The notes under the pieces: generated by a model
What the model saw: only the letters and a program-made list of their open reading frames with translations
The model's database searches: none
What the model was told of the DNA's origin: nothing
Assembly: GCA_044236665.1 (NCBI GenBank)
Contig: JBIIGF010000001.1
Location: forward strand, 1 to 61,867
Origin: Aestuariivirga sp.
GTDB lineage: Bacteria; Pseudomonadota; Alphaproteobacteria; Rhizobiales; Aestuariivirgaceae
Length of the DNA stretch: 61,867 nt
Direction: 5' to 3'
Position numbers and translations under genes: made by a program
In this document: positions 1-61,867 of the stretch, one piece after another
How the letters are laid out: each line of letters opens with the position of its first letter
Position numbering within the stretch: position 1 is the first letter of the stretch

Positions 1-119
1 CCGTGAGGCCAGCGCCGTTTAAACTCCCCACCCGCCTCCTCATGCTCATAAAGCGCAGCCTTTTCCTCGTCGGTCAGCAGGCCGTAAGGCACCCGGTTGT
101 TGGTCATGTCTACGGTCAT
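1..119 (-). CDS. Hypothetical early protein, truncated at the window start (MTVDMTNNRVPYGLLTDEEK...)
   Basis: Manual translation; ATG overlaps the TGA of the upstream gene (ATGA); runs off the window edge. Confidence 0.55.
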   Translation of the reverse strand, partial: MTVDMTNNRVPYGLLTDEEKAALYEHEEAGGEFKRRWPH

Positions 120-184
120 TTTCCCCTCCTCGCCGGGCAGTCGCGGCCTTGGTTGCAGTCGTGTGTGCAGGGTGGGCAGGTCAT
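116..184 (-). CDS. 22-aa Cys-rich peptide (MTCPPCTHDCNQGRDCPARRGK)
   Basis: Manual translation; coupled by ATGA overlaps to both neighbours. Confidence 0.5.
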   Translation of the reverse strand: MTCPPCTHDCNQGRDCPARRGK

Positions 185-396
185 GGCTCCATCTCCACTT
201 CAACGGGCATGGAGGTGCATTCCATGCTGTAGTCATAGTCGAGGGCATCGCCCACTGGCACCATCGCCTTCTTGCAGGCGGCTTCGGTTAGGAACGGGAT
301 GCCATAGGTGCTGCCGTCAATCGGCCCGCCGTGCATCGTGATCCATAGGACTGTCACATATTCGATCATTCCGGTATTTCCTCCCCATTGAACCAA
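181..396 (-). CDS. Hypothetical early protein
   Basis: ORF in a tightly coupled leftward operon; true start probably the ATG at 369. Confidence 0.55.
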   Translation of the reverse strand: MVQWGGNTGMIEYVTVLWITMHGGPIDGSTYGIPFLTEAACKKAMVPVGDALDYDYSMECTSMPVEVEMEP

Positions 397-785
397 AGCT
401 CTGCGGCCTCTTTGTCAACGACAGCGATAGCATCACGCAAATCTCTCGCCGACTTCTTCCCGAAGTTGCGTTCCAGCATGACCTTGTTTAGGTCATGCTC
501 CCTCAGAAAGTCCCGTATTTTGACTGAATACAGCTCGCCACAGAGCAAATTTCTAATCGTATTAACCGTGCGGGTTGATAGAACTAGGTTGCCAATAGTG
601 TCGTTTGGAGCTGCAGCGACACTATCAATATACTCCTTCAAGTGGCGACCTCTAGCTTCGATCTGGCGCACCCGCTCAGAGCTTAGGCCATGTTCTTTGG
701 CAACGGCGCTGAGGGTTTTTCCACCCTCAACCCGCGCACGATAGATTTCCCAGTTTCTATCTGTCATTTTACCATATCCCGTCAT
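366..785 (-). CDS. Sigma70 region-4-like HTH fused to an RNA polymerase alpha-CTD-like domain
   Basis: N-terminal 'KTLSAVAKEHGLSSERVRQIEAR' (sigma70 r4 HTH pattern); C-terminal 'LSTRTVNTIRN...NFGKKSARDL' (alpha-CTD pattern). Confidence 0.7.
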   Translation of the reverse strand: MTGYGKMTDRNWEIYRARVEGGKTLSAVAKEHGLSSERVRQIEARGRHLKEYIDSVAAAPNDTIGNLVLSTRTVNTIRNLLCGELYSVKIRDFLREHDLNKVMLERNFGKKSARDLRDAIAVVDKEAAELWFNGEEIPE

Positions 786-997
786 TTCCGCCCCCGTTCC
801 CAAGCTGCGCGCGACAGCCGGTTGGCCAGTTCGTCCATGTCCTCGGTGCTGATCTGCTTGTTGTCCAAGATGGTCCAGTAGACGAGGTTCATGAACCGCT
901 TGGCGGGCATGACCTTCGCGGCGTTGATCAGCCCCTCGACCGCTTCCTGCTGCACATCGCGGCGCGGCATGGCCTCTTCTTTTTTCTTCCAGAACAT
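782..997 (-). CDS. Hypothetical protein (MFWKKKEEAM...)
   Basis: GGAGG RBS upstream of ATG 997; stop overlaps the next start. Confidence 0.6.
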   Translation of the reverse strand: MFWKKKEEAMPRRDVQQEAVEGLINAAKVMPAKRFMNLVYWTILDNKQISTEDMDELANRLSRAAWERGRK

Positions 998-1008
998 GTC
1001 TGCCTCCC

Positions 1009-1284
1009 TCAGTGTGCTGTTTGCTTGTTGGCGTGTTGATCGTCGTGCAGGTCTGCGGAGAGCCGCAGGCCGCGCGAGATCGCCTCGTTGCTGATCCCCT
1101 GAGACATCCCGTAGGTGTAGACCGTCGAGATGAGCGCAGAAATGATTTCGACTTGGGTCTTGAGGTACGCGCTGTGGATGGTCAGCGTCAGCGCGCACAG
1201 CTCGGAATTGTCCATCTCAGGCGGCAGTGCGCTCATCACGGCGTCTAGATGGGCTTCGGTAATGTTCTTGCTCAAAATGGGCAC
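1009..1284 (-). CDS. Hypothetical protein
   Basis: ORF with AAGGA RBS, in operon. Confidence 0.6.
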   Translation of the reverse strand: MPILSKNITEAHLDAVMSALPPEMDNSELCALTLTIHSAYLKTQVEIISALISTVYTYGMSQGISNEAISRGLRLSADLHDDQHANKQTAH

Positions 1285-1448
1285 TCCTTGCCTTGCTTGT
1301 ACCAGTCGCTGGTCTCCGCCTTTGGGTAGGCCTTGGGCTGGATCGGTTGTTTCGGTTGCTCCTTGGCCACGTCCCTCAACCCCATAAGGTCGAGGAACGC
1401 GCCGAGATCATTGTCGTCTGCCGTGCAGACCAGTTCCCACCGGGCCAT
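1272..1448 (-). CDS. Hypothetical 58-aa protein (MARWELVCTADD...KECPF)
   Basis: Manual translation; fills the gap between coupled genes. Confidence 0.5.
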   Translation of the reverse strand: MARWELVCTADDNDLGAFLDLMGLRDVAKEQPKQPIQPKAYPKAETSDWYKQGKECPF

Positions 1449-1651
1449 CACTGATCCTTCGGGGTCAGGGTGTAGCCCAGAGCGTCAGCCAGCTCATGCA
1501 GGTACTCGTGCATGGACTTGTAGTGATACAGGGCGGTGTCGTCATCGCGACCGTGCATCCAATAAGCGATCACGCTCTTTTCGGCGATCATCTGGGCGGG
1601 GTGGTGACCCTTGAGCAGGTCGGTCTGGGCTTCGGGAAGCTTGATATTCAT
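1448..1651 (-). CDS. Hypothetical protein
   Basis: GGAGAG RBS; first gene after the promoter at ~1684-1713. Confidence 0.6.
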   Translation of the reverse strand: MNIKLPEAQTDLLKGHHPAQMIAEKSVIAYWMHGRDDDTALYHYKSMHEYLHELADALGYTLTPKDQ

Positions 1652-1683
1652 GTCATCTCTCCAAGAAACATCGTGTGTGAAAA

Positions 1684-1713
1684 ACCATAATCCAATTGTA
1701 GGATTATGGTCAA
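1684..1713 (-). promoter_or_regulatory. Sigma70-like promoter embedded in a perfect 10-bp inverted repeat
   Basis: Minus strand TTGACC-N18-TATGGT; ACCATAATCC-N7-GGATTATGGT palindrome. Confidence 0.55.
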
Positions 1714-1741
1714 TCCCCTCGCGGAATTATTTTTGGGCCGG

Positions 1742-1927
1742 TTAAACCTCCCAACCCTGTTCCTTGGCGGCCTTGCGGATTGCCTTAATCACTTTTCTGG
1801 CCTGCTTTGCGTCCTGCAACCAGACGGTTTCCCCATCCTGCGTGACCTCGATGCTTTCGTCCCATGCACCAATGGTAATGGTGCTGTCATCTTCGCAGTT
1901 CTTGGCCTTTACCATGAAGGTCGTCAT
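1742..1927 (-). CDS. Hypothetical protein
   Basis: AGGAGG RBS then ATG 1927. Confidence 0.6.
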   Translation of the reverse strand: MTTFMVKAKNCEDDSTITIGAWDESIEVTQDGETVWLQDAKQARKVIKAIRKAAKEQGWEV

Positions 1928-1928
1928 C

Positions 1929-2561
1929 TCACACCTCCTCCTCAATCATGGTTTCGTCGCAGTCGCCGCAGATGATCCGCATGCCCTGCTTGGCCCAAGC
2001 CTTGGCATCGCAGCACGGGCAGGTGTGCTTGAGCTTCGACAGGTCTTTCTTCTTGGTCTTGGTCCCAGCCCCAGCGGGCTGCGTGAAGTACGGTAGATCG
2101 AACGGCATCAGCTTGTCGAAGGCGGTCAGGAAGTCGCCCATCGGGTCGATGTAGTGCGTCATCTGGCGGCCCGTCTGCTTGCCGCCCGGCTCACCGGTGT
2201 TCGACGGGATCAGGCCGATCCGCTCCATCAGGCCAACCCACTCGCGATTGTGGTGACCCTTCTTGCCGGGCGTGCCGTACTCTTGCTGCTCAAGGTGGGT
2301 CATCTCGTGCACCAGCGTGGACAGGACGTCCACCAGATCGCGACCCATGGTGTTGGGGTTCAGGGCAATCTCGTGGGTGGTGTCACCGTCGGTGCGGTGC
2401 TTGAACTGCTCGGGCCAGAAGTAGCCGTTGGCCTTGCCCTTGCGGGTCAGAGTGAACAGCACCGGCGGCAGGCGGTTCTCGAACAGGTGCTCGTTGAAGT
2501 GGTTGAAGGCTTTGTCGAGGCCTTCGTAGGTTTCGGCGGTCGGGGTTTGGTAGTTGGTCAT
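1929..2561 (-). CDS. SprT-like zinc metalloprotease domain protein
   Basis: HEMTH (HExxH) followed by 'GHHNREW'; C-terminal CPCC/CGDC zinc ribbon. Confidence 0.8.
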   Translation of the reverse strand: MTNYQTPTAETYEGLDKAFNHFNEHLFENRLPPVLFTLTRKGKANGYFWPEQFKHRTDGDTTHEIALNPNTMGRDLVDVLSTLVHEMTHLEQQEYGTPGKKGHHNREWVGLMERIGLIPSNTGEPGGKQTGRQMTHYIDPMGDFLTAFDKLMPFDLPYFTQPAGAGTKTKKKDLSKLKHTCPCCDAKAWAKQGMRIICGDCDETMIEEEV

Positions 2562-2584
2562 GGTCATCTCCTGTTTCAATAAGA

Positions 2585-2630
2585 ACACCCTACATCGTAC
2601 GATACACAGCGTCAACAATCAAAATGTGGG
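2585..2630 (-). promoter_or_regulatory. Early promoter repeat, copy 1
   Basis: TTGACG-N17-TAGGGT with central ATCGTACGAT palindrome; upstream CCCACATT box. Confidence 0.75.
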
Positions 2631-2646
2631 TTTTCCAATTCTCCCA

Positions 2647-2964
2647 TCAAGTGCGCTTCATGGGGCGAGTGCGGAAGAAGCCCGCGTATTGGGGGTTTTC
2701 GGCCATGAAAAGGCGCGAGTAGAGCGCAATGAAGTCGTTCCTAATCTTGTAATCGTCACCTCTGGTGACGATGCTGGTCTCCCAGCGGATGCGGTTGACG
2801 ACAAGCCATGCGCTTAGGTTCCGATGACCCTTCGAGATAGCCTCTCGTGTGAAGCGGCAGAAGAGCTCGTAGAACTCCGGGTTTTCGCTGTGCCACAGCT
2901 TCCATGAGGTGAGCAGAGGGCCGTCGAGGGCGTCTTTTTCTAGGGTGATGTGTTCGTAGGTCAT
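2647..2964 (-). CDS. Hypothetical phage protein
   Basis: ORF with GGAG RBS and phage-like codon use. Confidence 0.65.
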   Translation of the reverse strand: MTYEHITLEKDALDGPLLTSWKLWHSENPEFYELFCRFTREAISKGHRNLSAWLVVNRIRWETSIVTRGDDYKIRNDFIALYSRLFMAENPQYAGFFRTRPMKRT

Positions 2965-2969
2965 GCTGA

Positions 2970-3239
2970 TTACTCCGGTTTATGGTGGATGGCGTCCCAA
3001 ACGGGGACGGGGTGTTTGAGGGGCGCGATGTCGGTGCGGCCCTGACGGCCCTCAGGCCAAAGCCTGCGGTACTCGGCCTCGGCGGCCTCCAGCGTGTCGA
3101 ACTTCATGATCTCGTTGCCGTAGGGCGTCCAGTACGCGCCACGGCGGTGCTCGGGCCGCATCAGGTAAATGTGGTAGGGAACGACCGGATCGCGCCCGTT
3201 CCAGTCGCTCGTGGACATGCTGCGGATCACGTAGGTCAT
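2970..3239 (-). CDS. Hypothetical protein
   Basis: GGAGG RBS; coupled to the upstream gene. Confidence 0.6.
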   Translation of the reverse strand: MTYVIRSMSTSDWNGRDPVVPYHIYLMRPEHRRGAYWTPYGNEIMKFDTLEAAEAEYRRLWPEGRQGRTDIAPLKHPVPVWDAIHHKPE

Positions 3240-3400
3240 TCTGCGTCCTCCACGTTGGCGCGGATGCAATCGAAGGCGTGGTCAAGGTCTTCGCAGTTGC
3301 TGACGCGACCGCAGGGGTGGGTCACATCCCAAGTGCCGTGGTGACCCACCTCAACGAGGTAGATGCCGTCGACGGTGTTGATGGTGTAACGGTTGAGCAT
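3236..3400 (-). CDS. Hypothetical protein (MLNRYTINTVDG...)
   Basis: Coupled ORF. Confidence 0.5.
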   Translation of the reverse strand: MLNRYTINTVDGIYLVEVGHHGTWDVTHPCGRVSNCEDLDHAFDCIRANVEDAE

Positions 3401-3582
3401 CACAGCTTCTCCCACGAGGACTTGTGCTTGTCGCCCTGCCAGCCGTGGCCAGAGGACGTGTCGCTCACGCGGACGATTGCCCAGCCGTGGTCGTTCCACT
3501 CGGTCAGGCGCTCGTAGGTCGCGACACCCTTGTGGCCCCAGCTGTCGCGCGTTTCGATGGTCTTGGTCTCGAGTATGGTCAT
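3400..3582 (-). CDS. Hypothetical protein
   Basis: GAGGAG RBS; first gene after promoter copy 2. Confidence 0.6.
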   Translation of the reverse strand: MTILETKTIETRDSWGHKGVATYERLTEWNDHGWAIVRVSDTSSGHGWQGDKHKSSWEKL

Positions 3583-3603
3583 GTTTATCTCCTCTTCACT
3601 GAA

Positions 3604-3650
3604 GACACCCTAGATCGTACGATACAGGGTGTCAACAATTCATTTGTGGG
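3604..3650 (-). promoter_or_regulatory. Early promoter repeat, copy 2
   Basis: TTGACA-N17-TAGGGT; GACACCCT-ag-ATCGTACGAT-ac-AGGGTGTC inverted repeat. Confidence 0.8.
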
Positions 3651-3653
3651 AAT

Positions 3654-4121
3654 TCACACAGAGACAGGAAGAATTATCGTCTCGGCCACGCGCTCCCGGC
3701 ATGCCTTTTTGTGCGCCAGCTTGACCGCCAGATCGTGCCGCCCGCACCAGCCTTCGACGGCCCACGCGGTGAAGTCGGTCCTCTCAATGGAGGCCAAGGC
3801 ATCGGCCAGATTGACGCTCCACAATTGGTCCGGTGTCGTGCAGCCTCTCAGGAAGTGGCGGGCGCGCTCGATGTCCTGCTCGACCCGGCGCTTGAACTGG
3901 GCGTCGTCCTTCTCGTGGGGCGCACGCTCCAACCACTTCGACGTGCCGTCGAGGAACGCGTGGTGATACCAAAAGTTCTCCTTGTGCCAGTGCGGCCTCA
4001 CGTTGGCGAGGCGTATGGCTGCCTCCTTGCTGTCCCGGTACAGGACCGCATGAGTGTAGGTCCGCATGGTGTTGCGGGTGTGCTTCTTGCCGTTGGCATC
4101 GATCACGAAATAATTGTTCAT
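3654..4121 (-). CDS. Hypothetical protein
   Basis: AGGAGG RBS then ATG 4121. Confidence 0.65.
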   Translation of the reverse strand: MNNYFVIDANGKKHTRNTMRTYTHAVLYRDSKEAAIRLANVRPHWHKENFWYHHAFLDGTSKWLERAPHEKDDAQFKRRVEQDIERARHFLRGCTTPDQLWSVNLADALASIERTDFTAWAVEGWCGRHDLAVKLAHKKACRERVAETIILPVSV

Positions 4122-4122
4122 C

Positions 4123-4740
4123 TCACACCTCCTTCGGTCTGCTGATTTTGGTTTGCCGCACACCATCGCGGATGTCGTGCTCCTTGACGGTGGCTTTCAC
4201 GCTCACCTTGCCGCCGCGCTCGCCGAGGCAGTTGGTGCCCTTGTAAACGACCACGTTACCGTCCGCGTCATGCATGACGTGCAGGTAGCTGTAGCCGTAC
4301 TGACCCTCCATCGCGATGACCATGCGGATGGTCAGGTTGAACACGCGGCGCTCACCGACCTCGCCGACCCAGCCCGACTTGTCGGCGTCGGCCTGACGTG
4401 CTTCCTCGCGAGCCTTGGCGCGCTCTGCCACGCGGGTCTCGCCACGCTCGATCATGGCCAACACGGTCTTGGTCTGGCCGTCGGTCAGGCCGCCCCACTC
4501 GTTCACGCTTTCGCGCATCTTAACAAAGAAATCGCCGAGGCAGGCTTTCACGACCGGGTGGGTGTCGTGGAAAAAACCGTCATCGCGGTAGGTCGGCTCG
4601 AACTCGTCCAGTTCGAACAGGAATGCGTTGGCGCGAGCACCCTCAGCGGTGGCCAGCCACTTGGCTGCGCGGGTCTTGCGGGCGTTGATTTGGATGTTGC
4701 GCCGGATGGCGGCTTCGTAGCGGGCTTCATTCTGGATCAT
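4123..4740 (-). CDS. Hypothetical protein with a probable C-terminal OB-fold
   Basis: 'GEVGERRVFNLTI...DADGNVVVYKG...VKATVKEH...QTKISRP' beta-rich pattern. Confidence 0.65.
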   Translation of the reverse strand: MIQNEARYEAAIRRNIQINARKTRAAKWLATAEGARANAFLFELDEFEPTYRDDGFFHDTHPVVKACLGDFFVKMRESVNEWGGLTDGQTKTVLAMIERGETRVAERAKAREEARQADADKSGWVGEVGERRVFNLTIRMVIAMEGQYGYSYLHVMHDADGNVVVYKGTNCLGERGGKVSVKATVKEHDIRDGVRQTKISRPKEV

Positions 4741-4768
4741 GATGGTCTCCCTTTCTCTCTAACTGAAA

Positions 4769-4814
4769 ACACCCTACATCGTACGATGCAGGGTGTCAAC
4801 AATCTTAATGTGAG
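4769..4814 (-). promoter_or_regulatory. Early promoter repeat, copy 3
   Basis: TTGACA-N17-TAGGGT; 28-bp near-perfect palindrome ACACCCTACATCGTACGATGCAGGGTGT. Confidence 0.8.
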
Positions 4815-4929
4815 AATTCACATAAACCTGCGTTCGTATTCCTCTCGCAGGGCTATCATCGCTCGGGGGTGTGTGAAGAAGGGTCGAGCCCGTGTCTTTG
4901 CCACACGCATCAGAGCGATGATTGTCTTG

Positions 4930-5091
4930 TCACTCAGGCTTTGCAGGTTCATCGCCACAGACCTCGATCAGGGCATCAGCCATCGCGGCGGCCTGATATG
5001 CCAGCTGGTACGGTGACCAGTGGGCCTCTATGGCGTGGGGGACCAGCGCCGCTGCCATCTGGGTGGCGATCTCAAGACGTTTACTTTCCAT
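4930..5091 (-). CDS. Small hypothetical protein (MESKRLEIATQMAAAL...)
   Basis: Manual translation; overlaps the upstream stop. Confidence 0.45.
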   Translation of the reverse strand: MESKRLEIATQMAAALVPHAIEAHWSPYQLAYQAAAMADALIEVCGDEPAKPE

Positions 5092-5338
5092 CGGTTTGCT
5101 CCTTCAGCATCAGTACCGCGTTCTGCGCCCAGCGGCGCACTTCCTCGACCTTCCGGATCATCTCCAGTCGTTCGTCCGTGTCGGCGCGGAAATCCTCGAA
5201 GCTCTCGGGATAATTCCGGCCATGAATGGTCAGATCGGCCACCCGGTCACGCAGCTTGTTGGCCGCGTTGTAGATGTCCATGAATTCTCCGATCAGGGTC
5301 GTGCCCCGGTCGCCGTTCAGATTTACCTTCATCCGCAT
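5081..5338 (-). CDS. Hypothetical protein
   Basis: GGAGG RBS then ATG 5338. Confidence 0.6.
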   Translation of the reverse strand: MRMKVNLNGDRGTTLIGEFMDIYNAANKLRDRVADLTIHGRNYPESFEDFRADTDERLEMIRKVEEVRRWAQNAVLMLKEQTDGK

Positions 5339-5466
5339 GTCTGCACCTCCATGCCCGGACACTGCCCGATAAAAAAATCGACGTCAACATCGAAAATGTT
5401 CTTGAACCCACATTCACTATGTTGTACACCGTACGAACAACTAACCGTGTTCTTTAGGAGACTGAC

Positions 5467-5739
5467 ATGACCATCAACGTGAACATCACCCTCGCCGACC
5501 GTTACGCCGCTGTCCGCGCCGCTCGTGATGCGGCCCAGAAAGAACTCGACGCCCTGTCCAAAGAGATCAAGGCTATGGGCCAAGAAGTCCTTCACGGCGT
5601 CACCTGCGACCTGCACCTGTGCCTGTCCGAGCAGATGCGTGTTGACCAGTCGCTGATCGACCCCGCCATCGTTGAGGCTGCCCGCCGCCCGGTCCTCGTC
5701 GAGACCATCCGCGTCAAGGCCAAGGGCATCGCAGCATGA
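5467..5739 (+). CDS. Hypothetical protein (divergent two-gene unit)
   Basis: TAGGAG RBS; strongly biased codons. Confidence 0.7.
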   Translation: MTINVNITLADRYAAVRAARDAAQKELDALSKEIKAMGQEVLHGVTCDLHLCLSEQMRVDQSLIDPAIVEAARRPVLVETIRVKAKGIAA

Positions 5740-5945
5740 TCCGCCGTTATTTCATCTGCAGCAGTGATGCTTACATCGTTGGCGTCCACAAAACCTTCCA
5801 GCTTGCCAATCATCACCTGCGGTCCATGGAGGCCCACTACGTAGAGGAGGGCTACAAGATCATCGATAAAAGTCGAGAGCACTCGATCCTCGCCGATTGC
5901 CGATGGATCGTCAGGATTTACATTCAGCGCGTCGATTTCGACTGA
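5736..5945 (+). CDS. Hypothetical protein
   Basis: ATGA-coupled to the previous gene. Confidence 0.5.
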   Translation: MIRRYFICSSDAYIVGVHKTFQLANHHLRSMEAHYVEEGYKIIDKSREHSILADCRWIVRIYIQRVDFD

Positions 5946-5963
5946 GACCATCGAAGCACCTCG

Positions 5964-7298
5964 TCATCTTTTCAGCGCGTCCAGAAGGCTCTTTTGCGTG
6001 GCATCCTTGTTGCGCAAGACCCCGAGGACGCGCTGGTCAATTGTATTGTTCGACACGATATGCGCGATCCGCACCGGGCGCGTCTGGCCCTGCCGGTGAA
6101 GGCGGGCGTTGAATTGCTGGTAGTATTCGAGCGACCAGTTCAGCCCAAACCACACGCACAGCGCGCCACCCTTCTGCAGGTTCAGGCCGTGCCCAGCCGA
6201 CGCCGGGTGCGCCAACAGCATCGGGATTTCCCCACGGTTCCAAGCGTCGATGGTCTCCTGCTTTTTGTCCAAGACCCGCGCCTGCGGAAACCGCTCCACC
6301 AGACGCTCGAGATCGCTCTTGTAATTGTAGGCCACCAGCATGGTCTCGCCGGGGTTATCCTCGACAATCTCTGCCAGAGCGTCGAGCTTGGCGGTATGGG
6401 TCTCTGACCACGCCCCTGAGCCGTCGGTGTACAGCGCGCCATTGGCGTATTGCAGAAGCTTGTTCGCCAGCACCGCCGCCGTTGCCGCCTCAACCTCTTC
6501 GCCGTCGATCTCGGCCAGCATCGTACGTTCGAAGTCCAGATAACCGACCATCACATCGGGCGGCAGGTCGATGCCAACCGTCAGGTCGATGCGCGCGGGC
6601 ATGTCGAGGTAATCCTCCGCGTTCATGTGCACGACCTTGTCCAACAGCAACCCGTGTATCCTGTCTGCCGATCCGGGCCGGAGTTCGAACTTGCGCCCGA
6701 AATAGTCAGCCTCAAAGAACCGCTGCTTGTAGCCTGTCAGCGTACGCCCGAGGCGCTCGCCGTAGTCGATCAGGTACATCTGCGGCCAGAGGTCCAAGAG
6801 GCCGTTTGGCGATGGTGTGCCGGTCAGGAGCACCATCGCGTCGATGTGCGGCAGCATCTTCCGCAGAGCCTTGAAGCGCTTGCTGGAGGCGCTCTTGAAG
6901 CTACTGCTCTCGTCTATCACCACCACGTCAAACGGCCACTTGGAGCCATAGTTTTCGACCAACCACGGCACGTTCTCACGGTTGATGACGTACACGTCCG
7001 CATCGAGCGCCAACGCGCCTCTGCGGGCCTTGTCCGACCCGGTGCAGACCGAGACCCGCAGGTGCCTGAGATGCTCCCACAGCCGCGTTTCCTGCGCCCA
7101 CACGCTGTTGGCAACGCGCAGGGGTGCGATGACCAAGACCTTGTTGGCCATGAAGCCGTCCAGCATGTCGCTGATGGCTGTCAGGGTCGACGTCGTCTTG
7201 CCCAGACCCATGTCCAGCGCCAACATGCACCGCCGCTCGCGCAGCACGAAATCAATCGCCTTGCGCTGGTAGCCGTGCAGGTCATCCCGAGAAAGCAT
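5964..7298 (-). CDS. SNF2-family (SF2) helicase
   Basis: DMGLGKT (motif I), DESS (II), TGTP (III), GHGLNLQ, QFNARLHRQGQ (VI). Confidence 0.92.
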   Translation of the reverse strand: MLSRDDLHGYQRKAIDFVLRERRCMLALDMGLGKTTSTLTAISDMLDGFMANKVLVIAPLRVANSVWAQETRLWEHLRHLRVSVCTGSDKARRGALALDADVYVINRENVPWLVENYGSKWPFDVVVIDESSSFKSASSKRFKALRKMLPHIDAMVLLTGTPSPNGLLDLWPQMYLIDYGERLGRTLTGYKQRFFEADYFGRKFELRPGSADRIHGLLLDKVVHMNAEDYLDMPARIDLTVGIDLPPDVMVGYLDFERTMLAEIDGEEVEAATAAVLANKLLQYANGALYTDGSGAWSETHTAKLDALAEIVEDNPGETMLVAYNYKSDLERLVERFPQARVLDKKQETIDAWNRGEIPMLLAHPASAGHGLNLQKGGALCVWFGLNWSLEYYQQFNARLHRQGQTRPVRIAHIVSNNTIDQRVLGVLRNKDATQKSLLDALKR

Positions 7299-7548
7299 TT
7301 GCGGCCTCCATGCTGTCGATCACCAAGACCCGGCAGCCGAGCCTCCGGCGGGTCTCGTGGTCGCGCTCCTGCAGGGGCGTCGGCTTCTTGCCGGGGGCCT
7401 TCAGCTCGACAAAGACAATCGAGCCGCCGGGAAGCGTGACAAGGCGGTCAGGGACCGACCGCCTGCCCGGAGAAACAAACTTCTCGCAGAGGCCCCCGAG
7501 AAGCTTAACCCGCTTGCACAGCGCGTTTTCAATGTTTTTCTCAAGCAT
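7282..7548 (-). CDS. VRR-NUC domain nuclease
   Basis: 'EKNIE...SPGRRSVPDRLV...FVELKAPG..PTPLQ' PD-(D/E)xK pattern. Confidence 0.88.
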   Translation of the reverse strand: MLEKNIENALCKRVKLLGGLCEKFVSPGRRSVPDRLVTLPGGSIVFVELKAPGKKPTPLQERDHETRRRLGCRVLVIDSMEAANAFSG

Positions 7549-9325
7549 CGTTGATCCCTATCTGTCCAAACACCATCTTCGCCATCTCGACGTACCGCTC
7601 GAAGTCAACGTCGCTTGGGAACATCTCGGGCAGGTCGAGGCAGGGCTTGGCCCCGTCCGACTGGGGCACCTTGTTGGTGTTCTTGGCGTAGTTGATGGTC
7701 TCGTCGGCCCCCACCCCGGTCGAATAGTAGAACCGCACGGCCTTGCCGATGGGCTCGCCCCGCCAGACCGCGCCGCCGGTCACCTTGCGCAGCATCACAA
7801 ACTTGTTCAGGTCGCGGCAGGAGCGGATCACGCTGCGGTAGTCGGCCTTCCCGGCAAGGTGTTCTGCCACCGCATCAGAAACGATCTCGAACACCGGGTT
7901 TTTCATCAGCCCAGCCTGCGCGAACGCCCCCTTGCGCTTGACCGACCCGTCTTTCTTGACCGCGAAGTAGTTGTTCACGTCCCGGCTGTGCAACGCCACA
8001 TAGTCGCTGCGCTCAAGCTCGTATGAGGTGTCGAGTTCCCAGCCGAACATCACGTCGGCCAGAGCGTTCTCCATCGTCTTGGGGGCGAAGACCACGATGC
8101 CGTCTGTGTTGGCGCTCACCACCTTGGCACCGATGTCCTCGACGCGCTCGATCAGCATCAGCAGGGCCAGCTGGCCGGTGATGGTGGTCTGGATCAGGAG
8201 GTTCGGGGCGTAGAGGGCGGAGTACTTGCTCCCAAGCTTCCCGAAGCTTCCGTTGACCACGATCTTAAGCGTGTCGGCTGTCACCTTGTTCCCAGACCGC
8301 TTCGCTGCGATGCGGCGTTCGACGATGCTCTTGTAGACCGCCGTGAAGTCATCCCCCATGTTGTCGGGCGCGATGTCTTGCTGCAGGATGATCGAGGGGT
8401 AGTAGGACGCCACGTCGAAGTCCGCCAGAATGTGGGTGCTCCCGGCGTAGACGCTCTGGCTCTTCTCGCAGGAGTGCAGGCCCCCGATCCCCATCTGGTA
8501 TTCGCTGCCGCCCACCGCGATCCGGGTGTCCTTCAGCCAGTCGGGCAGGGCGATGGAGCCGTTGGGCGAGAGACCAAACTTGTGGTCGAGGATGCGCGAG
8601 AAAATCTCGTTCAGGGTCGCGCTCTTGAAGGAGATGATCTTGGGGTCGAGGTATCGGAACGTGGCGGTGTCGGCGATCTTCGGTGCGCGCAGGCTCTTGT
8701 TCGACACCCGCTCGATCTCGCTCTTCAGGACCGTCTCGGCGATCTGCGCGTCGGACTTCGACCGAAGGTCAACGCCGTACTCAGCGCCCATCTCGACCCG
8801 CAGGGCAACCTGTTTTTCGACAGCCTTGTACAGCTCGTCCGTCACCCGCAGGTCGTTGATGCAATACTGGCGCAGCACCTCGCGCTGCTCGGGCGAGATG
8901 CTCGCGCTCGGATCGATGGGCAACTCCTGCAGCTTTCGGTAACCCATGCGGCCCGCGTAGACCTTCAGGCTCGCCTGACCCGGCACCACGTCGATGATGT
9001 CGATGTGATCCCAGCTGTTCGGCACGCTGACGTTCATCTCTTTGCAGACGCGCCACGCGGGGAGGTTCGAACGGATGATCTCGTCCGACAGGTTTTTCAG
9101 CTCCCCACAGTCGCGCTTCTGCAGCGCCGCCGCGATCATCGGCAGGTCGTAACTGTTGCCGTTGAAGCTGATGGTGGTGTGAGTGTTCATGAGGTTGGCC
9201 AAGCGGGGCATCACCAAGTCTTTGCCGGGGTACATCTCAAAGGATGCGGCCTTACCTGTTTCGCGGTCGAGAAAGCAGATGAGGAAGTAATCGCGGAAAC
9301 ATTCCACGTCCAAAATCAGTGCCAT
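7541..9325 (-). CDS. DNA polymerase, family B-like, with 3'-5' exonuclease
   Basis: Exo motifs ILDVEC, FNGNSYD, YCINDL; pol motifs DFDVASYYPS, KIVVNGSFGKLG, ANTDG. Confidence 0.85.
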   Translation of the reverse strand: MALILDVECFRDYFLICFLDRETGKAASFEMYPGKDLVMPRLANLMNTHTTISFNGNSYDLPMIAAALQKRDCGELKNLSDEIIRSNLPAWRVCKEMNVSVPNSWDHIDIIDVVPGQASLKVYAGRMGYRKLQELPIDPSASISPEQREVLRQYCINDLRVTDELYKAVEKQVALRVEMGAEYGVDLRSKSDAQIAETVLKSEIERVSNKSLRAPKIADTATFRYLDPKIISFKSATLNEIFSRILDHKFGLSPNGSIALPDWLKDTRIAVGGSEYQMGIGGLHSCEKSQSVYAGSTHILADFDVASYYPSIILQQDIAPDNMGDDFTAVYKSIVERRIAAKRSGNKVTADTLKIVVNGSFGKLGSKYSALYAPNLLIQTTITGQLALLMLIERVEDIGAKVVSANTDGIVVFAPKTMENALADVMFGWELDTSYELERSDYVALHSRDVNNYFAVKKDGSVKRKGAFAQAGLMKNPVFEIVSDAVAEHLAGKADYRSVIRSCRDLNKFVMLRKVTGGAVWRGEPIGKAVRFYYSTGVGADETINYAKNTNKVPQSDGAKPCLDLPEMFPSDVDFERYVEMAKMVFGQIGINDA

Positions 9326-9357
9326 GAGGGGTGTCCTTCATATCTGGCTATGTGGGA

Positions 9358-9381
9358 AGGGGCGACCGAAGCCGCCCCTAA
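9358..9381 (-). terminator. Stem-loop between the SSB and polymerase genes
   Basis: AGGGGCGaccgaagcCGCCCCT inverted repeat. Confidence 0.45.
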
Positions 9382-9385
9382 GATT

Positions 9386-9907
9386 TTACATGAAGTCTTC
9401 GTCGCTGTCGAAGGCCTCGAAGTCATCGGCGTTCGCGGTTTCACCATCAGCGAACGGCTCACCGTCCTTGTAGAACTGGACGCCCAGAAGGTTCGCGTTG
9501 ATGCGCTTGCCCCACTGATTGTTCTGCGCCCACAGCTCGATGATCGCATTGACGTAGCAACCGGCGTAGACGCGGTTGTCGTTCTCGGTCAGGGGGCTGC
9601 GGTCACGGTCCAGCACCATGGGGCGCTTTGAGGCGCTGGCCTTGATGCTCATGTGGCCTGCGTAGCCCGCATACTCGACATCGTCGCCATCGCGCAGACA
9701 AATCTTATCGGCGGGAAGCTTTGCACCCTTCAGGCCGTCCTTGATCATCGCCTTGATGGCGGCTTCGATCTCGGCGATTTTGTCGGCTTGGGTGGCTTTG
9801 TCGAGCAGGAACGTCCCCTCATACTTGGTCTCTTCGCCAGAAAACACTGCCTTGCGGAACAGTGACGGGAAGGACAGGCGGACGTTCGAGAGTTTAATTT
9901 TTGCCAT
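9386..9907 (-). CDS. DUF2815-type ssDNA-binding protein
   Basis: 'VRLSFPSLF', 'LRDGD', 'YAGCYVNA', 'NLLGVQFYKDGEPF', acidic tail. Confidence 0.85.
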   Translation of the reverse strand: MAKIKLSNVRLSFPSLFRKAVFSGEETKYEGTFLLDKATQADKIAEIEAAIKAMIKDGLKGAKLPADKICLRDGDDVEYAGYAGHMSIKASASKRPMVLDRDRSPLTENDNRVYAGCYVNAIIELWAQNNQWGKRINANLLGVQFYKDGEPFADGETANADDFEAFDSDEDFM

Positions 9908-9951
9908 TTCAGGTTCTCCTTTTGGCGTTCATTGCTGTCAACGCAGCGGGG

Positions 9952-11139
9952 TCAATCTTCACTAAACTGTTCGTCGGCGCAAGATGAAAAATCACCGGCG
10001 CTGATATTGATCGCGGGACGCTTGTCGCTTTCGGGCGCAAGTGTCGGGGACCCAAGGGGTTTCACGATCAGGTCGGCGATCTCACCGGCCCGCTTCTTAC
10101 CCAAAACCTTCTCGGCCTGCGCAGGGCTGATGATTTTGCGCGTGAAGGCCAGATCGGGGCCGATCAGCTCGTCTAGAAGCTGCTCTGCCTCCTCGACGTT
10201 TTCCCACTGGCGGTTGCTCCGACCCTCGACCAGCTTGTAGCCGGGGAATTCCCCGCCGTTGCTCAGGCGCTCCCTCACGAGCCCCTCAATCGCACCCAGC
10301 CACCCCTCGATCATGGGCTTGGCTTCAAGGGCACGGCGCATCTGTGCGTCCGTCAGGGTGTTGGCCTTCGGGGCGTTGTCCAGATCGTCGAAGTCCGCCA
10401 TGATGACGTCCTGCGTCATCTTCTGCAGCGCAGCGCAAGACGCCTTGGCCCGGCAGAACCGGCACTGCTTCTCGCCGGGTACGCGGGGCGCATCCTCCTC
10501 AAGGGCCTCCTCGGCCCGCTGCTTGACCCATTCCGCCCAGCGCAGCAGGTCAGGGACACTGATTTCCCATTGGCTGATGTGGTCGAGGCGCGGCTGGACG
10601 ATGTGAATTTGGATGCGCTCGATGTCGAAGATCATTTCGTTCATCGTCAGCGCCCCGAGGGCGTAGAGCATGGCCTGCGGGTTTTCCTCCGCATCGACGC
10701 GGACCCCCATGCCGTACTTGAGATCGCAGATGTGCAGGGTGTCACCCTTCACGATTATCGCGTCGGCTGTCCCGAACCCGCCCGGCACCCAGTCCTCGTA
10801 GCTGACACGCATCTCAATATCGAGAGCATCACACCCAACGGCGAGGCTGTTGACGTGCTCCACATAGACCCGGACGAAGTCGGCCATGTCCTGATCTTCG
10901 TAGAGATCGAGAAACTCGTTCGCCTTGACCGAGGCGTAGCGTGACCAATCCTCGACCTTGACATCCTTTGGCGGGAGATGGGCCATGCCCAGCACCTGCT
11001 CGGCCAGCTCGTGGGCTGTCGTCCCCTCCTCGGCGAAGGGGCTGCTGGTGTTGGGGATGCCGTCCTCGGCACTGACGCTGCCGGGGCAGTTGAGCCAGCG
11101 GTGCGCGTTCGACGCACCGAGCTTTGCGTGGGCCGCCAT
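9952..11139 (-). CDS. DUF2800 / Cas4-like PD-(D/E)xK exonuclease
   Basis: 'HAKLGASNAHRWLNCPGS', 'GTADAI..DLKYG', 'QAMLYALG', 'CRFCRAKASC'. Confidence 0.85.
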   Translation of the reverse strand: MAAHAKLGASNAHRWLNCPGSVSAEDGIPNTSSPFAEEGTTAHELAEQVLGMAHLPPKDVKVEDWSRYASVKANEFLDLYEDQDMADFVRVYVEHVNSLAVGCDALDIEMRVSYEDWVPGGFGTADAIIVKGDTLHICDLKYGMGVRVDAEENPQAMLYALGALTMNEMIFDIERIQIHIVQPRLDHISQWEISVPDLLRWAEWVKQRAEEALEEDAPRVPGEKQCRFCRAKASCAALQKMTQDVIMADFDDLDNAPKANTLTDAQMRRALEAKPMIEGWLGAIEGLVRERLSNGGEFPGYKLVEGRSNRQWENVEEAEQLLDELIGPDLAFTRKIISPAQAEKVLGKKRAGEIADLIVKPLGSPTLAPESDKRPAINISAGDFSSCADEQFSED

Positions 11140-11140
11140 G

Positions 11141-11485
11141 TCAGTTGCTCCCCAAGGTTTTCAGCCAGTCGTAGAACTCGGTCGTCTGCGCACCCTTGAG
11201 GTCGCTGATCTTCTTGGCACCGGCATTGGCCAGCCAGTCGCGGATCGCGTCCTTGTGACCCTCGCGCGAACGCGCCAAGGTCAGGTCTTTGACGTCCTGC
11301 TCGGTCGGCCCAGTCTGTGCCGGTGGGGCCGGGGGTGCCTCGGTCTTGGTCTCGGGGGCCTTGGTCTCTTCAACCTTGGTCTCAGGAGCCGGAGCCGGAG
11401 CCGGGGACGATGCCGACTTAGCCGTGAGGGCTGCGGTGAGCGCCTCGATGGCTGCGGTCAGGGCGTCGAGTTTTTGTTCTAGCAT
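11141..11485 (-). CDS. Hypothetical protein with an Ala/Pro-rich linker, first gene of the replication operon
   Basis: ATG 11485 with upstream AAGGA; typical position before DUF2800. Confidence 0.7.
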   Translation of the reverse strand: MLEQKLDALTAAIEALTAALTAKSASSPAPAPAPETKVEETKAPETKTEAPPAPPAQTGPTEQDVKDLTLARSREGHKDAIRDWLANAGAKKISDLKGAQTTEFYDWLKTLGSN

Positions 11486-11511
11486 TTTAGCATTCCTTCT
11501 GTTGCGTTTCG

Positions 11512-11544
11512 CTACGATATGTGTTGATCTGTACGGTGTCAACA
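11512..11544 (-). promoter_or_regulatory. Sigma70-like promoter of the replication operon, in the divergent intergenic region
   Basis: Minus strand TTGACA-N17-TATCGT; TGTTGA...TCAACA inverted repeat containing GTACG. Confidence 0.65.
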
Positions 11545-11559
11545 AGGAGGAGGCCGCGA

Positions 11560-11739
11560 ATGTTGAGTTCCATGCAGATGGCCAAAATCATCGGCATCAG
11601 TAAAAACAAGCTGGTCGATCTGGCGAACAAGGGGCTGGTCCCTGCGTTGAGATTGCCCAGCGGCCATTATCGCTTTGACCCGCAGGAGGTGATCGACACC
11701 CTGCGTACTAAGGTAAAGGTGGGCGGCGATGATGCTTAA
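11560..11739 (+). CDS. Excisionase/MerR-like HTH DNA-binding protein
   Basis: 'SMQMAKIIGISKNKLVDLANKGLVPALRLPSGHYRFD'; GGAGG RBS. Confidence 0.75.
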   Translation: MLSSMQMAKIIGISKNKLVDLANKGLVPALRLPSGHYRFDPQEVIDTLRTKVKVGGDDA

Positions 11740-14194
11740 ATTCACATACTGCAAGAACTTCGCGCATGCCGAGACACGGGAAGTCGAGTGGGATGACTTT
11801 GCCGAGGCTGTGTCCAAGTCGGTCGGCTACGCGACCAAGGAGGAGAGCGTTCGCCGGGCGGCTGTCGTTGGCGGATTGCGCGAGGATGAAACCGTGGGCC
11901 GGGCCGAGAACATCGCCTGCCGCACCATGGCGTCACTGGACTATGATGACCTGCCCGCCGGGACCACGATGGATGACGTCGAGCTGGCCCTGTCGCTCGG
12001 CCTCGGCTGCGCCTTCGCGGCTTACACCACGTTCAGGCACACGCCCGAGGTTCCGCGCTTTCGCGTGTTCGTCCCGCTGTCCCGCGCGGTCAGCCCGTCA
12101 GAGTATCCCGGTGTCGTAGACCAAATCCGCGAGGCAATCGACCTCGAGGGCTTGGATGACTGCTCCTACACCGTCAACCAGATTATGTTTTTAGCCTCGC
12201 ATCGTCATGGTGTTACGCCGTGGAAGCTGTCGCAGGCTGGCGAGCCATGGTCCGTGCCAGAGGTCGTTGAGGGCGGCATCACGTTTGGGTCGGCGCGCAA
12301 CGCAGAAGAGGCGGATGATCTCGAGATCGCTGTGGCCTCACGCCCCCTCGACATCTCAGACGATGCGATGATGAGCCTGCTCGAGACCTATCAGGCTGAG
12401 GGTCTGGACTATGACCAGTGGCTCAAGGTCGGCATGGCGATCTACCACCAGACCGAGGGCAAGGGGTTTTCAACGTGGGTGAAGTGGTCGTCGGAGAGTA
12501 GCAAGCACGATCCCAAGCACATGCGCGTCAAGTGGCGGAGCTTCGGGGGTCGGTCGAACCCGGTCACCATGGCCTCGATCATCGCCGCTGCGGGTGGGTC
12601 TCGCGCTGTCAGTGTCGACGTGGCGAGCCCGGTCGCGCTGTCCCTTGAAAAAGAAGCCGAGCAAGTCTGCGACAGACAGACCTACTCGGCTTTTAAGAAG
12701 CGTGTACAGGCTCTTAACGAGGTTCAGCTCTCCCCCGATATCCGTTCCCTTTTAGCAAAGACCGTCTATGAGGTCTACGCCAAAGAGGCTGGGATGGGCC
12801 TGCGCGAAGTAAAAACATCTTTCAAGCCGATCCGGGGTAAGCGCCCGGCTGGTGGCGATGGTGATGGGGAGGTGTCCGCAATGGACACCCCTGAGTGGCT
12901 CGAGGGCTGGGTGTACGGTGAGGCGGATTGCGTCTTTATCAACACGGCTGTCTCGGACTATGCCATCAAGCGCGAGGCTTTCCGCGCGAAGTATGACCGG
13001 ATGCCCGAGTGCGTGGGTCTGGAGATGGACGCGGCAAGCTTTGCCCTCAACATCGTGCGAATTCCGACGGTGGTCAGGGGGATGTACTGGCCGGGTATGC
13101 CCAAGCTCTTCAACACCGAGGGCAAGGATCACGTCAACACCTACCACGACAGCGGGATCGAACCAGCCGAGACGCTCGACGGTGATGCCGATGGGCAGGC
13201 GGTGGTCGACATGTTCGTTCGGCACGTTCGCAACAGCGTCTCCGACATCCGCGAGGGTGATCTGCTGATCGACTTCATGTCCTACGTCTACGCGAACCCC
13301 GGAAAGCGCGTGAAGTGGGGCATGCTGATCTGGGGGATCGAGGGCAACGGCAAGACCTACTTCTTCCATATCCTGCAGCTTTTGATGGGCCGCAACGTCA
13401 CCGTCATCAACACCAGCATGATTGAGCGCCCCTTCAATGACTGGGCCGTGGGGTCGCGCCTGATCGGGATCGAGGAAATCCGCATCTCCGGCACCAACAA
13501 GTGGCGGGTGCTTGATCAGCTGAAGCCGATGATCTCGAACGACAGCATCGCAGTGGAGCCCAAGGGGGCCACGCGGTATCACGCGCCCAACTTCGCGTCG
13601 TATCTGATGACCACCAACCATCAGGACGCCGTGCCGATGTCGGACAACGACCGGCGCTACTGCGTGATTTTTACCCGGCACCGGCGGCAGGAAGACCTCT
13701 TCGTGCAGCACGGTGGGCGAGATCAGGCGGCTGACTATTTCTCTCGGCTCTTCGGGGAGAGCGAGCGGCGCATCGACGCGATTGGTCGGTTCCTGTTGGA
13801 CCGTAAGCTGTCGGCTGATTTCGATCCGACGGGCCGGGCACCCGTGACTGGGGGCCTCTTGGAGATGCGCGAGGCGAATGTTTCTGATGACCGTCAGGCT
13901 ATCGAGGAGGCCATTGAGGATCACGCCTGCGGGATCGTCAGCGCCTCTGTACTGGACGTCACCTACCTGAACAGGTGCGTGACGATGGAGGGCGGATCAC
14001 TGCCTCAGGGGCGCGTCATGGCGGGTATTCTGCGCGAGCTTGGGTACACGCAGGTCACCAAGAAGCGCGTGAAGATCAGGGGCGGTCTCTACTACGTCTG
14101 GTACAACAAGAATGCGATGAGCGACGACGAGGCGAAGGCTCATGTCCGCAAATGGCATGAGGGTGGCGAAGAATTCGTCGATGAGCCCTTCTGA
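11729..14194 (+). CDS. Primase-helicase (AEP-like N-terminus, PriCT-2, SF3/DUF5906-like helicase)
   Basis: 'LDYDD..YTTFRH...RFRVFVPL'; 'YDQWLKVGMAI..WS..S.KHD..KWRSF'; Walker A GIEGNGKT; IEEI; TTNH. Confidence 0.85.
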   Translation: MMLKFTYCKNFAHAETREVEWDDFAEAVSKSVGYATKEESVRRAAVVGGLREDETVGRAENIACRTMASLDYDDLPAGTTMDDVELALSLGLGCAFAAYTTFRHTPEVPRFRVFVPLSRAVSPSEYPGVVDQIREAIDLEGLDDCSYTVNQIMFLASHRHGVTPWKLSQAGEPWSVPEVVEGGITFGSARNAEEADDLEIAVASRPLDISDDAMMSLLETYQAEGLDYDQWLKVGMAIYHQTEGKGFSTWVKWSSESSKHDPKHMRVKWRSFGGRSNPVTMASIIAAAGGSRAVSVDVASPVALSLEKEAEQVCDRQTYSAFKKRVQALNEVQLSPDIRSLLAKTVYEVYAKEAGMGLREVKTSFKPIRGKRPAGGDGDGEVSAMDTPEWLEGWVYGEADCVFINTAVSDYAIKREAFRAKYDRMPECVGLEMDAASFALNIVRIPTVVRGMYWPGMPKLFNTEGKDHVNTYHDSGIEPAETLDGDADGQAVVDMFVRHVRNSVSDIREGDLLIDFMSYVYANPGKRVKWGMLIWGIEGNGKTYFFHILQLLMGRNVTVINTSMIERPFNDWAVGSRLIGIEEIRISGTNKWRVLDQLKPMISNDSIAVEPKGATRYHAPNFASYLMTTNHQDAVPMSDNDRRYCVIFTRHRRQEDLFVQHGGRDQAADYFSRLFGESERRIDAIGRFLLDRKLSADFDPTGRAPVTGGLLEMREANVSDDRQAIEEAIEDHACGIVSASVLDVTYLNRCVTMEGGSLPQGRVMAGILRELGYTQVTKKRVKIRGGLYYVWYNKNAMSDDEAKAHVRKWHEGGEEFVDEPF

Positions 14195-14520
14195 GTGCGC
14201 GGTGAGGTTCTAAAGGAGCGCAGTTGGTTTAACTGCGCTCCTTCACTGCGCACCGGTTGTTTTTTTCTCTAACTCTTTATTATTCTTTTCTTTTTTCTAA
14301 CTAAGGAAAGATAAAGTAGAGGAAAAGTGTGCAGTGATCAGTGAAAAGCCATTATGGGGAGGATCGAATTTGAAATTTGAAAATTGGGGGTGTCAGGGGG
14401 TTTTCACCAAATTTCAAAATATAAGGTATAATGGTAATGGGTTTAAAACGACCGCGCACCGCGCTCTTTGGCCCCATTTGCGCACCGCTGGGTCACCGCG
14501 CCCCTGCCGAGAACAAACCC
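14195..14520. other. Putative replication origin region
   Basis: Non-coding, AT-rich, directly after the primase-helicase; 13-bp perfect inverted repeat at 14213-14243; repeated GCGCACC and AATTTGAAA motifs. Confidence 0.55.
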
Positions 14521-14590
14521 CTTTGCAAGGGGTAATAATTCGCGGTATTGTTACCCCACGACCTATCCGCATGGTCTTCTGCCTTACCTC

Positions 14591-14619
14591 AGCCCGGCCT
14601 CGCGCTGGGCTTTTTCTTT
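14591..14619 (+). terminator. Rho-independent terminator-like hairpin
   Basis: AGCCCGGC-ctcgc-GCTGGGCT followed by TTTTCTTT. Confidence 0.6.
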
Positions 14620-14685
14620 GGTCAGATCAGCCTGTCGACAAGACAGCCGCGTCGGTGTACTTTTGGGCATCAACATGAGAGGCAC

Positions 14686-15192
14686 ATGATGGGTCGCCCA
14701 ACTTTACGAACCAATGAACTGGAAGACGACATTCTATCGCGTATCGCCTGCGGTGAAAGCCTGCGGAAAATTTGCGATGAAGATGGTATGCCAAACATCT
14801 CGACGGTCATCAGGTGGCTTGCTGCCGATGAAGATTTTGCACTCAGGTATGCGCGCGCGCGCGAAATGCAGGCCGAGATACTGGCCGATGAGATGCTCGA
14901 TATTGCTGACGACGACAGCTCTGACCGCATAGAAACCAAAGACAGCACTGGCAAGGTCATCAAGAGCGAGCAGAACAATGTCGCCGTGGCGCGATCCAAG
15001 CTGAAGCTGGAACAGCGGCGCTGGTGGGCCGAGAAGCTGCGTCCGAAGGTCTACGGTGCCAAGGTCGTCGTTGGCGGTGCCGAAGACATGGCCCCGATCA
15101 AGACATCCACGCAACTGGACGTGTCGAACCTTTCGCTCGAGGAGCTGGAGGTTCTGGGGGCTGCGCTGCAGAAGTCTATTGGGAAAGATTGA
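14686..15192 (+). CDS. terS: Terminase small subunit
   Basis: 'IACGESLRKIC...MPNISTVIRWL...YARAREMQAEILADEMLDIAD...RWWAEKLRPKVYG'. Confidence 0.88.
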   Translation: MMGRPTLRTNELEDDILSRIACGESLRKICDEDGMPNISTVIRWLAADEDFALRYARAREMQAEILADEMLDIADDDSSDRIETKDSTGKVIKSEQNNVAVARSKLKLEQRRWWAEKLRPKVYGAKVVVGGAEDMAPIKTSTQLDVSNLSLEELEVLGAALQKSIGKD

Positions 15193-16816
15193 TCTCCCCT
15201 TTGCAGTAGACCCCAACGCCTTGATGCGCCGGATTGAGAAGCGCAAGTGCGAGCTTTCGCTGGCCGAGTTCGTCAAGGCCGCGTGGCATGTGATCGAACC
15301 GGGCCAGCCGTACACGCACGGCTGGCACATCGACTTCATCTGCGCGCACCTCGAGGCCATCACAGATGAGCACCAGTTCGATGACGGCACGTTCTACAAC
15401 CGCCTGCTGGTGAACGTGCCGCCCGGCACCATGAAGTCGCTGCTGATCGGCGTGTTCTGGCCCTCGTGGGAGTGGGGCCCGCGCAACATGCCGTACATGC
15501 GCTACGTCTGCGCCAGCCACAGCCAAGACCTCGCCCTGCGCGACAGCGTGAAGATGCGCCGCCTCATCAAGAGCGAATGGTATCAGGGTCACTGGGGCGA
15601 CATTGTCGAGCTGACCGCCGATCAGGACGCCAAGGGTAAGTTCGAAACCACTGCCACCGGCAGCCGACAGGCCTGCGCCTTTGAAGGCATCACGGGCTAT
15701 CGGGGCGACCGCGTCATCATCGACGACCCGCATAGCGTCGACGGGGCCAACTCCGACGCCAAGCGAAACACCGTGACCCAGCTCTTCAAGGAAGCCGTCA
15801 CGAGCCGCCTGAACAACCCCGACAAGTCGGCCATCGTCGTGGTGATGCAGCGCCTGCACGAGGAGGACGTCTCGGGTGTGATCCTGTCCAAAAACATGGG
15901 CTACGACCACATCATGCTGCCCATGCGCTACGACCCCACGCGGGCGAACGTCACCATGCTGGGCTATGAAGACCCGCGCGAGGAAGAGGGCGAGCTTCTG
16001 TTCCCTGATCGCTTCCCCGATGAGGTCGTCCTGCGCGATGAAAAGGCCATGGGTCCGTACGCTACAGCCGGGCAGTTCCAACAGCAGCCCGAGCCGCGCG
16101 GCGGGGGCATCATCAAGGACGTCTGGTGGCAGCTTTGGGACCGGCCAGAGTATCCCGGCATTGAGTATGTGGTGGCGTCACTGGACACCGCCTACACCAC
16201 CAAGGCCGAAAACGACTTCAGCGCCCTGACCGTCTGGGGCGTGTTCTCTGGGTCCGACCAGACATCGACCACACGTTCGGTCGACCGGTACGGCAGGACC
16301 ATCGAAGTGCGCACCAGCTACCAGTCCGAGAGCCTCGGGCCGGTGCCGAAGCTTATGCTGATGTACGCTTGGCAGGAAAAGCTCGAGCTGCACGAGCTGG
16401 CTGAGAAAGTCATGTCCACCTGCAGCCGCATGCGCGTTGACAAGCTCCTGATCGAGAACAAGGCCGCCGGGTACAGCGTGGCGCAGGAAGTCCGCCGCCT
16501 GATGGCCAGCGAGGACTTCGCGGTTCAGATGTACGACCCCAAGACACTGGATAAGATGGCCCGCCTGTACGCCGTGCAGCACATCTTTGCCGAGGGTATG
16601 GTCTATGCGCCCGATAAGGACTGGGCCGAGCTGGTGATCCGGCAGTGCAGCGTCTTCCCCAAGGGCAAGAACGATGACCTCGTCGACACCGTCTCAATGA
16701 GCGTCGGCCACCTGCGCCAGATCGGCCTCCTGACCCGCGCACCGGAGCGACTGGCCGAGATCGAGGACGCCCAGAAGTTCACCGGCAACGACAATCAATC
16801 TCTGTACGGGGTTTGA
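15179..16816 (+). CDS. terL: Terminase large subunit
   Basis: NVPPGTMKS (Walker A), IIDDP (Walker B), MQRLHEED, SLDTA, IENKAAG, DDLVD; start uncertain (TTG 15179 or ATG 15224). Confidence 0.92.
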   Translation: MGKIDLPFAVDPNALMRRIEKRKCELSLAEFVKAAWHVIEPGQPYTHGWHIDFICAHLEAITDEHQFDDGTFYNRLLVNVPPGTMKSLLIGVFWPSWEWGPRNMPYMRYVCASHSQDLALRDSVKMRRLIKSEWYQGHWGDIVELTADQDAKGKFETTATGSRQACAFEGITGYRGDRVIIDDPHSVDGANSDAKRNTVTQLFKEAVTSRLNNPDKSAIVVVMQRLHEEDVSGVILSKNMGYDHIMLPMRYDPTRANVTMLGYEDPREEEGELLFPDRFPDEVVLRDEKAMGPYATAGQFQQQPEPRGGGIIKDVWWQLWDRPEYPGIEYVVASLDTAYTTKAENDFSALTVWGVFSGSDQTSTTRSVDRYGRTIEVRTSYQSESLGPVPKLMLMYAWQEKLELHELAEKVMSTCSRMRVDKLLIENKAAGYSVAQEVRRLMASEDFAVQMYDPKTLDKMARLYAVQHIFAEGMVYAPDKDWAELVIRQCSVFPKGKNDDLVDTVSMSVGHLRQIGLLTRAPERLAEIEDAQKFTGNDNQSLYGV

Positions 16817-16871
16817 CATCACAGGGGCGATGTGCGTTTATCCAATCTGGTGATGTGGAGGTAATGGCACC

Positions 16872-17057
16872 ATGAAGCGCGTACTTTGCAATGCAATCGT
16901 CGACCCCATGCCGGACGGTGAATTCGCGGTCACTGTCACCGGCGTCGGCCACCACGATGGGGTGACCCGCGTGTATCACATTGAGAAGGACAACGAGGAT
17001 GACGCCGCCAAGGAAGGCATCCGCCTGTTCGTCGAAGAGATCGGGGCTGAAGACTGA
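16872..17057 (+). CDS. Hypothetical protein
   Basis: GGAGG RBS; TTGACA at 16813 upstream. Confidence 0.6.
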   Translation: MKRVLCNAIVDPMPDGEFAVTVTGVGHHDGVTRVYHIEKDNEDDAAKEGIRLFVEEIGAED

Positions 17058-17386
17058 TGGGCTCTCAAGTTCTCGGGATGGGCGACTGCATCTTCATGAT
17101 CGGCATGGCCCATTGCGAGAAGCTTGATGAGGTGTTGCCCTTCATCGCCTTTGGTCCGTATGAAAAGATCGCAGCCGGGCTGGGTAACATCGAGGTGGGC
17201 AAGCCCATGACGGGCGGCGAGGACGTGGGGCATATAGTCTCTGAATTTTCTACCCACGGAAGTGTCGTCTTCCTCAACACCTTCGAGACCTGCGTTGACA
17301 TGATGAACGCGATAAAGACCCTCGTCGATCACGCGGTCGACACTGAGTGGGTCCTGAGAGAAACCAATAAAATCACGGTGAACTGA
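17057..17386 (+). CDS. Hypothetical protein
   Basis: TGATG-coupled ORF. Confidence 0.6.
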   Translation: MGSQVLGMGDCIFMIGMAHCEKLDEVLPFIAFGPYEKIAAGLGNIEVGKPMTGGEDVGHIVSEFSTHGSVVFLNTFETCVDMMNAIKTLVDHAVDTEWVLRETNKITVN

Positions 17387-17619
17387 TGATAATCAAATGG
17401 CTGAAGAACCGGCGGGCCATGGAGCTTGCCGCCGCTGAGCAAGAGAGGGCCGAGCGCAAGGCCCAGCGCGATCTGGATGAGGCCCGGAACATCCAGCAGC
17501 GCGCCATCCAGAAGGAGCTTGGTATTCACGGGTGGGATGATGGGCAGGCGTGGCTGCGGCTGCACCAACTGCTGAAGAGCCACGAGGACCGGATCACAGC
17601 ATTGGAGGGCAAGCAATGA
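17386..17619 (+). CDS. Hypothetical coiled-coil protein
   Basis: Coupled ORF. Confidence 0.6.
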   Translation: MIIKWLKNRRAMELAAAEQERAERKAQRDLDEARNIQQRAIQKELGIHGWDDGQAWLRLHQLLKSHEDRITALEGKQ

Positions 17620-18113
17620 TCCTCAACGGCAAGTATCTCCTCGAGGCTGCGCCCATCAAGGACATGCTGACGACCAAGGAGCGCGCCAATGGCGTGTCTC
17701 ACGGCCTCGGCGAGGCCGGGTACGACATCAGGCTCAAGCAGACCATCGAGTTCCGCCGCAGCGACGACCCCCGTTATGGGCCGCGCGTCTATGTCAACGG
17801 CATCGACAAGGCTGGCAACTTCACGATTGCCTCGACCATCGAGGAGTTTCAGATGCCCGACTACCTCGTGGGCATCGTGCATGACAAGTCGACGTGGGCC
17901 CGGCGCGGCCTGTCGGTCTTTAACACGGTCATCGAGCCGGGTTGGAATGGTTTCCTGACCCTCGAGCTGGTTTATCACGGGCCGGGCAACCTTCTGATCC
18001 CCGCAGGCGCGGGCATTGCGCAGGTCGTTTTCCACCATCTGGTGGAGAATGTATCGTACGAAGGAAAGTACCAGAACCAAGAAGACAAGCCGGTGGGGGC
18101 GATCAATGGCTAA
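17616..18113 (+). CDS. dcd: dCTP deaminase / dUTPase superfamily protein
   Basis: 'AGYDIRL', 'HDKSTWARRGL', 'VIEPGWNGFLTLEL', 'GIAQVVF', 'YEGKYQNQ'. Confidence 0.85.
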   Translation: MILNGKYLLEAAPIKDMLTTKERANGVSHGLGEAGYDIRLKQTIEFRRSDDPRYGPRVYVNGIDKAGNFTIASTIEEFQMPDYLVGIVHDKSTWARRGLSVFNTVIEPGWNGFLTLELVYHGPGNLLIPAGAGIAQVVFHHLVENVSYEGKYQNQEDKPVGAING

Positions 18114-18504
18114 GTGGCGCGAGATGGATAAATGCGAAAACTGCGGGGCACCGACTGATAGCCACATGCACACTCTGGTGTGCTGCAATCCCGCTATGGT
18201 GGAAGAGCCTGAGGTTGCAGTGGTAGACGACTATTACTCCCTGCGCTACGTCCTGAAGATGGCGCTCGAACAGGCGTCCGTTGGCAAGGGCAAAGATCGC
18301 CATGCCAACGACAAGCCCTTTGACCGGCAGCCCATGATGGAGATCGGTCGCATGGTTGGTCCGGGGTTCTGCCTTGGTCAGGCCATCAAGAAGGCGCAGG
18401 AGGCAAGTCGCATGGAACCCGATGCGGCTCAGCGCGAATTGCTGGGCGCGATCAACTACCTTGCGGGTGCCTACCTTCTACTGGAAGAAATCGAGGCGAC
18501 CTGA
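18106..18504 (+). CDS. Hypothetical all-alpha phage protein
   Basis: Coupled ORF; 'GKGKDRHA...GQAIKKAQE...RELLGAINYLAG'. Confidence 0.65.
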   Translation: MAKWREMDKCENCGAPTDSHMHTLVCCNPAMVEEPEVAVVDDYYSLRYVLKMALEQASVGKGKDRHANDKPFDRQPMMEIGRMVGPGFCLGQAIKKAQEASRMEPDAAQRELLGAINYLAGAYLLLEEIEAT

Positions 18505-18543
18505 TAAGATCGCCCGCAACCTGACCCCTGAAGGGACCATGAT

Positions 18544-20865
18544 ATGCCTCTCGTTCCCGGCCTAAACCCTGCCGTACGCCTTGAACATGACCCCGAAGAC
18601 GCTGCAATCTCTGCAATGGACGTCACGGTTGAGAACACCAACGAGGACGTCGACGTCCCTCAGTTTTCGGACGACGGATCGCTTCTGAGCATCGAGCACG
18701 GCGACGGGTCGATCACCATTTCGCTGGACGGCAAGCCGATCTCCGAGAACGAGGAGGAGAAGGACACCCGCTGGTTCCGCAACCTCGTCGACGACATCGA
18801 CGATCAGGAACTGAGCATCATCTCTGAAGACCTTCTGCGGGGCATCGCCGATGACCTCGAGAGCCGCCGGGACTGGGTCGATGACCGCGCGCAGGGCATG
18901 AAGCTTCTGGGCCTCAAGATCGAGTTGCCGGGCATTCAGGGCAGCAATGACGGTGCGCCGGTCGAAGGTATGTCAAAGGTCCGGCACCCGCTCTTGCAGG
19001 AAGCCGTGCTGCGCTTCCAAGCCAACGCCCGCTCCGAGATGCTGCCGACCGACGGCCCGGTGAAGATCAGGGACGACGGCAACTCCAGCTCGGCTGAGCG
19101 CGACAACATCGCCGATGCCTTTGAGAAGGACTTCAACCACTACCTGACGTCCACCGCGACCGAGTACTACCCGGACACGGATCGCATGTTCCTCATGCTG
19201 GGCTTCGGCGGCACGGCGTTCAAGAAGGTGTACTTCTGCCCGTTGCGCAATCGCCCGGTCTCCGAGAGCGTCAACGCGGACGACCTGATCGTCAACAACG
19301 CGGCCACCGACCTGTCCAACTCGCGCCGGGTCACGCACCGCGTCTATCTCAAGCCGTCGACCGTGAAGCGCCTGCAAATCCTTGGCGTGTACCGCGACAT
19401 CGAGCTTTCGACCCCAGTGTCGCCCAGCCCGGACAGCGTTCAGGAAGCCAAAGCCTCCCAGCAGGGCGTGTCGATTGACAGCTCGAACCCGGATGACCGC
19501 GACCGCGAGATTTACGAGGTCTACTGCGAACTGGACCTCAAGGGCTTTGAGCACAAGTACAAGGGCAAGACCTCCGGTCTGGAAATCCCGTATCGCGTGA
19601 CCATCGACGTGTCGTCGCGTGAGGTGCTGAGCATCGTACGGAACTACAATGAAGAAACCGAAGTGCTGCCCGAGGCTCGCAAGACCTTCGTCAAGTACAC
19701 CTTCGTACCGGGCTTTGGCTTCTACGACATCGGCCTGTTGCACATCCTCGGTAACACCACCAACGCGGTCACCGCAGCGTGGCGCGAGCTTCTGGACGCG
19801 GGCATGTTTGCAAACTTCCCCGGCTTCCTGATCTCGGACACCGGATCGCGCCAGAACACCAACGTGTTCCGCATCCCGCCCGGCGGTGCCGCGCAGGTCA
19901 AGACGGGTGGCCAGCCCATCGGCCAAGCCATCATGCCGCTGCCCTACAAGGAGCCGTCACAGGCGCTGATGGCGCTGACCGAGAACATGGCCCAGACCGG
20001 TGCCCGCGTCGGCGGCACGTCGGAGCTGCAGGTTGGCGAGGGTCGCCCGGATGCCCCGGTCGGCACCACGCTGGCCATGATCGAGCAGGCCACCAAGGTG
20101 CTCAACTCGGTCCACAAGCGGATGCACTCGGCTCAGGCCGAGGAGTTCGCCCTCCTGCGCGATTGCTTCCGTGAGCATCCCGAGAGCTTCTGGGAGCGCA
20201 ACCGCAAGCCCACCGTCGAGTGGAACCTCGAGCTTCTGATGAGAGCCTTGGATGACGTCGAGCTGGTGCCTCAGGCCGACCCGAACACCGCCAGCCACGC
20301 CCAGCGCGTCATGAAGATCATGGCTCTGAAGCAGCTGCAGTCGGCAAGCCCCGCCCTTTACGACCCCGTGGCCGTCGACACGGCTGCCTTGCGCGCCATC
20401 GGCTGGTCGAACCCCGAGCAGTTCCTCAAGCCTGAGGGTGATCGCAACCAGCCGCCGCCGGAACTCCTCAAGGGTATCGAGGAGATCAAGATCGCCAAGC
20501 AGAAGGCCGACGCCGACACGCTGCGGGCGCAGGCTGACATGCTGAAGGCCCAGAAACCCGAGGTCGCTCGGGCGCAAGGCGGTCCGGTTGGCACCGACCC
20601 GGCTGAGCTGCAGCTGAAGATGATGGCCGAGCAGAACCGGGCCAAGCAGATCGAGCACTCGATCCGCCGTGACGCGATGAACGACGAGAACCGCGATCTG
20701 GACCGCGAGAAAGACCTGCGGACTAAGCAGATGGACTTGGACCGCGACCAGATGAACGACGCCGTTCGCATGCAGCACGAGCGCGACATGCAGGAGCGCG
20801 ACCATGCGGCTGAGGCTGTCAAGCTCGCCATGCAACTGAGGGCCCAGAAGAGAAAGGGTGACTGA
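18544..20865 (+). CDS. Portal protein (podovirus-type, long C-terminal coiled coil)
   Basis: 773 aa after terminase; 'HPLLQEAVLRFQA', 'GTAFKKVY', 'PGFGFYDIGL', 'APVGTTLAMIEQ'. Confidence 0.88.
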   Translation: MPLVPGLNPAVRLEHDPEDAAISAMDVTVENTNEDVDVPQFSDDGSLLSIEHGDGSITISLDGKPISENEEEKDTRWFRNLVDDIDDQELSIISEDLLRGIADDLESRRDWVDDRAQGMKLLGLKIELPGIQGSNDGAPVEGMSKVRHPLLQEAVLRFQANARSEMLPTDGPVKIRDDGNSSSAERDNIADAFEKDFNHYLTSTATEYYPDTDRMFLMLGFGGTAFKKVYFCPLRNRPVSESVNADDLIVNNAATDLSNSRRVTHRVYLKPSTVKRLQILGVYRDIELSTPVSPSPDSVQEAKASQQGVSIDSSNPDDRDREIYEVYCELDLKGFEHKYKGKTSGLEIPYRVTIDVSSREVLSIVRNYNEETEVLPEARKTFVKYTFVPGFGFYDIGLLHILGNTTNAVTAAWRELLDAGMFANFPGFLISDTGSRQNTNVFRIPPGGAAQVKTGGQPIGQAIMPLPYKEPSQALMALTENMAQTGARVGGTSELQVGEGRPDAPVGTTLAMIEQATKVLNSVHKRMHSAQAEEFALLRDCFREHPESFWERNRKPTVEWNLELLMRALDDVELVPQADPNTASHAQRVMKIMALKQLQSASPALYDPVAVDTAALRAIGWSNPEQFLKPEGDRNQPPPELLKGIEEIKIAKQKADADTLRAQADMLKAQKPEVARAQGGPVGTDPAELQLKMMAEQNRAKQIEHSIRRDAMNDENRDLDREKDLRTKQMDLDRDQMNDAVRMQHERDMQERDHAAEAVKLAMQLRAQKRKGD

Positions 20866-23807
20866 TGGACAAGGACAAGGCGATCCGGGCGGCAAAGCTT
20901 ACCCTCGGCGGCATGCTTGAGAAGCGCCGGGCCAAGACCGCTGTTGAGCGGGCTGAGGGCCAGATCGCCCCGTCTAAGTACCTTCCGGGCGTCCCGCGTC
21001 AGGTGCATGCCAACGGCGGCTATGTCCCAGCCGCAGCGCTGCCGGTGGGCCGCCTTGCGGTCGCCGGTGCCCTGCCGGTGCAGCGCCAGCCGGGCCTCCT
21101 TGACGCCCTCGGCAGCCTCGCCAGCATCGGCAAGTCCGCCATCGGCATCGCTGATCTGGTGTCGCCCGAGAAGGAAGAAGCGCCCAAGCCCCACGCTGGG
21201 CGCGCTGAGGCTGAAGGTGGCATGTCCCCTGAGGCCGTGTCCGCCTACAACGCCCTGCTGGAAGCCTATGGCAAGCCGCTGACCGTTGTCTCCGACTATC
21301 GCACGCCGAGCGAAAACGCCGCCGCGAAGGGTGCCAAAGGCAGCCAGCACATGCATGGCAACGCCTACGACATCGACACGTCGCATCTGTCACATGACGA
21401 GCGTCTGGCCCTCGCAGACGCAGCATGGGACGCAGGGTTTCGGGGCTTCGGCTTCTACGACAACAACATGCACTTCGACGTCGGCGGCGAGCGCGCATGG
21501 GGCCCGTCCCACAGCCGCGACAGCATCCCCGACTGGGCGCTGCCGTGGGCGCAGCAGCGGTATGGGTATGCCGAAGGCGGCGAAGTCACCGATCTGGGTC
21601 AGGTGCGCGAGCAAAAGCAGCTGCAGACGTTCCACACCGGCATGATGGACGACATCCACACCCGGATGACCCACGCCATGGAGGCGCACCAGAAGGCGGT
21701 CGACGCCGGTGTGTTCGACGGCTACGAGGTCGGCGATACCCTGCAGGGCAGCGCGCACCCCATGCGTATCACCGGACGATACATGCAGGCGTGGAAGCCC
21801 ACCACCATGGCCCTGCGCAGCTTTGAGCGGATGGGCACCGACCCAACGATCATCGAGCACGAGGGCAAACAGTACATCCCGATGCTTCGGTATCAGACCG
21901 GCAAAGAGGGTGTAGACGGGTTCCAAGAGGGAACCGCGTACCTCGACGGCGTCAGGGCCGCTGGCTACCAGAAGATGGGTGGTCTGCGGGCAGTGAAGGC
22001 TCGTGGTGGCGCTGTGGAGTTCATGCGGGGCAACCACCCGCTGGTGCCTGACGAGCTGTATCACGGTAGCGCACCGAAGGTGGCCACCAAGGGCTGGACA
22101 ACCGAGGTTGACGAAGAGCAGACCCAAAAGAACATCGAGGCGCAGGACTTCCGCGAGTTCCGTCCGTCGGAGCATGGTAACTACGGCCCCGGCATCTACC
22201 TGACCGACAAACCTGAGGTTGCCAGCGATTTCGCGCAAGGTATTCGCGCTGACCAAAAAGAACCTCGCCCGCATGGGCAGGTCATGAAGCTGCATGCCAG
22301 CATCAAGCAGCCGTTTCATGATGACGTACTGCGAAATCCGGCGTGGCGGGATTACATCAAGAGCGCCCTGACCCAATACAGCATCTCGCATGGTGAGGAT
22401 CGCAATGCGCGGGACGCCATCCTGAAGGCGCTGGACAACGGCACCGCAACCGTGCGCGATCTGTTTCTGCGCGACACGCCGCAAGGCACTTTGGTCAACC
22501 AGCATGGCCAGCACGACATCCACGACACCATTCGCAATTCCGGTTTCGATGGGATCATTGCGCACCGGCCCGACGGATCGAAAGAATATGTCGCGTTCAA
22601 GCCCGAGCAGGTGAAGAGCGCGATCTCGGCCCGAAAGTTTGACCCCACCAGCCCGGACATGACGTATGCTGACGGCGGCGCTGTCCCGCAGAAGACCGTG
22701 AAGGCCTACAAGCTGTTCCGCACCAAGGGTGACGGCAAGCTGTACCCGCTGTTCGTCAACGCCGACAAGCCCGTGCCGATGGGCGAGTGGCTTGAGGCCG
22801 AAGAGGGCCCGCAGGGCAAGGCGCAGGGCAGGGTGAAGTCCAAGATCGGCGATCTCGCATACCGACCCGGCTGGCATGCTGGCGATCTGCCCATTGCAAC
22901 CCACATCGGCGGCAAGTCCGACCCGAGCCTGAAGAAGCCCGATTACCGGCCCGACAACCACGTCTGGGCCGAGGTCGAGATGGCAGCCGACAAAGACTGG
23001 CAGTCGGTGGCCAACAGCCGTGGCAAGGGTGTGAAGGCCCACATCACCGACCAAGTACCTCTGGGTGGGTTCTATCGGTACAAGACCAACCCGAACATGA
23101 CCGGGAACTGGCTGATCGGCGGCAACATGAAGGTCAATCGTGTCCTGCCGGACGAAGAGGTCAAGGCCATCAACGACGCCGCTGGAACAGCCGACCTGCC
23201 GCGACTGCCGCGTGGCGCGTTCGCCGCTGGTGGTGCCGCCATGTTCGAGGGCATCCACGAAGACCTGCAGGACGAGCAGGGAAACCCTCTGGAACTCTGG
23301 CACGGCACACCCAGTGAGCCGTTCAGCGAGTTCAAGGACGAGAAGCTGGGATCGACCCGCGACTATGGGTTCTATGGGCGTGGGCATTACCTGACGCCGG
23401 ATCGTGAGAACGCCGAGGAGTACACGACAAACGAGTATGAGAAGCCCGGCGCAGTTATGGGCCCGCTCCACGCAGCCTTAAAGAACCCCTACGTCTGGGA
23501 TGCATCTGAGCAGGGCGCGCACCGCACACTGCGCGACCTGCAGTCCATGGGCATCATGAAGGGTCAAGACAGGCTCGAGCCATGGGACAACCTGCAGTCA
23601 CACCATATCCGCCCATTTATGGCTGAGATGCAAAAACGTGGCCATGATGGTGTTGTGGTTCGTACGAACGACTATCATGAGGGCAAGCCGCACCGCGTCT
23701 CCGAGATCGTCGTTTTCAAGCCCAGCGCGATCAAGCACAAAGACGCTGCGGTCTTCGACCCGAACGACCCAAACATCTATCGAGCCAATGGCGGAGCGAT
23801 CAAATGA
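20865..23807 (+). CDS. Polyvalent protein: M15-like peptidase, unknown module, ART-PolyVal-like domain, unknown module, second ART-PolyVal-like domain
   Basis: 'SDYRT..N...GAKGSQHMHGNAYD...HFD' (M15); two 'xHG[ST]...G[IH]YLT...G[FH]DG[IV]...E[YI]VxFKP' domains; modules separated by xAxGGx[VAI]. Confidence 0.75.
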   Translation: MDKDKAIRAAKLTLGGMLEKRRAKTAVERAEGQIAPSKYLPGVPRQVHANGGYVPAAALPVGRLAVAGALPVQRQPGLLDALGSLASIGKSAIGIADLVSPEKEEAPKPHAGRAEAEGGMSPEAVSAYNALLEAYGKPLTVVSDYRTPSENAAAKGAKGSQHMHGNAYDIDTSHLSHDERLALADAAWDAGFRGFGFYDNNMHFDVGGERAWGPSHSRDSIPDWALPWAQQRYGYAEGGEVTDLGQVREQKQLQTFHTGMMDDIHTRMTHAMEAHQKAVDAGVFDGYEVGDTLQGSAHPMRITGRYMQAWKPTTMALRSFERMGTDPTIIEHEGKQYIPMLRYQTGKEGVDGFQEGTAYLDGVRAAGYQKMGGLRAVKARGGAVEFMRGNHPLVPDELYHGSAPKVATKGWTTEVDEEQTQKNIEAQDFREFRPSEHGNYGPGIYLTDKPEVASDFAQGIRADQKEPRPHGQVMKLHASIKQPFHDDVLRNPAWRDYIKSALTQYSISHGEDRNARDAILKALDNGTATVRDLFLRDTPQGTLVNQHGQHDIHDTIRNSGFDGIIAHRPDGSKEYVAFKPEQVKSAISARKFDPTSPDMTYADGGAVPQKTVKAYKLFRTKGDGKLYPLFVNADKPVPMGEWLEAEEGPQGKAQGRVKSKIGDLAYRPGWHAGDLPIATHIGGKSDPSLKKPDYRPDNHVWAEVEMAADKDWQSVANSRGKGVKAHITDQVPLGGFYRYKTNPNMTGNWLIGGNMKVNRVLPDEEVKAINDAAGTADLPRLPRGAFAAGGAAMFEGIHEDLQDEQGNPLELWHGTPSEPFSEFKDEKLGSTRDYGFYGRGHYLTPDRENAEEYTTNEYEKPGAVMGPLHAALKNPYVWDASEQGAHRTLRDLQSMGIMKGQDRLEPWDNLQSHHIRPFMAEMQKRGHDGVVVRTNDYHEGKPHRVSEIVVFKPSAIKHKDAAVFDPNDPNIYRANGGAIK

Positions 23808-25471
23808 ACAAGCACGGCCTCTATTCCAAAGCCGCTGAGATCATCCGCTCCCTGCCGCAGGAGAGGGGCACGGTCGATCAGTACATCGCCGCAGCCAAGG
23901 CCCGTGGCGCGAAGCCGTCCGAACTGGAGCATGCCGGACGCCCCGAGGGTGACAAGATCACCCGCGAGGCGCTGGCCAAGCACTTTGAAGACGCCATCCC
24001 GAACCTTGGCGTCTCCCAGTACGGCGAGAACCCCCGCTACACGACCAACGAGGAAAACAAGCGGTTCCGTGACATTCCAGCCGGAGCAGAACTGTCTCCG
24101 CAGGAGAAGCTTGAGTACAACCGCCACATTCAGCGGAGCACGAGCAGACCCGAAGCTGAAACCTCACAATATGAAGGCGACGAAGACTATTTTGACACAG
24201 CCGACACGCAATATGGGGCCTACACAATCCCCGGCGGGAAGGACTATCGCGAACGCCTGATCCGGCTGGAAAGACCCAAAGGCTCCAATGAGCCGAGCTT
24301 TCGTTCATCCCACTGGTCCGATCATCCGAACGTGCTGGCCCACATCCGTATGTCCGACCGTATGGTTGGCGAGGATCGCGAAACTGTGCGGCCCATCGCT
24401 CAAAAGCTGGCAGATCATTTTAAGGTTGGGATCAGAGACCTCGGATCGTACGCCGCAGATCAGGGCGTCAAAGACGGCGTGGTTTCTCCGAAAGAGGCGG
24501 CCTCGTTTGCGCGGGTCATGAACTTCCCGTTCAGCAAGTACCACTCGGCTCCGGGTATCGGAAAACGCCTGTTACACGTCGAGGAGCTGCAGTCCGACTG
24601 GGGCCAAGATGGGCGCGATCAGGGGTTCAATACTGGAGAGGCGACAAAGGCCTATCAAGACCACACCCAAGGTGTAAAAGACCGTTTCCGCCAAAAGCTG
24701 TCGTGGATGGGGGACGATGCCGCCATTGAGAAAAGGATGGCGGAGACCCCTGTCAGCGAAATGGCCGCCCACACCGGCGATCTGGACCGGCATAGGGAGC
24801 TTGGCAAGGCCGCCGCCGACGAGCGTGGCAAGGCACCAACCGCCCCTTACGTCCAGAACACCCAGCACTGGACCGATCTTGCGCTGAAGAACGTCCTGCG
24901 CGAGGCCGCACTGGGCAACTATGACGGCGTGGTCTTTACCCCCGGACAGGCGCAGGCCGACCGCTACGGGCTGGAGAAGCAGCTTGATAAACTGCAGTAT
25001 GTGCCAAGCCAAAAAGAGCTTCGCGGCTTCAAGGATGGCACTTCGGTCGTGCACAAGGTGGGTATTGCACCAGAAGACCTACCGGGCCTGATTGGCAAGG
25101 ACGCAACTGGCAAGATGCTTCACCCCGACAACACGTTCACAGCCTCGGGCGAGCACACCTCAGTTAATGCAGGCGATCAGTACCACATGCTTCAGGGCGA
25201 CGACCTGAAAATGGGCGGCGAGGGCATGAAGGGTTATTACGACAACATCGTGCCGAAGAGCGTGATGACCTTGGCCAAACAGCACGACCCGGCGGCCAAG
25301 CCCGGCGAACCAATCACGCTCAAAAGCGATGATGGCGACTATCAGGGCTTCCACCTGCCGATGACTGACACCCTGAAGAACAGCGTCCTCGACAAGGGCT
25401 TCCCAGCCTTCAAGCGGGGCGGTTCGGTCGACGCAGCCCTCTCCCTGACCAGACGCTTCACCAAGCGGTGA
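23804..25471 (+). CDS. Large polyvalent-protein-type domain, probable internal virion protein
   Basis: 'PGGKDYRE', 'SHW..PNVLAHIR..DR', 'LHVEELQSDW', 'LALKNVLREAA..YDGV'; C-terminal FKRGGSV. Confidence 0.65.
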   Translation: MNKHGLYSKAAEIIRSLPQERGTVDQYIAAAKARGAKPSELEHAGRPEGDKITREALAKHFEDAIPNLGVSQYGENPRYTTNEENKRFRDIPAGAELSPQEKLEYNRHIQRSTSRPEAETSQYEGDEDYFDTADTQYGAYTIPGGKDYRERLIRLERPKGSNEPSFRSSHWSDHPNVLAHIRMSDRMVGEDRETVRPIAQKLADHFKVGIRDLGSYAADQGVKDGVVSPKEAASFARVMNFPFSKYHSAPGIGKRLLHVEELQSDWGQDGRDQGFNTGEATKAYQDHTQGVKDRFRQKLSWMGDDAAIEKRMAETPVSEMAAHTGDLDRHRELGKAAADERGKAPTAPYVQNTQHWTDLALKNVLREAALGNYDGVVFTPGQAQADRYGLEKQLDKLQYVPSQKELRGFKDGTSVVHKVGIAPEDLPGLIGKDATGKMLHPDNTFTASGEHTSVNAGDQYHMLQGDDLKMGGEGMKGYYDNIVPKSVMTLAKQHDPAAKPGEPITLKSDDGDYQGFHLPMTDTLKNSVLDKGFPAFKRGGSVDAALSLTRRFTKR

Positions 25472-25511
25472 TGATCTGATATGCTCCCCGGCAACGTACA
25501 GGGGGCCATCT

Positions 25512-28286
25512 ATGTCTGATGCCGTAAAGCGCGCACTCGATCTTGTCTCCGGGTATCAAGACCCGGAGCACCCCAAGATGAAGGACTGGAACTGGAAGCC
25601 CCTGCGCGACGTGCAGGAGAAGCTGGGCGGCCTCCCCGAAATCCCGAGCCACGTCGAGCGCTTTGGTGCCTTCATGGATGAGACGGCGCAGCGGGCGCTC
25701 AAAGGCGGCCTGACCCCGCGCGACCTCATCAAGGCCTATGCAATCACCCGTTCGTCGATCCAGCGCCGCGCCCAGACCGCAGACAAGGTCCGCGCCGCCG
25801 GTCTGGACCTCCCACCGGGCATGACGGGCATGATCCGCCCCGAGGGTGCCATGGGCGAGTGGTTGCACAGCCCCATGGGGCAGCGCTATCTCGACCAAGC
25901 AGAGCGCGGGAAGGTCGACGAAGAGGCTGTCGCCAATGCCCAGCAGGTCATGAAGCCGTTTGGCCTGAACGCGGAGCTGGATGCCTTGCCTTGGGCCGTC
26001 CAAAACCTCGGCCCGCGCCACAAAGAGGTCTCCGATCTGGTCGCTCGGGCCCTCACCGGCCAGTCTTCGCCCGAGGAATGGCGCAATTTCTCCAAGGATA
26101 TGCGTGGAATTGGCACGGCGAAGGCTGGTTTTGTCGCTTCCATGCTTGGTCGAGGCGATCAGCCGACCTTGGACGCCCGTCAGGTCATCCTGCAGACCGG
26201 TCAGCCGACGTCCGAGGCCAAAAAACCCATGGCGAAGGCCGGATATGCGGCTGTTGACCGCCTCGCAGCCCGTCAGGCGGCCTTAAATCCCAAAATGGAC
26301 CCCGGTTTAGAGCCTTTTCGGCAGCATTTGACCCACCACGCCATCTGGGACAAGGCCGGGAACGAGGAAACCACTCACGATGACGTCATGCGGGCCATGC
26401 GGGGCGCAAAAGACGGCGGTCGGATCAAGTATGACCGTAGCAAACACATCGAAAGTATCCGAAATCACCCTCTGGGCGCAGCATTGTTGCGCGTTGCGGG
26501 TATCGACCCCAAGCACAGCGACGAGCAGGTGCAGGCGATCCTGCAAAGGATCGAAGCCCGCAACAAAATGGTCGTCAACCCCAATGAAATCTGGAAGATC
26601 AACGACCCAATCGAGAAAGCGCGTCAGATCGCACTGTTGCAGAAGTACGATACCGATGTTTCTCAGAACAAGCCGACGACCGGCGGGTACTACAACATCA
26701 AGCAGGCCATGGCTCCAAGGGATGTGACGTCAACCGTCGGCGACATTCCGGGCGTGACGCCGAAGCCGATCAACAAGCTGTCTTGGGAGGACACACTGGC
26801 CCCCAGAGCCGGTGGTACGCTGATTGGCCTCGGCGGGGACCGCTCCAGACTGGGCCGGATGACGCACATCAACGGCAAGGAGCTGAAGTGGCCGGTCGAC
26901 CTTCACGCCGGTGTCGATTACATGCGCGAACCCAATAAGGGTCAGGTGTGGGCGAACGCCAAGGCCCACGCCAAGGGCATTGAGAAGATGATTGCGACCG
27001 CCGCCGAGAAGGGGCCGATCCTTGGGGCGTTCCAGCCTATGGGGCCCCAGTCCGTGGACAGCTCGCACAACATGGCGGACGCGCTGATGGCCCAGATCGA
27101 CAGCGATCAGATTAGCCCCGCCGACGCCAAAGAATTTGATGATGCACTGCGCGCAGGCTTGCATTCCCCCAACAAGAAAGAGCGCGAGGCGCATGCCCGT
27201 CAGATGGAGAACTGGCCCGGCATCCTGAACGCCAAGGAGGCCAGCGATTTCATGCGGCCTGAAACTGGCTTCCCCGGCACTGGCCGGGCGGCGCTCGCAA
27301 AATTCATGGACAAGAGCTATTGGCGTGACCGTGGCTTCCCGCATGTGGGTCAGACGCGCGCCGCCATCACTGAGCCTGAGCTTCTGGACGCTCGCGGCAA
27401 CATGGTTGGGCACAGAACTGTCGAGCTTGACCCTGAAGAAATGATCCGCAACGTACGAAACAGCGGCTTCATCCACTCGACGTACACCGAGCCGACCGGC
27501 GGCAGATATGTCTCCGACGTCCCACTTCTGCCGCGCCCGGACGTGTTCAGCGAACACGAGACGGCGATGCTGGCAAAGAACATCAGCGGCGGCCACACCG
27601 TCCACCCGTACGCCCCGACAAACCTTGGCCGTGCGACGTACCGCAAGATGACCGAGGAGCAAAAGCCTTGGGGAACGATCAACCAAGAAATGATCGACCG
27701 GGCGGGGATCGCAGAAGAGCGCATGAAACGGTATGGCTACAACACCGGCGGCACGGTGATGCCCGATCCGACCGAGGCCCAGAAGAAGGCGGGCAACTAC
27801 CTCAAGGGGCACATTAGCTTCCAAGGCCTGCCGATCACCCTCGAGAGCATGAAGGGTCAGACGCGGTCAGGCGTAGACCCAAATGGACAGAAGTGGTCAG
27901 TCAAGCTCCCGTACAACTACGGCTACATCAAGCGCACCGAGGGTGCGGATGGTGACCACGTTGACGTCTGCATTGGCCCGGACAGCGAGAGCGACCACGT
28001 CTTCATCATCGACCAGCACGATCTGCGCACCGGCGACTTTGATGAGCACAAGGTCATGCTGGGGTATCGGACCCGCGAGGACGCCACAAAGGCGTACCGT
28101 GACGGCTTTTCCGACGGCAAGGGGGCAGATCGGCAGCGCGCCGTGGTCCGCATGTCGATGAAGGAATTCAAGCACTGGCTGAAGTCGTGCGACACGAAAA
28201 AGCCTGTTCGGGGTCAGGGGCACATCGACCGTGCAATGTCTCTCACTTCGCGCTATACTGCACGGCACGACCGGGACGCCGGATAA
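25512..28286 (+). CDS. Polyvalent protein: HhH-like N-terminal domain, unknown middle domain, C-terminal inorganic pyrophosphatase (InPase) domain
   Basis: '[14 protein letters not shown]...G.TRSG....KWSV...[17 protein letters not shown]...FDEHKVMLG'; N-terminal '[10 protein letters not shown]...PTLD'. Confidence 0.75.
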
Positions 28287-28302
28287 CCTCGAGGAGAACG
28301 CA

Positions 28303-29523
28303 ATGGACGCCAAAACTCTGCGCGCAGCGATGAAGGACAAGGCCAAACGCCTTGCGACCTCCTCGCCTGCCAAGGTCGACAGCTCGACCTTTACCCCTGC
28401 CGAACCGCTTAATACCGAAGTCAAGACGGGCATGCGCCCGATCTCGCGCCGCGCATTCAAGACCGGCGGCAAGGTTGAGGGCATGGAATGCGCGCCCCGC
28501 GCTGACCGCAAGCCCCGCATGAACGGCGGCAAGATCGGTCTGGCCAACACCGACCAGAAGAGCGCCAACGAGGAGCGCGACGGCAAGAAGCACGTCGGCG
28601 CACTCAAGACCGGCGGTCGCGTTGCCAAGATGGGTGGCGGCCTGATGGACCCCAAGAAGGGTGAGGGCATGATGAAGTCCTCTTTGGACCATTACGAGCC
28701 CCTGCCAAAGCCCGATGGCAACCCCTTCAAACCCGGCAAAGACCAAATCGACAAGGGCAACGCGCTCATGCAAGAAGAGCAGCGTCGTCAGGGCGACATG
28801 ACCCGCCGCAAGCATGGTGGCAAGACAATGAAGGCCTCTGGTGGGTCGATTTCGTCCGCCGGTCCTGACACTGGTGGCCGTGAAGCCAAGAAGAAGGGCG
28901 GCATGGTCGAGGGTTCGGCCAAGGACGTGGCTGAAGACAAGAAGCTGGCCAAGAAGCACGGCATGTCCATGAAGGAGTGGGAAGCCTCGCCTGAGGACAA
29001 GAAGCATGACGCGCCGAAAAAGAAGTCCGGCGGCGGTCTCTACGCCAACATCCACGCCAAGCGCGAGCGGATCGAGGAAGGCTCGAAGGAGAAGATGCGC
29101 AAGCCGGGCTCCAAGGGCGCTCCGACTGCTGAGGCGTTCAAAGCCTCTGAGCGCACCGCTCGCAAGTCTGGTGGCAAGGTTGGCAAGACCAACATCAACA
29201 TCATCATCTCGCCGCGCGGTGAAGCCAAGGAAGGCATGATGCCTCCCCAGCCGATGCCGATGCCGCGTCCTCCGATGCCGATGCCTGCCGCTGCAGCCGC
29301 TCCTCCGATGCCGATGCCCGCCCCCGGCGGTATGCCTCCGGGTCTCGGCGCAGCTCTGGCCGGTGCCGCTGGCGCTATGCCTCCGGGTGGCGCAATGGCT
29401 GGCCGTCCGCCGATGCCGATGGCTCGCAAGGATGGCGGCAAGGTGTACCCGAAGATGAAGTACGGCGCTGGCTCCGGCGAGGGCCGCCTTGAGAAAGTTG
29501 AGAAGTACGGCAAAAACGCCTGA
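28303..29523 (+). CDS. Lys/Gly/Met/Pro-rich disordered protein with ~10 xxxGGx motifs (candidate internal head polyprotein)
   Basis: GAGGAG RBS before ATG 28303; strongly biased codons; followed by a terminator hairpin. Confidence 0.75.
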
Positions 29524-29532
29524 CCTTCTCTC

Positions 29533-29569
29533 GCGGTCCCCGGCAACACCTCCCTCTGCCGGGGACCGC
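29533..29569 (+). terminator. Long GC stem-loop after the cargo cluster
   Basis: GCGGTCCCCGGCA-N11-TGCCGGGGACCGC; no U tract. Confidence 0.55.
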
Positions 29570-29595
29570 ACCGCAAATAAACATCAGGATGACAC

Positions 29596-29796
29596 ATGCT
29601 TACGACACTGGACGCCTTTCGGCGCGAGCTGACCAAGCTCATTGAAGATCGTAGAAAAAACATGATCGAGAATGTAACGTCCGGCCTTGCGGTCAAGACG
29701 TTCGATCAATACCGTGAATACGTCGGAAGACTGAATGAGCAGTCTGAAATCCTCGACCTGATGGACGAGGCCGAAACCAACGTGAAAAAGCGATAG
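29596..29796 (+). CDS. Small helical head-module protein
   Basis: ORF with RBS; 'FDQYREYVG'. Confidence 0.7.
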   Translation: MLTTLDAFRRELTKLIEDRRKNMIENVTSGLAVKTFDQYREYVGRLNEQSEILDLMDEAETNVKKR

Positions 29797-29803
29797 GAAC
29801 CAA

Positions 29804-30193
29804 ATGCCGCACATGATGATGAGCCACGAGGAAGACCCCAAAAACAAGCTCCTCGATGAGCTGGGCGACCTCTCCGAGATTGAACTGTTCCACAACCAAG
29901 TCCTTCTGGCGGTCTATATCCGCCCGCAGAAGACAAAGTCCGGCCTCTACCTGACGGACAAGCACACCGATGAGGACCGCTACCAGTCGAAGGTCGGCCT
30001 CCTCGTGAAGACCGGCCCACAGGCGTTCGAGCAGGACGGCAACTGGTTCTCCGGCCTCGATTTCAAAGACCACGATTGGCTGGTTTTCCGCCCGTCTGAC
30101 GGCTGGTCGATCACCGTCAACGGTGTTCTCTGCCGCATCTTCGACGACATCAACATCAGGGGCCGAATTCCGCACCCCGACGCAGTCTGGTAA
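29804..30193 (+). CDS. GroES-like (Cpn10) co-chaperonin
   Basis: 'NQVLLAV..PQKTKSGLYL...VGLLVKTGPQAF...DWLVF...RIFDDINIRG'. Confidence 0.8.
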   Translation: MPHMMMSHEEDPKNKLLDELGDLSEIELFHNQVLLAVYIRPQKTKSGLYLTDKHTDEDRYQSKVGLLVKTGPQAFEQDGNWFSGLDFKDHDWLVFRPSDGWSITVNGVLCRIFDDINIRGRIPHPDAVW

Positions 30194-30204
30194 GGAGACA
30201 ACTC

Positions 30205-31071
30205 ATGTCTGACAATGAAGACCAAGACGATCTGGAAATCACCCTAGAGGTCGAGGACCAGCCGGAAGAGGCTGCTGAAGAGGTCAAGATCGTAAAGCCC
30301 GAGGATGGCATTGCTGATCTGCAGCGCCAACTTGAGGCTGAGCGGTCGCGCCGTGAGGCTGCGGAGCGCATGGCTCGTGAGGCCGAAGAGCGTGAGCGGT
30401 CGGCCCGCATCGACAAGGACGAGAGCGAAATCCATCTGGTGACCAACGCGATCCAGACGCTCAACCGCGACAAGGAAATCCTGAGGGCAAACTACGCTCA
30501 GGCCCTGCGCGCTGGCGAGTTCGAGCGAGCCGCCAGCATCAACGACGAGATCAACGAGGCCGCAACGCAGCTCCAGCAGCTGCAAAACGGCCTTGAGGCG
30601 ATGAAGTCGCGCCCCAAGGTGCAACCGCTGCCCCCGCAATCGGCAGACCCGGTCGAGGCCTTCGCCGCCCGCCTGACACCTCGCTCAGCGGAATGGGTTC
30701 GCGCCCATCCAGAGTTCGTCAAAGACAGCCGCCTGAACCGCAAAATGATCGCCGCGCACGAGCTGGCGGTTGCTGATGGTCACGCACCGGACACCGATGG
30801 GTACTTCTCGGCAATCGAGCAGACCCTGAACGTCGGCAAAAAGGTTGCGGCACCGGGTGGTGACGAGGACGCATCGTCGTCGGCGGCCAAGGTTGTGGCT
30901 CGCCGCGATGCAGCACCGGCGGCAGCACCTGTCAGCCGTGGTGGATCGAACCGTTCGAACGTCGTACGATTGACGGCGGCGGAGCGTGAAATGGCCGACA
31001 TGATGAACATGAAGCACGAAGACTACGCCAAGAACAAAATCGCACTCCAGAAGGAAGGTAAGCTGCAATGA
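30205..31071 (+). CDS. Probable scaffolding protein
   Basis: Acidic coiled coil; C-terminal 'VRLTAAEREMADMMNM..EDYAKNK'; position before the capsid genes. Confidence 0.65.
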   Translation: MSDNEDQDDLEITLEVEDQPEEAAEEVKIVKPEDGIADLQRQLEAERSRREAAERMAREAEERERSARIDKDESEIHLVTNAIQTLNRDKEILRANYAQALRAGEFERAASINDEINEAATQLQQLQNGLEAMKSRPKVQPLPPQSADPVEAFAARLTPRSAEWVRAHPEFVKDSRLNRKMIAAHELAVADGHAPDTDGYFSAIEQTLNVGKKVAAPGGDEDASSSAAKVVARRDAAPAAAPVSRGGSNRSNVVRLTAAEREMADMMNMKHEDYAKNKIALQKEGKLQ

Positions 31072-31598
31072 GCGATAAATTTGAGCGTGTACGCCCCGCG
31101 ATGCGCCCCGAGGCACCCGTAGCCGAGGAAAGCCCCCGCGAGAGGGCCGCCCGTAAGGCCGCAGAGCTTCGCGCCCACCGCGATGGCACCATGGATGACG
31201 GCACCGACGAGTTTTTCGTCGAGCCCGGCGTCATTCCGGACGGCTGGACTTACGAGTGGAAGACCAAGAGCATCCTCGGCGCAGAAGACCCGGCCCACCA
31301 AGTCAAGCTGGCGCGCGATGGTTGGGAGCCCGTACCGGCATCTCGTCACCCCGAGATGATGCCATCCGGCTACAAGGAGCTTGAGATCACCCGCAAGGGA
31401 ATGGTTCTCATGGAGCGCCCGGCGGAGATCACGGAAGAGGTTCGCCAGCTGGAGCTTCGCCGCGCTCGCCTGCAGGTCCGCGCCAAGGAAGAACAGCTTT
31501 CTGCAGCCCCGGCTGGTCAGTTCGAGCGCTCCAACAAGGGCAACGAGTTGGCGAAGATCAAGAAGGGCTACGAGGCGATGCCCATCCCTGAAGCATGA
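31068..31598 (+). CDS. Head-module hypothetical protein
   Basis: Coupled ORF; 'IPDGWTYEWK', 'GWEPV', 'GMVLMERP'. Confidence 0.7.
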   Translation: MSDKFERVRPAMRPEAPVAEESPRERAARKAAELRAHRDGTMDDGTDEFFVEPGVIPDGWTYEWKTKSILGAEDPAHQVKLARDGWEPVPASRHPEMMPSGYKELEITRKGMVLMERPAEITEEVRQLELRRARLQVRAKEEQLSAAPAGQFERSNKGNELAKIKKGYEAMPIPEA

Positions 31599-31759
31599 TC
31601 CGCGCCGTCACGATCTACAACAAGATCGACAGGCTGAGAAAAGCGATACGGCGGGAGGGAACTCCCGCCATTCAAGACGCGTGGGACGCTCTTGAACCGT
31701 ACGTTTCAACCTTTATGAACGGGGTGGCCGATGATAAACCCCAACAAAAAAACGATTAA
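31595..31759 (+). CDS. Small hypothetical protein (MIRAVTIYNKIDRLRK...)
   Basis: Manual translation; ATGA-coupled. Confidence 0.45.
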   Translation: MIRAVTIYNKIDRLRKAIRREGTPAIQDAWDALEPYVSTFMNGVADDKPQQKND

Positions 31760-31779
31760 AGGCAGGTTTTTTCTTGTCT

Positions 31780-31904
31780 TTGACAATCAGGGTGTGACGT
31801 GACAATATACGCTCACTCTCCCCCCGGCGTGGGAGGTAACCCTCCCCCGGTTCTAAAGTCGCCCCGGCGCGCGATGATGGACCTCCTGAAAAGGAGACAT
31901 CCGA
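31780..31904 (+). promoter_or_regulatory. Promoter and structured 5' leader of the capsid operon
   Basis: TTGACA-N17-CAATAT; alternative hairpins; RBS inside CTCCT-GAAA-AGGAG. Confidence 0.6.
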
Positions 31905-32858
31905 ATGCCAAATACGTTTGCGCCTTTCGGTTTCGCCCAGTACTCAGGCGCAGGTTCGGCTCCGACCTATGAGCAGACCGTCGCTTCGATTGCTTCCGGC
32001 AATACGACCCCGATTTTCTTCAACGACCCCGTCATGCAGGCCACCAACGCTACCGGCCTCGGCACCGGCTATATTGCTCAGGCAACCGGCCCTGTCACCC
32101 TGACGGTTTCGGCAACTGGCATTGCGACGACCGCTGTCGGCGTGATGACGATCACCTTCACCGGTATCTCCAGCGCCACCGCCAACCTGCCCACCTTCGC
32201 CTCGGCAACTTGGGCACCCCCAGTTGGCGCTGTCGTCGTCGTCTCGAACGCCACTGGCGTCCCGAACGGCGCGTTCACGATCACCTCGGCCACTGCAACC
32301 ACGGCTGTGATCGCGAACAGCGGCTCAACCGCTGCAGCAACCTCGTCGGCTTCGACCCCCGTGGTCACCGTGTTCGTGCCAGTCGCTGGCGTGTTCGCGG
32401 GCTGCAAGTACCTCTCGGTCTCGCAAAAGCGCACCAACTGGTCGAACTACTGGCCGGGCTCGGACGCTGCCACCGACGTGGAAGCCTACGTCATCACCGA
32501 TCCGAACGCTCGCTTCCTTGTTCAGACCGCCAACTCGTCCACCACGGCTACCGCCATGGGTCAAAACCAAGTTGGTCAGAACATCTCGTTCAACTGGCAG
32601 GACAGCCTTGCCACCGGCGAGACCAACGGACGCACCTCAACCGGCCTCTCGACCATGTTCGCAGACCAAGCAACCAGCTCGCAAGCTGGTGGCACCGCGA
32701 ACTCGTTCCTGCCGTTCCGCATCGTCGCAATTGCCAACTTCCTGCCCGGCCAGTCCTCGCCGTTCGGGTCGGTCAATGGTTTCGACGTTGCTGATCGCTA
32801 CAACGAACTGGTCGTTGGCTTCAACAACGCGATGCCGCGCAACTTCGCTGGCGTGTAA
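31905..32858 (+). CDS. Probable capsid decoration / minor capsid protein
   Basis: Directly before the MCP; 'NTFAPFGF', 'GVFAGCKY', 'WSNYWPG', 'AYVITDP'; Thr/Ala-rich insertion. Confidence 0.65.
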   Translation: MPNTFAPFGFAQYSGAGSAPTYEQTVASIASGNTTPIFFNDPVMQATNATGLGTGYIAQATGPVTLTVSATGIATTAVGVMTITFTGISSATANLPTFASATWAPPVGAVVVVSNATGVPNGAFTITSATATTAVIANSGSTAAATSSASTPVVTVFVPVAGVFAGCKYLSVSQKRTNWSNYWPGSDAATDVEAYVITDPNARFLVQTANSSTTATAMGQNQVGQNISFNWQDSLATGETNGRTSTGLSTMFADQATSSQAGGTANSFLPFRIVAIANFLPGQSSPFGSVNGFDVADRYNELVVGFNNAMPRNFAGV

Positions 32859-32871
32859 GGAGAACTGAAAA

Positions 32872-33783
32872 ATGGCTGTCAATCTTAGTGCCATCAAAGA
32901 CCTTCTCCTCCCCGGCCTCCGTGGGGTTGAAGGCAAGTACGAGATGATCCCATCTCAGTACGACAAAATCTTCACCAAGCATAATTCGAAGATGGCTCTC
33001 GAGCGTACCGCCGAGATGCGCTTCCTCGGCTTTGCGCAGCTGAAGACGGAAGGCGCTCAGACGTCGTTCGACAACGGCGCTGGTGAGCGTTTCATCTACA
33101 ACCAAGAGCACACGGAAATCGGCCTTGGCTATGCGATCACTCGCAAAGCCATCGACGATAACCTGTACAAAACCCAGTTCGCACCGTCGAACCTCGGTCT
33201 GGTCGAAAGCTTCCAGCAGACCAAGGAAATCTACGGCGCAAACATCCTGAACACGGCGACTACCTACAACGCTGCAGTCGGTGGCGACGGCGTGGCTCTG
33301 ATTGCCACCAACCACCCCATCGACGGCGGCACTGTTGCAAACCGCCCGACCACGGATGTTGAACTGAACGAAGCGACCCTGCTGAACGGCATGATCTCGA
33401 TCCGGACCAACTTCCGCGATCAGGCAGGCCTGAAGGTCTTCGCTCGTGGCCGCAAACTGGTTGTTCCCCCGCAGCTGGAACCCGTCGCAATCCGCCTGAC
33501 CAAGACGGAACTGCGTCCGGGCACCGCCGACAACGACGTCAACGCGATCATGTCGACCGCTGGCGGCTTGCCGGAAGGCTACATGGTCAACGACTTCTTG
33601 ACCTCGACCGGCGCTTGGTTCCTGCTGACCAACATCGATGGCCTGTCGTACATGGAGCGTGTGAAGTTCGAAACCGACATGCAAGTCGATTTCGTGACAG
33701 ATAACCTCCTCGTAAAAGGCTACGAGCGGTATAGTTTCGGCTATTATAACTGGCGTTCTATTTTTGGGAGTTTCCCAAGCTAA
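32872..33783 (+). CDS. Major capsid protein
   Basis: 303 aa, highly biased codons; 'LLPGL', 'GYAITRKAIDDNLY', 'GGDGVAL...HP', 'KLVVPPQL', 'ERYSFG..WR.IFGS'. Confidence 0.88.
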   Translation: MAVNLSAIKDLLLPGLRGVEGKYEMIPSQYDKIFTKHNSKMALERTAEMRFLGFAQLKTEGAQTSFDNGAGERFIYNQEHTEIGLGYAITRKAIDDNLYKTQFAPSNLGLVESFQQTKEIYGANILNTATTYNAAVGGDGVALIATNHPIDGGTVANRPTTDVELNEATLLNGMISIRTNFRDQAGLKVFARGRKLVVPPQLEPVAIRLTKTELRPGTADNDVNAIMSTAGGLPEGYMVNDFLTSTGAWFLLTNIDGLSYMERVKFETDMQVDFVTDNLLVKGYERYSFGYYNWRSIFGSFPS

Positions 33784-33802
33784 TCAGCTACTTAGCTGAT
33801 TA
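33781..33802 (+). terminator. Hairpin starting at the MCP stop codon
   Basis: TAATCAGCTA-ct-TAGCTGATTA perfect inverted repeat. Confidence 0.5.
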
Positions 33803-33834
33803 ACGCCAAATAAGAAAGGTGTAGGGCGTATCGT

Positions 33835-33883
33835 TTGACTTTCAAAACCAGTGTCGTTATAAAACGACTATGGCACTTGGAGG
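33835..33883 (+). promoter_or_regulatory. Promoter of the endonuclease gene, with an overlapping hairpin
   Basis: TTGACT-N17-TATAAA; GTCGTT-ataa-AACGAC stem, extendable into the GGAGG RBS. Confidence 0.6.
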
Positions 33884-33889
33884 AAAGAT

Positions 33890-34549
33890 ATGCCCTACAT
33901 CAAACACCTTCCCGTAGAAACCTTGCGCGAGTTTCTTCGGTATGACCCTGAGACAGGTTCGATCACTTGGATCAAGCGCGCAGCCAAAAACACTATAGTG
34001 GGATCACCAGCGGGCTCCGTGAAAGCGGGCAGCAGATCAAACTCCGACTATCGGTACATTCGGCTCCACAAAATTGACTTCACCGCCGCAAGAGCCGCTT
34101 GGGCCCTAAACCACGGGGAGTGGCCAACGGGAAAACTTTTCTTTGTGGATGGCGACCCATCAAACCTCAAAATTTCAAACCTCAGGGTCGCAAACTCCCT
34201 TGAGGACAAGGCTCGCAACACCGCTGAATACATGAAGCGTCATCGTGAAAAATTTCCTGATTTTTGGAAGGATAACCACCTTCAGCGGACCTTCGGTATC
34301 AGCTTGACCGACTATATCCAAATGGTGGTGGAGCGCGGCAATAAGTGCGACATCTGCGGGCGACCCGAGACCCAGACGCGTGGTGGAAAGGTCAAGGCCT
34401 TGGCCGTGGACCACAACCACACCACTGGGGCGGTTCGGGGGCTTCTTTGCTCTGATTGCAATACCGGTTTGGGCAAATTCAAGGACAGCCGGTCGGTTCT
34501 CAAAGCCGCGATTGCCTACTTGGATAGTCATGTGGTACAGTCTGAATGA
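33890..34549 (+). CDS. Free-standing homing endonuclease (degenerate HNH-type N-terminus plus endonuclease VII domain)
   Basis: 'LRYDPETG..TW'; 'CDICGRPE...LAVDHNHTTGAVRGLLCSDCNTGLG'; lower GC than its flanks. Confidence 0.85.
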   Translation: MPYIKHLPVETLREFLRYDPETGSITWIKRAAKNTIVGSPAGSVKAGSRSNSDYRYIRLHKIDFTAARAAWALNHGEWPTGKLFFVDGDPSNLKISNLRVANSLEDKARNTAEYMKRHREKFPDFWKDNHLQRTFGISLTDYIQMVVERGNKCDICGRPETQTRGGKVKALAVDHNHTTGAVRGLLCSDCNTGLGKFKDSRSVLKAAIAYLDSHVVQSE

Positions 34550-34612
34550 TGGATTGGACCGCACAGCGGACCCGCACAGACCGATCCACATCATTGTGCA
34601 AAGGAGACCCTT

Positions 34613-35068
34613 ATGGGCAAGACTACCTTTACGGGCCCGATCCGGGCTGGAAACATCCTCAACACCTCTGGCACCACTCTCGGGCAAGACGTTCGCAACG
34701 TCGGCTCCGTGGTCATGATCCAGACCGTCCCCATCACGCAGGCTGGCACTGCCACCGCTCTGGGCACCCAGATCGTGCTGCCCGCCAACAGCCACATCGT
34801 GAACATCCAGATGCTCAACACGGTGGCTTGGACTGGCGCTGCCCAGACCATGAGCGTTGGCATCTCCGCAACGGCCAACGAGCTTTGCGCGCTGACGGCC
34901 CAACCGCTCGGCTTGGTGTCCATGGTTCCCGGCGCTGACGCAACGCGCGCTGGCCTGTGGGATGACACTGGTACCACGGATGACCGCATCTGGGTCCTGT
35001 CCGCCAACACGGGCTCGGGCGTCGGCACGCTTACCGTCCGCTACATCCAAGCCCACGACCTGCCGTAA
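34613..35068 (+). CDS. Virion structural protein
   Basis: AAGGAG RBS; 'TTFTGPIRAG', 'LPANSHIVNI'. Confidence 0.7.
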   Translation: MGKTTFTGPIRAGNILNTSGTTLGQDVRNVGSVVMIQTVPITQAGTATALGTQIVLPANSHIVNIQMLNTVAWTGAAQTMSVGISATANELCALTAQPLGLVSMVPGADATRAGLWDDTGTTDDRIWVLSANTGSGVGTLTVRYIQAHDLP

Positions 35069-35082
35069 GGGGAGTGACATCA

Positions 35083-35259
35083 ATGCGCGTTGGTAACAAA
35101 AAACCCGCCATGGCTGTCAACAAGACGGTCTCCACGGGCAAGCCGTCCAAGACGGAAAACTGCTCGCCTCACGTCGCCACCGGCAATCGCACCGTCACTG
35201 GTGGTGCGAGCGTGCACGGCATGCCGCTGATGTCGGCAGCCGCCGCCAAAGTGAAGTAA
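35083..35259 (+). CDS. Small basic protein
   Basis: GGGAG RBS then ATG 35083. Confidence 0.55.
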   Translation: MRVGNKKPAMAVNKTVSTGKPSKTENCSPHVATGNRTVTGGASVHGMPLMSAAAAKVK

Positions 35260-35260
35260 A

Positions 35261-35282
35261 GGGAGGGGCATCGTCCCCTCCC
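35261..35282 (+). terminator. Stem-loop
   Basis: GGGAGGGG-catcgt-CCCCTCCC. Confidence 0.45.
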
Positions 35283-35304
35283 ACCCCCATTCTGGAGAAA
35301 TCAA

Positions 35305-35568
35305 ATGCCATCTGCCGCATACCTTACAGCTGATGCCACCGTATCCGCGCATCGCGCTGTCGCAATCACCCCGAGCAATACGGTCGTGTTTGAGCAGCCG
35401 ACCCGTGGCATCTACGTCGGCAGCGCTGGCAACATCACCGCCGAACTGCCTGACACCGGGGCATCGATCCTCTTCGTCGGCCTTCTGGCGGGCGTCGTTT
35501 ACCCGTTTCAGGTGACGCGCGTCTACGCCACCGGAACCACCGCAGCCAGCTTGGTGGCGCTGTACTGA
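35305..35568 (+). CDS. Small beta-rich virion protein (spike-base-like)
   Basis: 'AITPS....TRGIYVGSAGNI...GVVYPFQVTRVYATGTTA'. Confidence 0.7.
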   Translation: MPSAAYLTADATVSAHRAVAITPSNTVVFEQPTRGIYVGSAGNITAELPDTGASILFVGLLAGVVYPFQVTRVYATGTTAASLVALY

Positions 35569-35569
35569 T

Positions 35570-38290
35570 ATGCTCATTGGTAGCACCATCAGCCTGAACA
35601 CCATGATGCTGGGGTCGACGTCGTTCACCCCGGCAACCCTGTTTTCCAGAGGTGAGCAGGGCGTCTGGCTGGACCCGTCCGATGTGGCCAACCTCAACTG
35701 GCTCGTGAACCTGCTGACGTGGACGCAGGAGTTCGACAATGTGGTGTGGCTGAGGGAGGGCACGCTACCAAGCGCAAACACAGCTATTGCCCCAGACGGC
35801 ACCCTTACCGCAGAGCTCTGCGCCGAGACCGCTGTAACGTCGACGCACGCAATTACGCAGACAATAACTCTTCAAGCAACTCAGCATGTGCTTTCCGTTT
35901 TCCTGAAAAAGGGGACCGGGGCAACTGCGCCAGATTGGATGCAGGTAACATTTGGTGGTGCCTCCACTGGATATGCGAATTTCAATTTGTCCACGGGCAC
36001 GGTCGGCTTCACATCTGGAGCGACTGCGACAATTTCTAGCGTTGGTTCCGGATGGTACAGATGCTCGGTTATTGTGTCGGTTGCCGCCGCCGGTGCCGCA
36101 AGCGCTCAAATTGTTTTCACCAACAACACCGACACCACAACACGTCGTCCTTCGTATGCCGGTGCGACGACCTCCGATGTCCTCATCTGGGGTGCGCAGA
36201 TTGAGGTCGGCTCCGTAACCACCCCCTACCAAGCCATCACCACCGTGAACGCTGGGGTTGTCGAGCGCTTCCCCCTGAACACTATGTTCCAAGATCGTAA
36301 TGGCACCACGCCTGTGACCACTCCGGGTCAGCTTGTCGGCCTTCGCTTGGACAAGTCTCAACAGCTGGCCCAAGGGCCGGAGCTGGTGGCAAATGGAAAC
36401 TTTTCCAGCGGCACTACCACGGGTTGGACGCCAGTCAACGCCACACTGTCGGTGGTAAACGGGACGCTTCGCCTTACGGTAATCACAAGCAGCCTAGGTG
36501 CAAGTGCTGGCACTCAGATTTCGACAGTAGTTGGTCGAACCTACAGATTGACTTTGACGTTTGTGGCGGACGGGGCGACAGGAAACAGTTTTGTCTATCT
36601 GGGATCGACAGCCGGGGGCTCCGAGTATTTTAACGCTAACCTCGGCAGCGTTGTGGGCACATACACGTTCGTCTTTACGGCAACAGCAACTACATCCTTC
36701 GTCACTGTCAGCACGTCCACTGCCTCCCTTTCTGGGGAAACAAACGACTGGGACAACTTCTCCGTCCGCGAGATCGCAGGCAACCACGCTACGGCTGTCA
36801 GCGATGCAACCCGTGGCACCTACGGCATTGAGCCGTACGGTGGGCGGCGGAATTTGCTGATTTGGACTGAGCAGTTCGACAATCCTGTGTGGACGAACTT
36901 AGTTGGTCCAAAGCCAACAGTAACGCCGAACGCAGCGGTGGCACCGGACGGAACCCTGACTGCCGACTTGCTGAACTTCTCCGCTCAGTTTCAGGCTATC
37001 AACCAAGGTAGTCGAACCGTTGGGACCGTTTACACTGAAAGCGTGTGGATGCGTGTCGCCAGTGGGACGCGCGTCATAAACCTCGTTAATAACGTCGGCA
37101 CGATCCTTGGAACCTTCACCGTCACCTCGACGTGGCAGCGGTTTTCCGCAACGTACACGGCAACTCAGATCGCAGCGGGCTGGCAGGACAGGAATGTCAG
37201 CGGGCCTGTTGGTGTTTTCATCTGGGGTGCGCAGCTCGAAATCGGCTCCATCCTGAACCCCTACCAGCGCGTGACCACCGAGTGGGACGTCACCGAGGCG
37301 GGTGTGCCCACGGTGCACTACCTTGAGTACGACAACGACGCCTATGTGACGCCCACGATTAATCCCTCCCTGAACCCCCCGCTGGGTCCGGAGTTGGTGT
37401 CGAACGGGGACTTCTCGCAGGGCTCGACGGGGTGGTCTGTGAATGGTGGGTGGTCCATTTCTGGTGGTTCTGCCAACGCCGCAATTCCGTCCGGCTTCGG
37501 CGACGTACGCAGCACCTACAACATCACCACAACCGGCAGAACGTACCGCCTCACCTTCACCGCAAACATCATTTCCGGCGGCGTCCGCTGGTATCTTGGC
37601 GGCGTGACGGCACCCGCCACAATCACCGCCAGTGGCACATACTCCATCCCCGTCACCGCGACCGAGGTGAATTATGTGGCCTTTATCGCCTATGGGGCTG
37701 GCGGGGCTTTCACGGGGTCCATCGACAACGTCTCCGTCCAAGAACTCGTCACCGACGAAATGCAAATCTTCGCCGGAACGCGAAAACTGTCGGATGCGGC
37801 ATCCGGTATGGTGGCGGAGTTCAGCTCCAGCATCTTCTCTTTCCCCGGCGCGTTCAACTTGCTGGCACCCTCAGGTGCCTTTGCAAACTATCAGTTCTCG
37901 TCTGCAGGGACGGCCATCGCCGCCGTAGCCCCAACCGGGTATACGGCCCCCATCAGCAACATCCTGACGGGCCTCGGCGATATCTCCGCCGACGTAACAA
38001 CCTTGCGCGTCAACGGTGTTCAGGCTGCCACATCGTCTGCCGACCAAGGCACCGGCAGTTACGGGGCATACCCGCTCTACATCGGCGCTCGTGGAGGGAG
38101 TTCGGTCTTCTTCAGGGGTCGCGATTACGGCATCATCGTGCGGTTCGGACCCAACCTGAGCAACACCATGATCTTGGACACCGAGGAGTGGCTGGGCAAC
38201 AAGACCGGCGTACTGTATGTTCTGTGGAACGGTGTGTGGCAGGATCAATACACTTGGGTAGACAACCTCAATTGGAACGACGGAGTGTAA
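35570..38290 (+). CDS. Head spike or fibre protein with duplicated carbohydrate-binding-like modules
   Basis: Two 'NLLxWTxxFDNxVW..APDGTLTA..IWGAQxExGS..PYQ' and two 'GPELVxNGxFSxG..GW..DNxSVxE' modules. Confidence 0.7.
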   Translation: MLIGSTISLNTMMLGSTSFTPATLFSRGEQGVWLDPSDVANLNWLVNLLTWTQEFDNVVWLREGTLPSANTAIAPDGTLTAELCAETAVTSTHAITQTITLQATQHVLSVFLKKGTGATAPDWMQVTFGGASTGYANFNLSTGTVGFTSGATATISSVGSGWYRCSVIVSVAAAGAASAQIVFTNNTDTTTRRPSYAGATTSDVLIWGAQIEVGSVTTPYQAITTVNAGVVERFPLNTMFQDRNGTTPVTTPGQLVGLRLDKSQQLAQGPELVANGNFSSGTTTGWTPVNATLSVVNGTLRLTVITSSLGASAGTQISTVVGRTYRLTLTFVADGATGNSFVYLGSTAGGSEYFNANLGSVVGTYTFVFTATATTSFVTVSTSTASLSGETNDWDNFSVREIAGNHATAVSDATRGTYGIEPYGGRRNLLIWTEQFDNPVWTNLVGPKPTVTPNAAVAPDGTLTADLLNFSAQFQAINQGSRTVGTVYTESVWMRVASGTRVINLVNNVGTILGTFTVTSTWQRFSATYTATQIAAGWQDRNVSGPVGVFIWGAQLEIGSILNPYQRVTTEWDVTEAGVPTVHYLEYDNDAYVTPTINPSLNPPLGPELVSNGDFSQGSTGWSVNGGWSISGGSANAAIPSGFGDVRSTYNITTTGRTYRLTFTANIISGGVRWYLGGVTAPATITASGTYSIPVTATEVNYVAFIAYGAGGAFTGSIDNVSVQELVTDEMQIFAGTRKLSDAASGMVAEFSSSIFSFPGAFNLLAPSGAFANYQFSSAGTAIAAVAPTGYTAPISNILTGLGDISADVTTLRVNGVQAATSSADQGTGSYGAYPLYIGARGGSSVFFRGRDYGIIVRFGPNLSNTMILDTEEWLGNKTGVLYVLWNGVWQDQYTWVDNLNWNDGV

Positions 38291-38293
38291 ACC

Positions 38294-40768
38294 ATGGCGA
38301 CCTTTAGCAACGGCGAAAGCGGCTTCAGCGTCCGCACCAAGATCAACGACGTCCTCCAGCACATGGACGGCACGGCGGGCACTCTTGTCGTCAACGAGGC
38401 CGGTGCCGACGTCGACTTCCGGGTGGAGAGCGACACCAACATCAACGCGCTGTTCGTGGACGGCGCGACTGGCAACGTGGGTCTCGGGACGGGTGTGCCT
38501 AATGCACCTTTGACCGTGAATAACCAAGCAGACAACTCTACTGTTGCTGTTTTACACGCAGGTGGAGGGACCCCGAATAGGGGTTTGAAAGTGTCCACTT
38601 TCACTAACGTCAACCAAAACGCAGGTGTGTTGCTTGATGCGCAAACGACCATTGGTGGCGCAACTCTCGCATTTGCTAACGCTGGCACCGAGCGCATGCG
38701 GATCACCGAATTGGGCAACGTCGGTATCGGGACGAGCGTGCCGATCAACTTTGGCGCTGGGTACACCACCCTGCAAGTGAGCGCATCGACCTCAGGCGCA
38801 ATCAGGATTTCCAACACGGCCCTGACAAGCCTGTGCGACTTCTTTACGGACGCAACATCAACCGTTATCCGACCCGGAGCTGGAAATGCCTTGGTCTTGG
38901 CCTCAAACGGCACCTCGCGCATGTGGATCGATGTGTCTGGTAACGTTGGGATTGGTATGACGCCAAACCCATGGGGCGTTGGAAGGACCCTGCAACTCGG
39001 AGCCCCGAACGGTAGCTTCGTTTTTGGTCAAAATCTTCAGGCGATTATCGGATCAAACGCCTATTTTGACACGACATGGAGATATGCCGGAACTGGCGTA
39101 TCCACTCGTTACGAGCAAACGAGCGTTGGCTCTCACACTTGGTTCACTGCACCCTCTGGCACTGCTGGGAACCCGATCTCGTCCACGCAGGTAATGACAC
39201 TGGATGCGGGTGGCAACCTCGGGATTGGGACGGTGTCTCCTTCGGCGCGGTTTCACGTCCTTGGGGGTGGTGGATCGATCAACTCCGTGTTCGACAGCAG
39301 CGTTGGCGACACCCGCATCGAACTGAGGACCGCTGGAACTCGGGCTGGTTACATCTACTGGGACGCAAGCGAAAACCGCTTCTTTGCCGACAGCAGCCGC
39401 TTCACCACGTTCTATACCGGCGGTTCCGAGCGTATGCGCCTCGACAGCGCAGGGGACCTTGCCTTGGGTGACACGGTCACCAATGGCTACAGGCTCACAG
39501 TAGGCCGCCCGAACCCAGCACGCGGTATCCTTGCTAATATCTCTAATCAATCAACATCTGCTCAAACTGGATCGCAGGTGGTCTTCACCCAAAACGGCAT
39601 CGCCAACTGGGTTATTGGCCAGCCCGCCGCCGTCAGCGCGTTTTCAATTTGGTCTGGTCGAAACGCCGGACAAGATGGTGTGGAACGCATGCGCATCGAC
39701 GACGCAGGCAACCTTGGCCTTGGAACGAGCAGCCCCTCAGCGCGGCTGAGCGTGGTCGGGGCGGCTGGAACCAACCTAGTTTCCACGCTCACCTCGGCGG
39801 TAAACACAGGTTCGTACATCGGGTTCCTTGATACGACCACTACGGATCGTCCGCTAATCGGCGCTCTGGGTGACAACTTTGTTGCGCGAACCTTGGGCGT
39901 AGAACGTATGCGCCTTGATACCGCAGGCAACCTTGGGATTGGGACTACCTCCCCTTCTGGAAGGCTCCACGTTGAAGCTGGGTCGGTTACTCAAAACCTC
40001 ATTGCACCCACTGGCAATGGCACATTTAGGATGGCCGACAGTCCGGGTGGCGCGAACCGTAAAGAGTTCACCATTATTCTGGACAACGCCAATAACCGTG
40101 TCGATATACAGGCGGTTCAACAGGGTATCGCTTCGAGAGACATCACGATCAACGGGACCGGTGGCAACGTCGGCATTGGGACGACGGCCCCAGCCGCGCG
40201 ACTGAATGTGAACGGCGGTAGCATCTTTGTAACCGCATCCGGCACCTACTCTGAACCCGCTGCCATTGCCGGTGTCATTGCCTTTGACAGCGCCAACGGG
40301 GACCTGAACATTTCTGCCCGCTCCAGCGGTGGCAACACCTTCACGCGCTTCTTTACCAGCAATGGTGGGGCGGGCGCAGAGCGCATGCGCATTGAAAACA
40401 CGGGCAACCTGCTTGTCGGTACGACCGCCACAACCGGCTCCGCCAGCAACACTGCCCTGAGCGTGAGTGGGGGCTTCAGGACGGCCTCCGGGGGGGTTGC
40501 CACCACTAACGGGATTGCTGCAACGGCCTTCTCGATCACCGCCGGAAACCGTGGGCGGTATGATGTCGTCGCCATGATCAACAACAGCGGTGACGCAGCC
40601 CAATACGCCTCGTTCGCGACAGTCTTGTGGGATGGCTCTACGGGCCGCATTGTGGCAAACAACGCGACCAACCTCACTATCACCCTGTCCGGCTCCAACG
40701 TCCAAGTGACGCAGACGTCCGGTACAGGCCAAACCGTAAACTGGTCCTTCACACGGATCGCATCATAA
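38294..40768 (+). CDS. Long tail fibre protein
   Basis: About nine 'ERMRI..xGNVGIGTxxP' repeats; 'ADVDFRVESD'. Confidence 0.8.
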   Translation: MATFSNGESGFSVRTKINDVLQHMDGTAGTLVVNEAGADVDFRVESDTNINALFVDGATGNVGLGTGVPNAPLTVNNQADNSTVAVLHAGGGTPNRGLKVSTFTNVNQNAGVLLDAQTTIGGATLAFANAGTERMRITELGNVGIGTSVPINFGAGYTTLQVSASTSGAIRISNTALTSLCDFFTDATSTVIRPGAGNALVLASNGTSRMWIDVSGNVGIGMTPNPWGVGRTLQLGAPNGSFVFGQNLQAIIGSNAYFDTTWRYAGTGVSTRYEQTSVGSHTWFTAPSGTAGNPISSTQVMTLDAGGNLGIGTVSPSARFHVLGGGGSINSVFDSSVGDTRIELRTAGTRAGYIYWDASENRFFADSSRFTTFYTGGSERMRLDSAGDLALGDTVTNGYRLTVGRPNPARGILANISNQSTSAQTGSQVVFTQNGIANWVIGQPAAVSAFSIWSGRNAGQDGVERMRIDDAGNLGLGTSSPSARLSVVGAAGTNLVSTLTSAVNTGSYIGFLDTTTTDRPLIGALGDNFVARTLGVERMRLDTAGNLGIGTTSPSGRLHVEAGSVTQNLIAPTGNGTFRMADSPGGANRKEFTIILDNANNRVDIQAVQQGIASRDITINGTGGNVGIGTTAPAARLNVNGGSIFVTASGTYSEPAAIAGVIAFDSANGDLNISARSSGGNTFTRFFTSNGGAGAERMRIENTGNLLVGTTATTGSASNTALSVSGGFRTASGGVATTNGIAATAFSITAGNRGRYDVVAMINNSGDAAQYASFATVLWDGSTGRIVANNATNLTITLSGSNVQVTQTSGTGQTVNWSFTRIAS

Positions 40769-40792
40769 CCCCAACCAAGAAAGGAGATCACG

Positions 40793-41005
40793 ATGGCCGA
40801 GAAAAAACCAACCGTCATCACGATCAACGACGTCGACTACACCGAGGACCAGCTGACCGACGAGCAGAAGGTTCTCATCAACCATGTGGCCGATCTGGAC
40901 CGCAAGATCGGTTCGACGCGCTTCAATCTGGACCAGCTGCAGGTTGGCCGTGAGGCCTTCATGGGCATGCTGACCACCTCCCTGAAGAAGGATACGGAAG
41001 AATGA
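40793..41005 (+). CDS. Small fibre-associated coiled-coil protein
   Basis: AAGGAG RBS; follows the fibre gene. Confidence 0.7.
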   Translation: MAEKKPTVITINDVDYTEDQLTDEQKVLINHVADLDRKIGSTRFNLDQLQVGREAFMGMLTTSLKKDTEE

Positions 41006-41310
41006 CCACAACCACCACTTGGAACATCATCCAGCTCGACCGCATCGTTGCTGACGGTGGTGTGATCGTTGCCCACTGGACCGCGACCGCCGTTGACGAT
41101 GACTACACCGCGTCGTCCTATGGTAGCGCGAGCTTCGCCGCACCCGACCCCGAGGCACCGGGCTTCATTCCCTACGAAGACCTGACCGAGGACGACGTGC
41201 TGGAGTGGGTCTGGGCGGACGGCGTCGACAAGGACGCCACCGAAGAGACTCTGGCTGCAAACATCGAAGGTCAGAAGAACCCCGTGGTCCTCAGCGGCGT
41301 TCCGTGGTGA
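41002..41310 (+). CDS. Small acidic fibre-associated protein
   Basis: 'FIPYEDLTEDDVLEWV...GVPW'. Confidence 0.7.
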   Translation: MTTTTTWNIIQLDRIVADGGVIVAHWTATAVDDDYTASSYGSASFAAPDPEAPGFIPYEDLTEDDVLEWVWADGVDKDATEETLAANIEGQKNPVVLSGVPW

Positions 41311-41333
41311 CCTCAAACTGAAGGAGTTGGCTG

Positions 41334-41585
41334 ATGCCCAAGACCCCTGCGTGGACCCGTAAGGAGGGGAAAGACCCCTCTGGAGGCCTGAATGCTAAGG
41401 GCAGGGCGTCAGCCAAAGCCCAAGGCATGAACCTGAAGCCACCTGCGCCCAATCCCAAGACCAAAGAGGACGCTGGCCGCAAGAAATCGTTCTGTGCTAG
41501 AATGTCCGGAATGCCGGGTCCGATGAAGGATGAAGGCGGCAAGCCGACAAGGAAAGCCTTGTCCTTGAGAAAGTGGGATTGCTGA
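41334..41585 (+). CDS. Small basic phage protein (DUF6321-like)
   Basis: 'AWTRKEGK...GGLNAKGRAS...RKKSFCARM...SLRKWDC'. Confidence 0.7.
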   Translation: MPKTPAWTRKEGKDPSGGLNAKGRASAKAQGMNLKPPAPNPKTKEDAGRKKSFCARMSGMPGPMKDEGGKPTRKALSLRKWDC

Positions 41586-41587
41586 CC

Positions 41588-42268
41588 ATGTCGACAAGCG
41601 GAACCTATGACTTCAACCCGAGCTTGGGCGAGATCACGATCTACGCCTACATGAACATCGGTATCCGCCCGACCTCCATCGTGCAGGAGCACATGGAAAG
41701 CGCCCGCATGGCGACCAACATGATGCTTGCCCGGTGGGCAAACCAAGGGGTCAACCTCTGGGCCGTCGATCTGATCGAGCAGCCTTTGGTTGAAGGGCAG
41801 GCGGTCTATCCGGTCGACCCCACGACCGTCATGATCCTCGACGCCTACATCCGCACCGGCAACGTCGACCGACCCATCATGCCAGTGAGCCGTACGGAAT
41901 ACGCATCGTACTCCGTGAAGGATCAGCAGGGCTTTCCGACCGTGTTTTGGTTCGACCGACTGGTGTCCCCAAACATAACCCTGTGGCAGGTTCCGGCGGC
42001 GACTGGCCAGTACACCCTGCGCTATTACCGGGTGCGCCGCCTTCAGGACGCCGATCTTGCCAACGGGCAGAACGTGGAAATCCCGTATCTGTGGATGGAA
42101 GCCTTCGCTGACGGCCTGACGTACCGCCTTGCTCGCATCTGGAACCCTCAAATGGCTGTGCCCCTGAAGGCTCAGGCGGATGAGAGCTATGGCATTGCTG
42201 CGGCGCAGAACGTCGAAAACGTCAATACCTACCTCTCGCCGATGATTGGCGGTTACTTCAGGAACTGA
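41588..42268 (+). CDS. Head-tail connector / adaptor-like protein
   Basis: 'TSGTYDF', 'WANQGVNLW', 'SRTEY', 'GLTYRLA'. Confidence 0.65.
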   Translation: MSTSGTYDFNPSLGEITIYAYMNIGIRPTSIVQEHMESARMATNMMLARWANQGVNLWAVDLIEQPLVEGQAVYPVDPTTVMILDAYIRTGNVDRPIMPVSRTEYASYSVKDQQGFPTVFWFDRLVSPNITLWQVPAATGQYTLRYYRVRRLQDADLANGQNVEIPYLWMEAFADGLTYRLARIWNPQMAVPLKAQADESYGIAAAQNVENVNTYLSPMIGGYFRN

Positions 42269-42270
42269 CC

Positions 42271-42771
42271 ATGGGATACGCATCCAAGGCCGGACGGGCG
42301 AGAACATCGTCCAGAAACCCTCAGGCACACGCCATATGCGACCGCTGCGGCGGTCGTTACAATCACGTCGATCTAGCTTTCCAGTACGACTGGGCTGGCG
42401 CGACCATGATTAAGAAGAACCTTCTGGTGTGCCGCAGCTGCATGGACACCCCGCAGCAACAGCTGCGCTCCATCATCCTGCCGGGCGATCCGCCGCCGAT
42501 CATGAACCCGCGTCCCGAGAACTACGCCAACCTGTCGACCGATTACCGGGTGACCTCTGGCATGGATACGGTCAACGCCAAGACCGGCATCCCGGTGCCC
42601 GGCGGTGACTTCCGCATCACCGAGAATAACAACAACCGCGTCACCCAGCAGACCGGCTTCGCGAACGGCAGCCTCAACCAGCAGCCCGGCACTGACCCCA
42701 ACGCCCCCGGTGACAGCGATCCCGGTTTGCCGTATGGTAACACAACCGTTCCAGAGACAGGTCCGATCTGA
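42271..42771 (+). CDS. Zn-finger-containing virion-associated protein
   Basis: 'AICDRCG...LLVCRSCMD.PQQQL...PRPE'. Confidence 0.65.
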   Translation: MGYASKAGRARTSSRNPQAHAICDRCGGRYNHVDLAFQYDWAGATMIKKNLLVCRSCMDTPQQQLRSIILPGDPPPIMNPRPENYANLSTDYRVTSGMDTVNAKTGIPVPGGDFRITENNNNRVTQQTGFANGSLNQQPGTDPNAPGDSDPGLPYGNTTVPETGPI

Positions 42772-43949
42772 TGTCGAACATTCAAATCCCCAACCTCCCA
42801 GCTGTGGCAGGTCTGTCCGGTGCGGAGCTTCTCGAGGCTGTGCAGGCCGGGTCTTCGGTCAAGATCAGCCTCAATCAGATTGGTGCGCTCTTCCAGATCG
42901 GCGCTCCCGTGTCGTTCCCGCTGCAGGTGGCCATCGGGGGCACCGGGACAACGACGTCAACCGGGACTGGCTCTGTTGTCCTGTCGAACTCGCCCACCCT
43001 TGTGACGCCAACCCTTGGCACCGGTTCCTTCGCCCTCGGCACCGCAGCCGCACCATCCATCACCTTCACTGGTGATCTCAACACAGGTATCTGGTCGCCC
43101 GGCGCAGACACGGTTGCAGCCTCAACGAACGGCGTGGAGCGCATCCGGATTACTTCTACCGGCCTTGTCGGAATTGGGACGAACAACCCGACATCCCTTT
43201 TGGACCTCTACAACGCCACGTCCTCCATCCTGAACGTCTCGGGCGACAGCACGGTGAGCATCCTTTCGTCGAGGGCATCAACGGACGCCACCCCACCCAA
43301 CCTGAACTTCAGGAAGTACAGGGGTACGATTGCGTCACCGGCGGTCGTGATCGCCAATGACGTTGTGGGCAACTCAAACTACTCCGCTTTCGATGGGTCT
43401 GGCCTCGTGAACGTGGCGCAGCTCCAAGTTGGCGTTGAGGCCATATCTGTCCCCAACGATGTCAGCGGGTACTTCAGGTTCTTCACCCGCCCCGCCGGTA
43501 CGCTCGCAGTGCTGACCGAGCGCATGCGCATCACCTCCACGGGCAACGTGGGGATCGCCACGGCCACCCCAATCACGCCCCTGCACGTCGCCGGAGCCAG
43601 CATCACCACCGGCGTGGTCTACGCCAACCAGCCCGCGCAGACCTCAATTGCCGTTGCCTCCACGCTGACCATTGCGCAGCTTCTGACGGGCATCATCCAG
43701 TACACCGGCGCTTTGGCCACGCTGACCCTACCGACCGGCACGGACATCGAGGGTGGCCTCCCTGCCACGTTCCCGACCAACATGTCCTTCGACTTTTCGG
43801 TCATCAACACGGGCTCTGGGACGGCAACTCTCGGCACGGCAGCTGGCCTGACCCTCACGGGCAGCATGGCCGTCACCGCAGCCGCATCCGGCCTGTTCCG
43901 TGTCCGCAAGACTGCGGCCAACACCTACACCATCTACCGAATTTGCTAA
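42771..43949 (+). CDS. Short tail fibre protein
   Basis: 'GTAAAPSITF.GD.NTGIW.PGADT', ER[IM]RITSTG repeats. Confidence 0.75.
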   Translation: MSNIQIPNLPAVAGLSGAELLEAVQAGSSVKISLNQIGALFQIGAPVSFPLQVAIGGTGTTTSTGTGSVVLSNSPTLVTPTLGTGSFALGTAAAPSITFTGDLNTGIWSPGADTVAASTNGVERIRITSTGLVGIGTNNPTSLLDLYNATSSILNVSGDSTVSILSSRASTDATPPNLNFRKYRGTIASPAVVIANDVVGNSNYSAFDGSGLVNVAQLQVGVEAISVPNDVSGYFRFFTRPAGTLAVLTERMRITSTGNVGIATATPITPLHVAGASITTGVVYANQPAQTSIAVASTLTIAQLLTGIIQYTGALATLTLPTGTDIEGGLPATFPTNMSFDFSVINTGSGTATLGTAAGLTLTGSMAVTAAASGLFRVRKTAANTYTIYRIC

Positions 43950-43964
43950 GAGGGAAGACGCCGG

Positions 43965-44207
43965 ATGACCCCTGAGACACTCTGGAGCCTCGGCCTTAGC
44001 GCAGCACTCGGCCTCATCGGCTGGGTGCTGAAAAACCATGTCGAAGAAGTAAAACGCCTGCAAATCCTTCTGAACCGCACCCGCGAGGAAGTGGCCAAGG
44101 AGTACGTCACGCGAGCCGACATGCACACCGACATGAACCGGGTCATCACCCGCTTGGACAACCTTGACAACAAGATCGACGCCTTGCTGCGGAGCTTGGC
44201 AAAATAG
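43965..44207 (+). CDS. Membrane-anchored coiled-coil protein (lysis cassette)
   Basis: N-terminal hydrophobic helix, then coiled coil. Confidence 0.6.
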   Translation: MTPETLWSLGLSAALGLIGWVLKNHVEEVKRLQILLNRTREEVAKEYVTRADMHTDMNRVITRLDNLDNKIDALLRSLAK

Positions 44208-44229
44208 GACACCGTTAAGGGAGGCTGCG

Positions 44230-44421
44230 ATGGTACTAGAACACTGGGTATGGCCTTTCGCTGCCGTGGCTATAGGCCTTCTGTTTTGGTTCAGCGGAGA
44301 CGGCTGGTACAGATACCCATGCCAAGACCCCGCCAACTGGGGTGCACTTGAGTGCCAGCCACCAATCTGCCTTCGCACCAAAAACTGCGCTGAAGACCTT
44401 ACCGGAGGGGTTGCACCATGA
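44230..44421 (+). CDS. Small membrane-anchored Cys-rich protein
   Basis: GGAGG RBS; TM helix then 'YRYPCQDPANW..ECQPPIC....C'. Confidence 0.6.
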   Translation: MVLEHWVWPFAAVAIGLLFWFSGDGWYRYPCQDPANWGALECQPPICLRTKNCAEDLTGGVAP

Positions 44422-44687
44422 GGAAGAATGATCCCGATTTTCTCGAGGCCAAGCTGCGCTACTTCGTCGGCGTTAGCCTGACACTGATCCTTGGCGGCAG
44501 CATCTTCATCATCCTATACAGTTTGGTGTTCGTGACGCAGCCTTTGGGCGAAAGCTCTGAGAACGACCGCGCCCTGTTCTCCATCCTGACGCCCATTGCC
44601 AGCTTCATCACTGGTGCCTTGGGTGGTGTGATGGCAGCGGGCAACACCCGCAAACGTGATGAAAACAATGGGGGGACCGACGAATGA
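44418..44687 (+). CDS. Two-TM holin-like protein
   Basis: Two hydrophobic segments and a charged C-terminus; upstream of the endolysin. Confidence 0.55.
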   Translation: MRKNDPDFLEAKLRYFVGVSLTLILGGSIFIILYSLVFVTQPLGESSENDRALFSILTPIASFITGALGGVMAAGNTRKRDENNGGTDE

Positions 44688-44911
44688 TCGGTAAAATTAT
44701 TGGAATGTTCCTTGGCCGTAAGGTCAAAGAAAAGGCAGTCGACGCCGTACTGGACAAGGTGAACCTGCCTGACCCGGTGGAGAACGCCATCAAGATTGCC
44801 GCGACCGGAAACGTAGGTGACCTGCTCGGTGGCATACCAATCGACGTCGCTCCGGAAAAAGCACCCGAACAGGTCACCAAGAAAGTGCGCGTCAGGAAGC
44901 CGAAAAAATGA
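44684..44911 (+). CDS. Hypothetical protein
   Basis: Coupled ORF. Confidence 0.6.
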   Translation: MIGKIIGMFLGRKVKEKAVDAVLDKVNLPDPVENAIKIAATGNVGDLLGGIPIDVAPEKAPEQVTKKVRVRKPKK

Positions 44912-45309
44912 AGTGGCTTGCCCTGCTTCTTCTGACGGCTGCGCCTGCCCATGCTTATGAGATCACTCGCGTGATTGACGGCGACACGGTCGAAATCGTG
45001 GTGGATTTTCTGCCCGAGCCCCTTCCGCCTAAGCTGTCGATCCGGGTTATGGGTGTCGACACACCGGAGAAGGCACCGCGCGCTCAGTGCGATGTTGAGG
45101 CCGCCAAAGCTCAGGATGCCACCAAGTTCACCAAGAACGCGGTGGCCAACGCCCTTGAGACTGAGGTCGTGATCCTCAAGTGGGACAAATACGGTGGCCG
45201 GGTGCTGGGCGAGGTCTACTTGGACAAGCAGAGCCTGTCTGAGATGCTTATCGCTGCGGGACTTGCCCGCCCATACAAAGGTGAGGCCAAGTCCTCGTGG
45301 TGCGAATAG
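44908..45309 (+). CDS. Thermonuclease (SNase-like) with a signal peptide
   Basis: 'MKWLALLLLTAAPAHA' signal; 'RVIDGDT', 'IRVMGVDTPE', 'DKYGGRVLG', 'GLARPY'. Confidence 0.85.
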   Translation: MKWLALLLLTAAPAHAYEITRVIDGDTVEIVVDFLPEPLPPKLSIRVMGVDTPEKAPRAQCDVEAAKAQDATKFTKNAVANALETEVVILKWDKYGGRVLGEVYLDKQSLSEMLIAAGLARPYKGEAKSSWCE

Positions 45310-45319
45310 GAGAACTTAA

Positions 45320-46174
45320 ATGAGCCTGCTGACCGTAGATCAACTGCGCGCAATGATCCCGACCAACAAGGAGATCGCCGCTTGGTGTGATGAGCTGAAC
45401 AAGGCGTTGCCGAAGTACGACATCACCACCGATCAGCGGATCGCAGGCTTCATCTCTCAGTGCGCCCATGAGAGCATGGACTTCAACGCCCTGTCCGAAA
45501 ACCTGAATTACCGCGAGGAGACGCTGAACAAGGTCTTCCCGCGCTACTTCGGACCCGGCAAGCGCAACGCTGCCGAGTACGCCCGCAATCCCGAGAAGAT
45601 CGCCAACTACGTCTACATGGACGAGTTTCGTGGCTCCAAGCTGGGCAACGTGCAGCCGGGTGACGGCTGGCGCTTTCGTGGTCGTGGCCTGAAGCAGCTG
45701 ACCGGTCGTGACAACTACACCCGCTTTGCCAAAGATTACGACATGACCGCCGAGGAGGCCGCCGAGTGGCTGGAGACCAAAGAGGGTGCTTTGGCGTCGG
45801 CCCTGTGGTTCTGGAACACCAACAAGCTGAACGCCATTGCCGACACCGGCAACGTGGCCGCACTGACCAAGAAAATCAATGGTGGCGACATCGGCTTGGC
45901 AGACCGTCAGGCGCGCTACGCGCGGGCTATGGCCGCACTGGGTGGCAAGGTCTCTGCACCGCCCCCTGCCGCCTCTGCTCCCCCCTCTGGCGGCATCCTG
46001 CGCCGTGGCTCCAAGGGCGACGACGTCAAGAAGATGCAGGCCAAGCTGGGTCTGGCAGCCGACGGCGATTTTGGCCCCGGCACCGAGGCTGCCCTGAAGA
46101 AATGGCAGGCGGCCAACGGCCTGACCGCCGACGGCGTGGCTGGTCCTAAGACATTGGCTAAACTCCTCGGTTGA
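45320..46174 (+). CDS. Endolysin, GH19 family, with a C-terminal peptidoglycan-binding domain
   Basis: 'FISQCAHES', 'DGWRFRGRGLKQLTGRDNY', 'TKKINGG'; 'LRRGSKGDDVKKMQ..DGDFGPGT..DGVAGPKT'. Confidence 0.9.
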   Translation: MSLLTVDQLRAMIPTNKEIAAWCDELNKALPKYDITTDQRIAGFISQCAHESMDFNALSENLNYREETLNKVFPRYFGPGKRNAAEYARNPEKIANYVYMDEFRGSKLGNVQPGDGWRFRGRGLKQLTGRDNYTRFAKDYDMTAEEAAEWLETKEGALASALWFWNTNKLNAIADTGNVAALTKKINGGDIGLADRQARYARAMAALGGKVSAPPPAASAPPSGGILRRGSKGDDVKKMQAKLGLAADGDFGPGTEAALKKWQAANGLTADGVAGPKTLAKLLG

Positions 46175-46206
46175 TGTAAGGTAGGCCCAAACCTAGAGGT
46201 GGCGCT

Positions 46207-46956
46207 ATGCCCGGACTGAACTATAGCCAGTATGTGACGCAGATCGCCGAGATGGCTGTCGTCGATCCTACCGACGCAAACTTCCTGACGATCCTGCCAT
46301 CGATGATCGACTATGCCGAGCTTCGCATGTATCGCGATCTCGACTTCATGTTCACGTCGACCTCTATCCACAGCCCCTCCATCGGCCTGACCGCTGGAAA
46401 CCGGAACCTGAGCTTCCCCATGACCCTGCCGGACAACTCCGGCACCATCGTGGTAACCGAGCAGCTGAACCTGATCCTGCCTGTCGGGAACGACAATCCG
46501 GACGACCCTACCGCTACCAGAGTGACCCTCCTGCCGACCACCAAGGAATTCTTGGACGCGGTCTACGGATCGAGCGCAGCGGCAAACCGGGGTCAGCCCA
46601 AGTACTTTGCACCCTTCAACGAGAACCTGTTCTTTGTCGGCCCCGTGCCCGACGCATCCTACAGGGTCGAGGTGGTGGCAACGTACAGACCGAACAGCCT
46701 GTCGGCATCGAACACCACCACGTTCATCAGCCAGTACTTCCCCGACCTCTTCATCATGGCCTCCATGGTGTACATCTCGGCGTACCAGCGGAACTTCGGT
46801 CGGCAGTCGGATGATCCGCAGATGGCGCAATCGTACGAAAGCCAGTACATGACGCTCCTGAGGAGTGCCTCGGTCGAGGAAGCCCGGAAGAAGTTCGAGG
46901 GCCCCGGCTGGACGTCGCAGTCGCCGTCGCCGATCTCCTCTCCGACGCGGGGGTAA
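46207..46956 (+). CDS. Tail adaptor / tubular protein A-like
   Basis: 'AELRMYRDL', 'GQPKYFA', 'GPVPD..Y.VE', 'PDLF'; directly before the nozzle gene. Confidence 0.65.
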   Translation: MPGLNYSQYVTQIAEMAVVDPTDANFLTILPSMIDYAELRMYRDLDFMFTSTSIHSPSIGLTAGNRNLSFPMTLPDNSGTIVVTEQLNLILPVGNDNPDDPTATRVTLLPTTKEFLDAVYGSSAAANRGQPKYFAPFNENLFFVGPVPDASYRVEVVATYRPNSLSASNTTTFISQYFPDLFIMASMVYISAYQRNFGRQSDDPQMAQSYESQYMTLLRSASVEEARKKFEGPGWTSQSPSPISSPTRG

Positions 46957-46959
46957 ACC

Positions 46960-49236
46960 ATGCCCCACGCATCCCTGAAGCTCATCCCCGGCGTCGACCA
47001 GAACCGCACCCCGGCTCTAAACGAGGCCGCTATCTCGGAAAGCAACCTGATCCGGTTCGTGCCGGATCGAAACGGCATGGCTTTGCCCCAGAAGATCGGT
47101 GGCTGGGAGCGTTATTACAGCCAGCCCATGACGGCTGTGGTGCGGGCCTTGTGGGCTTGGGCAGACACAAACGACAACAGCTATCTGGCGGTTGGCTCAG
47201 AAGACGGGGTCTACGACATTGAGAATGGGCAGCTGAGCAACCGCTCGCCTCAGGAGTATGTCGCCAGCCCGGCCATGTCGTTCAATACGACGATCAACAC
47301 TGACGAAGTCGAGATCGACGACACAGGTTCGAACATCACGAACTACGACAGCATATTCCTGTCTACGCACGTCTCCATCGGGGGTCTGGTGCTGTTCGGG
47401 TACTACGCCTGTGAAGGCTCGACCGCCAACCGGTACTCGATCTTTGCCACAAACATCATCGGCGCTCCGATCAACGCGACCAGCACTGTCGCTGCCGGTG
47501 GTGCCACCGCCACTTTGACAACGGTAAACGGCTCCCCTTCGGTGACCGTCACTTTAGCCAATCACAATTTCCCGGTCGGCTCCACGTTCCCAATCCTGAT
47601 CCCGACCACGGTCGGCGGCCTAACTCTTTTCGGAAACTACCTTATCCGGAGCGTGCCGACCACAAGCACCTTTGTCATAGTCGCGGAGAACAACGCTGGG
47701 TCTGCCGCTACGGTCTCTATCAATGGTGGTAGGCCGGAGATCACCTATTATGTCGGGCAGAGCACCTTGCCGCCCTCCGTGGGCTTTGGTGGTGGTGGCT
47801 TTGGTTCGGGCGGCTTTGGTACAGGCACCACGGCAACTGGGACAAGATCGTTTGCCACGACCAACGCAACGTGCGTCGGAACGCTCGCGACCGTATCGTT
47901 CTCTGGCCGTTACGACATCCCGGTCGGCTCCCAAATTACCATAACGGGGGTTACGCCTTCGGGCTACAACGGAAGCTGGATCACGACAGCGAAGACCGTA
48001 GGTGCGACATCCACGGTTAGCTTCATTGTTCCATCCACCCTCGGCAACCAGACCGTCTCCGGCACAATGGTGGTCAACAGGTTCGGGTTCGTCGGGGCGA
48101 CAGACTGGTCTTTGGACAACTGGGGTGAGCTTCTGATCTCGAACCCGAAAAACGGCGAGATTTTCTATTGGAGCCCAACTGACGGTGGTCAGTCGTCCAC
48201 GATTGTCCCGAACGCCCCCAAGGTAAACGAGGGTTGCTTCGTGGCGATGCCCGAGAGGCAGATCATCGCGTACGGCTCCACCTTCAACGGCATCAAAGAC
48301 CCCTTGCTGGTGCGTTGGTGCGACATCGGGAACTTCACGAGCTGGGTTGGCACCGTCACCAATCAGGCTGGCTCGTTCCGCATCCCCAAAGGCTCTCGCA
48401 TCGTCGGTGGCCTGCAGGGACCGCAACAGGGTCTTCTGTGGACGGACCTTGGTGTGTGGTCGATGCAGTATATCAATCTTCCGCTTGTGTGGTCCTTCAA
48501 CGAGGTTGGCACCGGCTGTGGCCTGATCGGTCAAAAGGCGGCGGCCACTCTCAGCGGAACGGTCTACTGGATGAGCCAGAGCCAGTTCTTCTCCCTTGGT
48601 GGCGGTGGTGTGCAACCCATTCCGTGCCCGATCTGGGATGTGATCTTCCAAGACTTCGACGACGCATACCCCGAGCGCATCATCTGCGCGACCAACGCCC
48701 GCTTTGGCGAGGTGGCGTGGTACTATCCGACCAATGGCTCTGGCGGCATCCCCACAAAGTACGTCAAGTACAACACCCTCATCGGCCAGTGGGACTTTGG
48801 AACCCTAACCAGAACGGCATGGATCGACCAATCGGTTCTCGGCTCCCCCATCGGCGCTGGCCAAGATCGCGTGATCTACCAGCACGAAGTCGGCGAGGAC
48901 GCTGACGGCTCCCCGATCAATGCCTACGTTCAGACCGGCTTCTTTTCGCTGCAAGAGGGCGACCTGAAGACGTTTGTCGATCAGGTCTGGCCCGACATGA
49001 AGTGGGGCCTATACGGTGGCGACCAGAGCGCGGAAGTGCGGCTCACGTTCTTGTATTGCGACTACCCCGGCCAGACACCCAAGACGTCTGTGCATGTCGT
49101 CACAGCTGGGAGCACCTATGTCACTCCGAGGATCAGGGGGCGACTGGTCGCGATCCGCATTGAGAGTGACGACATTGGCTCCTTCTGGCGGTTGGGAAAC
49201 ATTCGATACCGCTTCCAACCTGACGGGAAATTCTGA
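46960..49236 (+). CDS. Tail nozzle / head-stabilisation protein (tubular protein B / P22 gp10-like)
   Basis: Beta-rich 758 aa; 'WSLDNWGE.L', 'LLVRWCD', 'NQAGSFR', 'LLWTD', 'RTAWID', 'RIRGR'. Confidence 0.7.
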   Translation: MPHASLKLIPGVDQNRTPALNEAAISESNLIRFVPDRNGMALPQKIGGWERYYSQPMTAVVRALWAWADTNDNSYLAVGSEDGVYDIENGQLSNRSPQEYVASPAMSFNTTINTDEVEIDDTGSNITNYDSIFLSTHVSIGGLVLFGYYACEGSTANRYSIFATNIIGAPINATSTVAAGGATATLTTVNGSPSVTVTLANHNFPVGSTFPILIPTTVGGLTLFGNYLIRSVPTTSTFVIVAENNAGSAATVSINGGRPEITYYVGQSTLPPSVGFGGGGFGSGGFGTGTTATGTRSFATTNATCVGTLATVSFSGRYDIPVGSQITITGVTPSGYNGSWITTAKTVGATSTVSFIVPSTLGNQTVSGTMVVNRFGFVGATDWSLDNWGELLISNPKNGEIFYWSPTDGGQSSTIVPNAPKVNEGCFVAMPERQIIAYGSTFNGIKDPLLVRWCDIGNFTSWVGTVTNQAGSFRIPKGSRIVGGLQGPQQGLLWTDLGVWSMQYINLPLVWSFNEVGTGCGLIGQKAAATLSGTVYWMSQSQFFSLGGGGVQPIPCPIWDVIFQDFDDAYPERIICATNARFGEVAWYYPTNGSGGIPTKYVKYNTLIGQWDFGTLTRTAWIDQSVLGSPIGAGQDRVIYQHEVGEDADGSPINAYVQTGFFSLQEGDLKTFVDQVWPDMKWGLYGGDQSAEVRLTFLYCDYPGQTPKTSVHVVTAGSTYVTPRIRGRLVAIRIESDDIGSFWRLGNIRYRFQPDGKF

Positions 49237-49577
49237 TGGCATCACTTTCCGACATTCTGACAGCGACAAAAAACATCGTCACTGCCCTGAACCAGCTTGG
49301 CCAGACCTACCTTCAGGTCCAAGGCCTCAACGTGTACAGCAACATCACCACTCCGACTGTGATTAAGAACGGTCAGGGGCGCGTTGTCCGGGTCTCTGTC
49401 ATTGTTGCCGGTAGCGCTGATGGTGCGATTTATGATGCCGATGTTGCGACTGTTACGACCGACAAGCTCATCACAATTGAAAAAGTCATTGGTATCGTCG
49501 AGGTCAACATGCCGGTCAACAACGGCATCGTCGTGCATCCCGGCACTGGCCAAACCGTCACCATCAGTTACTCGTAA
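49236..49577 (+). CDS. Virion protein
   Basis: Coupled ORF, beta-rich. Confidence 0.65.
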
Positions 49578-49587
49578 GGAACAGACC

Positions 49588-50169
49588 ATGCCGCTGAAGC
49601 CCGGAAGCTCGCAGGAGACTATCTCCAAAAACATCTCCGAGATGGTCCGCTCTGGTCATCCGCAGGATCAGGCTGTTGCGGCGGCCTTGAGCACGGCTCG
49701 CGAGGGCATGAAGCGCGGTGGCGGGATCAAAACGCACAAGGGCCCAATCCACTCCGCAGTGGCTGGACGAACCGATCACCTGCCAATGCACGTTGCCTCT
49801 GGATCGTACGTTATCCCGGCTGACATCATCTCGGCCATGGGTGAGGGCAACTCGATGGCCGGGTTCAAGGTGGCAAAGAGCATCTTTTCCATGGCAGGGC
49901 CGTACGACAAGAGCGTGGGTGCCATGCCATATGGCGGCGGTGAGATGCCCTATGACCAGCCTGCACCCAAGCGCGCTGCCGGTGGTGAGGTTGACGCTGT
50001 GCCAATCGTTGCGGCTGGCGGAGAGTACGTTATCCCGCCCGAAGACGTCGAGCGCATCGGCAACGGCGACTTGGATCATGGGCACAAAGTCCTTGATGCC
50101 TTTGTGAAAAAAATGCGAAAAAAGACCATCAGAACCCTGCAATCACTGCCGGGACCCAAAAAGGACTAA
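49588..50169 (+). CDS. Protein with two GG...G[SE]YVIP units resembling tape-measure C-terminal motifs
   Basis: AAGGA RBS then ATG 49588; 'KRGGG...[18 protein letters not shown]' and '[23 protein letters not shown]'. Confidence 0.7.
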
Positions 50170-50173
50170 ACTG

Positions 50174-50668
50174 ATGGATGACGTCGCGGTTCGCACTGGC
50201 ACAATTGAAGACTTTAACGCGATGATGGACTGGGCATTTTCTGCCACTCAGGAAAATGCATTTGTTTATCCCGACGTCGAAAAACTTGCCGGTGTTATTT
50301 GGGGCGCATTGTCGGTCAAGACGGGGATTTGCGGGATCATAGGGCCGGTTGGCGGCAAGGTTGAAGGGGCAGTCCTTCTCAGCATGGGCGAACTGTGGTA
50401 CAGCAAAGAAATAATTCTTGAGGAAAAAGTGATCTACGTTGACCCTGAATACCGCTCGGCGAAGGGTGGTAGGGCAAGAAAGCTCGCTGAATTCGCGAAG
50501 ATGACTGCAGACAAGCTCGGTGTTCCGTTGGCGATTGGTGTTCTTTCAAGTTCTCGGACGGAAGCAAAAATTCGGCTTTATGAGCGTGTATTTGGCTCAC
50601 CAGCTGGTGTATACTTCCTCTACGGTGCAAAAACTGGCCTCAATGAAGGGGCTGAAGGGGGCTCCTAA
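50174..50668 (+). CDS. GNAT-fold acetyltransferase-like protein
   Basis: 'VRTGTIEDF', 'IYVDPEYRSAKGGRARKL', 'IRLYER..G'. Confidence 0.65.
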   Translation: MDDVAVRTGTIEDFNAMMDWAFSATQENAFVYPDVEKLAGVIWGALSVKTGICGIIGPVGGKVEGAVLLSMGELWYSKEIILEEKVIYVDPEYRSAKGGRARKLAEFAKMTADKLGVPLAIGVLSSSRTEAKIRLYERVFGSPAGVYFLYGAKTGLNEGAEGGS

Positions 50669-53600
50669 TGGGCGGCAAAACTTCAACAACGACACAGCAG
50701 GTTACTGTCCCGCCGGAGGTTCTTGCCCGGTACAACGCGGTCAATGCGCGTGCTGAAAGTGTTGCAAACAGGCCATTCCAGATTTACTCCACGGACCCAT
50801 CCAAGTTCGTTGCGCAGCTGAACCAGCAGCAGCAGATGGGTATTGGGAATGTGAACGCCGCCGCAGGGGCTTACCAGCCGTACCTATCGGGTGCCACGGG
50901 AGCAACCATGGCCGGTATGGCGTCGGCCAACCCCGCTGATCTTGAGATCAGCAAATACATGAACCCGTTCCAGCAGGACGTCATCAACGCTACGATGGCT
51001 CGCATGCGTCAGGAACAGGAGCAGGCCCAGTCTGGCGCTCTCGGCACCGCCATCTCCTCTGGGGCCTTCGGCGGCGACCGGGCCGGTATTGCGGCTGCAA
51101 ACCTTGCCCAACAGCAGGGCATGGCGACCGGCGCGACCTTGGCTGGCCTGAACGCGCAGAACTATCAGCAGGCCCTGCAGACGGCCCAGCAACAGCAGGG
51201 CCTCGGTCTCGGCGCAGAACAAGCAAACCTTGCCCGCCTCCTCTCCGGTGGCCAGCAACTGGCAGGCCTTGGGCAGATGGCTCAGGGTCTTGGGCTTCAG
51301 GGTGCAGAGGCGCAGATCAACGCGGGCACCCTCGGTCAGCAGACCGAGCAGGCTGGCCTCAGCGCGCTTTACAATCAGTTCCAGCAGGAGCAGGCCTATC
51401 CGTTCCAAGTGGCCCAGTTCCTTGCGAACATCGCGGCCAGTACCGGGGCGTTGTCTGGATCGACCACGACCACCACACAGCCCGGCTCGTTCTGGTCGGA
51501 TCGCCGCCTGAAGCACGACATCAAGCGCATCGGCAAGACTGACGATGGCCTGCCGATCTACAGCTTCAAGTACAAGGGTGATGACAGCGAGCAGACCCAC
51601 GTCGGTTTCATGGCCGACGAGGTCGAGAAGGTTAATCCTGACGCGGTGAACACCGAACCGTCCGGCTACAAGTCGGTCGACTATGACCGAGCAACCAAGG
51701 CCGGTGGCGGTGGTGTTGCTGGTCCGTATGGCTCAAACGTTGGTTCTCAGCCGGGCGTCGGTGGCTATGTCCCGCAGGCCTACCTACCTGTCGGTGAGTT
51801 GATGATCGCTGACAGCTCTGGTCTCTCAAATGCGCGCATGTCTATGGCACAGCAACTTGAGGCCGCAGCCAAAATAGGCGAGAGCATCAAAAGCCTAGAC
51901 GAGGACTGGCAGTGGGCCAAGGATCGTTGGGGCAACCAAAAACGCGAGGGGAACCTTGCTGGTGCCGAGGAGGCGCGCGACGTAAGATATGCCTCTGGTG
52001 GCGTCGTCGGCTATGCTTCTGGTGGCCCAGCCTACCTTGAGGGCGGCCTCAAGCCCGCCCAGAACCCCGTTGAAAAGGAGGGCTACCTCTCCGACACGGT
52101 GAAGTCCCAAGAGGAAGGCAAGAAGAACCAGATCATGCAGCCGGGCTCCGCGCCGGGCCAGCAGGCAAGTGGCGCGTCCCAGCTTGGAAGCCTTTTGGGC
52201 GGCGCTGGTGCAGCAATGTCTGGTTTTGCAGCCATCGCTCCGCTCCTCGGCATCTCCGACCGCCGCATGAAGCACGACATCCGCAGGATCGGGAAAACCG
52301 ACGACGGGATGCCGATCTACAAGTTCAAGTACAAGGGTGACGACCGCGAACAGACGCACATCGGCTTCATGGCTGATGAGGTCGAGCGCAAGCATCCCGA
52401 CGCCGTGATGACCGGCTCTGACGGCATGAAGCGCGTTGACTACGGTCAGGCGGACAAGTTTTATCAGGGTGGTGTCGTTCGCCACGGGTATGCTACCGAT
52501 GGTACGGTTGAGGACGAAAGAACCGCTGGTGAGAGGGTTTCGGAGTTCACCTATCCCGCTCGCGATCTCCTGACGCGCCGACTGCCCTTGGGTGCGCTCG
52601 CCCTTGCTAACCGTATCACGGCGGGTGCCCAGAACCTAGCTGGGGTGGGCCTTGGTGCGGCTGGCGCGCCGGAAGCTGCCGATTACGCCTTCGGCGCAGG
52701 CTCTAACACGATGGAACGCGCCAGAGAGTTAAGCCGCAGAGCCGACGAACCCGCCCAGCCTTACCCCCAGCCGAGAGACCTGTCGGCGGCTGACATGCGC
52801 GCCTTGGAGCAGACCCCCGAAGAGGCGGCGGCTCTGGAAGCGCGCAGGAACATGACGATGGAGCCATCTCGGTCTGAGGGTGTTATACCCTCAGAATATG
52901 GACGCCTCTTGATGAACCCGGCGGGGTCTCTCCCTGTAGGGGTTGCCGACCCCATGCGCTTCGCCGCCGGTGATGCAAGAATGGGTGCCGAGGCATCCCC
53001 CATGCGTTTTGCCGCCGGTGATGCAAGAATGGGTGCGGAAGCCAGCCCCATGCGCTTCGCATCTGGTGATAGCCGCATGGGCCCCGGACTTGCACCCGCA
53101 TCGTCTATTCGTCCTCAGGCGCGCCCTGAAGGCCTTGGCGCTGCCTCCACCTCCATCTCTACCGCATCCCAGCCCGACGTGGCCGCTACGCAGCCCCCAG
53201 CAGCACCACAGCAGTTTGGCTTCACTGGTGTCGCCGGTGCCGGGAAAGGGTACACCGACGTCATCCTGCCCGACGGAACCGTGGAGCGTCGTGAGGGTGC
53301 GCGGAACTGGCGCAACAACAACCCCGGCAATATCGAGTTTGGTGATTTTGCCAAGGCCAATGGTGCTGTTGGTTCCGATGGGCGTTTTGCCGTGTTCCCC
53401 ACCTACGAGGCGGGCCGGGCGGCCAAGGAAGCCCTTCTGTTCTCGACCGACGGTTATGCCGGAAAGACCATTGCTGGCGCTCTTGAGCGGTACGCTCCGC
53501 GCGCAGACAACAACAATACTGACGCATACATCGCCACGGTGGCCAGCGCCCTTGGCGTCGACCCGAATACTCCGCTTGCGGAATTGAGCCCCGCTCAGCG

Positions 53601-55044
53601 GGACGCAATGCTGACGGCGATGGAGCGTGTTGAGGGCGGTGGTCCGGGCGGTGATGGCCAGTTTGTTTCCTACTCCACAACTCCCGGCGGCCTTGGCGGT
53701 GCAAGCTTGGCTCCTCCGGCAGATCAGAGAGGCCTTGGCGCTGGCATCCTGACCTCTGACAAGCCGTATGAGGATCGCACCACCCTCGGAAAGATGTTCT
53801 ACAACGAGGACGGGACGGTCAACCGCAACGCCTTGCTCTCTCTCGCATCCGGCGTTGGGGCTATGCTTTCGTCGCCCAGCCAGTTCTTCCTGCCGTCTGT
53901 AGGCCTCGGCCTGCAGGGCGCTGCCAGCACCTACGCTGGCCTTGAGAAGCAAGCGGCTGACATCGCGCTCACCAGAGAAGAAGCGCGCCGCACCAATATC
54001 GAGGCTGATAGAGGTCGCATCTACGAAGGCCAGAACGGCACGATGTTTATCAATCTAGGTGGCGGAATGCCCCCGATTGAACTCTGGCGCTATCTGGAGA
54101 ACCCCGCCGCCTATTCAACCGGCGACAGACAGCTTGATGCGCAAATCCTTCGCCAAGCACGGGAAATGTCGCAACGCGAGACGCCTGCCAGCGGTGTCTT
54201 CTCGGCCCCCGAGGTCCAGACCCTGCTTGACCGCGAAACTGCAAACTCGGAACGCAATCCGAATTCGGCCCGCGCCCAAAGCGATGCTATTGAAAGCGCA
54301 ACGAACGCTTCAGCGGCAGTGGCGCGTTCCGCAATTCCGTCAATCTTGACGCAGGCAGATGCTGTTGCCGCATTGACCAGTCCGGATGAGGAGGTGCGCT
54401 CCGGCGCATTGGGTCCGCTGAAGCAAACCGCCGCAAACTACTTGAACGACCTGTCTCAGACAATCAGCCAGATGACAGGTGTTCAGCTGCCGACCATCAC
54501 TGACCCCAACGGTGGTGACGCCGCCGCAAACGCGCAAATCATCCTCAAAGAGGCTGTAGCTTCTGGTATGCTGAACGCCAACGGCATCCAAGAGCTTCAG
54601 ACCATCATGGGTGCACAGCCGAACATGGCGCTCTCTGCCGAGGCAAACTCCGCGCTGATGGCAGGTCTGTTGGTATCGGGTCGCACCGAAATGCGCCGCG
54701 CTGACTTCATGCGGGACTACAAGCAACAACCGGGCAACACATACCGCACGGTGATTGACGCTGGTCAGGCTTTCCAAGAGGCATACGGCAATCAGATTTT
54801 GGCCGAAAAGGCTGTTCTGAAGGAACTGATTCACTACGGAAATCAACCCATGCCTCCCGAGTGGGCCACCATCCTTGGCGACTACAGGACGCCCATGGAA
54901 TTCCTCATGACGCCCGGCATCTCGCCGGAAGACAAGAACGAGTTCATCATGAAACTTCTCCCGGCACTTGGGGTAAACGAGATGGTCATCTCGGGTCTTC
55001 AGGGTCCGGAAGGCGTTTACATCGGCAACTACTTCGGAGGCTGA
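50668..55044 (+). CDS. Large ejection / DNA-transfer protein with two internal S74 chaperone domains and a lysozyme-like domain
   Basis: Gln/Ala/Gly-rich N-terminus ('MGGKTSTTTQ', 'YMNPFQ', 'GAFGGDR'); two 'SDRR[LM]KHDI.RIG' domains; 'RNNNPGNI...FAVF.T.EAG...RYAP..DNNNTDAY'. Confidence 0.75.
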   Translation: MGGKTSTTTQQVTVPPEVLARYNAVNARAESVANRPFQIYSTDPSKFVAQLNQQQQMGIGNVNAAAGAYQPYLSGATGATMAGMASANPADLEISKYMNPFQQDVINATMARMRQEQEQAQSGALGTAISSGAFGGDRAGIAAANLAQQQGMATGATLAGLNAQNYQQALQTAQQQQGLGLGAEQANLARLLSGGQQLAGLGQMAQGLGLQGAEAQINAGTLGQQTEQAGLSALYNQFQQEQAYPFQVAQFLANIAASTGALSGSTTTTTQPGSFWSDRRLKHDIKRIGKTDDGLPIYSFKYKGDDSEQTHVGFMADEVEKVNPDAVNTEPSGYKSVDYDRATKAGGGGVAGPYGSNVGSQPGVGGYVPQAYLPVGELMIADSSGLSNARMSMAQQLEAAAKIGESIKSLDEDWQWAKDRWGNQKREGNLAGAEEARDVRYASGGVVGYASGGPAYLEGGLKPAQNPVEKEGYLSDTVKSQEEGKKNQIMQPGSAPGQQASGASQLGSLLGGAGAAMSGFAAIAPLLGISDRRMKHDIRRIGKTDDGMPIYKFKYKGDDREQTHIGFMADEVERKHPDAVMTGSDGMKRVDYGQADKFYQGGVVRHGYATDGTVEDERTAGERVSEFTYPARDLLTRRLPLGALALANRITAGAQNLAGVGLGAAGAPEAADYAFGAGSNTMERARELSRRADEPAQPYPQPRDLSAADMRALEQTPEEAAALEARRNMTMEPSRSEGVIPSEYGRLLMNPAGSLPVGVADPMRFAAGDARMGAEASPMRFAAGDARMGAEASPMRFASGDSRMGPGLAPASSIRPQARPEGLGAASTSISTASQPDVAATQPPAAPQQFGFTGVAGAGKGYTDVILPDGTVERREGARNWRNNNPGNIEFGDFAKANGAVGSDGRFAVFPTYEAGRAAKEALLFSTDGYAGKTIAGALERYAPRADNNNTDAYIATVASALGVDPNTPLAELSPAQRDAMLTAMERVEGGGPGGDGQFVSYSTTPGGLGGASLAPPADQRGLGAGILTSDKPYEDRTTLGKMFYNEDGTVNRNALLSLASGVGAMLSSPSQFFLPSVGLGLQGAASTYAGLEKQAADIALTREEARRTNIEADRGRIYEGQNGTMFINLGGGMPPIELWRYLENPAAYSTGDRQLDAQILRQAREMSQRETPASGVFSAPEVQTLLDRETANSERNPNSARAQSDAIESATNASAAVARSAIPSILTQADAVAALTSPDEEVRSGALGPLKQTAANYLNDLSQTISQMTGVQLPTITDPNGGDAAANAQIILKEAVASGMLNANGIQELQTIMGAQPNMALSAEANSALMAGLLVSGRTEMRRADFMRDYKQQPGNTYRTVIDAGQAFQEAYGNQILAEKAVLKELIHYGNQPMPPEWATILGDYRTPMEFLMTPGISPEDKNEFIMKLLPALGVNEMVISGLQGPEGVYIGNYFGG
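52951..53085 (+). repeat. In-frame 48-bp tandem repeat, ~3 copies (PMRFAAGDARMGAEAS)
   Basis: Visible directly in both DNA and protein. Confidence 0.9.
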
Positions 55045-55045
55045 C

Positions 55046-56887
55046 ATGGAAGACCTTACCAGTAGACTTCCCACACTTCAGCCTCCCGCCGGGCGCTCAC
55101 CTCAGGCTAGCATGTCGGAGCGGGTCAAAAGCCTCCCTGCTCTGACATTGCCACGTCAAGAGGAGCGACCAGAGCAAGCGCAGACGGTTACCCCCGGTGA
55201 CCGTCAACCCCCCGGCGGTGATAATCGCATGACCCCCGTCCCCGCCCCCGCCTCTGGGCGCATGTTCCAGATCAAGGAAGACCTCCCGCGAAGCGCGTAT
55301 GAAGACATGCCGTTTACGGAAGTTTTGCCTCGTGCGGCCTCCAACTTCTTTCCCAGCGCCGGGAACGTGGGTAAGGGTCTGTATGACGCCGTGGTGAATT
55401 ATGAGGACACGGCAGGAGCTCTAAACCAACTTGGCAAGGGCGTCATCTCAAAGGTTCGCGGCGCTCTGGGTGGTGAGCGCAACATGGAAGCCGAGGCGGT
55501 AGCTGACGCGCTGGGTTCTATGTATGCTGACCGCTATGGCAGCATGGCGGCCTTCAAAGAGACTTTGGCTGAAGACCCCGCCTCTATTGGCTTAGATGTG
55601 GCGTCTGTTGCCCCTGTGGTCGGACCAGCAGGTCGCGCTGCGGGCCTTGGGCCTGTGGCAACAGGCCTGCAGAGGGTTACCTCTCTTGGTGACCCGGTCA
55701 ACCTTGCTGCTCAGGGTGTAAAGCTTGCTTCCCGTGGTGTCACGGCCCCGGTGACCACGGTTGGCAGATACGTTCAGGGTGCAGCAAGCGGGGTCACGCC
55801 GAACGCCCTGAAGCTTGCCGAGCAGGCTGGCAAGAGTGCCGATCCTGCGGCACGAGCCGCGTTCAAGACATTTGCTATGGGCAAGGGCGACAACCGGGAA
55901 ATTGCAAGAACCGCCGTGGCGGCTCTGGATGAACGCCGCGCCGCCGAACAAGCTGCCTATGTGCGGGGCAAGCGGGAGCTGACCACTCAGGAACTGTCCC
56001 TGAATAGGGTGCAGGATACCGTCAATCAGGTTAGGTCCGAGATAAATAGGCTCGGCCTCTCAAGCCAATCCCCGAAGGTTGCCGTTCTTGAGGAAATGGC
56101 GAGGAAGGTTGACCAATACGTCAATCACCCCGACCCCACGGCCCGAACGGCTGTTCAGCTGGACGTTCTGAAGCGCGATCTGCGTGATATGATGGACACT
56201 CTGAAGCCGTCTGACAAGGGTGCTTTGTCATCCATACCCACGTCTGTGCGCGACACCATTGCAACTGTCGATCCGGGTTACGCTGCTATGATGGAGCGGT
56301 ATCAGTCGTGGCTGTCCGAGATGAAGGACATCCAATCGACTCTTGGTGCCAACGACCGTGTAGCAGAGACGACACGGATTGCACGGCTTTTGTCCACCCT
56401 GAAGAGCGACGACAAGACATCGCTCCTGAAGGAGTTGGCCGGGAAAACAGAAGCCGGGAAGTACCTTCCTTACATGATTGCCGGTGCCTCGGTTGAAAAG
56501 ATAGCGCCACCCTACCTGCAGGGTATGGGCCTGATGGGGGCTGGGTCTGTCCTTCTGGGTGGTCCACATGGTATGGCAATGGCGGCAGCTGGATCACCTC
56601 GTCTTGCTGGGTTTACCCAATATGGGGCAGGGCGTCTGCAGGGTGCGATCAACAGAATCCCAACACCCCCTTCTGCAGCAACCAACCTTCTGTCCCAGAT
56701 CGGGAATGAACGTATGGAGCGCAAGACCGGTGGCCGTGTGGGCATGCCGCACGACAAGGTGGCAGATCAGTTGGTTATGGCTGCAGAACGTGCTAAGAAG
56801 GGGATCAGCAAGGGGACCGAAAGCCTCCTCGATATGTCTGACAACCACATCGCACATGCTTTGGAAGTGGCGAACAGGAGCATCTGA
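55046..56887 (+). CDS. Second ejection / DNA-transfer protein
   Basis: Helical Ala/Gly-rich 613 aa after the large ejection protein; hydrophobic 'GAGSVLLGG..AAAGSPRLAG'; C-terminal RKTGGRV. Confidence 0.65.
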   Translation: MEDLTSRLPTLQPPAGRSPQASMSERVKSLPALTLPRQEERPEQAQTVTPGDRQPPGGDNRMTPVPAPASGRMFQIKEDLPRSAYEDMPFTEVLPRAASNFFPSAGNVGKGLYDAVVNYEDTAGALNQLGKGVISKVRGALGGERNMEAEAVADALGSMYADRYGSMAAFKETLAEDPASIGLDVASVAPVVGPAGRAAGLGPVATGLQRVTSLGDPVNLAAQGVKLASRGVTAPVTTVGRYVQGAASGVTPNALKLAEQAGKSADPAARAAFKTFAMGKGDNREIARTAVAALDERRAAEQAAYVRGKRELTTQELSLNRVQDTVNQVRSEINRLGLSSQSPKVAVLEEMARKVDQYVNHPDPTARTAVQLDVLKRDLRDMMDTLKPSDKGALSSIPTSVRDTIATVDPGYAAMMERYQSWLSEMKDIQSTLGANDRVAETTRIARLLSTLKSDDKTSLLKELAGKTEAGKYLPYMIAGASVEKIAPPYLQGMGLMGAGSVLLGGPHGMAMAAAGSPRLAGFTQYGAGRLQGAINRIPTPPSAATNLLSQIGNERMERKTGGRVGMPHDKVADQLVMAAERAKKGISKGTESLLDMSDNHIAHALEVANRSI

Positions 56888-58023
56888 TGCCGACAGCAAA
56901 CAAAGACCTCAATGAGCCGCTCGTCAACTCTACCAACTGGGACGTGCCCCTGAACGCGAACACGGCCATTCTGGATGCGGCACTGGGTGGCACGACGTCT
57001 TTTAACGTCACCGGCATCGGAACGACCCCGGTTGTCCTCACCACAACGCAATACCAGAAGCTGATCCTGAACTTTACCGGTGTGCTGTCGGCAAACGTGA
57101 ACTACCGCATCCCATCGGGTGTTGGCGGACAGTGGGTCGTACGGAACGGTAGCACGGGTGCTTTCACGCTTACCATCAGCAGCGGTGGCTTGGGGACATC
57201 ATTTGAGGTGCCGCAGGGCTCCGTGCGAACCGTTTACTCGGATGGCACCAACATTCGCTCCACCAACGACACGGTGGGCTCAATCCCGAGCGGCAGTGTT
57301 GCGTATAGCAGCGGCGGCGTCCTGACCGGCACCACCGGCCTGACCTACAACGGCACCGTTCTGGACGTCATGGCGACCACTGCGGCCACCAACACCGCGA
57401 CCGAAGTCCTGATCCTCGACAGCCAGTCGAGCGGGACACCGGCGGCTGGTATCGGCACGACGATGTCCTTCGCTGCGGAGACCGGCGCCGGGAACACCGA
57501 AGTCGGCATGCAGATTTCTGCGATCACCACCGACGTCACCTCCGGGTCGGAGGACTTTGACTTTGTCCTGCGCCTGATGGCTGCCGGTGCGACCGCGTCC
57601 GAGATCGCGCGCATCACGTCGACCGGGATCATGACGCTGAATGGCGGGAACGTGGTGGCCGGAAGGACGGCGACCAACACGGCGGTGCAGGCTCTAGAAT
57701 ACGCCGGTATCACCACAACCGCAGATGACGACGGCACTTTCACCACCGGGCAAACCTACACGCCAACTCCGGTGGGTGGAAACATGAAGCGCATCATCAA
57801 TAACGCCTCTCCCGGCGGCATGACGATTGCTGTGCCTACGGCGGCTGGCGACTATACGATAATCGTCCAGATCACTAACAGCAGCACCGCCGGTGCTATC
57901 ACGCTGTCTGGTTTTAGCAGGGTTGTGGGGAACCCGTTCACGACCACCAACGGGAGTGACTTCTTCGTCTATATCACCAAGTGCAACGGCTTTACGCTGG
58001 CCAACGTGGTGGCACTGCAATGA
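56887..58023 (+). CDS. Tail fibre / spike-like protein
   Basis: 'TNWDVPLNANTAILD', 'FTGVLSAN', 'VYSDGTNI'; Thr/Gly-rich. Confidence 0.7.
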   Translation: MPTANKDLNEPLVNSTNWDVPLNANTAILDAALGGTTSFNVTGIGTTPVVLTTTQYQKLILNFTGVLSANVNYRIPSGVGGQWVVRNGSTGAFTLTISSGGLGTSFEVPQGSVRTVYSDGTNIRSTNDTVGSIPSGSVAYSSGGVLTGTTGLTYNGTVLDVMATTAATNTATEVLILDSQSSGTPAAGIGTTMSFAAETGAGNTEVGMQISAITTDVTSGSEDFDFVLRLMAAGATASEIARITSTGIMTLNGGNVVAGRTATNTAVQALEYAGITTTADDDGTFTTGQTYTPTPVGGNMKRIINNASPGGMTIAVPTAAGDYTIIVQITNSSTAGAITLSGFSRVVGNPFTTTNGSDFFVYITKCNGFTLANVVALQ

Positions 58024-58685
58024 CGTTCCCCCTGATGCCGTTGGCTGATCCTGCAGCGGGCGGAAACGCAACAGTGACATATGTCACTACCCTGAGATCG
58101 TCCAGCAACTCATACACATATACCTTTACCGGGGCGGCCATAGGTACGGCCACCGCCACTCGGTTGGTTGTTGTGTGCGCGGCAATCAACGTGACGGGTC
58201 CGGGTTTTTACTTCATAAACAGCATCAGCATCGGCGGCGTAACCGCAACAATGGCTGTTAGAAGTGCGTCAAACACGAACTGCGCTATTGCGTACCTTCT
58301 TGTCCCAACTGGGACCACGGCCAACATAGTCGTTTCCCTTGGGGGGAGTGGAACCCCCGGTAGATGTGAAATCAACGTCTTTAACGTGGATGGATATTCA
58401 TCTCAGGTTCCATCTTCTGTCGGATCAACAAACGCTACGACTGCAACAACAATCTCCGCCAGCGCAACCCCATCTTCGGGGGATTGTGCTGTCTCCATAT
58501 GCTTCACCTACGCGGAGGTAACTCATACTTGGTCCTCCCCCATGATTGAGGCTTCTGACGGGATTACGGAAGATAGTTCTGCGACTTCAGCGTACGCGAA
58601 CGGATTGCCTTTTGGGACCTTTACCGCCACAGTGACAAAATCCGCGTCTTCAGAATCCACAATGTCAATAGCAACTTGGAGTTAA
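58020..58685 (+). CDS. Beta-rich fibre-tip-associated protein (lower GC)
   Basis: ATGA-coupled; Ser/Thr-rich; codon use differs from its neighbours. Confidence 0.65.
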   Translation: MTFPLMPLADPAAGGNATVTYVTTLRSSSNSYTYTFTGAAIGTATATRLVVVCAAINVTGPGFYFINSISIGGVTATMAVRSASNTNCAIAYLLVPTGTTANIVVSLGGSGTPGRCEINVFNVDGYSSQVPSSVGSTNATTATTISASATPSSGDCAVSICFTYAEVTHTWSSPMIEASDGITEDSSATSAYANGLPFGTFTATVTKSASSESTMSIATWS

Positions 58686-58689
58686 TCTG

Positions 58690-59004
58690 ATGCTAAACCT
58701 GACCAAGGGCGAAGACATCATCAAGTCGGTACTTCCCGGCTCTCAGTTCACCCTCCCGAACGGCGACGTTGTGTCACCGGCGTACGCAGGCTGGTCGAAC
58801 GGCGAGTACACGCTTGTCGAGGCACCGCCCGTCCCGCCGACACCTCCGTCACCTCCGACCCGTGCGGAGCAGGAGGCGGCCCGCAAGGCGGCCTACAACG
58901 CCGAGAGCGACCCCCTGTTCTTCATGGCCCAGCGCGGCGAGGCCACGCTCGAGGAGTGGCGCAACAGGGTCAACGACATCAAGGGGCGTTACCCCTACCC
59001 GTGA
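58690..59004 (+). CDS. Tail fibre assembly-like protein
   Basis: 'RKAAY..ESDPLFF..QRGEAT.EEW...V..IK.RYPYP'. Confidence 0.7.
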   Translation: MLNLTKGEDIIKSVLPGSQFTLPNGDVVSPAYAGWSNGEYTLVEAPPVPPTPPSPPTRAEQEAARKAAYNAESDPLFFMAQRGEATLEEWRNRVNDIKGRYPYP

Positions 59005-59010
59005 TCGACC

Positions 59011-59343
59011 TCAGAGGTCGATGACCCAGAGACCCTCACCGTTGGGCTGCAGAGACACGTTGCGAAGCCCAAAGGGGATCACATGCGCGATCCTCCTTGG
59101 GATCGTCACCCTGACGGAATAGCTGCGATTGCTTGCGCGTCGTACGACGAAGTCACCGTCAGGCCCGAACTCGAGCGCGATCTTCGATCCGCCGTCATGG
59201 TAGACGGACACGCGCTCACCCTTGGCCATCTCCACCGGCATCATGACGTAGGCGATGTCGGGGTTCTTCCTGTTGCGGGACACGCAGGGGACCGACCGTC
59301 TGGCCGCCTCCTTGAGGCTCTTTCCCATCTTTTTCCACGTCAT
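59011..59343 (-). CDS. Hypothetical protein
   Basis: ORF converging on the late operon. Confidence 0.6.
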   Translation of the reverse strand: MTWKKMGKSLKEAARRSVPCVSRNRKNPDIAYVMMPVEMAKGERVSVYHDGGSKIALEFGPDGDFVVRRASNRSYSVRVTIPRRIAHVIPFGLRNVSLQPNGEGLWVIDL

Positions 59344-59395
59344 TTTACACCAGCCTTTTTGCAAGTTTTGCCGGGTAAAGCCTTCTAGGTCAAGG

Positions 59396-59662
59396 TCAGA
59401 GCTTCACCTTGCCGATGTACATGACGTTGATGATTGTCTCCCCGACGCTGTAGTACTCTGTGCCGTCCGGGGCCTTGACGGTGCCGCGCTTCGGGGACGT
59501 GTCACCGGCGCGGTAGTACTCCTCGACCGTGATGAAGTCGCTCTGGTCGAGGAGATCGTGCATCTCGGGGATCGTGCTGACCCCCTTGACGGTGCCAACA
59601 ATCATGTGGGTCGGGGTGCCGCTGCGCGCATGCATGTTCATGGTAAAGAAGAATATGGTCAC
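59396..59662 (-). CDS. Hypothetical protein
   Basis: AAGGA RBS with GTG start. Confidence 0.6.
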   Translation of the reverse strand: MTIFFFTMNMHARSGTPTHMIVGTVKGVSTIPEMHDLLDQSDFITVEEYYRAGDTSPKRGTVKAPDGTEYYSVGETIINVMYIGKVKL

Positions 59663-59690
59663 CCGCGTTTCCTTTTATTGGCAACTCCCC

Positions 59691-59942
59691 TCACTTAAAA
59701 AGGTAATTGCCGAGTTTTTCCAGCGTTGCAAGGGTGGGTGTCTCCCCCTTACCGCTCGCGATGTACCTGACGGTGTTCTCGTGAAGCCCTGCTCCGGCAG
59801 CCACCTTGGAAAGGTTCCGGTCATCCAAGGCCAGACGGATGCGCTTGAGCTGCTCATTGATGACCTCACGGACGATGTCCGCTGGCAGCTTTTCGTGTTC
59901 GGACATTTCCGATGTCTCCAACTTAACAATTTGCGTGTTCAC
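59691..59942 (-). CDS. XRE/Cro-like HTH regulator
   Basis: 'NLSKVAAGAGLHENTVRYIASG...PTLATLEKL'; start uncertain. Confidence 0.75.
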   Translation of the reverse strand: MNTQIVKLETSEMSEHEKLPADIVREVINEQLKRIRLALDDRNLSKVAAGAGLHENTVRYIASGKGETPTLATLEKLGNYLFK

Positions 59943-60019
59943 ATTTGCATATGGCGGCAGGGGGCGTCAATAGCGCGCGGATCGTAAGCGAAAAGGGGGC
60001 CTCTCGACCCCCTCCCCTT

Positions 60020-60586
60020 TTACTCAATCACGACCCCGTCGATCAGCTCCACCAAGACATCAACAGACTTTGCGAAGTAGACCGCCGACACCCTTTCCTG
60101 CCCGCCCTCTGCGCAGATCGAGGCTGAGGCGAGCCTGCCCGCGTTGTGCTCGTTCCGTAGGTGGGTGCTGACCTTCTGCGTCTCCTCGTTGAGGGCCTCG
60201 GCAACCTGCCGTGAGGTCCACGCCCGGTCCTTGGTCATGATGAGGTCACGGCAGCGCTGTGCGAAGTCTTGCTTGAGTACCGGTGCCGGTGCGTCCCCGT
60301 GCAGCGGGACGAGGCGCTCGAGGACGTTCGCCCTGATCGCGCGCCAGCGGGCGCTGTACTCCCCATCGACCTCGGGCCGGTGGTTGTCGATGCAGTATGC
60401 GTTCAGCATGTCCCCGACATCCGCGTTGATGACCTCAACGACCTTTGAGGAGATGAAGACCTGCTCATCATCCTCGCAGACGGCAAACGCCGATCCTCCT
60501 CGCGTGACGTTCATGATGGTGCACTTCTTCACGACGATGTCGCTCGGCTTGAAGAAGGGGGTACTAACTCGTGCTGTTTCGTTCAT
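60020..60586 (-). CDS. Hypothetical protein, possible OB-like N-terminus and winged-helix C-terminus
   Basis: 'GSAFAV..DEQVFIS'; 'WTSRQVAEAL....KVSTHL'. Confidence 0.6.
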   Translation of the reverse strand: MNETARVSTPFFKPSDIVVKKCTIMNVTRGGSAFAVCEDDEQVFISSKVVEVINADVGDMLNAYCIDNHRPEVDGEYSARWRAIRANVLERLVPLHGDAPAPVLKQDFAQRCRDLIMTKDRAWTSRQVAEALNEETQKVSTHLRNEHNAGRLASASICAEGGQERVSAVYFAKSVDVLVELIDGVVIE

Positions 60587-60621
60587 GTTTTTTCCTACTC
60601 TGGTTTGCTGTTGGGTAATCG

Positions 60622-60888
60622 TTACTTGCTGTTCACTAGGTATCTCTGGATCGCGTTTGGGCTGCAGGAGAAAGAGGGAACGCGTCGGTTCGACGGCTCT
60701 TCCTTCGATCTCACAGACACCAGCTGTGGCGAGAATTTCGACTGTGGTAGGTCGATCCCGAAGCGTTCGCAGGCAGCGTCAATCGACTTGCGGTGCATGC
60801 CGTAATGCTGCGCCGTGATCGTCACCGACCACCCCTTTTCGCGGGCGGCCACGAGCATATCTCGGGTCAGGAATTTTCTACTTGCCAT
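60622..60888 (-). CDS. Small HTH-like protein
   Basis: 'WSVTITAQHYGMHRKSIDAACERFGI'. Confidence 0.55.
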   Translation of the reverse strand: MASRKFLTRDMLVAAREKGWSVTITAQHYGMHRKSIDAACERFGIDLPQSKFSPQLVSVRSKEEPSNRRVPSFSCSPNAIQRYLVNSK

Positions 60889-61048
60889 ATGCCTTCTCCT
60901 TGATGGCTTCGATGGTTTCTTTGTTTTGCTGGGCAAGCCATAGGATCAGCTCGTACTGCTCCTGCGTGACCCAAAAGCTGGGCGACTTGACGTACCCAGC
61001 CAGTCTCAGGGCCCGTGCACCGGGGCTGTTGCTGGCTTCTCGGCTCAT
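60878..61048 (-). CDS. Hypothetical protein
   Basis: Coupled ORF, ATG 61048. Confidence 0.55.
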   Translation of the reverse strand: MSREASNSPGARALRLAGYVKSPSFWVTQEQYELILWLAQQNKETIEAIKEKAYGK

Positions 61049-61260
61049 AGCTTGGTGATCTCCGTCTGGACCAAGCGCCCGTGCGTGATGTTCTTCTGGC
61101 CCCGGACCTTGGAGTTGTCCCACGTCCAGCACTCACCGTTGCTGTCGTTGAAACACACCCAGAGCAGGTTGTGCTCTGGGCCGTAGTCCATGACGAAGTG
61201 CGCCAGAGCGGACCCCTTGGGCGTGTCCAAGGGTAGCGGTGGGTTCAGTTGCAGGATCAT
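61045..61260 (-). CDS. Hypothetical phage protein
   Basis: Coupled ORF; 'QLNPPLPLDTPKG...DYGPE...GECWTW'. Confidence 0.65.
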   Translation of the reverse strand: MILQLNPPLPLDTPKGSALAHFVMDYGPEHNLLWVCFNDSNGECWTWDNSKVRGQKNITHGRLVQTEITKL

Positions 61261-61865
61261 GGCTTCTCTCCCTCAATCTCGGCCAGCGTGGCGCGGGCAA
61301 TCTCTCCCATGCGAAGGACAAGCCCGCGCAAAGCAGACTGAGAACACCCGTCAATCATCCCTTCTGGGTCTAGCGCATCAACCACCCGTAGCGCCTCCAC
61401 CGCCTTCGCCAGCTTGGCCTCAAGGTCACGATAGGCCCCTGTCCCGATCCTGCCCATCTTGTCGTAGGCGTCCCGGTATTTCTCGCAGGTCGCCAGCTTG
61501 GCTTCCGCAAGAATAAGCGCCTGACCATTGTTCATTCCGGCCTGCATCAAACCTTCGCACTGCTTCTCCAACTCAGCAACGGTGTTGTCCATAACGGCCT
61601 GCGCCATGCGGCAGGTATTGAGGTGCCTCTCCAACTCCTCCGCATAAGCCTCGGCCTCCTTGGCGTCAGCACGGGCGGCTTCGAGTTGCTCGGTCAGGGT
61701 TTGGATGCTGGTATCAGGGGTGCGTGTGTTCCATGCGGCGATGGCTTCATCACCTGTCGGACGCCACCCTGTTTCTGCGCCGCAACCAAGGCAACGGACC
61801 CACGATGTATCGTCGTGCGGCGGCTGCGCTTCTCCACAGAACGGGCAGGGTTTTAGATCGTCGTC
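61257..61865 (-). CDS. Lar-like (restriction alleviation) Zn-finger domain plus coiled coil; 5' end outside the window
   Basis: Manual in-frame extension of the 61257..61634 ORF to the window edge gives 'DDDLKPCPFCG...VRCLGCGA...EAIAAWNTR'. Confidence 0.7.
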   Translation of the reverse strand, partial: DDDLKPCPFCGEAQPPHDDTSWVRCLGCGAETGWRPTGDEAIAAWNTRTPDTSIQTLTEQLEAARADAKEAEAYAEELERHLNTCRMAQAVMDNTVAELEKQCEGLMQAGMNNGQALILAEAKLATCEKYRDAYDKMGRIGTGAYRDLEAKLAKAVEALRVVDALDPEGMIDGCSQSALRGLVLRMGEIARATLAEIEGEKP

Positions 61866-61867
61866 AC

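Follow-up and report, generated by a model that had tools for sequence, protein, structure and literature searches.

A Gly-Gly peptide at the module joints of phage cargo proteins and a candidate partner domain shared with tape measures

The window, the whole 61,867-nt stretch of DNA that was analyzed, contains seven genes that carry a recurrent Gly-Gly peptide motif; they start at 20865, 23804, 25512, 28303, 49588, 50668, and 55046 and are designated gA to gG (5,129 amino acid residues). The first four follow an SU10-type portal gene (18544..20865, forward strand), and all seven are on the forward strand. gA (20865..23807) encodes a polyvalent cargo protein of 980 residues with six motifs at residues 51, 238, 381, 604, 789, and 976: HANGGYV (21006), YAEGGEV (21567), KARGGAV (21996), YADGGAV (22665), FAAGGAA (23220), and RANGGAI (23781). 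Its modules are an N-terminal helix tag, an M15 peptidase (21225-21473), a module of unknown function, a first ART-like domain (about 22047-22640), a phrog_30118 module (22698-23204), and a second ART domain, ART-PolyVal (23271-23738). gB (23804..25471; 555 residues), another protein of the cargo cluster, matched no family in the Pfam and PHROGs scan; its single motif, FKRGGSV (25409), precedes a helix tag at the C-terminus, VDAALSL (25427-25456). gC (25512..28286; 924 residues) consists of two unknown modules and an inorganic pyrophosphatase (InPase) domain (27774-28184), with the motifs AKDGGRI (26406) and YNTGGTV (27738) and helix tags at both ends (VKRALDL at about 25521 and IDRAMSL at about 28221). 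A second tandem copy in gC has decayed in this window. gD (28303..29523; 406 residues) is basic (81 Lys and Arg versus 45 Asp and Glu), rich in Pro and Met, and contains about ten motifs; it is likely a disordered inner-core protein. A motif-rich gene occupies the same place, before GroES, in most of the long related loci.

The remaining three genes lie further downstream. gE (49588..50169; 193 residues) encodes an N-terminal helix hairpin (49588-49716; phrog_2423), which is also found at the N-terminus of a phage AB1 protein annotated as a head maturation protease, and two copies of a domain described below, copy 1 at 49729-49890 with an invariant Asp63 and copy 2 at 49972-50121 with an invariant Gly-Gly and Glu146. 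Between gE and the ejection genes is a GNAT-family gene (50174..50668, forward strand), which was not enriched in the motif (2 in 12,363 residues of relatives). gF (50668..55044) encodes an ejection-type protein of 1,458 residues with a lysozyme-like module (53290-53646) and two self-cleaving S74 chaperone domains starting at 51496 and 52255; each is followed by motifs, the first by those at 51694, 51988, and 52012, and the second by one at 52459 and a variant, YATDGTV, at 52489. In gG (55046..56887; 613 residues), the motif RKTGGRV (56720) opens a conserved C-terminal segment of about 50 residues, which ends with a helix tag, IAHALEV (about 56846-56878). The nine motifs that the earlier note had placed all hold the peptides named there, and those that it had left without positions were located at 49708, 49972, 51694, 51988, 52012, 52459, and 56720.

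To define the motif, we used the strict pattern [YFMKRH][AKQNE]xGGx[VIA], which was derived from the window itself. It occurred 19 times in the seven genes, versus a mean of 0.9 and a maximum of 6 in 1,000 shuffles (1.8 and 6, respectively, when GG pairs were kept), and only once in the 11,959 residues of the 42 other genes, as RAQGGPV in the portal tail (20569-20589), where it is rare in relatives. Chance and glycine content were thus rejected as its origin. The looser form xxxGGx[V/I] proposed previously did not hold as a definition, since GGx[VI] was not specific: it occurred 22 times in the seven genes and 19 times in the others, versus 12.6 in shuffled sequences. The signal is therefore carried by the residues upstream of GG. 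In general form, the motif reads [aromatic or basic]-[A/K]-x-G-G-x-[V/I]. The ten copies claimed for gD were recovered under a looser pattern, whereas only five matched the strict one. Conservation at the protein level was borne out by differing codons among copies: positions with the same residue shared a codon in 49% of 5,899 pairs, compared with 40% expected from codon use. This excess is too low for a DNA-level element, and a pure DNA repeat was rejected, although some excess remains. A ubiquitin-like exposed C-terminal GG was also rejected, as none of 94 cluster proteins ended at the motif GG, while 5 of 94 ended two to three residues past it; the GG at the end of gF did not recur generally in 33 relatives. 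The literature search, which covered few subscription papers, yielded no account of the motif.

The motif was then counted at 160 related loci, held out from its definition and partly redundant. The cluster from the portal to GroES contained 402 strict motifs in 96,758 residues (4.15 per 1,000), a density 30–40 times that of the portal (6 in 58,707) or nozzle (8 in 55,422) genes. None was found in the adaptor (17,795 residues), scaffold (6,439), or capsid (3,035) proteins. Module swaps among relatives broke at GG: at 51 joints just the module upstream was shared, at 21 just the one downstream, and at 13 both. At the 51 upstream-sharing joints, sequence identity was 0.37 one residue past GG and at most 0.16 from three residues on, except for one position with 0.27. 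The Gly-Gly peptide thus marks joints at which relatives swap enzyme modules. Its placement at module edges, as claimed in the earlier note, was seen in gA, gC, gF, and gG but not in gB, where none of 64 internal homology ends lay near the motif.

The cargo proteins resemble the phage polyvalent proteins (Iyer et al. 2017, PMC5512222), with which they share mosaic effector domains in a virion gene context. gA and gC passed the curated cut-offs for ART-PolyVal (PF18760) and InPase (PF18823), respectively, and single chains combine several domains of the polyvalent set (an M15 peptidase and two ART-PolyVal stretches in gA; InPase in gC). The genes lie between the portal and GroES/scaffold, and their modules swap in relatives. 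A Gly-Gly joint is absent from the available part of that paper, in which "glycine" gave 0 hits. The previous suggestion of likely virion-internal polyvalent cargo was supported; the cues to packaging in the head and injection are indirect and consist of PHROG hits in the minor head, DarB-like, and DNA ejection families. The products of the seven genes are likely carried inside the particle of a short-tailed phage. A search that covered few subscription papers found no virion proteome for this phage clade. The helix at the termini of cargo proteins is a second tag, missed by the earlier note. A stand-alone InPase of the cluster (1 of 94 cluster proteins) has the helix tag and lacks the motif, which fits a joint-separating role of the motif better than a packaging tag. 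It may be the terminal helix, rather than the motif, that serves as the true signal for packaging.

No partner of the motif had been identified in the window. A candidate is now gE, whose two domain copies belong to a domain of about 50 residues (GG..D-[ST]-[IV]-P-A..G-E-[FY]-V) that has no Pfam model, is opened by the motif as its first strand (in gE orthologues as in tape measures), and recurs in about 45,000 clusters of proteins. We compared a profile, derived from 129 loci that lie outside the window, with 58 proteins; it matched lambda gpH (E = 3e-8) and gE (E = 1.5e-5), with no other protein below E = 0.5. Profile–profile comparison of gE with an independently collected domain set gave an hhalign probability of 86.8%, and an intermediate two-copy form of the domain was found in MW202545. 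Among the 150 best profile hits, the motif lay within 25 residues upstream of the domain core in 489 of 533 cores, and 959 of 1,340 motifs were free-standing. Asp was present in 531 and Glu in all 533 of these cores; neither was fixed in the pattern, but the profile that chose the proteins rewards both. In gE homologues, copy 1 always kept the Asp and copy 2 the Glu (251/251 each); at its Glu site, copy 1 had Ser or Ala in 251/251, and the Asp site of copy 2 was Asp in only 117/252. The two copies of gE therefore form a divergent, complementary pair, and Asp and Glu are not both kept in each. gE is a small protein made of this unnamed and very common domain, which begins with the motif and likely binds it.

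The structural models of the domain lacked a confident beta core, with best Z scores of 2.8 and 5.8 to unrelated chains. The gE model had a mean pLDDT of 58.9; its best Foldseek match in the PDB had an E-value of 1.3, in BFVD it matched only uncharacterized phage proteins at E ≤ 0.001, and in the VIA search its best match (Z = 5.8) fell on its N-terminal hairpin. The single-domain model (pLDDT 79) showed a pair of helices but lacked strands (best Z = 2.8). These results are compatible with any fold. A HINT half-domain, considered for a resemblance in spacing, was rejected, as no HINT family occurred among the Pfam hits of 91 members and no Cys was conserved; an intein start in a related terminase did not score.

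The same motif-opened domain is C-proximal in the tape measures of lambda (gpH about 733-790, in gpHC at the end of TIGR01541; E = 1e-4), JBD30 (gp46 1014-1069, the "hook" of PMC11445458; E = 2e-9), and Douge (gp16 959-1028 and 1409-1471; E = 5e-26), although it is not visible in the cited structures. The profile match substantiates the link to the C-terminal region of lambda gpH drawn in the earlier note. Unlike in tape measures, the domain here is doubled and stand-alone, in a short-tailed phage, and six other genes carry the motif. Little is known of the way in which podophages package and eject exchangeable effectors, and neither the site nor the enzyme of the cut that lambda gpH receives near the domain is known (PMC12617516). 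One peptide–domain pair would link these two problems across the 45,000 or so clusters.

Whole records were searched for the domain with profile A6, an earlier profile (A4) having recovered 1 of 9 expected positives. The domain was present in 8 of 9 window-clade records and 4 of 4 long Pag-Yong-like records, was absent from 12 CRP-901-like records, and gave one weak 22-residue hit in 21 others. Motif counts paralleled its presence (68 versus 19.7 in shuffled sequences, against 4/22, 8/15, and 26/28), and motif enrichment was absent from the domain-less lineages sampled, which represent only one or two independent events. On the capsid tree, in which six window-clade rows were labeled domain-positive without a test, the co-occurrence needs only two changes, and one is possible. 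The domain-positive phages RW, Pag-Yong1, and HTVC023P had 2, 2, and 4 strict motifs, respectively, and were not significantly motif-rich. Counts of the DNA pattern did not separate Pag-Yong-like (0–3) from domain-negative records (0–2).

We favor, tentatively and with a probability of roughly 40%, the reading that the motif is an uncut plug that binds the gE domain and tethers cargo for injection. Two domain copies would pair, as a homodimer in single-copy orthologues and as a fused pair in gE, and the socket would form around one Asp and one Glu of the paired copies. gE, encoded before the ejection genes, would be held near the portal; cargo modules with at least one plug would be tethered there and exit with the ejection proteins, gD with its ten plugs would cross-link the inner core, and the terminal helix tags would bring proteins into the prohead. 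With the peptide at the edge of each cassette, one could replace another without loss of the tether. That the motif stays uncut is suggested by constraint on residues on both sides of GG, by the frequency of Pro after GG (19 of 428 cases, 0.7 times background), by Asp substituting for the first Gly (16 of 184), and by spacings of 10 residues or fewer (43 of 401). The near-invariant Asp and Glu are equally compatible with a catalytic site. About 25 plugs for one socket gene is a stoichiometry that runs against a plug and socket.

Cleavage at the motif, whichever enzyme performs it, is a close rival of the uncut tether. In its better version, which is possible but somewhat doubtful, the paired domain is an undescribed minimal protease in which the Asp of copy 1 and the Glu of copy 2 make a composite acid site that cuts near GG. 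It would free the enzyme modules, strip the helix tags, and degrade gD like a T4 core protein; the tape-measure domain would be the enzyme that matures lambda gpH, and gE its trans-acting, head-targeted form. The conservation of Asp and Glu, split between the copies of gE, is in line with such a site, as are the hairpin shared with an annotated head protease, the cut in lambda gpH, the joint-less InPase that lacks the motif, and the T4 precedent, in which gp21 clips off terminal propeptides and cleaves core proteins at numerous positions (according to the part of PMC9026906 available). Against it, the domain of about 50 residues gave no protease family or fold match (searches with low Z), Pro is hardly rarer than background after GG, and the capsid and scaffold lack the motif. 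Moreover, lambda lacks the canonical Asp, the published masses of gpH* (about 78 kDa) and gpHC (about 14 kDa) fit a cut at about 710–721 better than one at FATGG 737 (80.1 and 12.2 kDa), and the JBD30 authors saw no peptidase motif in the hook region (PMC11445458). If this reading is true, a single system divides both tape measures, lambda gpH among them, and the cargo polyproteins of podophages into modules for injection. Socket or protease alike, the result would name a very common phage domain and give a rule for module boundaries in uncultured phage cargo.

It is rather improbable that the motif has no reader and is a hinge, flexible or self-associating, that arose by copying of the domain's end, with modules unfolding for tail passage and the GGYGGY DNA serving as a recombination joint. 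Module swaps at GG, the modest excess of codon sharing, the decayed tandem copy in gC, and the domain-positive phages with few motifs are as expected of such a hinge, and an origin by copying would also give the co-occurrence. A plain hinge, however, needs neither the aromatic or basic residue three before GG nor the Val or Ile two after it; half of the same-residue positions differ in codon, and motifs are retained at the ends of proteins and, ten times over, in gD, places that join no modules.

The adenovirus, ASFV, SUMO, and bacteriocin-leader proteases cleave at Gly-Gly. Cutting by another enzyme (a host protease, the SprT-like metallopeptidase, or an unrecognized head protein), with gE as a further substrate, is nonetheless very unlikely: an HExxH gene of the SprT type is present (1929-2618) and metallopeptidases are proposed as processors of polyvalent proteins in the available part of PMC5512222, but this gene lies in the early region on the reverse strand, no prohead protease family was found, and the domain in motif-rich lineages would be left unexplained. 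The zincin metallopeptidases named as processors in that text had no match in the seven genes. The earlier statement that the window has no recognizable prohead protease stands for the 46 proteins searched against Pfam and PHROGs and the 14 against NCBIfam, but needs qualification for the SprT-like peptidase and the two S74 domains. The conserved gene at 31068, considered as a protease candidate, matched only unnamed clusters in the Atlas.

With the T4 capsid targeting sequence and gp21, the system shares a short peptide code on unrelated internal proteins, terminal tags, and a multi-site core protein. According to the available part of PMC9026906, cleavage in T4 occurs after L/I-x-E and is carried out by a serine prohead protease, for which the capsid protein is a substrate too; here such a protease was not found and, unlike in a T4/phiKZ-type code, the capsid and scaffold of relatives carry no strict motif. 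The crAss001 cargo protein C1 (gp45; PF25725) likewise contains similar GG peptides at intervals (for example, at 263, 373, 427, 562, and 828), and its C-proximal domain, which starts at a GG peptide, docks on the portal; the portal-bound fragment was modeled from residue 425, which begins AFGG (PMC10172136, in the part available, where the motif is not mentioned). Membership of gE in crAss_CARG1 (PF25725) was rejected, as 0 of 70 homologues matched at E = 5, while the gp45 control scored 2.6e-68. Homology between the gE domain and C1 was not supported by hhalign (0.3% and 0.6%), and an Atlas score of 0.82 is a lead only. Several of the C1 peptides have an aromatic residue directly before GG, unlike the window motif.

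The whole 61,867-base contig was identified as a short-tailed phage carrying an SU10-type portal, terminase, GroES-like gene, capsid, two adaptors, nozzle, and ejection-type genes. Annotated phage records contained 18 relatives of its portal, among them HTVC023P/027P, CRP-901, and Caulobacter phage RW (~30% identity). The phage contig (G000:C64) was binned within a prokaryotic genome assembly of 2.6 Mb; no exact terminal repeat was found on it at the lengths tried (20–127 bases).

The Gly-Gly motif is real. Every peptide listed in the earlier note was present at its position in the seven genes gA, gB, gC, gD, gE, gF, and gG, which start at 20865, 23804, 25512, 28303, 49588, 50668, and 55046, respectively. 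The strict pattern, [YFMKRH][AKQNE]xGGx[VIA], occurred 19 times in their 5,129 aa, compared with means of 0.9 in plain shuffles and 1.8 in shuffles with GG pairs kept (1,000 shuffles; maximum of 6 sites), so chance and Gly content were rejected as its source. The 42 other window genes (11,959 aa) contained one. The loose form GGx[VI], put forward as the defining code, proved non-specific, with 22 occurrences in the seven genes versus 19 in other genes. Because the strict pattern was fitted on the window, it was tested on 160 related loci. Its density was 4.15 per 1,000 aa in the portal-to-GroES interval and 5.18, 1.47, and 1.11 in gE, gF, and gG orthologues, respectively, versus 0.10 in the portal, 0.14 in the nozzle, and 0.19 in upstream genes; the adaptors, scaffold, and capsid had none. 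Conservation was mainly at the protein level, as had been supposed (same codon 0.49 vs 0.40 expected). Relatives also had a small His/Lys-rich gene with 3–5 GG motifs after the capsid genes (18664–19095 in locus L022 and 13695–14102 in L025), for which the window had no clear motif-bearing counterpart.

The proposal that motifs sit at module edges held for gA, gF, gC, and gG and failed for gB. Internal homology ends were counted if within 12 residues of a motif and compared with 2,000 random placements. In gA, 63 of 80 ends were near a motif (13% expected), a value reached by none of the random placements; the proportions in gF, gG, and gC were 105/343, 12/24, and 7/22, with 6, 62, and 85 placements as high, respectively, and that in gB was 0/64. 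Motifs flanked the ART-like domains as described, for module 1 in 7/7 relatives and for module 2 upstream in 11/13 and downstream in 11/13. These modules (22047–22640 and 23271–23738) have, by eye, His, Tyr, and Glu where an H-Y-E triad is expected. Of 71 S74 cases, 64 had the following motif, as described, 69–98 residues past the domain start. Among relatives compared at ten window joints, 51 shared the upstream module only, 21 the downstream only, and 13 both, and sequence identity dropped at GG in a test that itself required GG. The gF product, of ejection type rather than a tail fibre, carries S74 chaperone domains at 51496–51675 and 52255–52434. S74 domains are self-cleaving, and the two, if active, would split gF into three pieces independently of the GG motif.

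Sequence comparison indicates that the motif belongs to an approximately 50-residue domain, as its opening. We collected 129 viral loci with D-[ST]-[IV]-P-A-x-L-[ST]-x-G-E-[FY]-V, which we take to be the domain pattern. Among 58 proteins, their profile matched lambda gpH and gE and no other below E 0.5; aligned to gE, it gave a probability of 86.8%. A search with gE yielded 3,246 homologues. No Pfam match better than E 0.05 was obtained for any of 91 domain members. A mixed profile matched 45,667 clusters at E ≤ 0.001, of which the best 150 were proteins of 1,000–7,900 aa with 3–11 domain copies each; tape-measure families were present in six of nine scanned. In these 150, the motif lay just upstream of 489/533 domain cores, 959/1,340 motifs were free of a core, and Asp and Glu occurred in 531/533 and 533/533 cores, respectively, both being favoured by the profile-based selection. 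The giant proteins among P0185–P0334, the longest at 7,872 aa, carried 3–11 domains and many free motifs; tape-measure families occurred in several of them. Among PDB sequences, the domain profile picked up three tape measures (Douge, JBD30, and lambda). In PMC11445458, the JBD30 stretch is predicted to form a 'hook' (two helices plus a short hairpin), in which its authors found no peptidase motif.

The gE product, a candidate socket, consists of a helix hairpin (phrog_2423; 49588–49716) and two domain copies. Copy 1 had Asp in 251/251 and never Glu, its own strand carrying xG rather than GG, and copy 2 had Glu in 251/251, GG in 250/252, and Asp in only 117/252. Because a single copy gave a confident predicted fold that lacked paired strands, the model suggests that it may need a partner. 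A domain-bearing gene occupied the same place ahead of the ejection-type genes in HTVC023P, HTVC027P, 023Pt_psg01, RW, DSL-LC04, Pag-Yong1 (judged by eye), and MW202545, where the domain is present twice. The hairpin, also N-terminal in phage AB1's annotated head maturation protease, is a candidate general head-targeting module. In Acinetobacter phages it was joined to annotated head proteases, in Burkholderia phages it overlapped Nudix-annotated genes, and it matched short hypothetical genes of many other phages.

A second, helical tag may be the true prohead-targeting signal. The pattern [VIL]x[RKHQE]A[LMIV]x[LIVMAT], fitted on the same data as its counts, lay ≤35 residues from an end in 43/94 cluster proteins and 21/24 gG C-ends, and elsewhere in 1–2% of internal stretches and 0/66 portals. 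On the window's cargo proteins, the tag (V/I-x-R/K/H-A-L-x-L) occurred at 20874–20906, 25427–25456, 25521–25547, 28221–28250, and 56846–56878. It was rare in the other four lineage samples, except one in which, out of 682, it was present at 13 N-ends and 6 C-ends. The stand-alone InPase was the sole one of the 94 without even the loose motif, a pattern that also matched 53/94 shuffled proteins, yet it retained the helix tag. In the phrog_2423 hairpin, the second helix is similar to this tag.

The domain was present in 8/9 window-clade and 4/4 Pag-Yong-like long records, and 0/12 CRP-901-like records, and 21 others gave a single weak match among them, some records being incomplete. Strict motifs versus shuffled numbered 68/19.7 in Pag-Yong-like loci and 4/22, 8/15, and 26/28 in domain-negative sets. 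Among 11 annotated records, several covered in part, the four without the domain had 0–1 motifs and carriers 2–15; RW, Pag-Yong1, and HTVC023P carry the domain, yet their motif counts were not above chance. DNA-pattern counts per record were 3–8 in the window clade, 0–3 in Pag-Yong-like, and 0–2 in 33 others. On a capsid tree built quickly from 47 rows, six of which took their label from the clade, the domain label changed twice, and there may have been a single origin. This co-occurrence is suggestive but weak.

We favour, at a probability of roughly 40%, an uncut docking peptide that binds the paired domain of gE. Residues were constrained on either side of GG, Pro followed GG in 19/428, Asp replaced the first Gly in 16/184, tandem copies were closely spaced, and the motif lay 2–3 residues before the C-end in 5/94 cluster proteins (several homologous). 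In PMC10172136, the model of the crAss001 gp45 portion bound to the portal begins at A425-F-G-G, a likeness that may not reflect homology. Cutting by gE appears less probable: the invariant acid pair, an arrangement like that of T4, with tags at the termini and a basic protein bearing many sites (PMC9026906, in part), and a domain adjoining an unmapped lambda cut (PMC12617516, in part) argue for it, but lambda masses agree better with 710–721 than with 737. A hinge without a reader is improbable, and cutting by another enzyme is very unlikely. Peptide codes for head cargo are already known in T4, and the cargo proteins are polyvalent proteins, an already known class (PMC5512222, in part). The literature search found no account of the motif or of the domain function; passages of PMC10713586 and PMC13033339 contained nothing on either.

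The GroES-like co-chaperonin (29804–30193) was kept in the head cluster throughout the clade, and an HNH/endonuclease VII gene (33890–34549) is an insertion immediately 3′ of the major capsid gene. The gene at 31068–31598, between the scaffold and capsid genes, gave no family and no named cluster in the family search and Atlas, and was conserved in motif-rich and motif-poor lineages alike. The early region encodes, on the minus strand at 1929–2618, an SprT-like HExxH metallopeptidase with a Cys cluster at its C-terminus.

Follow-up and report, generated by a model that had tools for sequence, protein, structure and literature searches.

In phage maturation-protease systems of the T4 gp21-like type, a short motif is enriched in internal and head proteins, and the cognate protease is encoded by the phage itself. 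Peptidase S74 (ICA) domains cut themselves, and the accessible text of two papers establishes this for fibres, for MYRF and for Bdellovibrio fibres (PMC8326128, PMC10769870), with the self-cleavage of the Bdellovibrio fibre protein Bd3182 shown to depend on the Ser (accessible text of PMC10769870). For MyRF, the accessible part of PMC8326128 describes a four-heptad coiled coil that drives trimer formation, cleavage that takes place only in the trimer, and coiled-coil mutants in which the cut is blocked. The MYRF/MrfA domain is internal, as are those described here, and it likewise has a Ser/Lys dyad and two helper aromatics; unlike the phage cores, it occurs as a single copy, is an obligate trimer and belongs to a eukaryotic transcription factor.

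Other systems that resemble parts of this locus are found among phage proteins. The siphophage tail tape-measure proteins T5 pb2 and lambda gpH have one cut and no S74, and share with our protein an xxGG near the cleaved region. T5 pb2 is cleaved after R1127 (accessible text of PMC10038345), and for lambda gpH the accessible text of PMC12617516 gives the cut site and the enzyme as not mapped. P22 gp7 is alike in its place after the gp14-like acetyltransferase and in its Gly-rich hydrophobic end with a Phe; it differs in that gp7, gp20 and gp16 come from separate genes and carry no S74. The N-terminus of gp7 is trimmed by a host protease, and gp7 is present in about 12 copies, not an obvious trimer.

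In six cultured podophages (phiM5 gp27, phiGT1 gp17, Salmonella 7-11 gp20, AH02 gp11, Brucella Tb gp23 and the Mwe-JY13 protein), the first ejection protein has, as here, a short S74 core without coiled coil after a hydrophobic Gly-rich helix; unlike here, the copy is single and terminal, the later ejection proteins come from separate genes and there is no GG joint. The original prediction held that S74 domains normally occur on tail fibres or spikes, which proved too narrow, as cultured podophages commonly carry a terminal S74 on their first ejection protein. S74 outside fibres is thus not new, and GenBank notes already record the terminal form, the phiGT1 note naming the S74 match. PhiM5 gp27, labelled tailspike in GenBank, has been detected in virions (GenBank note), and so has phiGT1 gp17 (accessible part of PMC10386132 Table S3). 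We have seen no report of cleavage for these S74-terminated proteins, and the accessible text of PMC4819975 mentions no virion processing in phiRIO-1. In the openly accessible literature that we searched, no ejection protein is described as having an S74 that is internal or present twice, and no GG code is described.

Two short S74 cores inside an ejection protein

The 61.9-kb window, by which we mean the whole stretch of DNA analysed, is a podophage-type genome with terminase, SU10-like portal, major head protein, adaptor, tail tube and fibres (Pfam, PHROGs), and comes from an uncultured short-tailed phage. On the forward strand, which carries all features of the locus given below, an ORF at 50668-55044 encodes an ejection (internal virion) protein, likely a polyprotein, of 1458 aa and 153 kDa, assigned from PHROG matches, from gene order and from a relative annotated 'internal virion protein D'. 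Residues 1-345 match PHROG ejection and virion families (phrog_4287 'DNA ejection protein', E 3e-29; phrog_6121, E 1.5e-57), which bears out the predicted identity as an ejection protein. The gene before it (50174-50668) is GNAT-like, a kind that precedes the first ejection genes in podophages (phrog_1249, E 6e-6, and a weak Pfam match), and this order is parallel to that of P22 gene 14 and gene 7. A link to P22 gp7 is suggested by gene order and by the label 'IVPB/gene7' in the accessible part of PMC10386132 Table S3. Further upstream lies a conserved 193-aa protein with two GG motifs (49588-50169), and downstream the next probable ejection protein (55046-56887), whose function is suggested by its position and whose GG motif lies 54 residues before the C-terminus.

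Three large probable cargo genes lie between portal and capsid (20865-28286): the first (ORF 20865) encodes an M15 peptidase together with an ADP-ribosyltransferase (ART-PolyVal), and the other two encode a family-less 555-aa protein and an inorganic pyrophosphatase protein. The 407-aa protein encoded at 28300-29523 is rich in Lys, contains 13 GG pairs, has a tail rich in Pro and Met, and has no family apart from a 44-residue PHROG match; a GroES-like co-chaperonin gene is found at 29804-30193. An HNH and endonuclease VII gene at 33890-34549, immediately 3' of the major head gene, is probably a homing endonuclease, and a gene-transfer-agent-type head-spike base gene at 35305-35568 (NF048002) hints at an alphaproteobacterial host.

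The original prediction placed two S74 domains in the ejection protein, and both are there. The motif S-D-R-R-x-K starts in frame at 51496 (Ser277) and 52255 (Ser530), with the Ser and Lys intact, and each copy, scored alone, exceeds the PF13884 gathering cut-off of 22 bits (52.6 bits for copy 1, 42.1 bits for copy 2). They are the close duplicates that had been predicted, identical at 48 of 64 residues and at 141 of 192 bases, and no others were found in the window: a six-frame search of its 669 stop-to-stop frames with an S74-domain profile returned these two copies only, and Pfam, run on 36 window proteins, found none in the ORFs for fibres and spikes, in agreement with the claim that the fibre genes have no S74. 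In a structure search of 48,161 chains, the four solved ICA structures, MyRF 7DC3, GA-1 3GUD, endoNF 3GW6 and T5 4UW8, ranked 1, 2, 3 and 5, though with low Z values (3.8, 3.8, 3.5 and 2.5, respectively); the best match, 7DC3, has an rmsd of 3.3 over 63 residues. A profile comparison matched structure 6F45 (E 1.9e-6). A single-sequence search of the PDB gave weak fibre matches only, and with Foldseek no PDB chain came below E 0.001 (best E 0.78).

The motif was also compared over a set of 411 S74 domains in 249 proteins (P0001-P0249), of which 408 start with x-D-x-x-x-K and were scored. This pattern demands the Asp and the Lys, not the Ser, and the catalytic Ser is at the domain start in all 408, with the Arg in 402. 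In 373 of the 408 domains, the Ser is preceded by F, L, W, M, I, V or Y, and the MyRF helper aromatics Y615 and Y617 have Phe/Tyr as their aligned counterparts in both of our copies. These three features count for a model in which the cores cut themselves. The three domains left unscored are two truncated ones and a variant from outside the ejection-protein family. Four small proteins of the set (P0226, P0236, P0247 and P0172; 196-237 aa), which lie outside this phage family, consist mostly of two short S74 cores.

For description, the protein can be divided at its predicted cuts. Piece A (residues 1-276, 28.5 kDa; 50668-51495) is, by family profile, the Gln/Ala-rich body of a first ejection protein and ends in a Thr-rich linker and Phe-Trp. 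S74 core 1 (residues 277-344, 7.7 kDa; 51496-51699), with Ser277 and Lys282, is predicted to cut before Ser277 and is closed by the GG motif K344-A-G-G-G-G-V (51697-51717), where a second cut may fall after K344; the x-x-G-G is kept in zero-copy relatives. Piece B (residues 345-529, 18.6 kDa; 51700-52254) has extra GG motifs at Y441 and Y449. It ends in a Gly/Ala-rich hydrophobic helix (residues 509-529; 52192-52254), the most hydrophobic stretch of the protein (Kyte-Doolittle 1.64), which would become its C-terminus. S74 core 2 (residues 530-598, 8.1 kDa; 52255-52461), with Ser530 and Lys535, is recognised by Pfam, with a model and a weak fold match, and is cleanly missing in one-copy relatives; the GG motif that closes it, F598-Y-Q-G-G-V-V (52459-52479), may be cut after F598. 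Piece C (residues 599-1458, 90 kDa; 52462-55044) comprises a linker, a cell-wall-hydrolase-like domain and a helical C-terminal region. The two copies are thus internal, as predicted, with 860 aa downstream of copy 2. The endolysin-like domain of piece C (residues about 871-993; 53278-53646) matches phrog_873 (E 1.5e-26) and phrog_2276 (E 2.8e-20) and no Pfam family above cut-off, and relatives carry PF01464, PF18013 or PF05838. Three near-identical 14-residue repeats are present in the piece C linker (about 52950-53085), and relative P0095 has a similar array. Piece B also carries a 50-residue module (51748-51897), composed of GG-Y-V-P...L-P-V-G-x-L and a helix, with a profile match (E 1e-12) to the N-terminus of ORF 20865, where the shared 45-50 residues lie at about residues 50-95. 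This common module is possibly a loading or ejection signal.

With known S74 domains the copies share a PF13884 score above cut-off, the S-D-x-R-x-K motif and probably the core fold. They are unlike them in being internal, present twice per chain, about 68 residues long and followed by GG, in belonging to an ejection protein, and in having no coiled coil, no helix 1 and no upstream triple beta-helix. Copy 1 is preceded by the Thr-rich linker and copy 2 by the hydrophobic helix (mean Kyte-Doolittle in 146 two-copy proteins, -0.23 before copy 1 versus 1.33 before copy 2), with no trimeric beta-helix or fibre client. Aligned with a fibre-type S74, the cores show an 11-residue gap at helix 1; the GG comes about 8-14 residues after the last S74 strand, and the coiled coil (helix 4) and the helix-1 collar are absent. 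In the model of core 2 (mean pLDDT 68; 77-86 in the core), the last helix has 7 residues. As aligned and modelled, both copies have kept the catalytic core and lost the trimer scaffold, and the missing scaffold is the main argument against cleavage by these cores. It also divides the label 'auto-cleaving chaperone' given in the original prediction: the S74 domain stands, and the chaperone role is doubtful because the trimerising coiled coil is absent. A homotrimer prediction with three copies of core 2 and a 35-row alignment gave scores of 0.05 and 0.01, where the mark is 0.42, and is informative neither way.

A proposed order of processing

We lean slightly towards the explanation that this is a fused, likely head-packaged ejection polyprotein whose cores cut themselves at the Ser and are then trimmed at GG by a separate protease. 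The chain would be synthesised whole, with packaging in the head likely, and each core would cut before its own Ser by means of the Ser/Lys dyad, after which the other protease would trim the core from the downstream piece at the Gly-Gly signal. The products would be A (28 kDa), B (up to 19 kDa) and C (90 kDa) and two discarded cores of 8 kDa, with B ending in the hydrophobic helix and C bearing the wall hydrolase. Rather than folding trimers as a chaperone, the S74 would sit on a hydrophobic C-terminal helix until loading, as a removable cap or timer, and the resulting ends would be those that S74-free relatives get from a GG site or from a stop codon. Judged from sequence, the self-cut before Ser277 and Ser530 is probable, and for the cut one to three residues before GG the balance tips somewhat in favour. 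The original prediction expected self-cleavage to release three pieces, which is probably too few, as the GG looks like a second cut that frees the S74 cores.

Some results count against this explanation, namely the weak fold match (Z 3.8 at best), the lack of a coiled coil and the helix-1 gap. The same holds for the lack of an identified GG protease, for the roughly 12 copies of P22 gp7, for the absence of a piece A profile match to P22 gp7, for the T5 site being a single case, and for the fact that the GG pattern was derived from our own proteins.

The GG motif and candidate proteases

A GG closes each copy, as had been predicted, yet the motif is not specific to S74. The pattern [FYHRKM][AKQN]xGGx[VIAL], drawn from these same proteins, occurs 21 times in the 59 window ORFs, compared with 2.3 times expected in shuffles, and all occurrences are in 8 proteins: the portal, the probable cargo ORFs 20865, 23804 and 25512, and ORFs 28300, 49588, 50668 and 55046. 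The carriers fall in two regions of the window, 18544-29523 and 49588-56887. In the portal the motif is in the C-terminal tail, and ORF 20865 has six copies at domain borders; it is absent from the capsid, tube, adaptor and fibres of the window. Relatives of at most 80% identity show the same enrichment, with 125 occurrences versus 17 expected in the family of the ejection ORF, 33 versus 4.8 for ORF 55046, 40 versus 3.1 for ORF 49588 and 5 versus 0.9 for ORF 56887, and none was found in relatives of the tail tube (4.3 expected), the adaptor or the GNAT-like protein. A looser pattern is concentrated near the joints in the ejection-ORF family, where its density is 4-8 per 1000 residues; elsewhere it stays under 0.1. 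In 387 of 403 domains, a GG lies within 25 residues of the last S74 strand, versus 25% at random positions. The cut site of T5 pb2 reads R/AEGG in the T5 genome sequence (cleavage at the slash), which is one example and comes from a siphophage tape measure. The enrichment, the adjacency to S74 and the T5 site count for a cut at GG. Lambda gpH has F733-ATGG and Y778-ATGG within its cleaved C-terminal region.

The S74 dyad was the sole peptide-cleaving element of the late region that the original prediction recognised as plausibly acting on virion proteins; if GG is cut, it would not be the only one, since the GG in seven S74-free proteins would need another protease. Among the window proteins scanned, Pfam, PHROGs and NCBIfam recognised no cognate GG protease. 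The M15 peptidase of ORF 20865 we take, by its family, to be a cell-wall type enzyme. The protein of ORF 49588 is a candidate that is neither supported nor excluded. The stretches G-R-T-D-H-L and A-A-G-G-E are invariant in this highly conserved protein, which has 3246 homologues; its model has a pLDDT of 56, and the best PDB matches (Z 4.1) are to unrelated chains, with no informative fold match, other matches to uncharacterised viral proteins and Atlas neighbours without names. By tblastn it overlaps with Acinetobacter 'head maturation protease' genes over its first 33-37 residues only, and we discounted this overlap as evidence. For the crAss001 cargo proteins, matched in the Atlas with a score of 0.77, the accessible literature reports no cleavage or motif.

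The GG could also be an uncut loading or docking tag, with cores that cut themselves at the Ser and, as in the original prediction, three pieces as the result, two of which would start with an S74 core. We regard this as rather unlikely. Under such a scheme one-copy and zero-copy relatives would either escape cleavage or be cut in another way, although their joints agree with ours at the residue level (see below), and T5 pb2 is cleaved at just such a sequence, even though GG is limited to the portal tail and to proteins that are probably internal, as a loading tag would be, no protease gene was identified, and piece B has a module in common with cargo ORF 20865.

Copy number and joints in relatives

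The original prediction had proposed a check of copy number in relatives, and two-, one- and zero-copy forms were found. A family search with residues 1-620 gave 2347 matches among 7995 scored candidates, and the best 120 of these comprise 63 two-copy proteins (one cut at the N-terminus) and 57 one-copy proteins by a strict pattern. A search of 50%-identity representatives with copy 2 added 129 proteins, 99 of them two-copy; this set is biased to S74 carriers and takes in a handful of small proteins that are unrelated. Metagenomes commonly contain the internal two-copy form. In all 61 two-copy relatives compared, the nearest neighbour of copy 2 was the copy 2 of another phage and never its own copy 1, which rules out a recent duplication or gene conversion between the copies; by this comparison, the duplication is old. 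A tree with 211 rows, built on the 200 residues that precede copy 1, contains 23 changes in copy number, at least 9-11 of which are forced by well-supported branches, and in this set, biased to S74 carriers, the two-copy form is found across the tree in 133 rows. Copy 1 is seldom missing (4 proteins). Repeated copy loss fits these data, and recombination between phages could have contributed.

The stretch after copy 1 could be aligned for 117 of the 120 close relatives, 60 two-copy and 57 one-copy by the strict pattern. One of the latter (P0110) has two copies, leaving 56 true one-copy relatives. In all 56, the hydrophobic helix passes straight into x-x-G-G, with 2-6 residues in place of the core. 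Another 118 relatives are short, many of them cut at contig ends; P0403, P0409, P0419 and P0452 among them are without copy 1 and have GG at that joint, and P0409 and P0452 are zero-copy proteins with a GG motif at both joints. The ends of the cassette thus match the GG joint exactly.

Cultured podophages have related ends. In P22 gp7, LUZ24 gp53 and BcepIL02 gp66, a hydrophobic stretch rich in Gly is followed by a Phe and the stop, and phiEco32 gp24 ends in a similar stretch but has no terminal Phe. The six S74-terminated proteins have a short S74 at that point and then the stop. A stop, S74 and a stop, GG, or S74 and GG occupy one shared boundary, which is most simply read as the point where the chain ends in all four. 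The profile of piece A matches phiM5 gp27 (E 3e-18) and, weakly, 7-11 gp20 (1.6e-4) and phiEco32 gp24 (4e-3); it gave no significant match to P22 gp7, Tb gp23 or phiGT1 gp17. The one-copy joints, the zero-copy P0452 and P0409 and the two kinds of end in cultured phages count for the model of removal by two cuts. BcepIL02 gp59, whose S74 has the full coiled coil, is an ordinary fibre, and so the two S74 genes listed for JC1 are probably fibres too.

These comparisons also bear on whether the cores are active. They could be inert, serving as folded spacers or binding modules, with any processing left to the GG protease alone. The absence of the trimer-forming helices that MyRF requires for cleavage would agree with this, as would the repeated copy loss; the Ser is nevertheless invariant while many neighbouring columns vary, and cultured phages place a short core where S74-free relatives stop, which is explained most easily by removal, so that we consider inert cores improbable. 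Less probable still are passengers of the intein or Hint kind that cut themselves, are GG-trimmed and bring no benefit, kept since an uncut core would block ejection: core absence is clean and repeated in close relatives and zero-copy forms are known, but two copies are widespread (in the S74-biased set), copy 1 is rarely missing, the copies hold position-specific identity, and the cleavage steps would be those of our preferred explanation with a different purpose only.

Self-cutting cores trimmed at GG thus remain the explanation we prefer. It may be extended to a code with two cutters in a widespread group of uncultured podophages, in which a minimal S74 core that works without its trimer helices acts together with a virion-wide x-x-Gly-Gly protease system that also cuts the T5 and lambda tape measures and the other head cargo, and we put this wider form forward tentatively, as a possibility with the odds against it. 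The GG motif predicts that lambda gpH is cut after F733 or Y778. If the cores cut, S74 chemistry would work without the coiled coil that is thought to be essential, and a domain of about 68 residues could be put to use as a small tag that removes itself. It would then be shown that podophage ejection proteins are processed from a polyprotein, and, if this is true, many 'tail fibre' or 'tailspike' labels that are based on S74 only would be wrong, for example that of phiM5 gp27.
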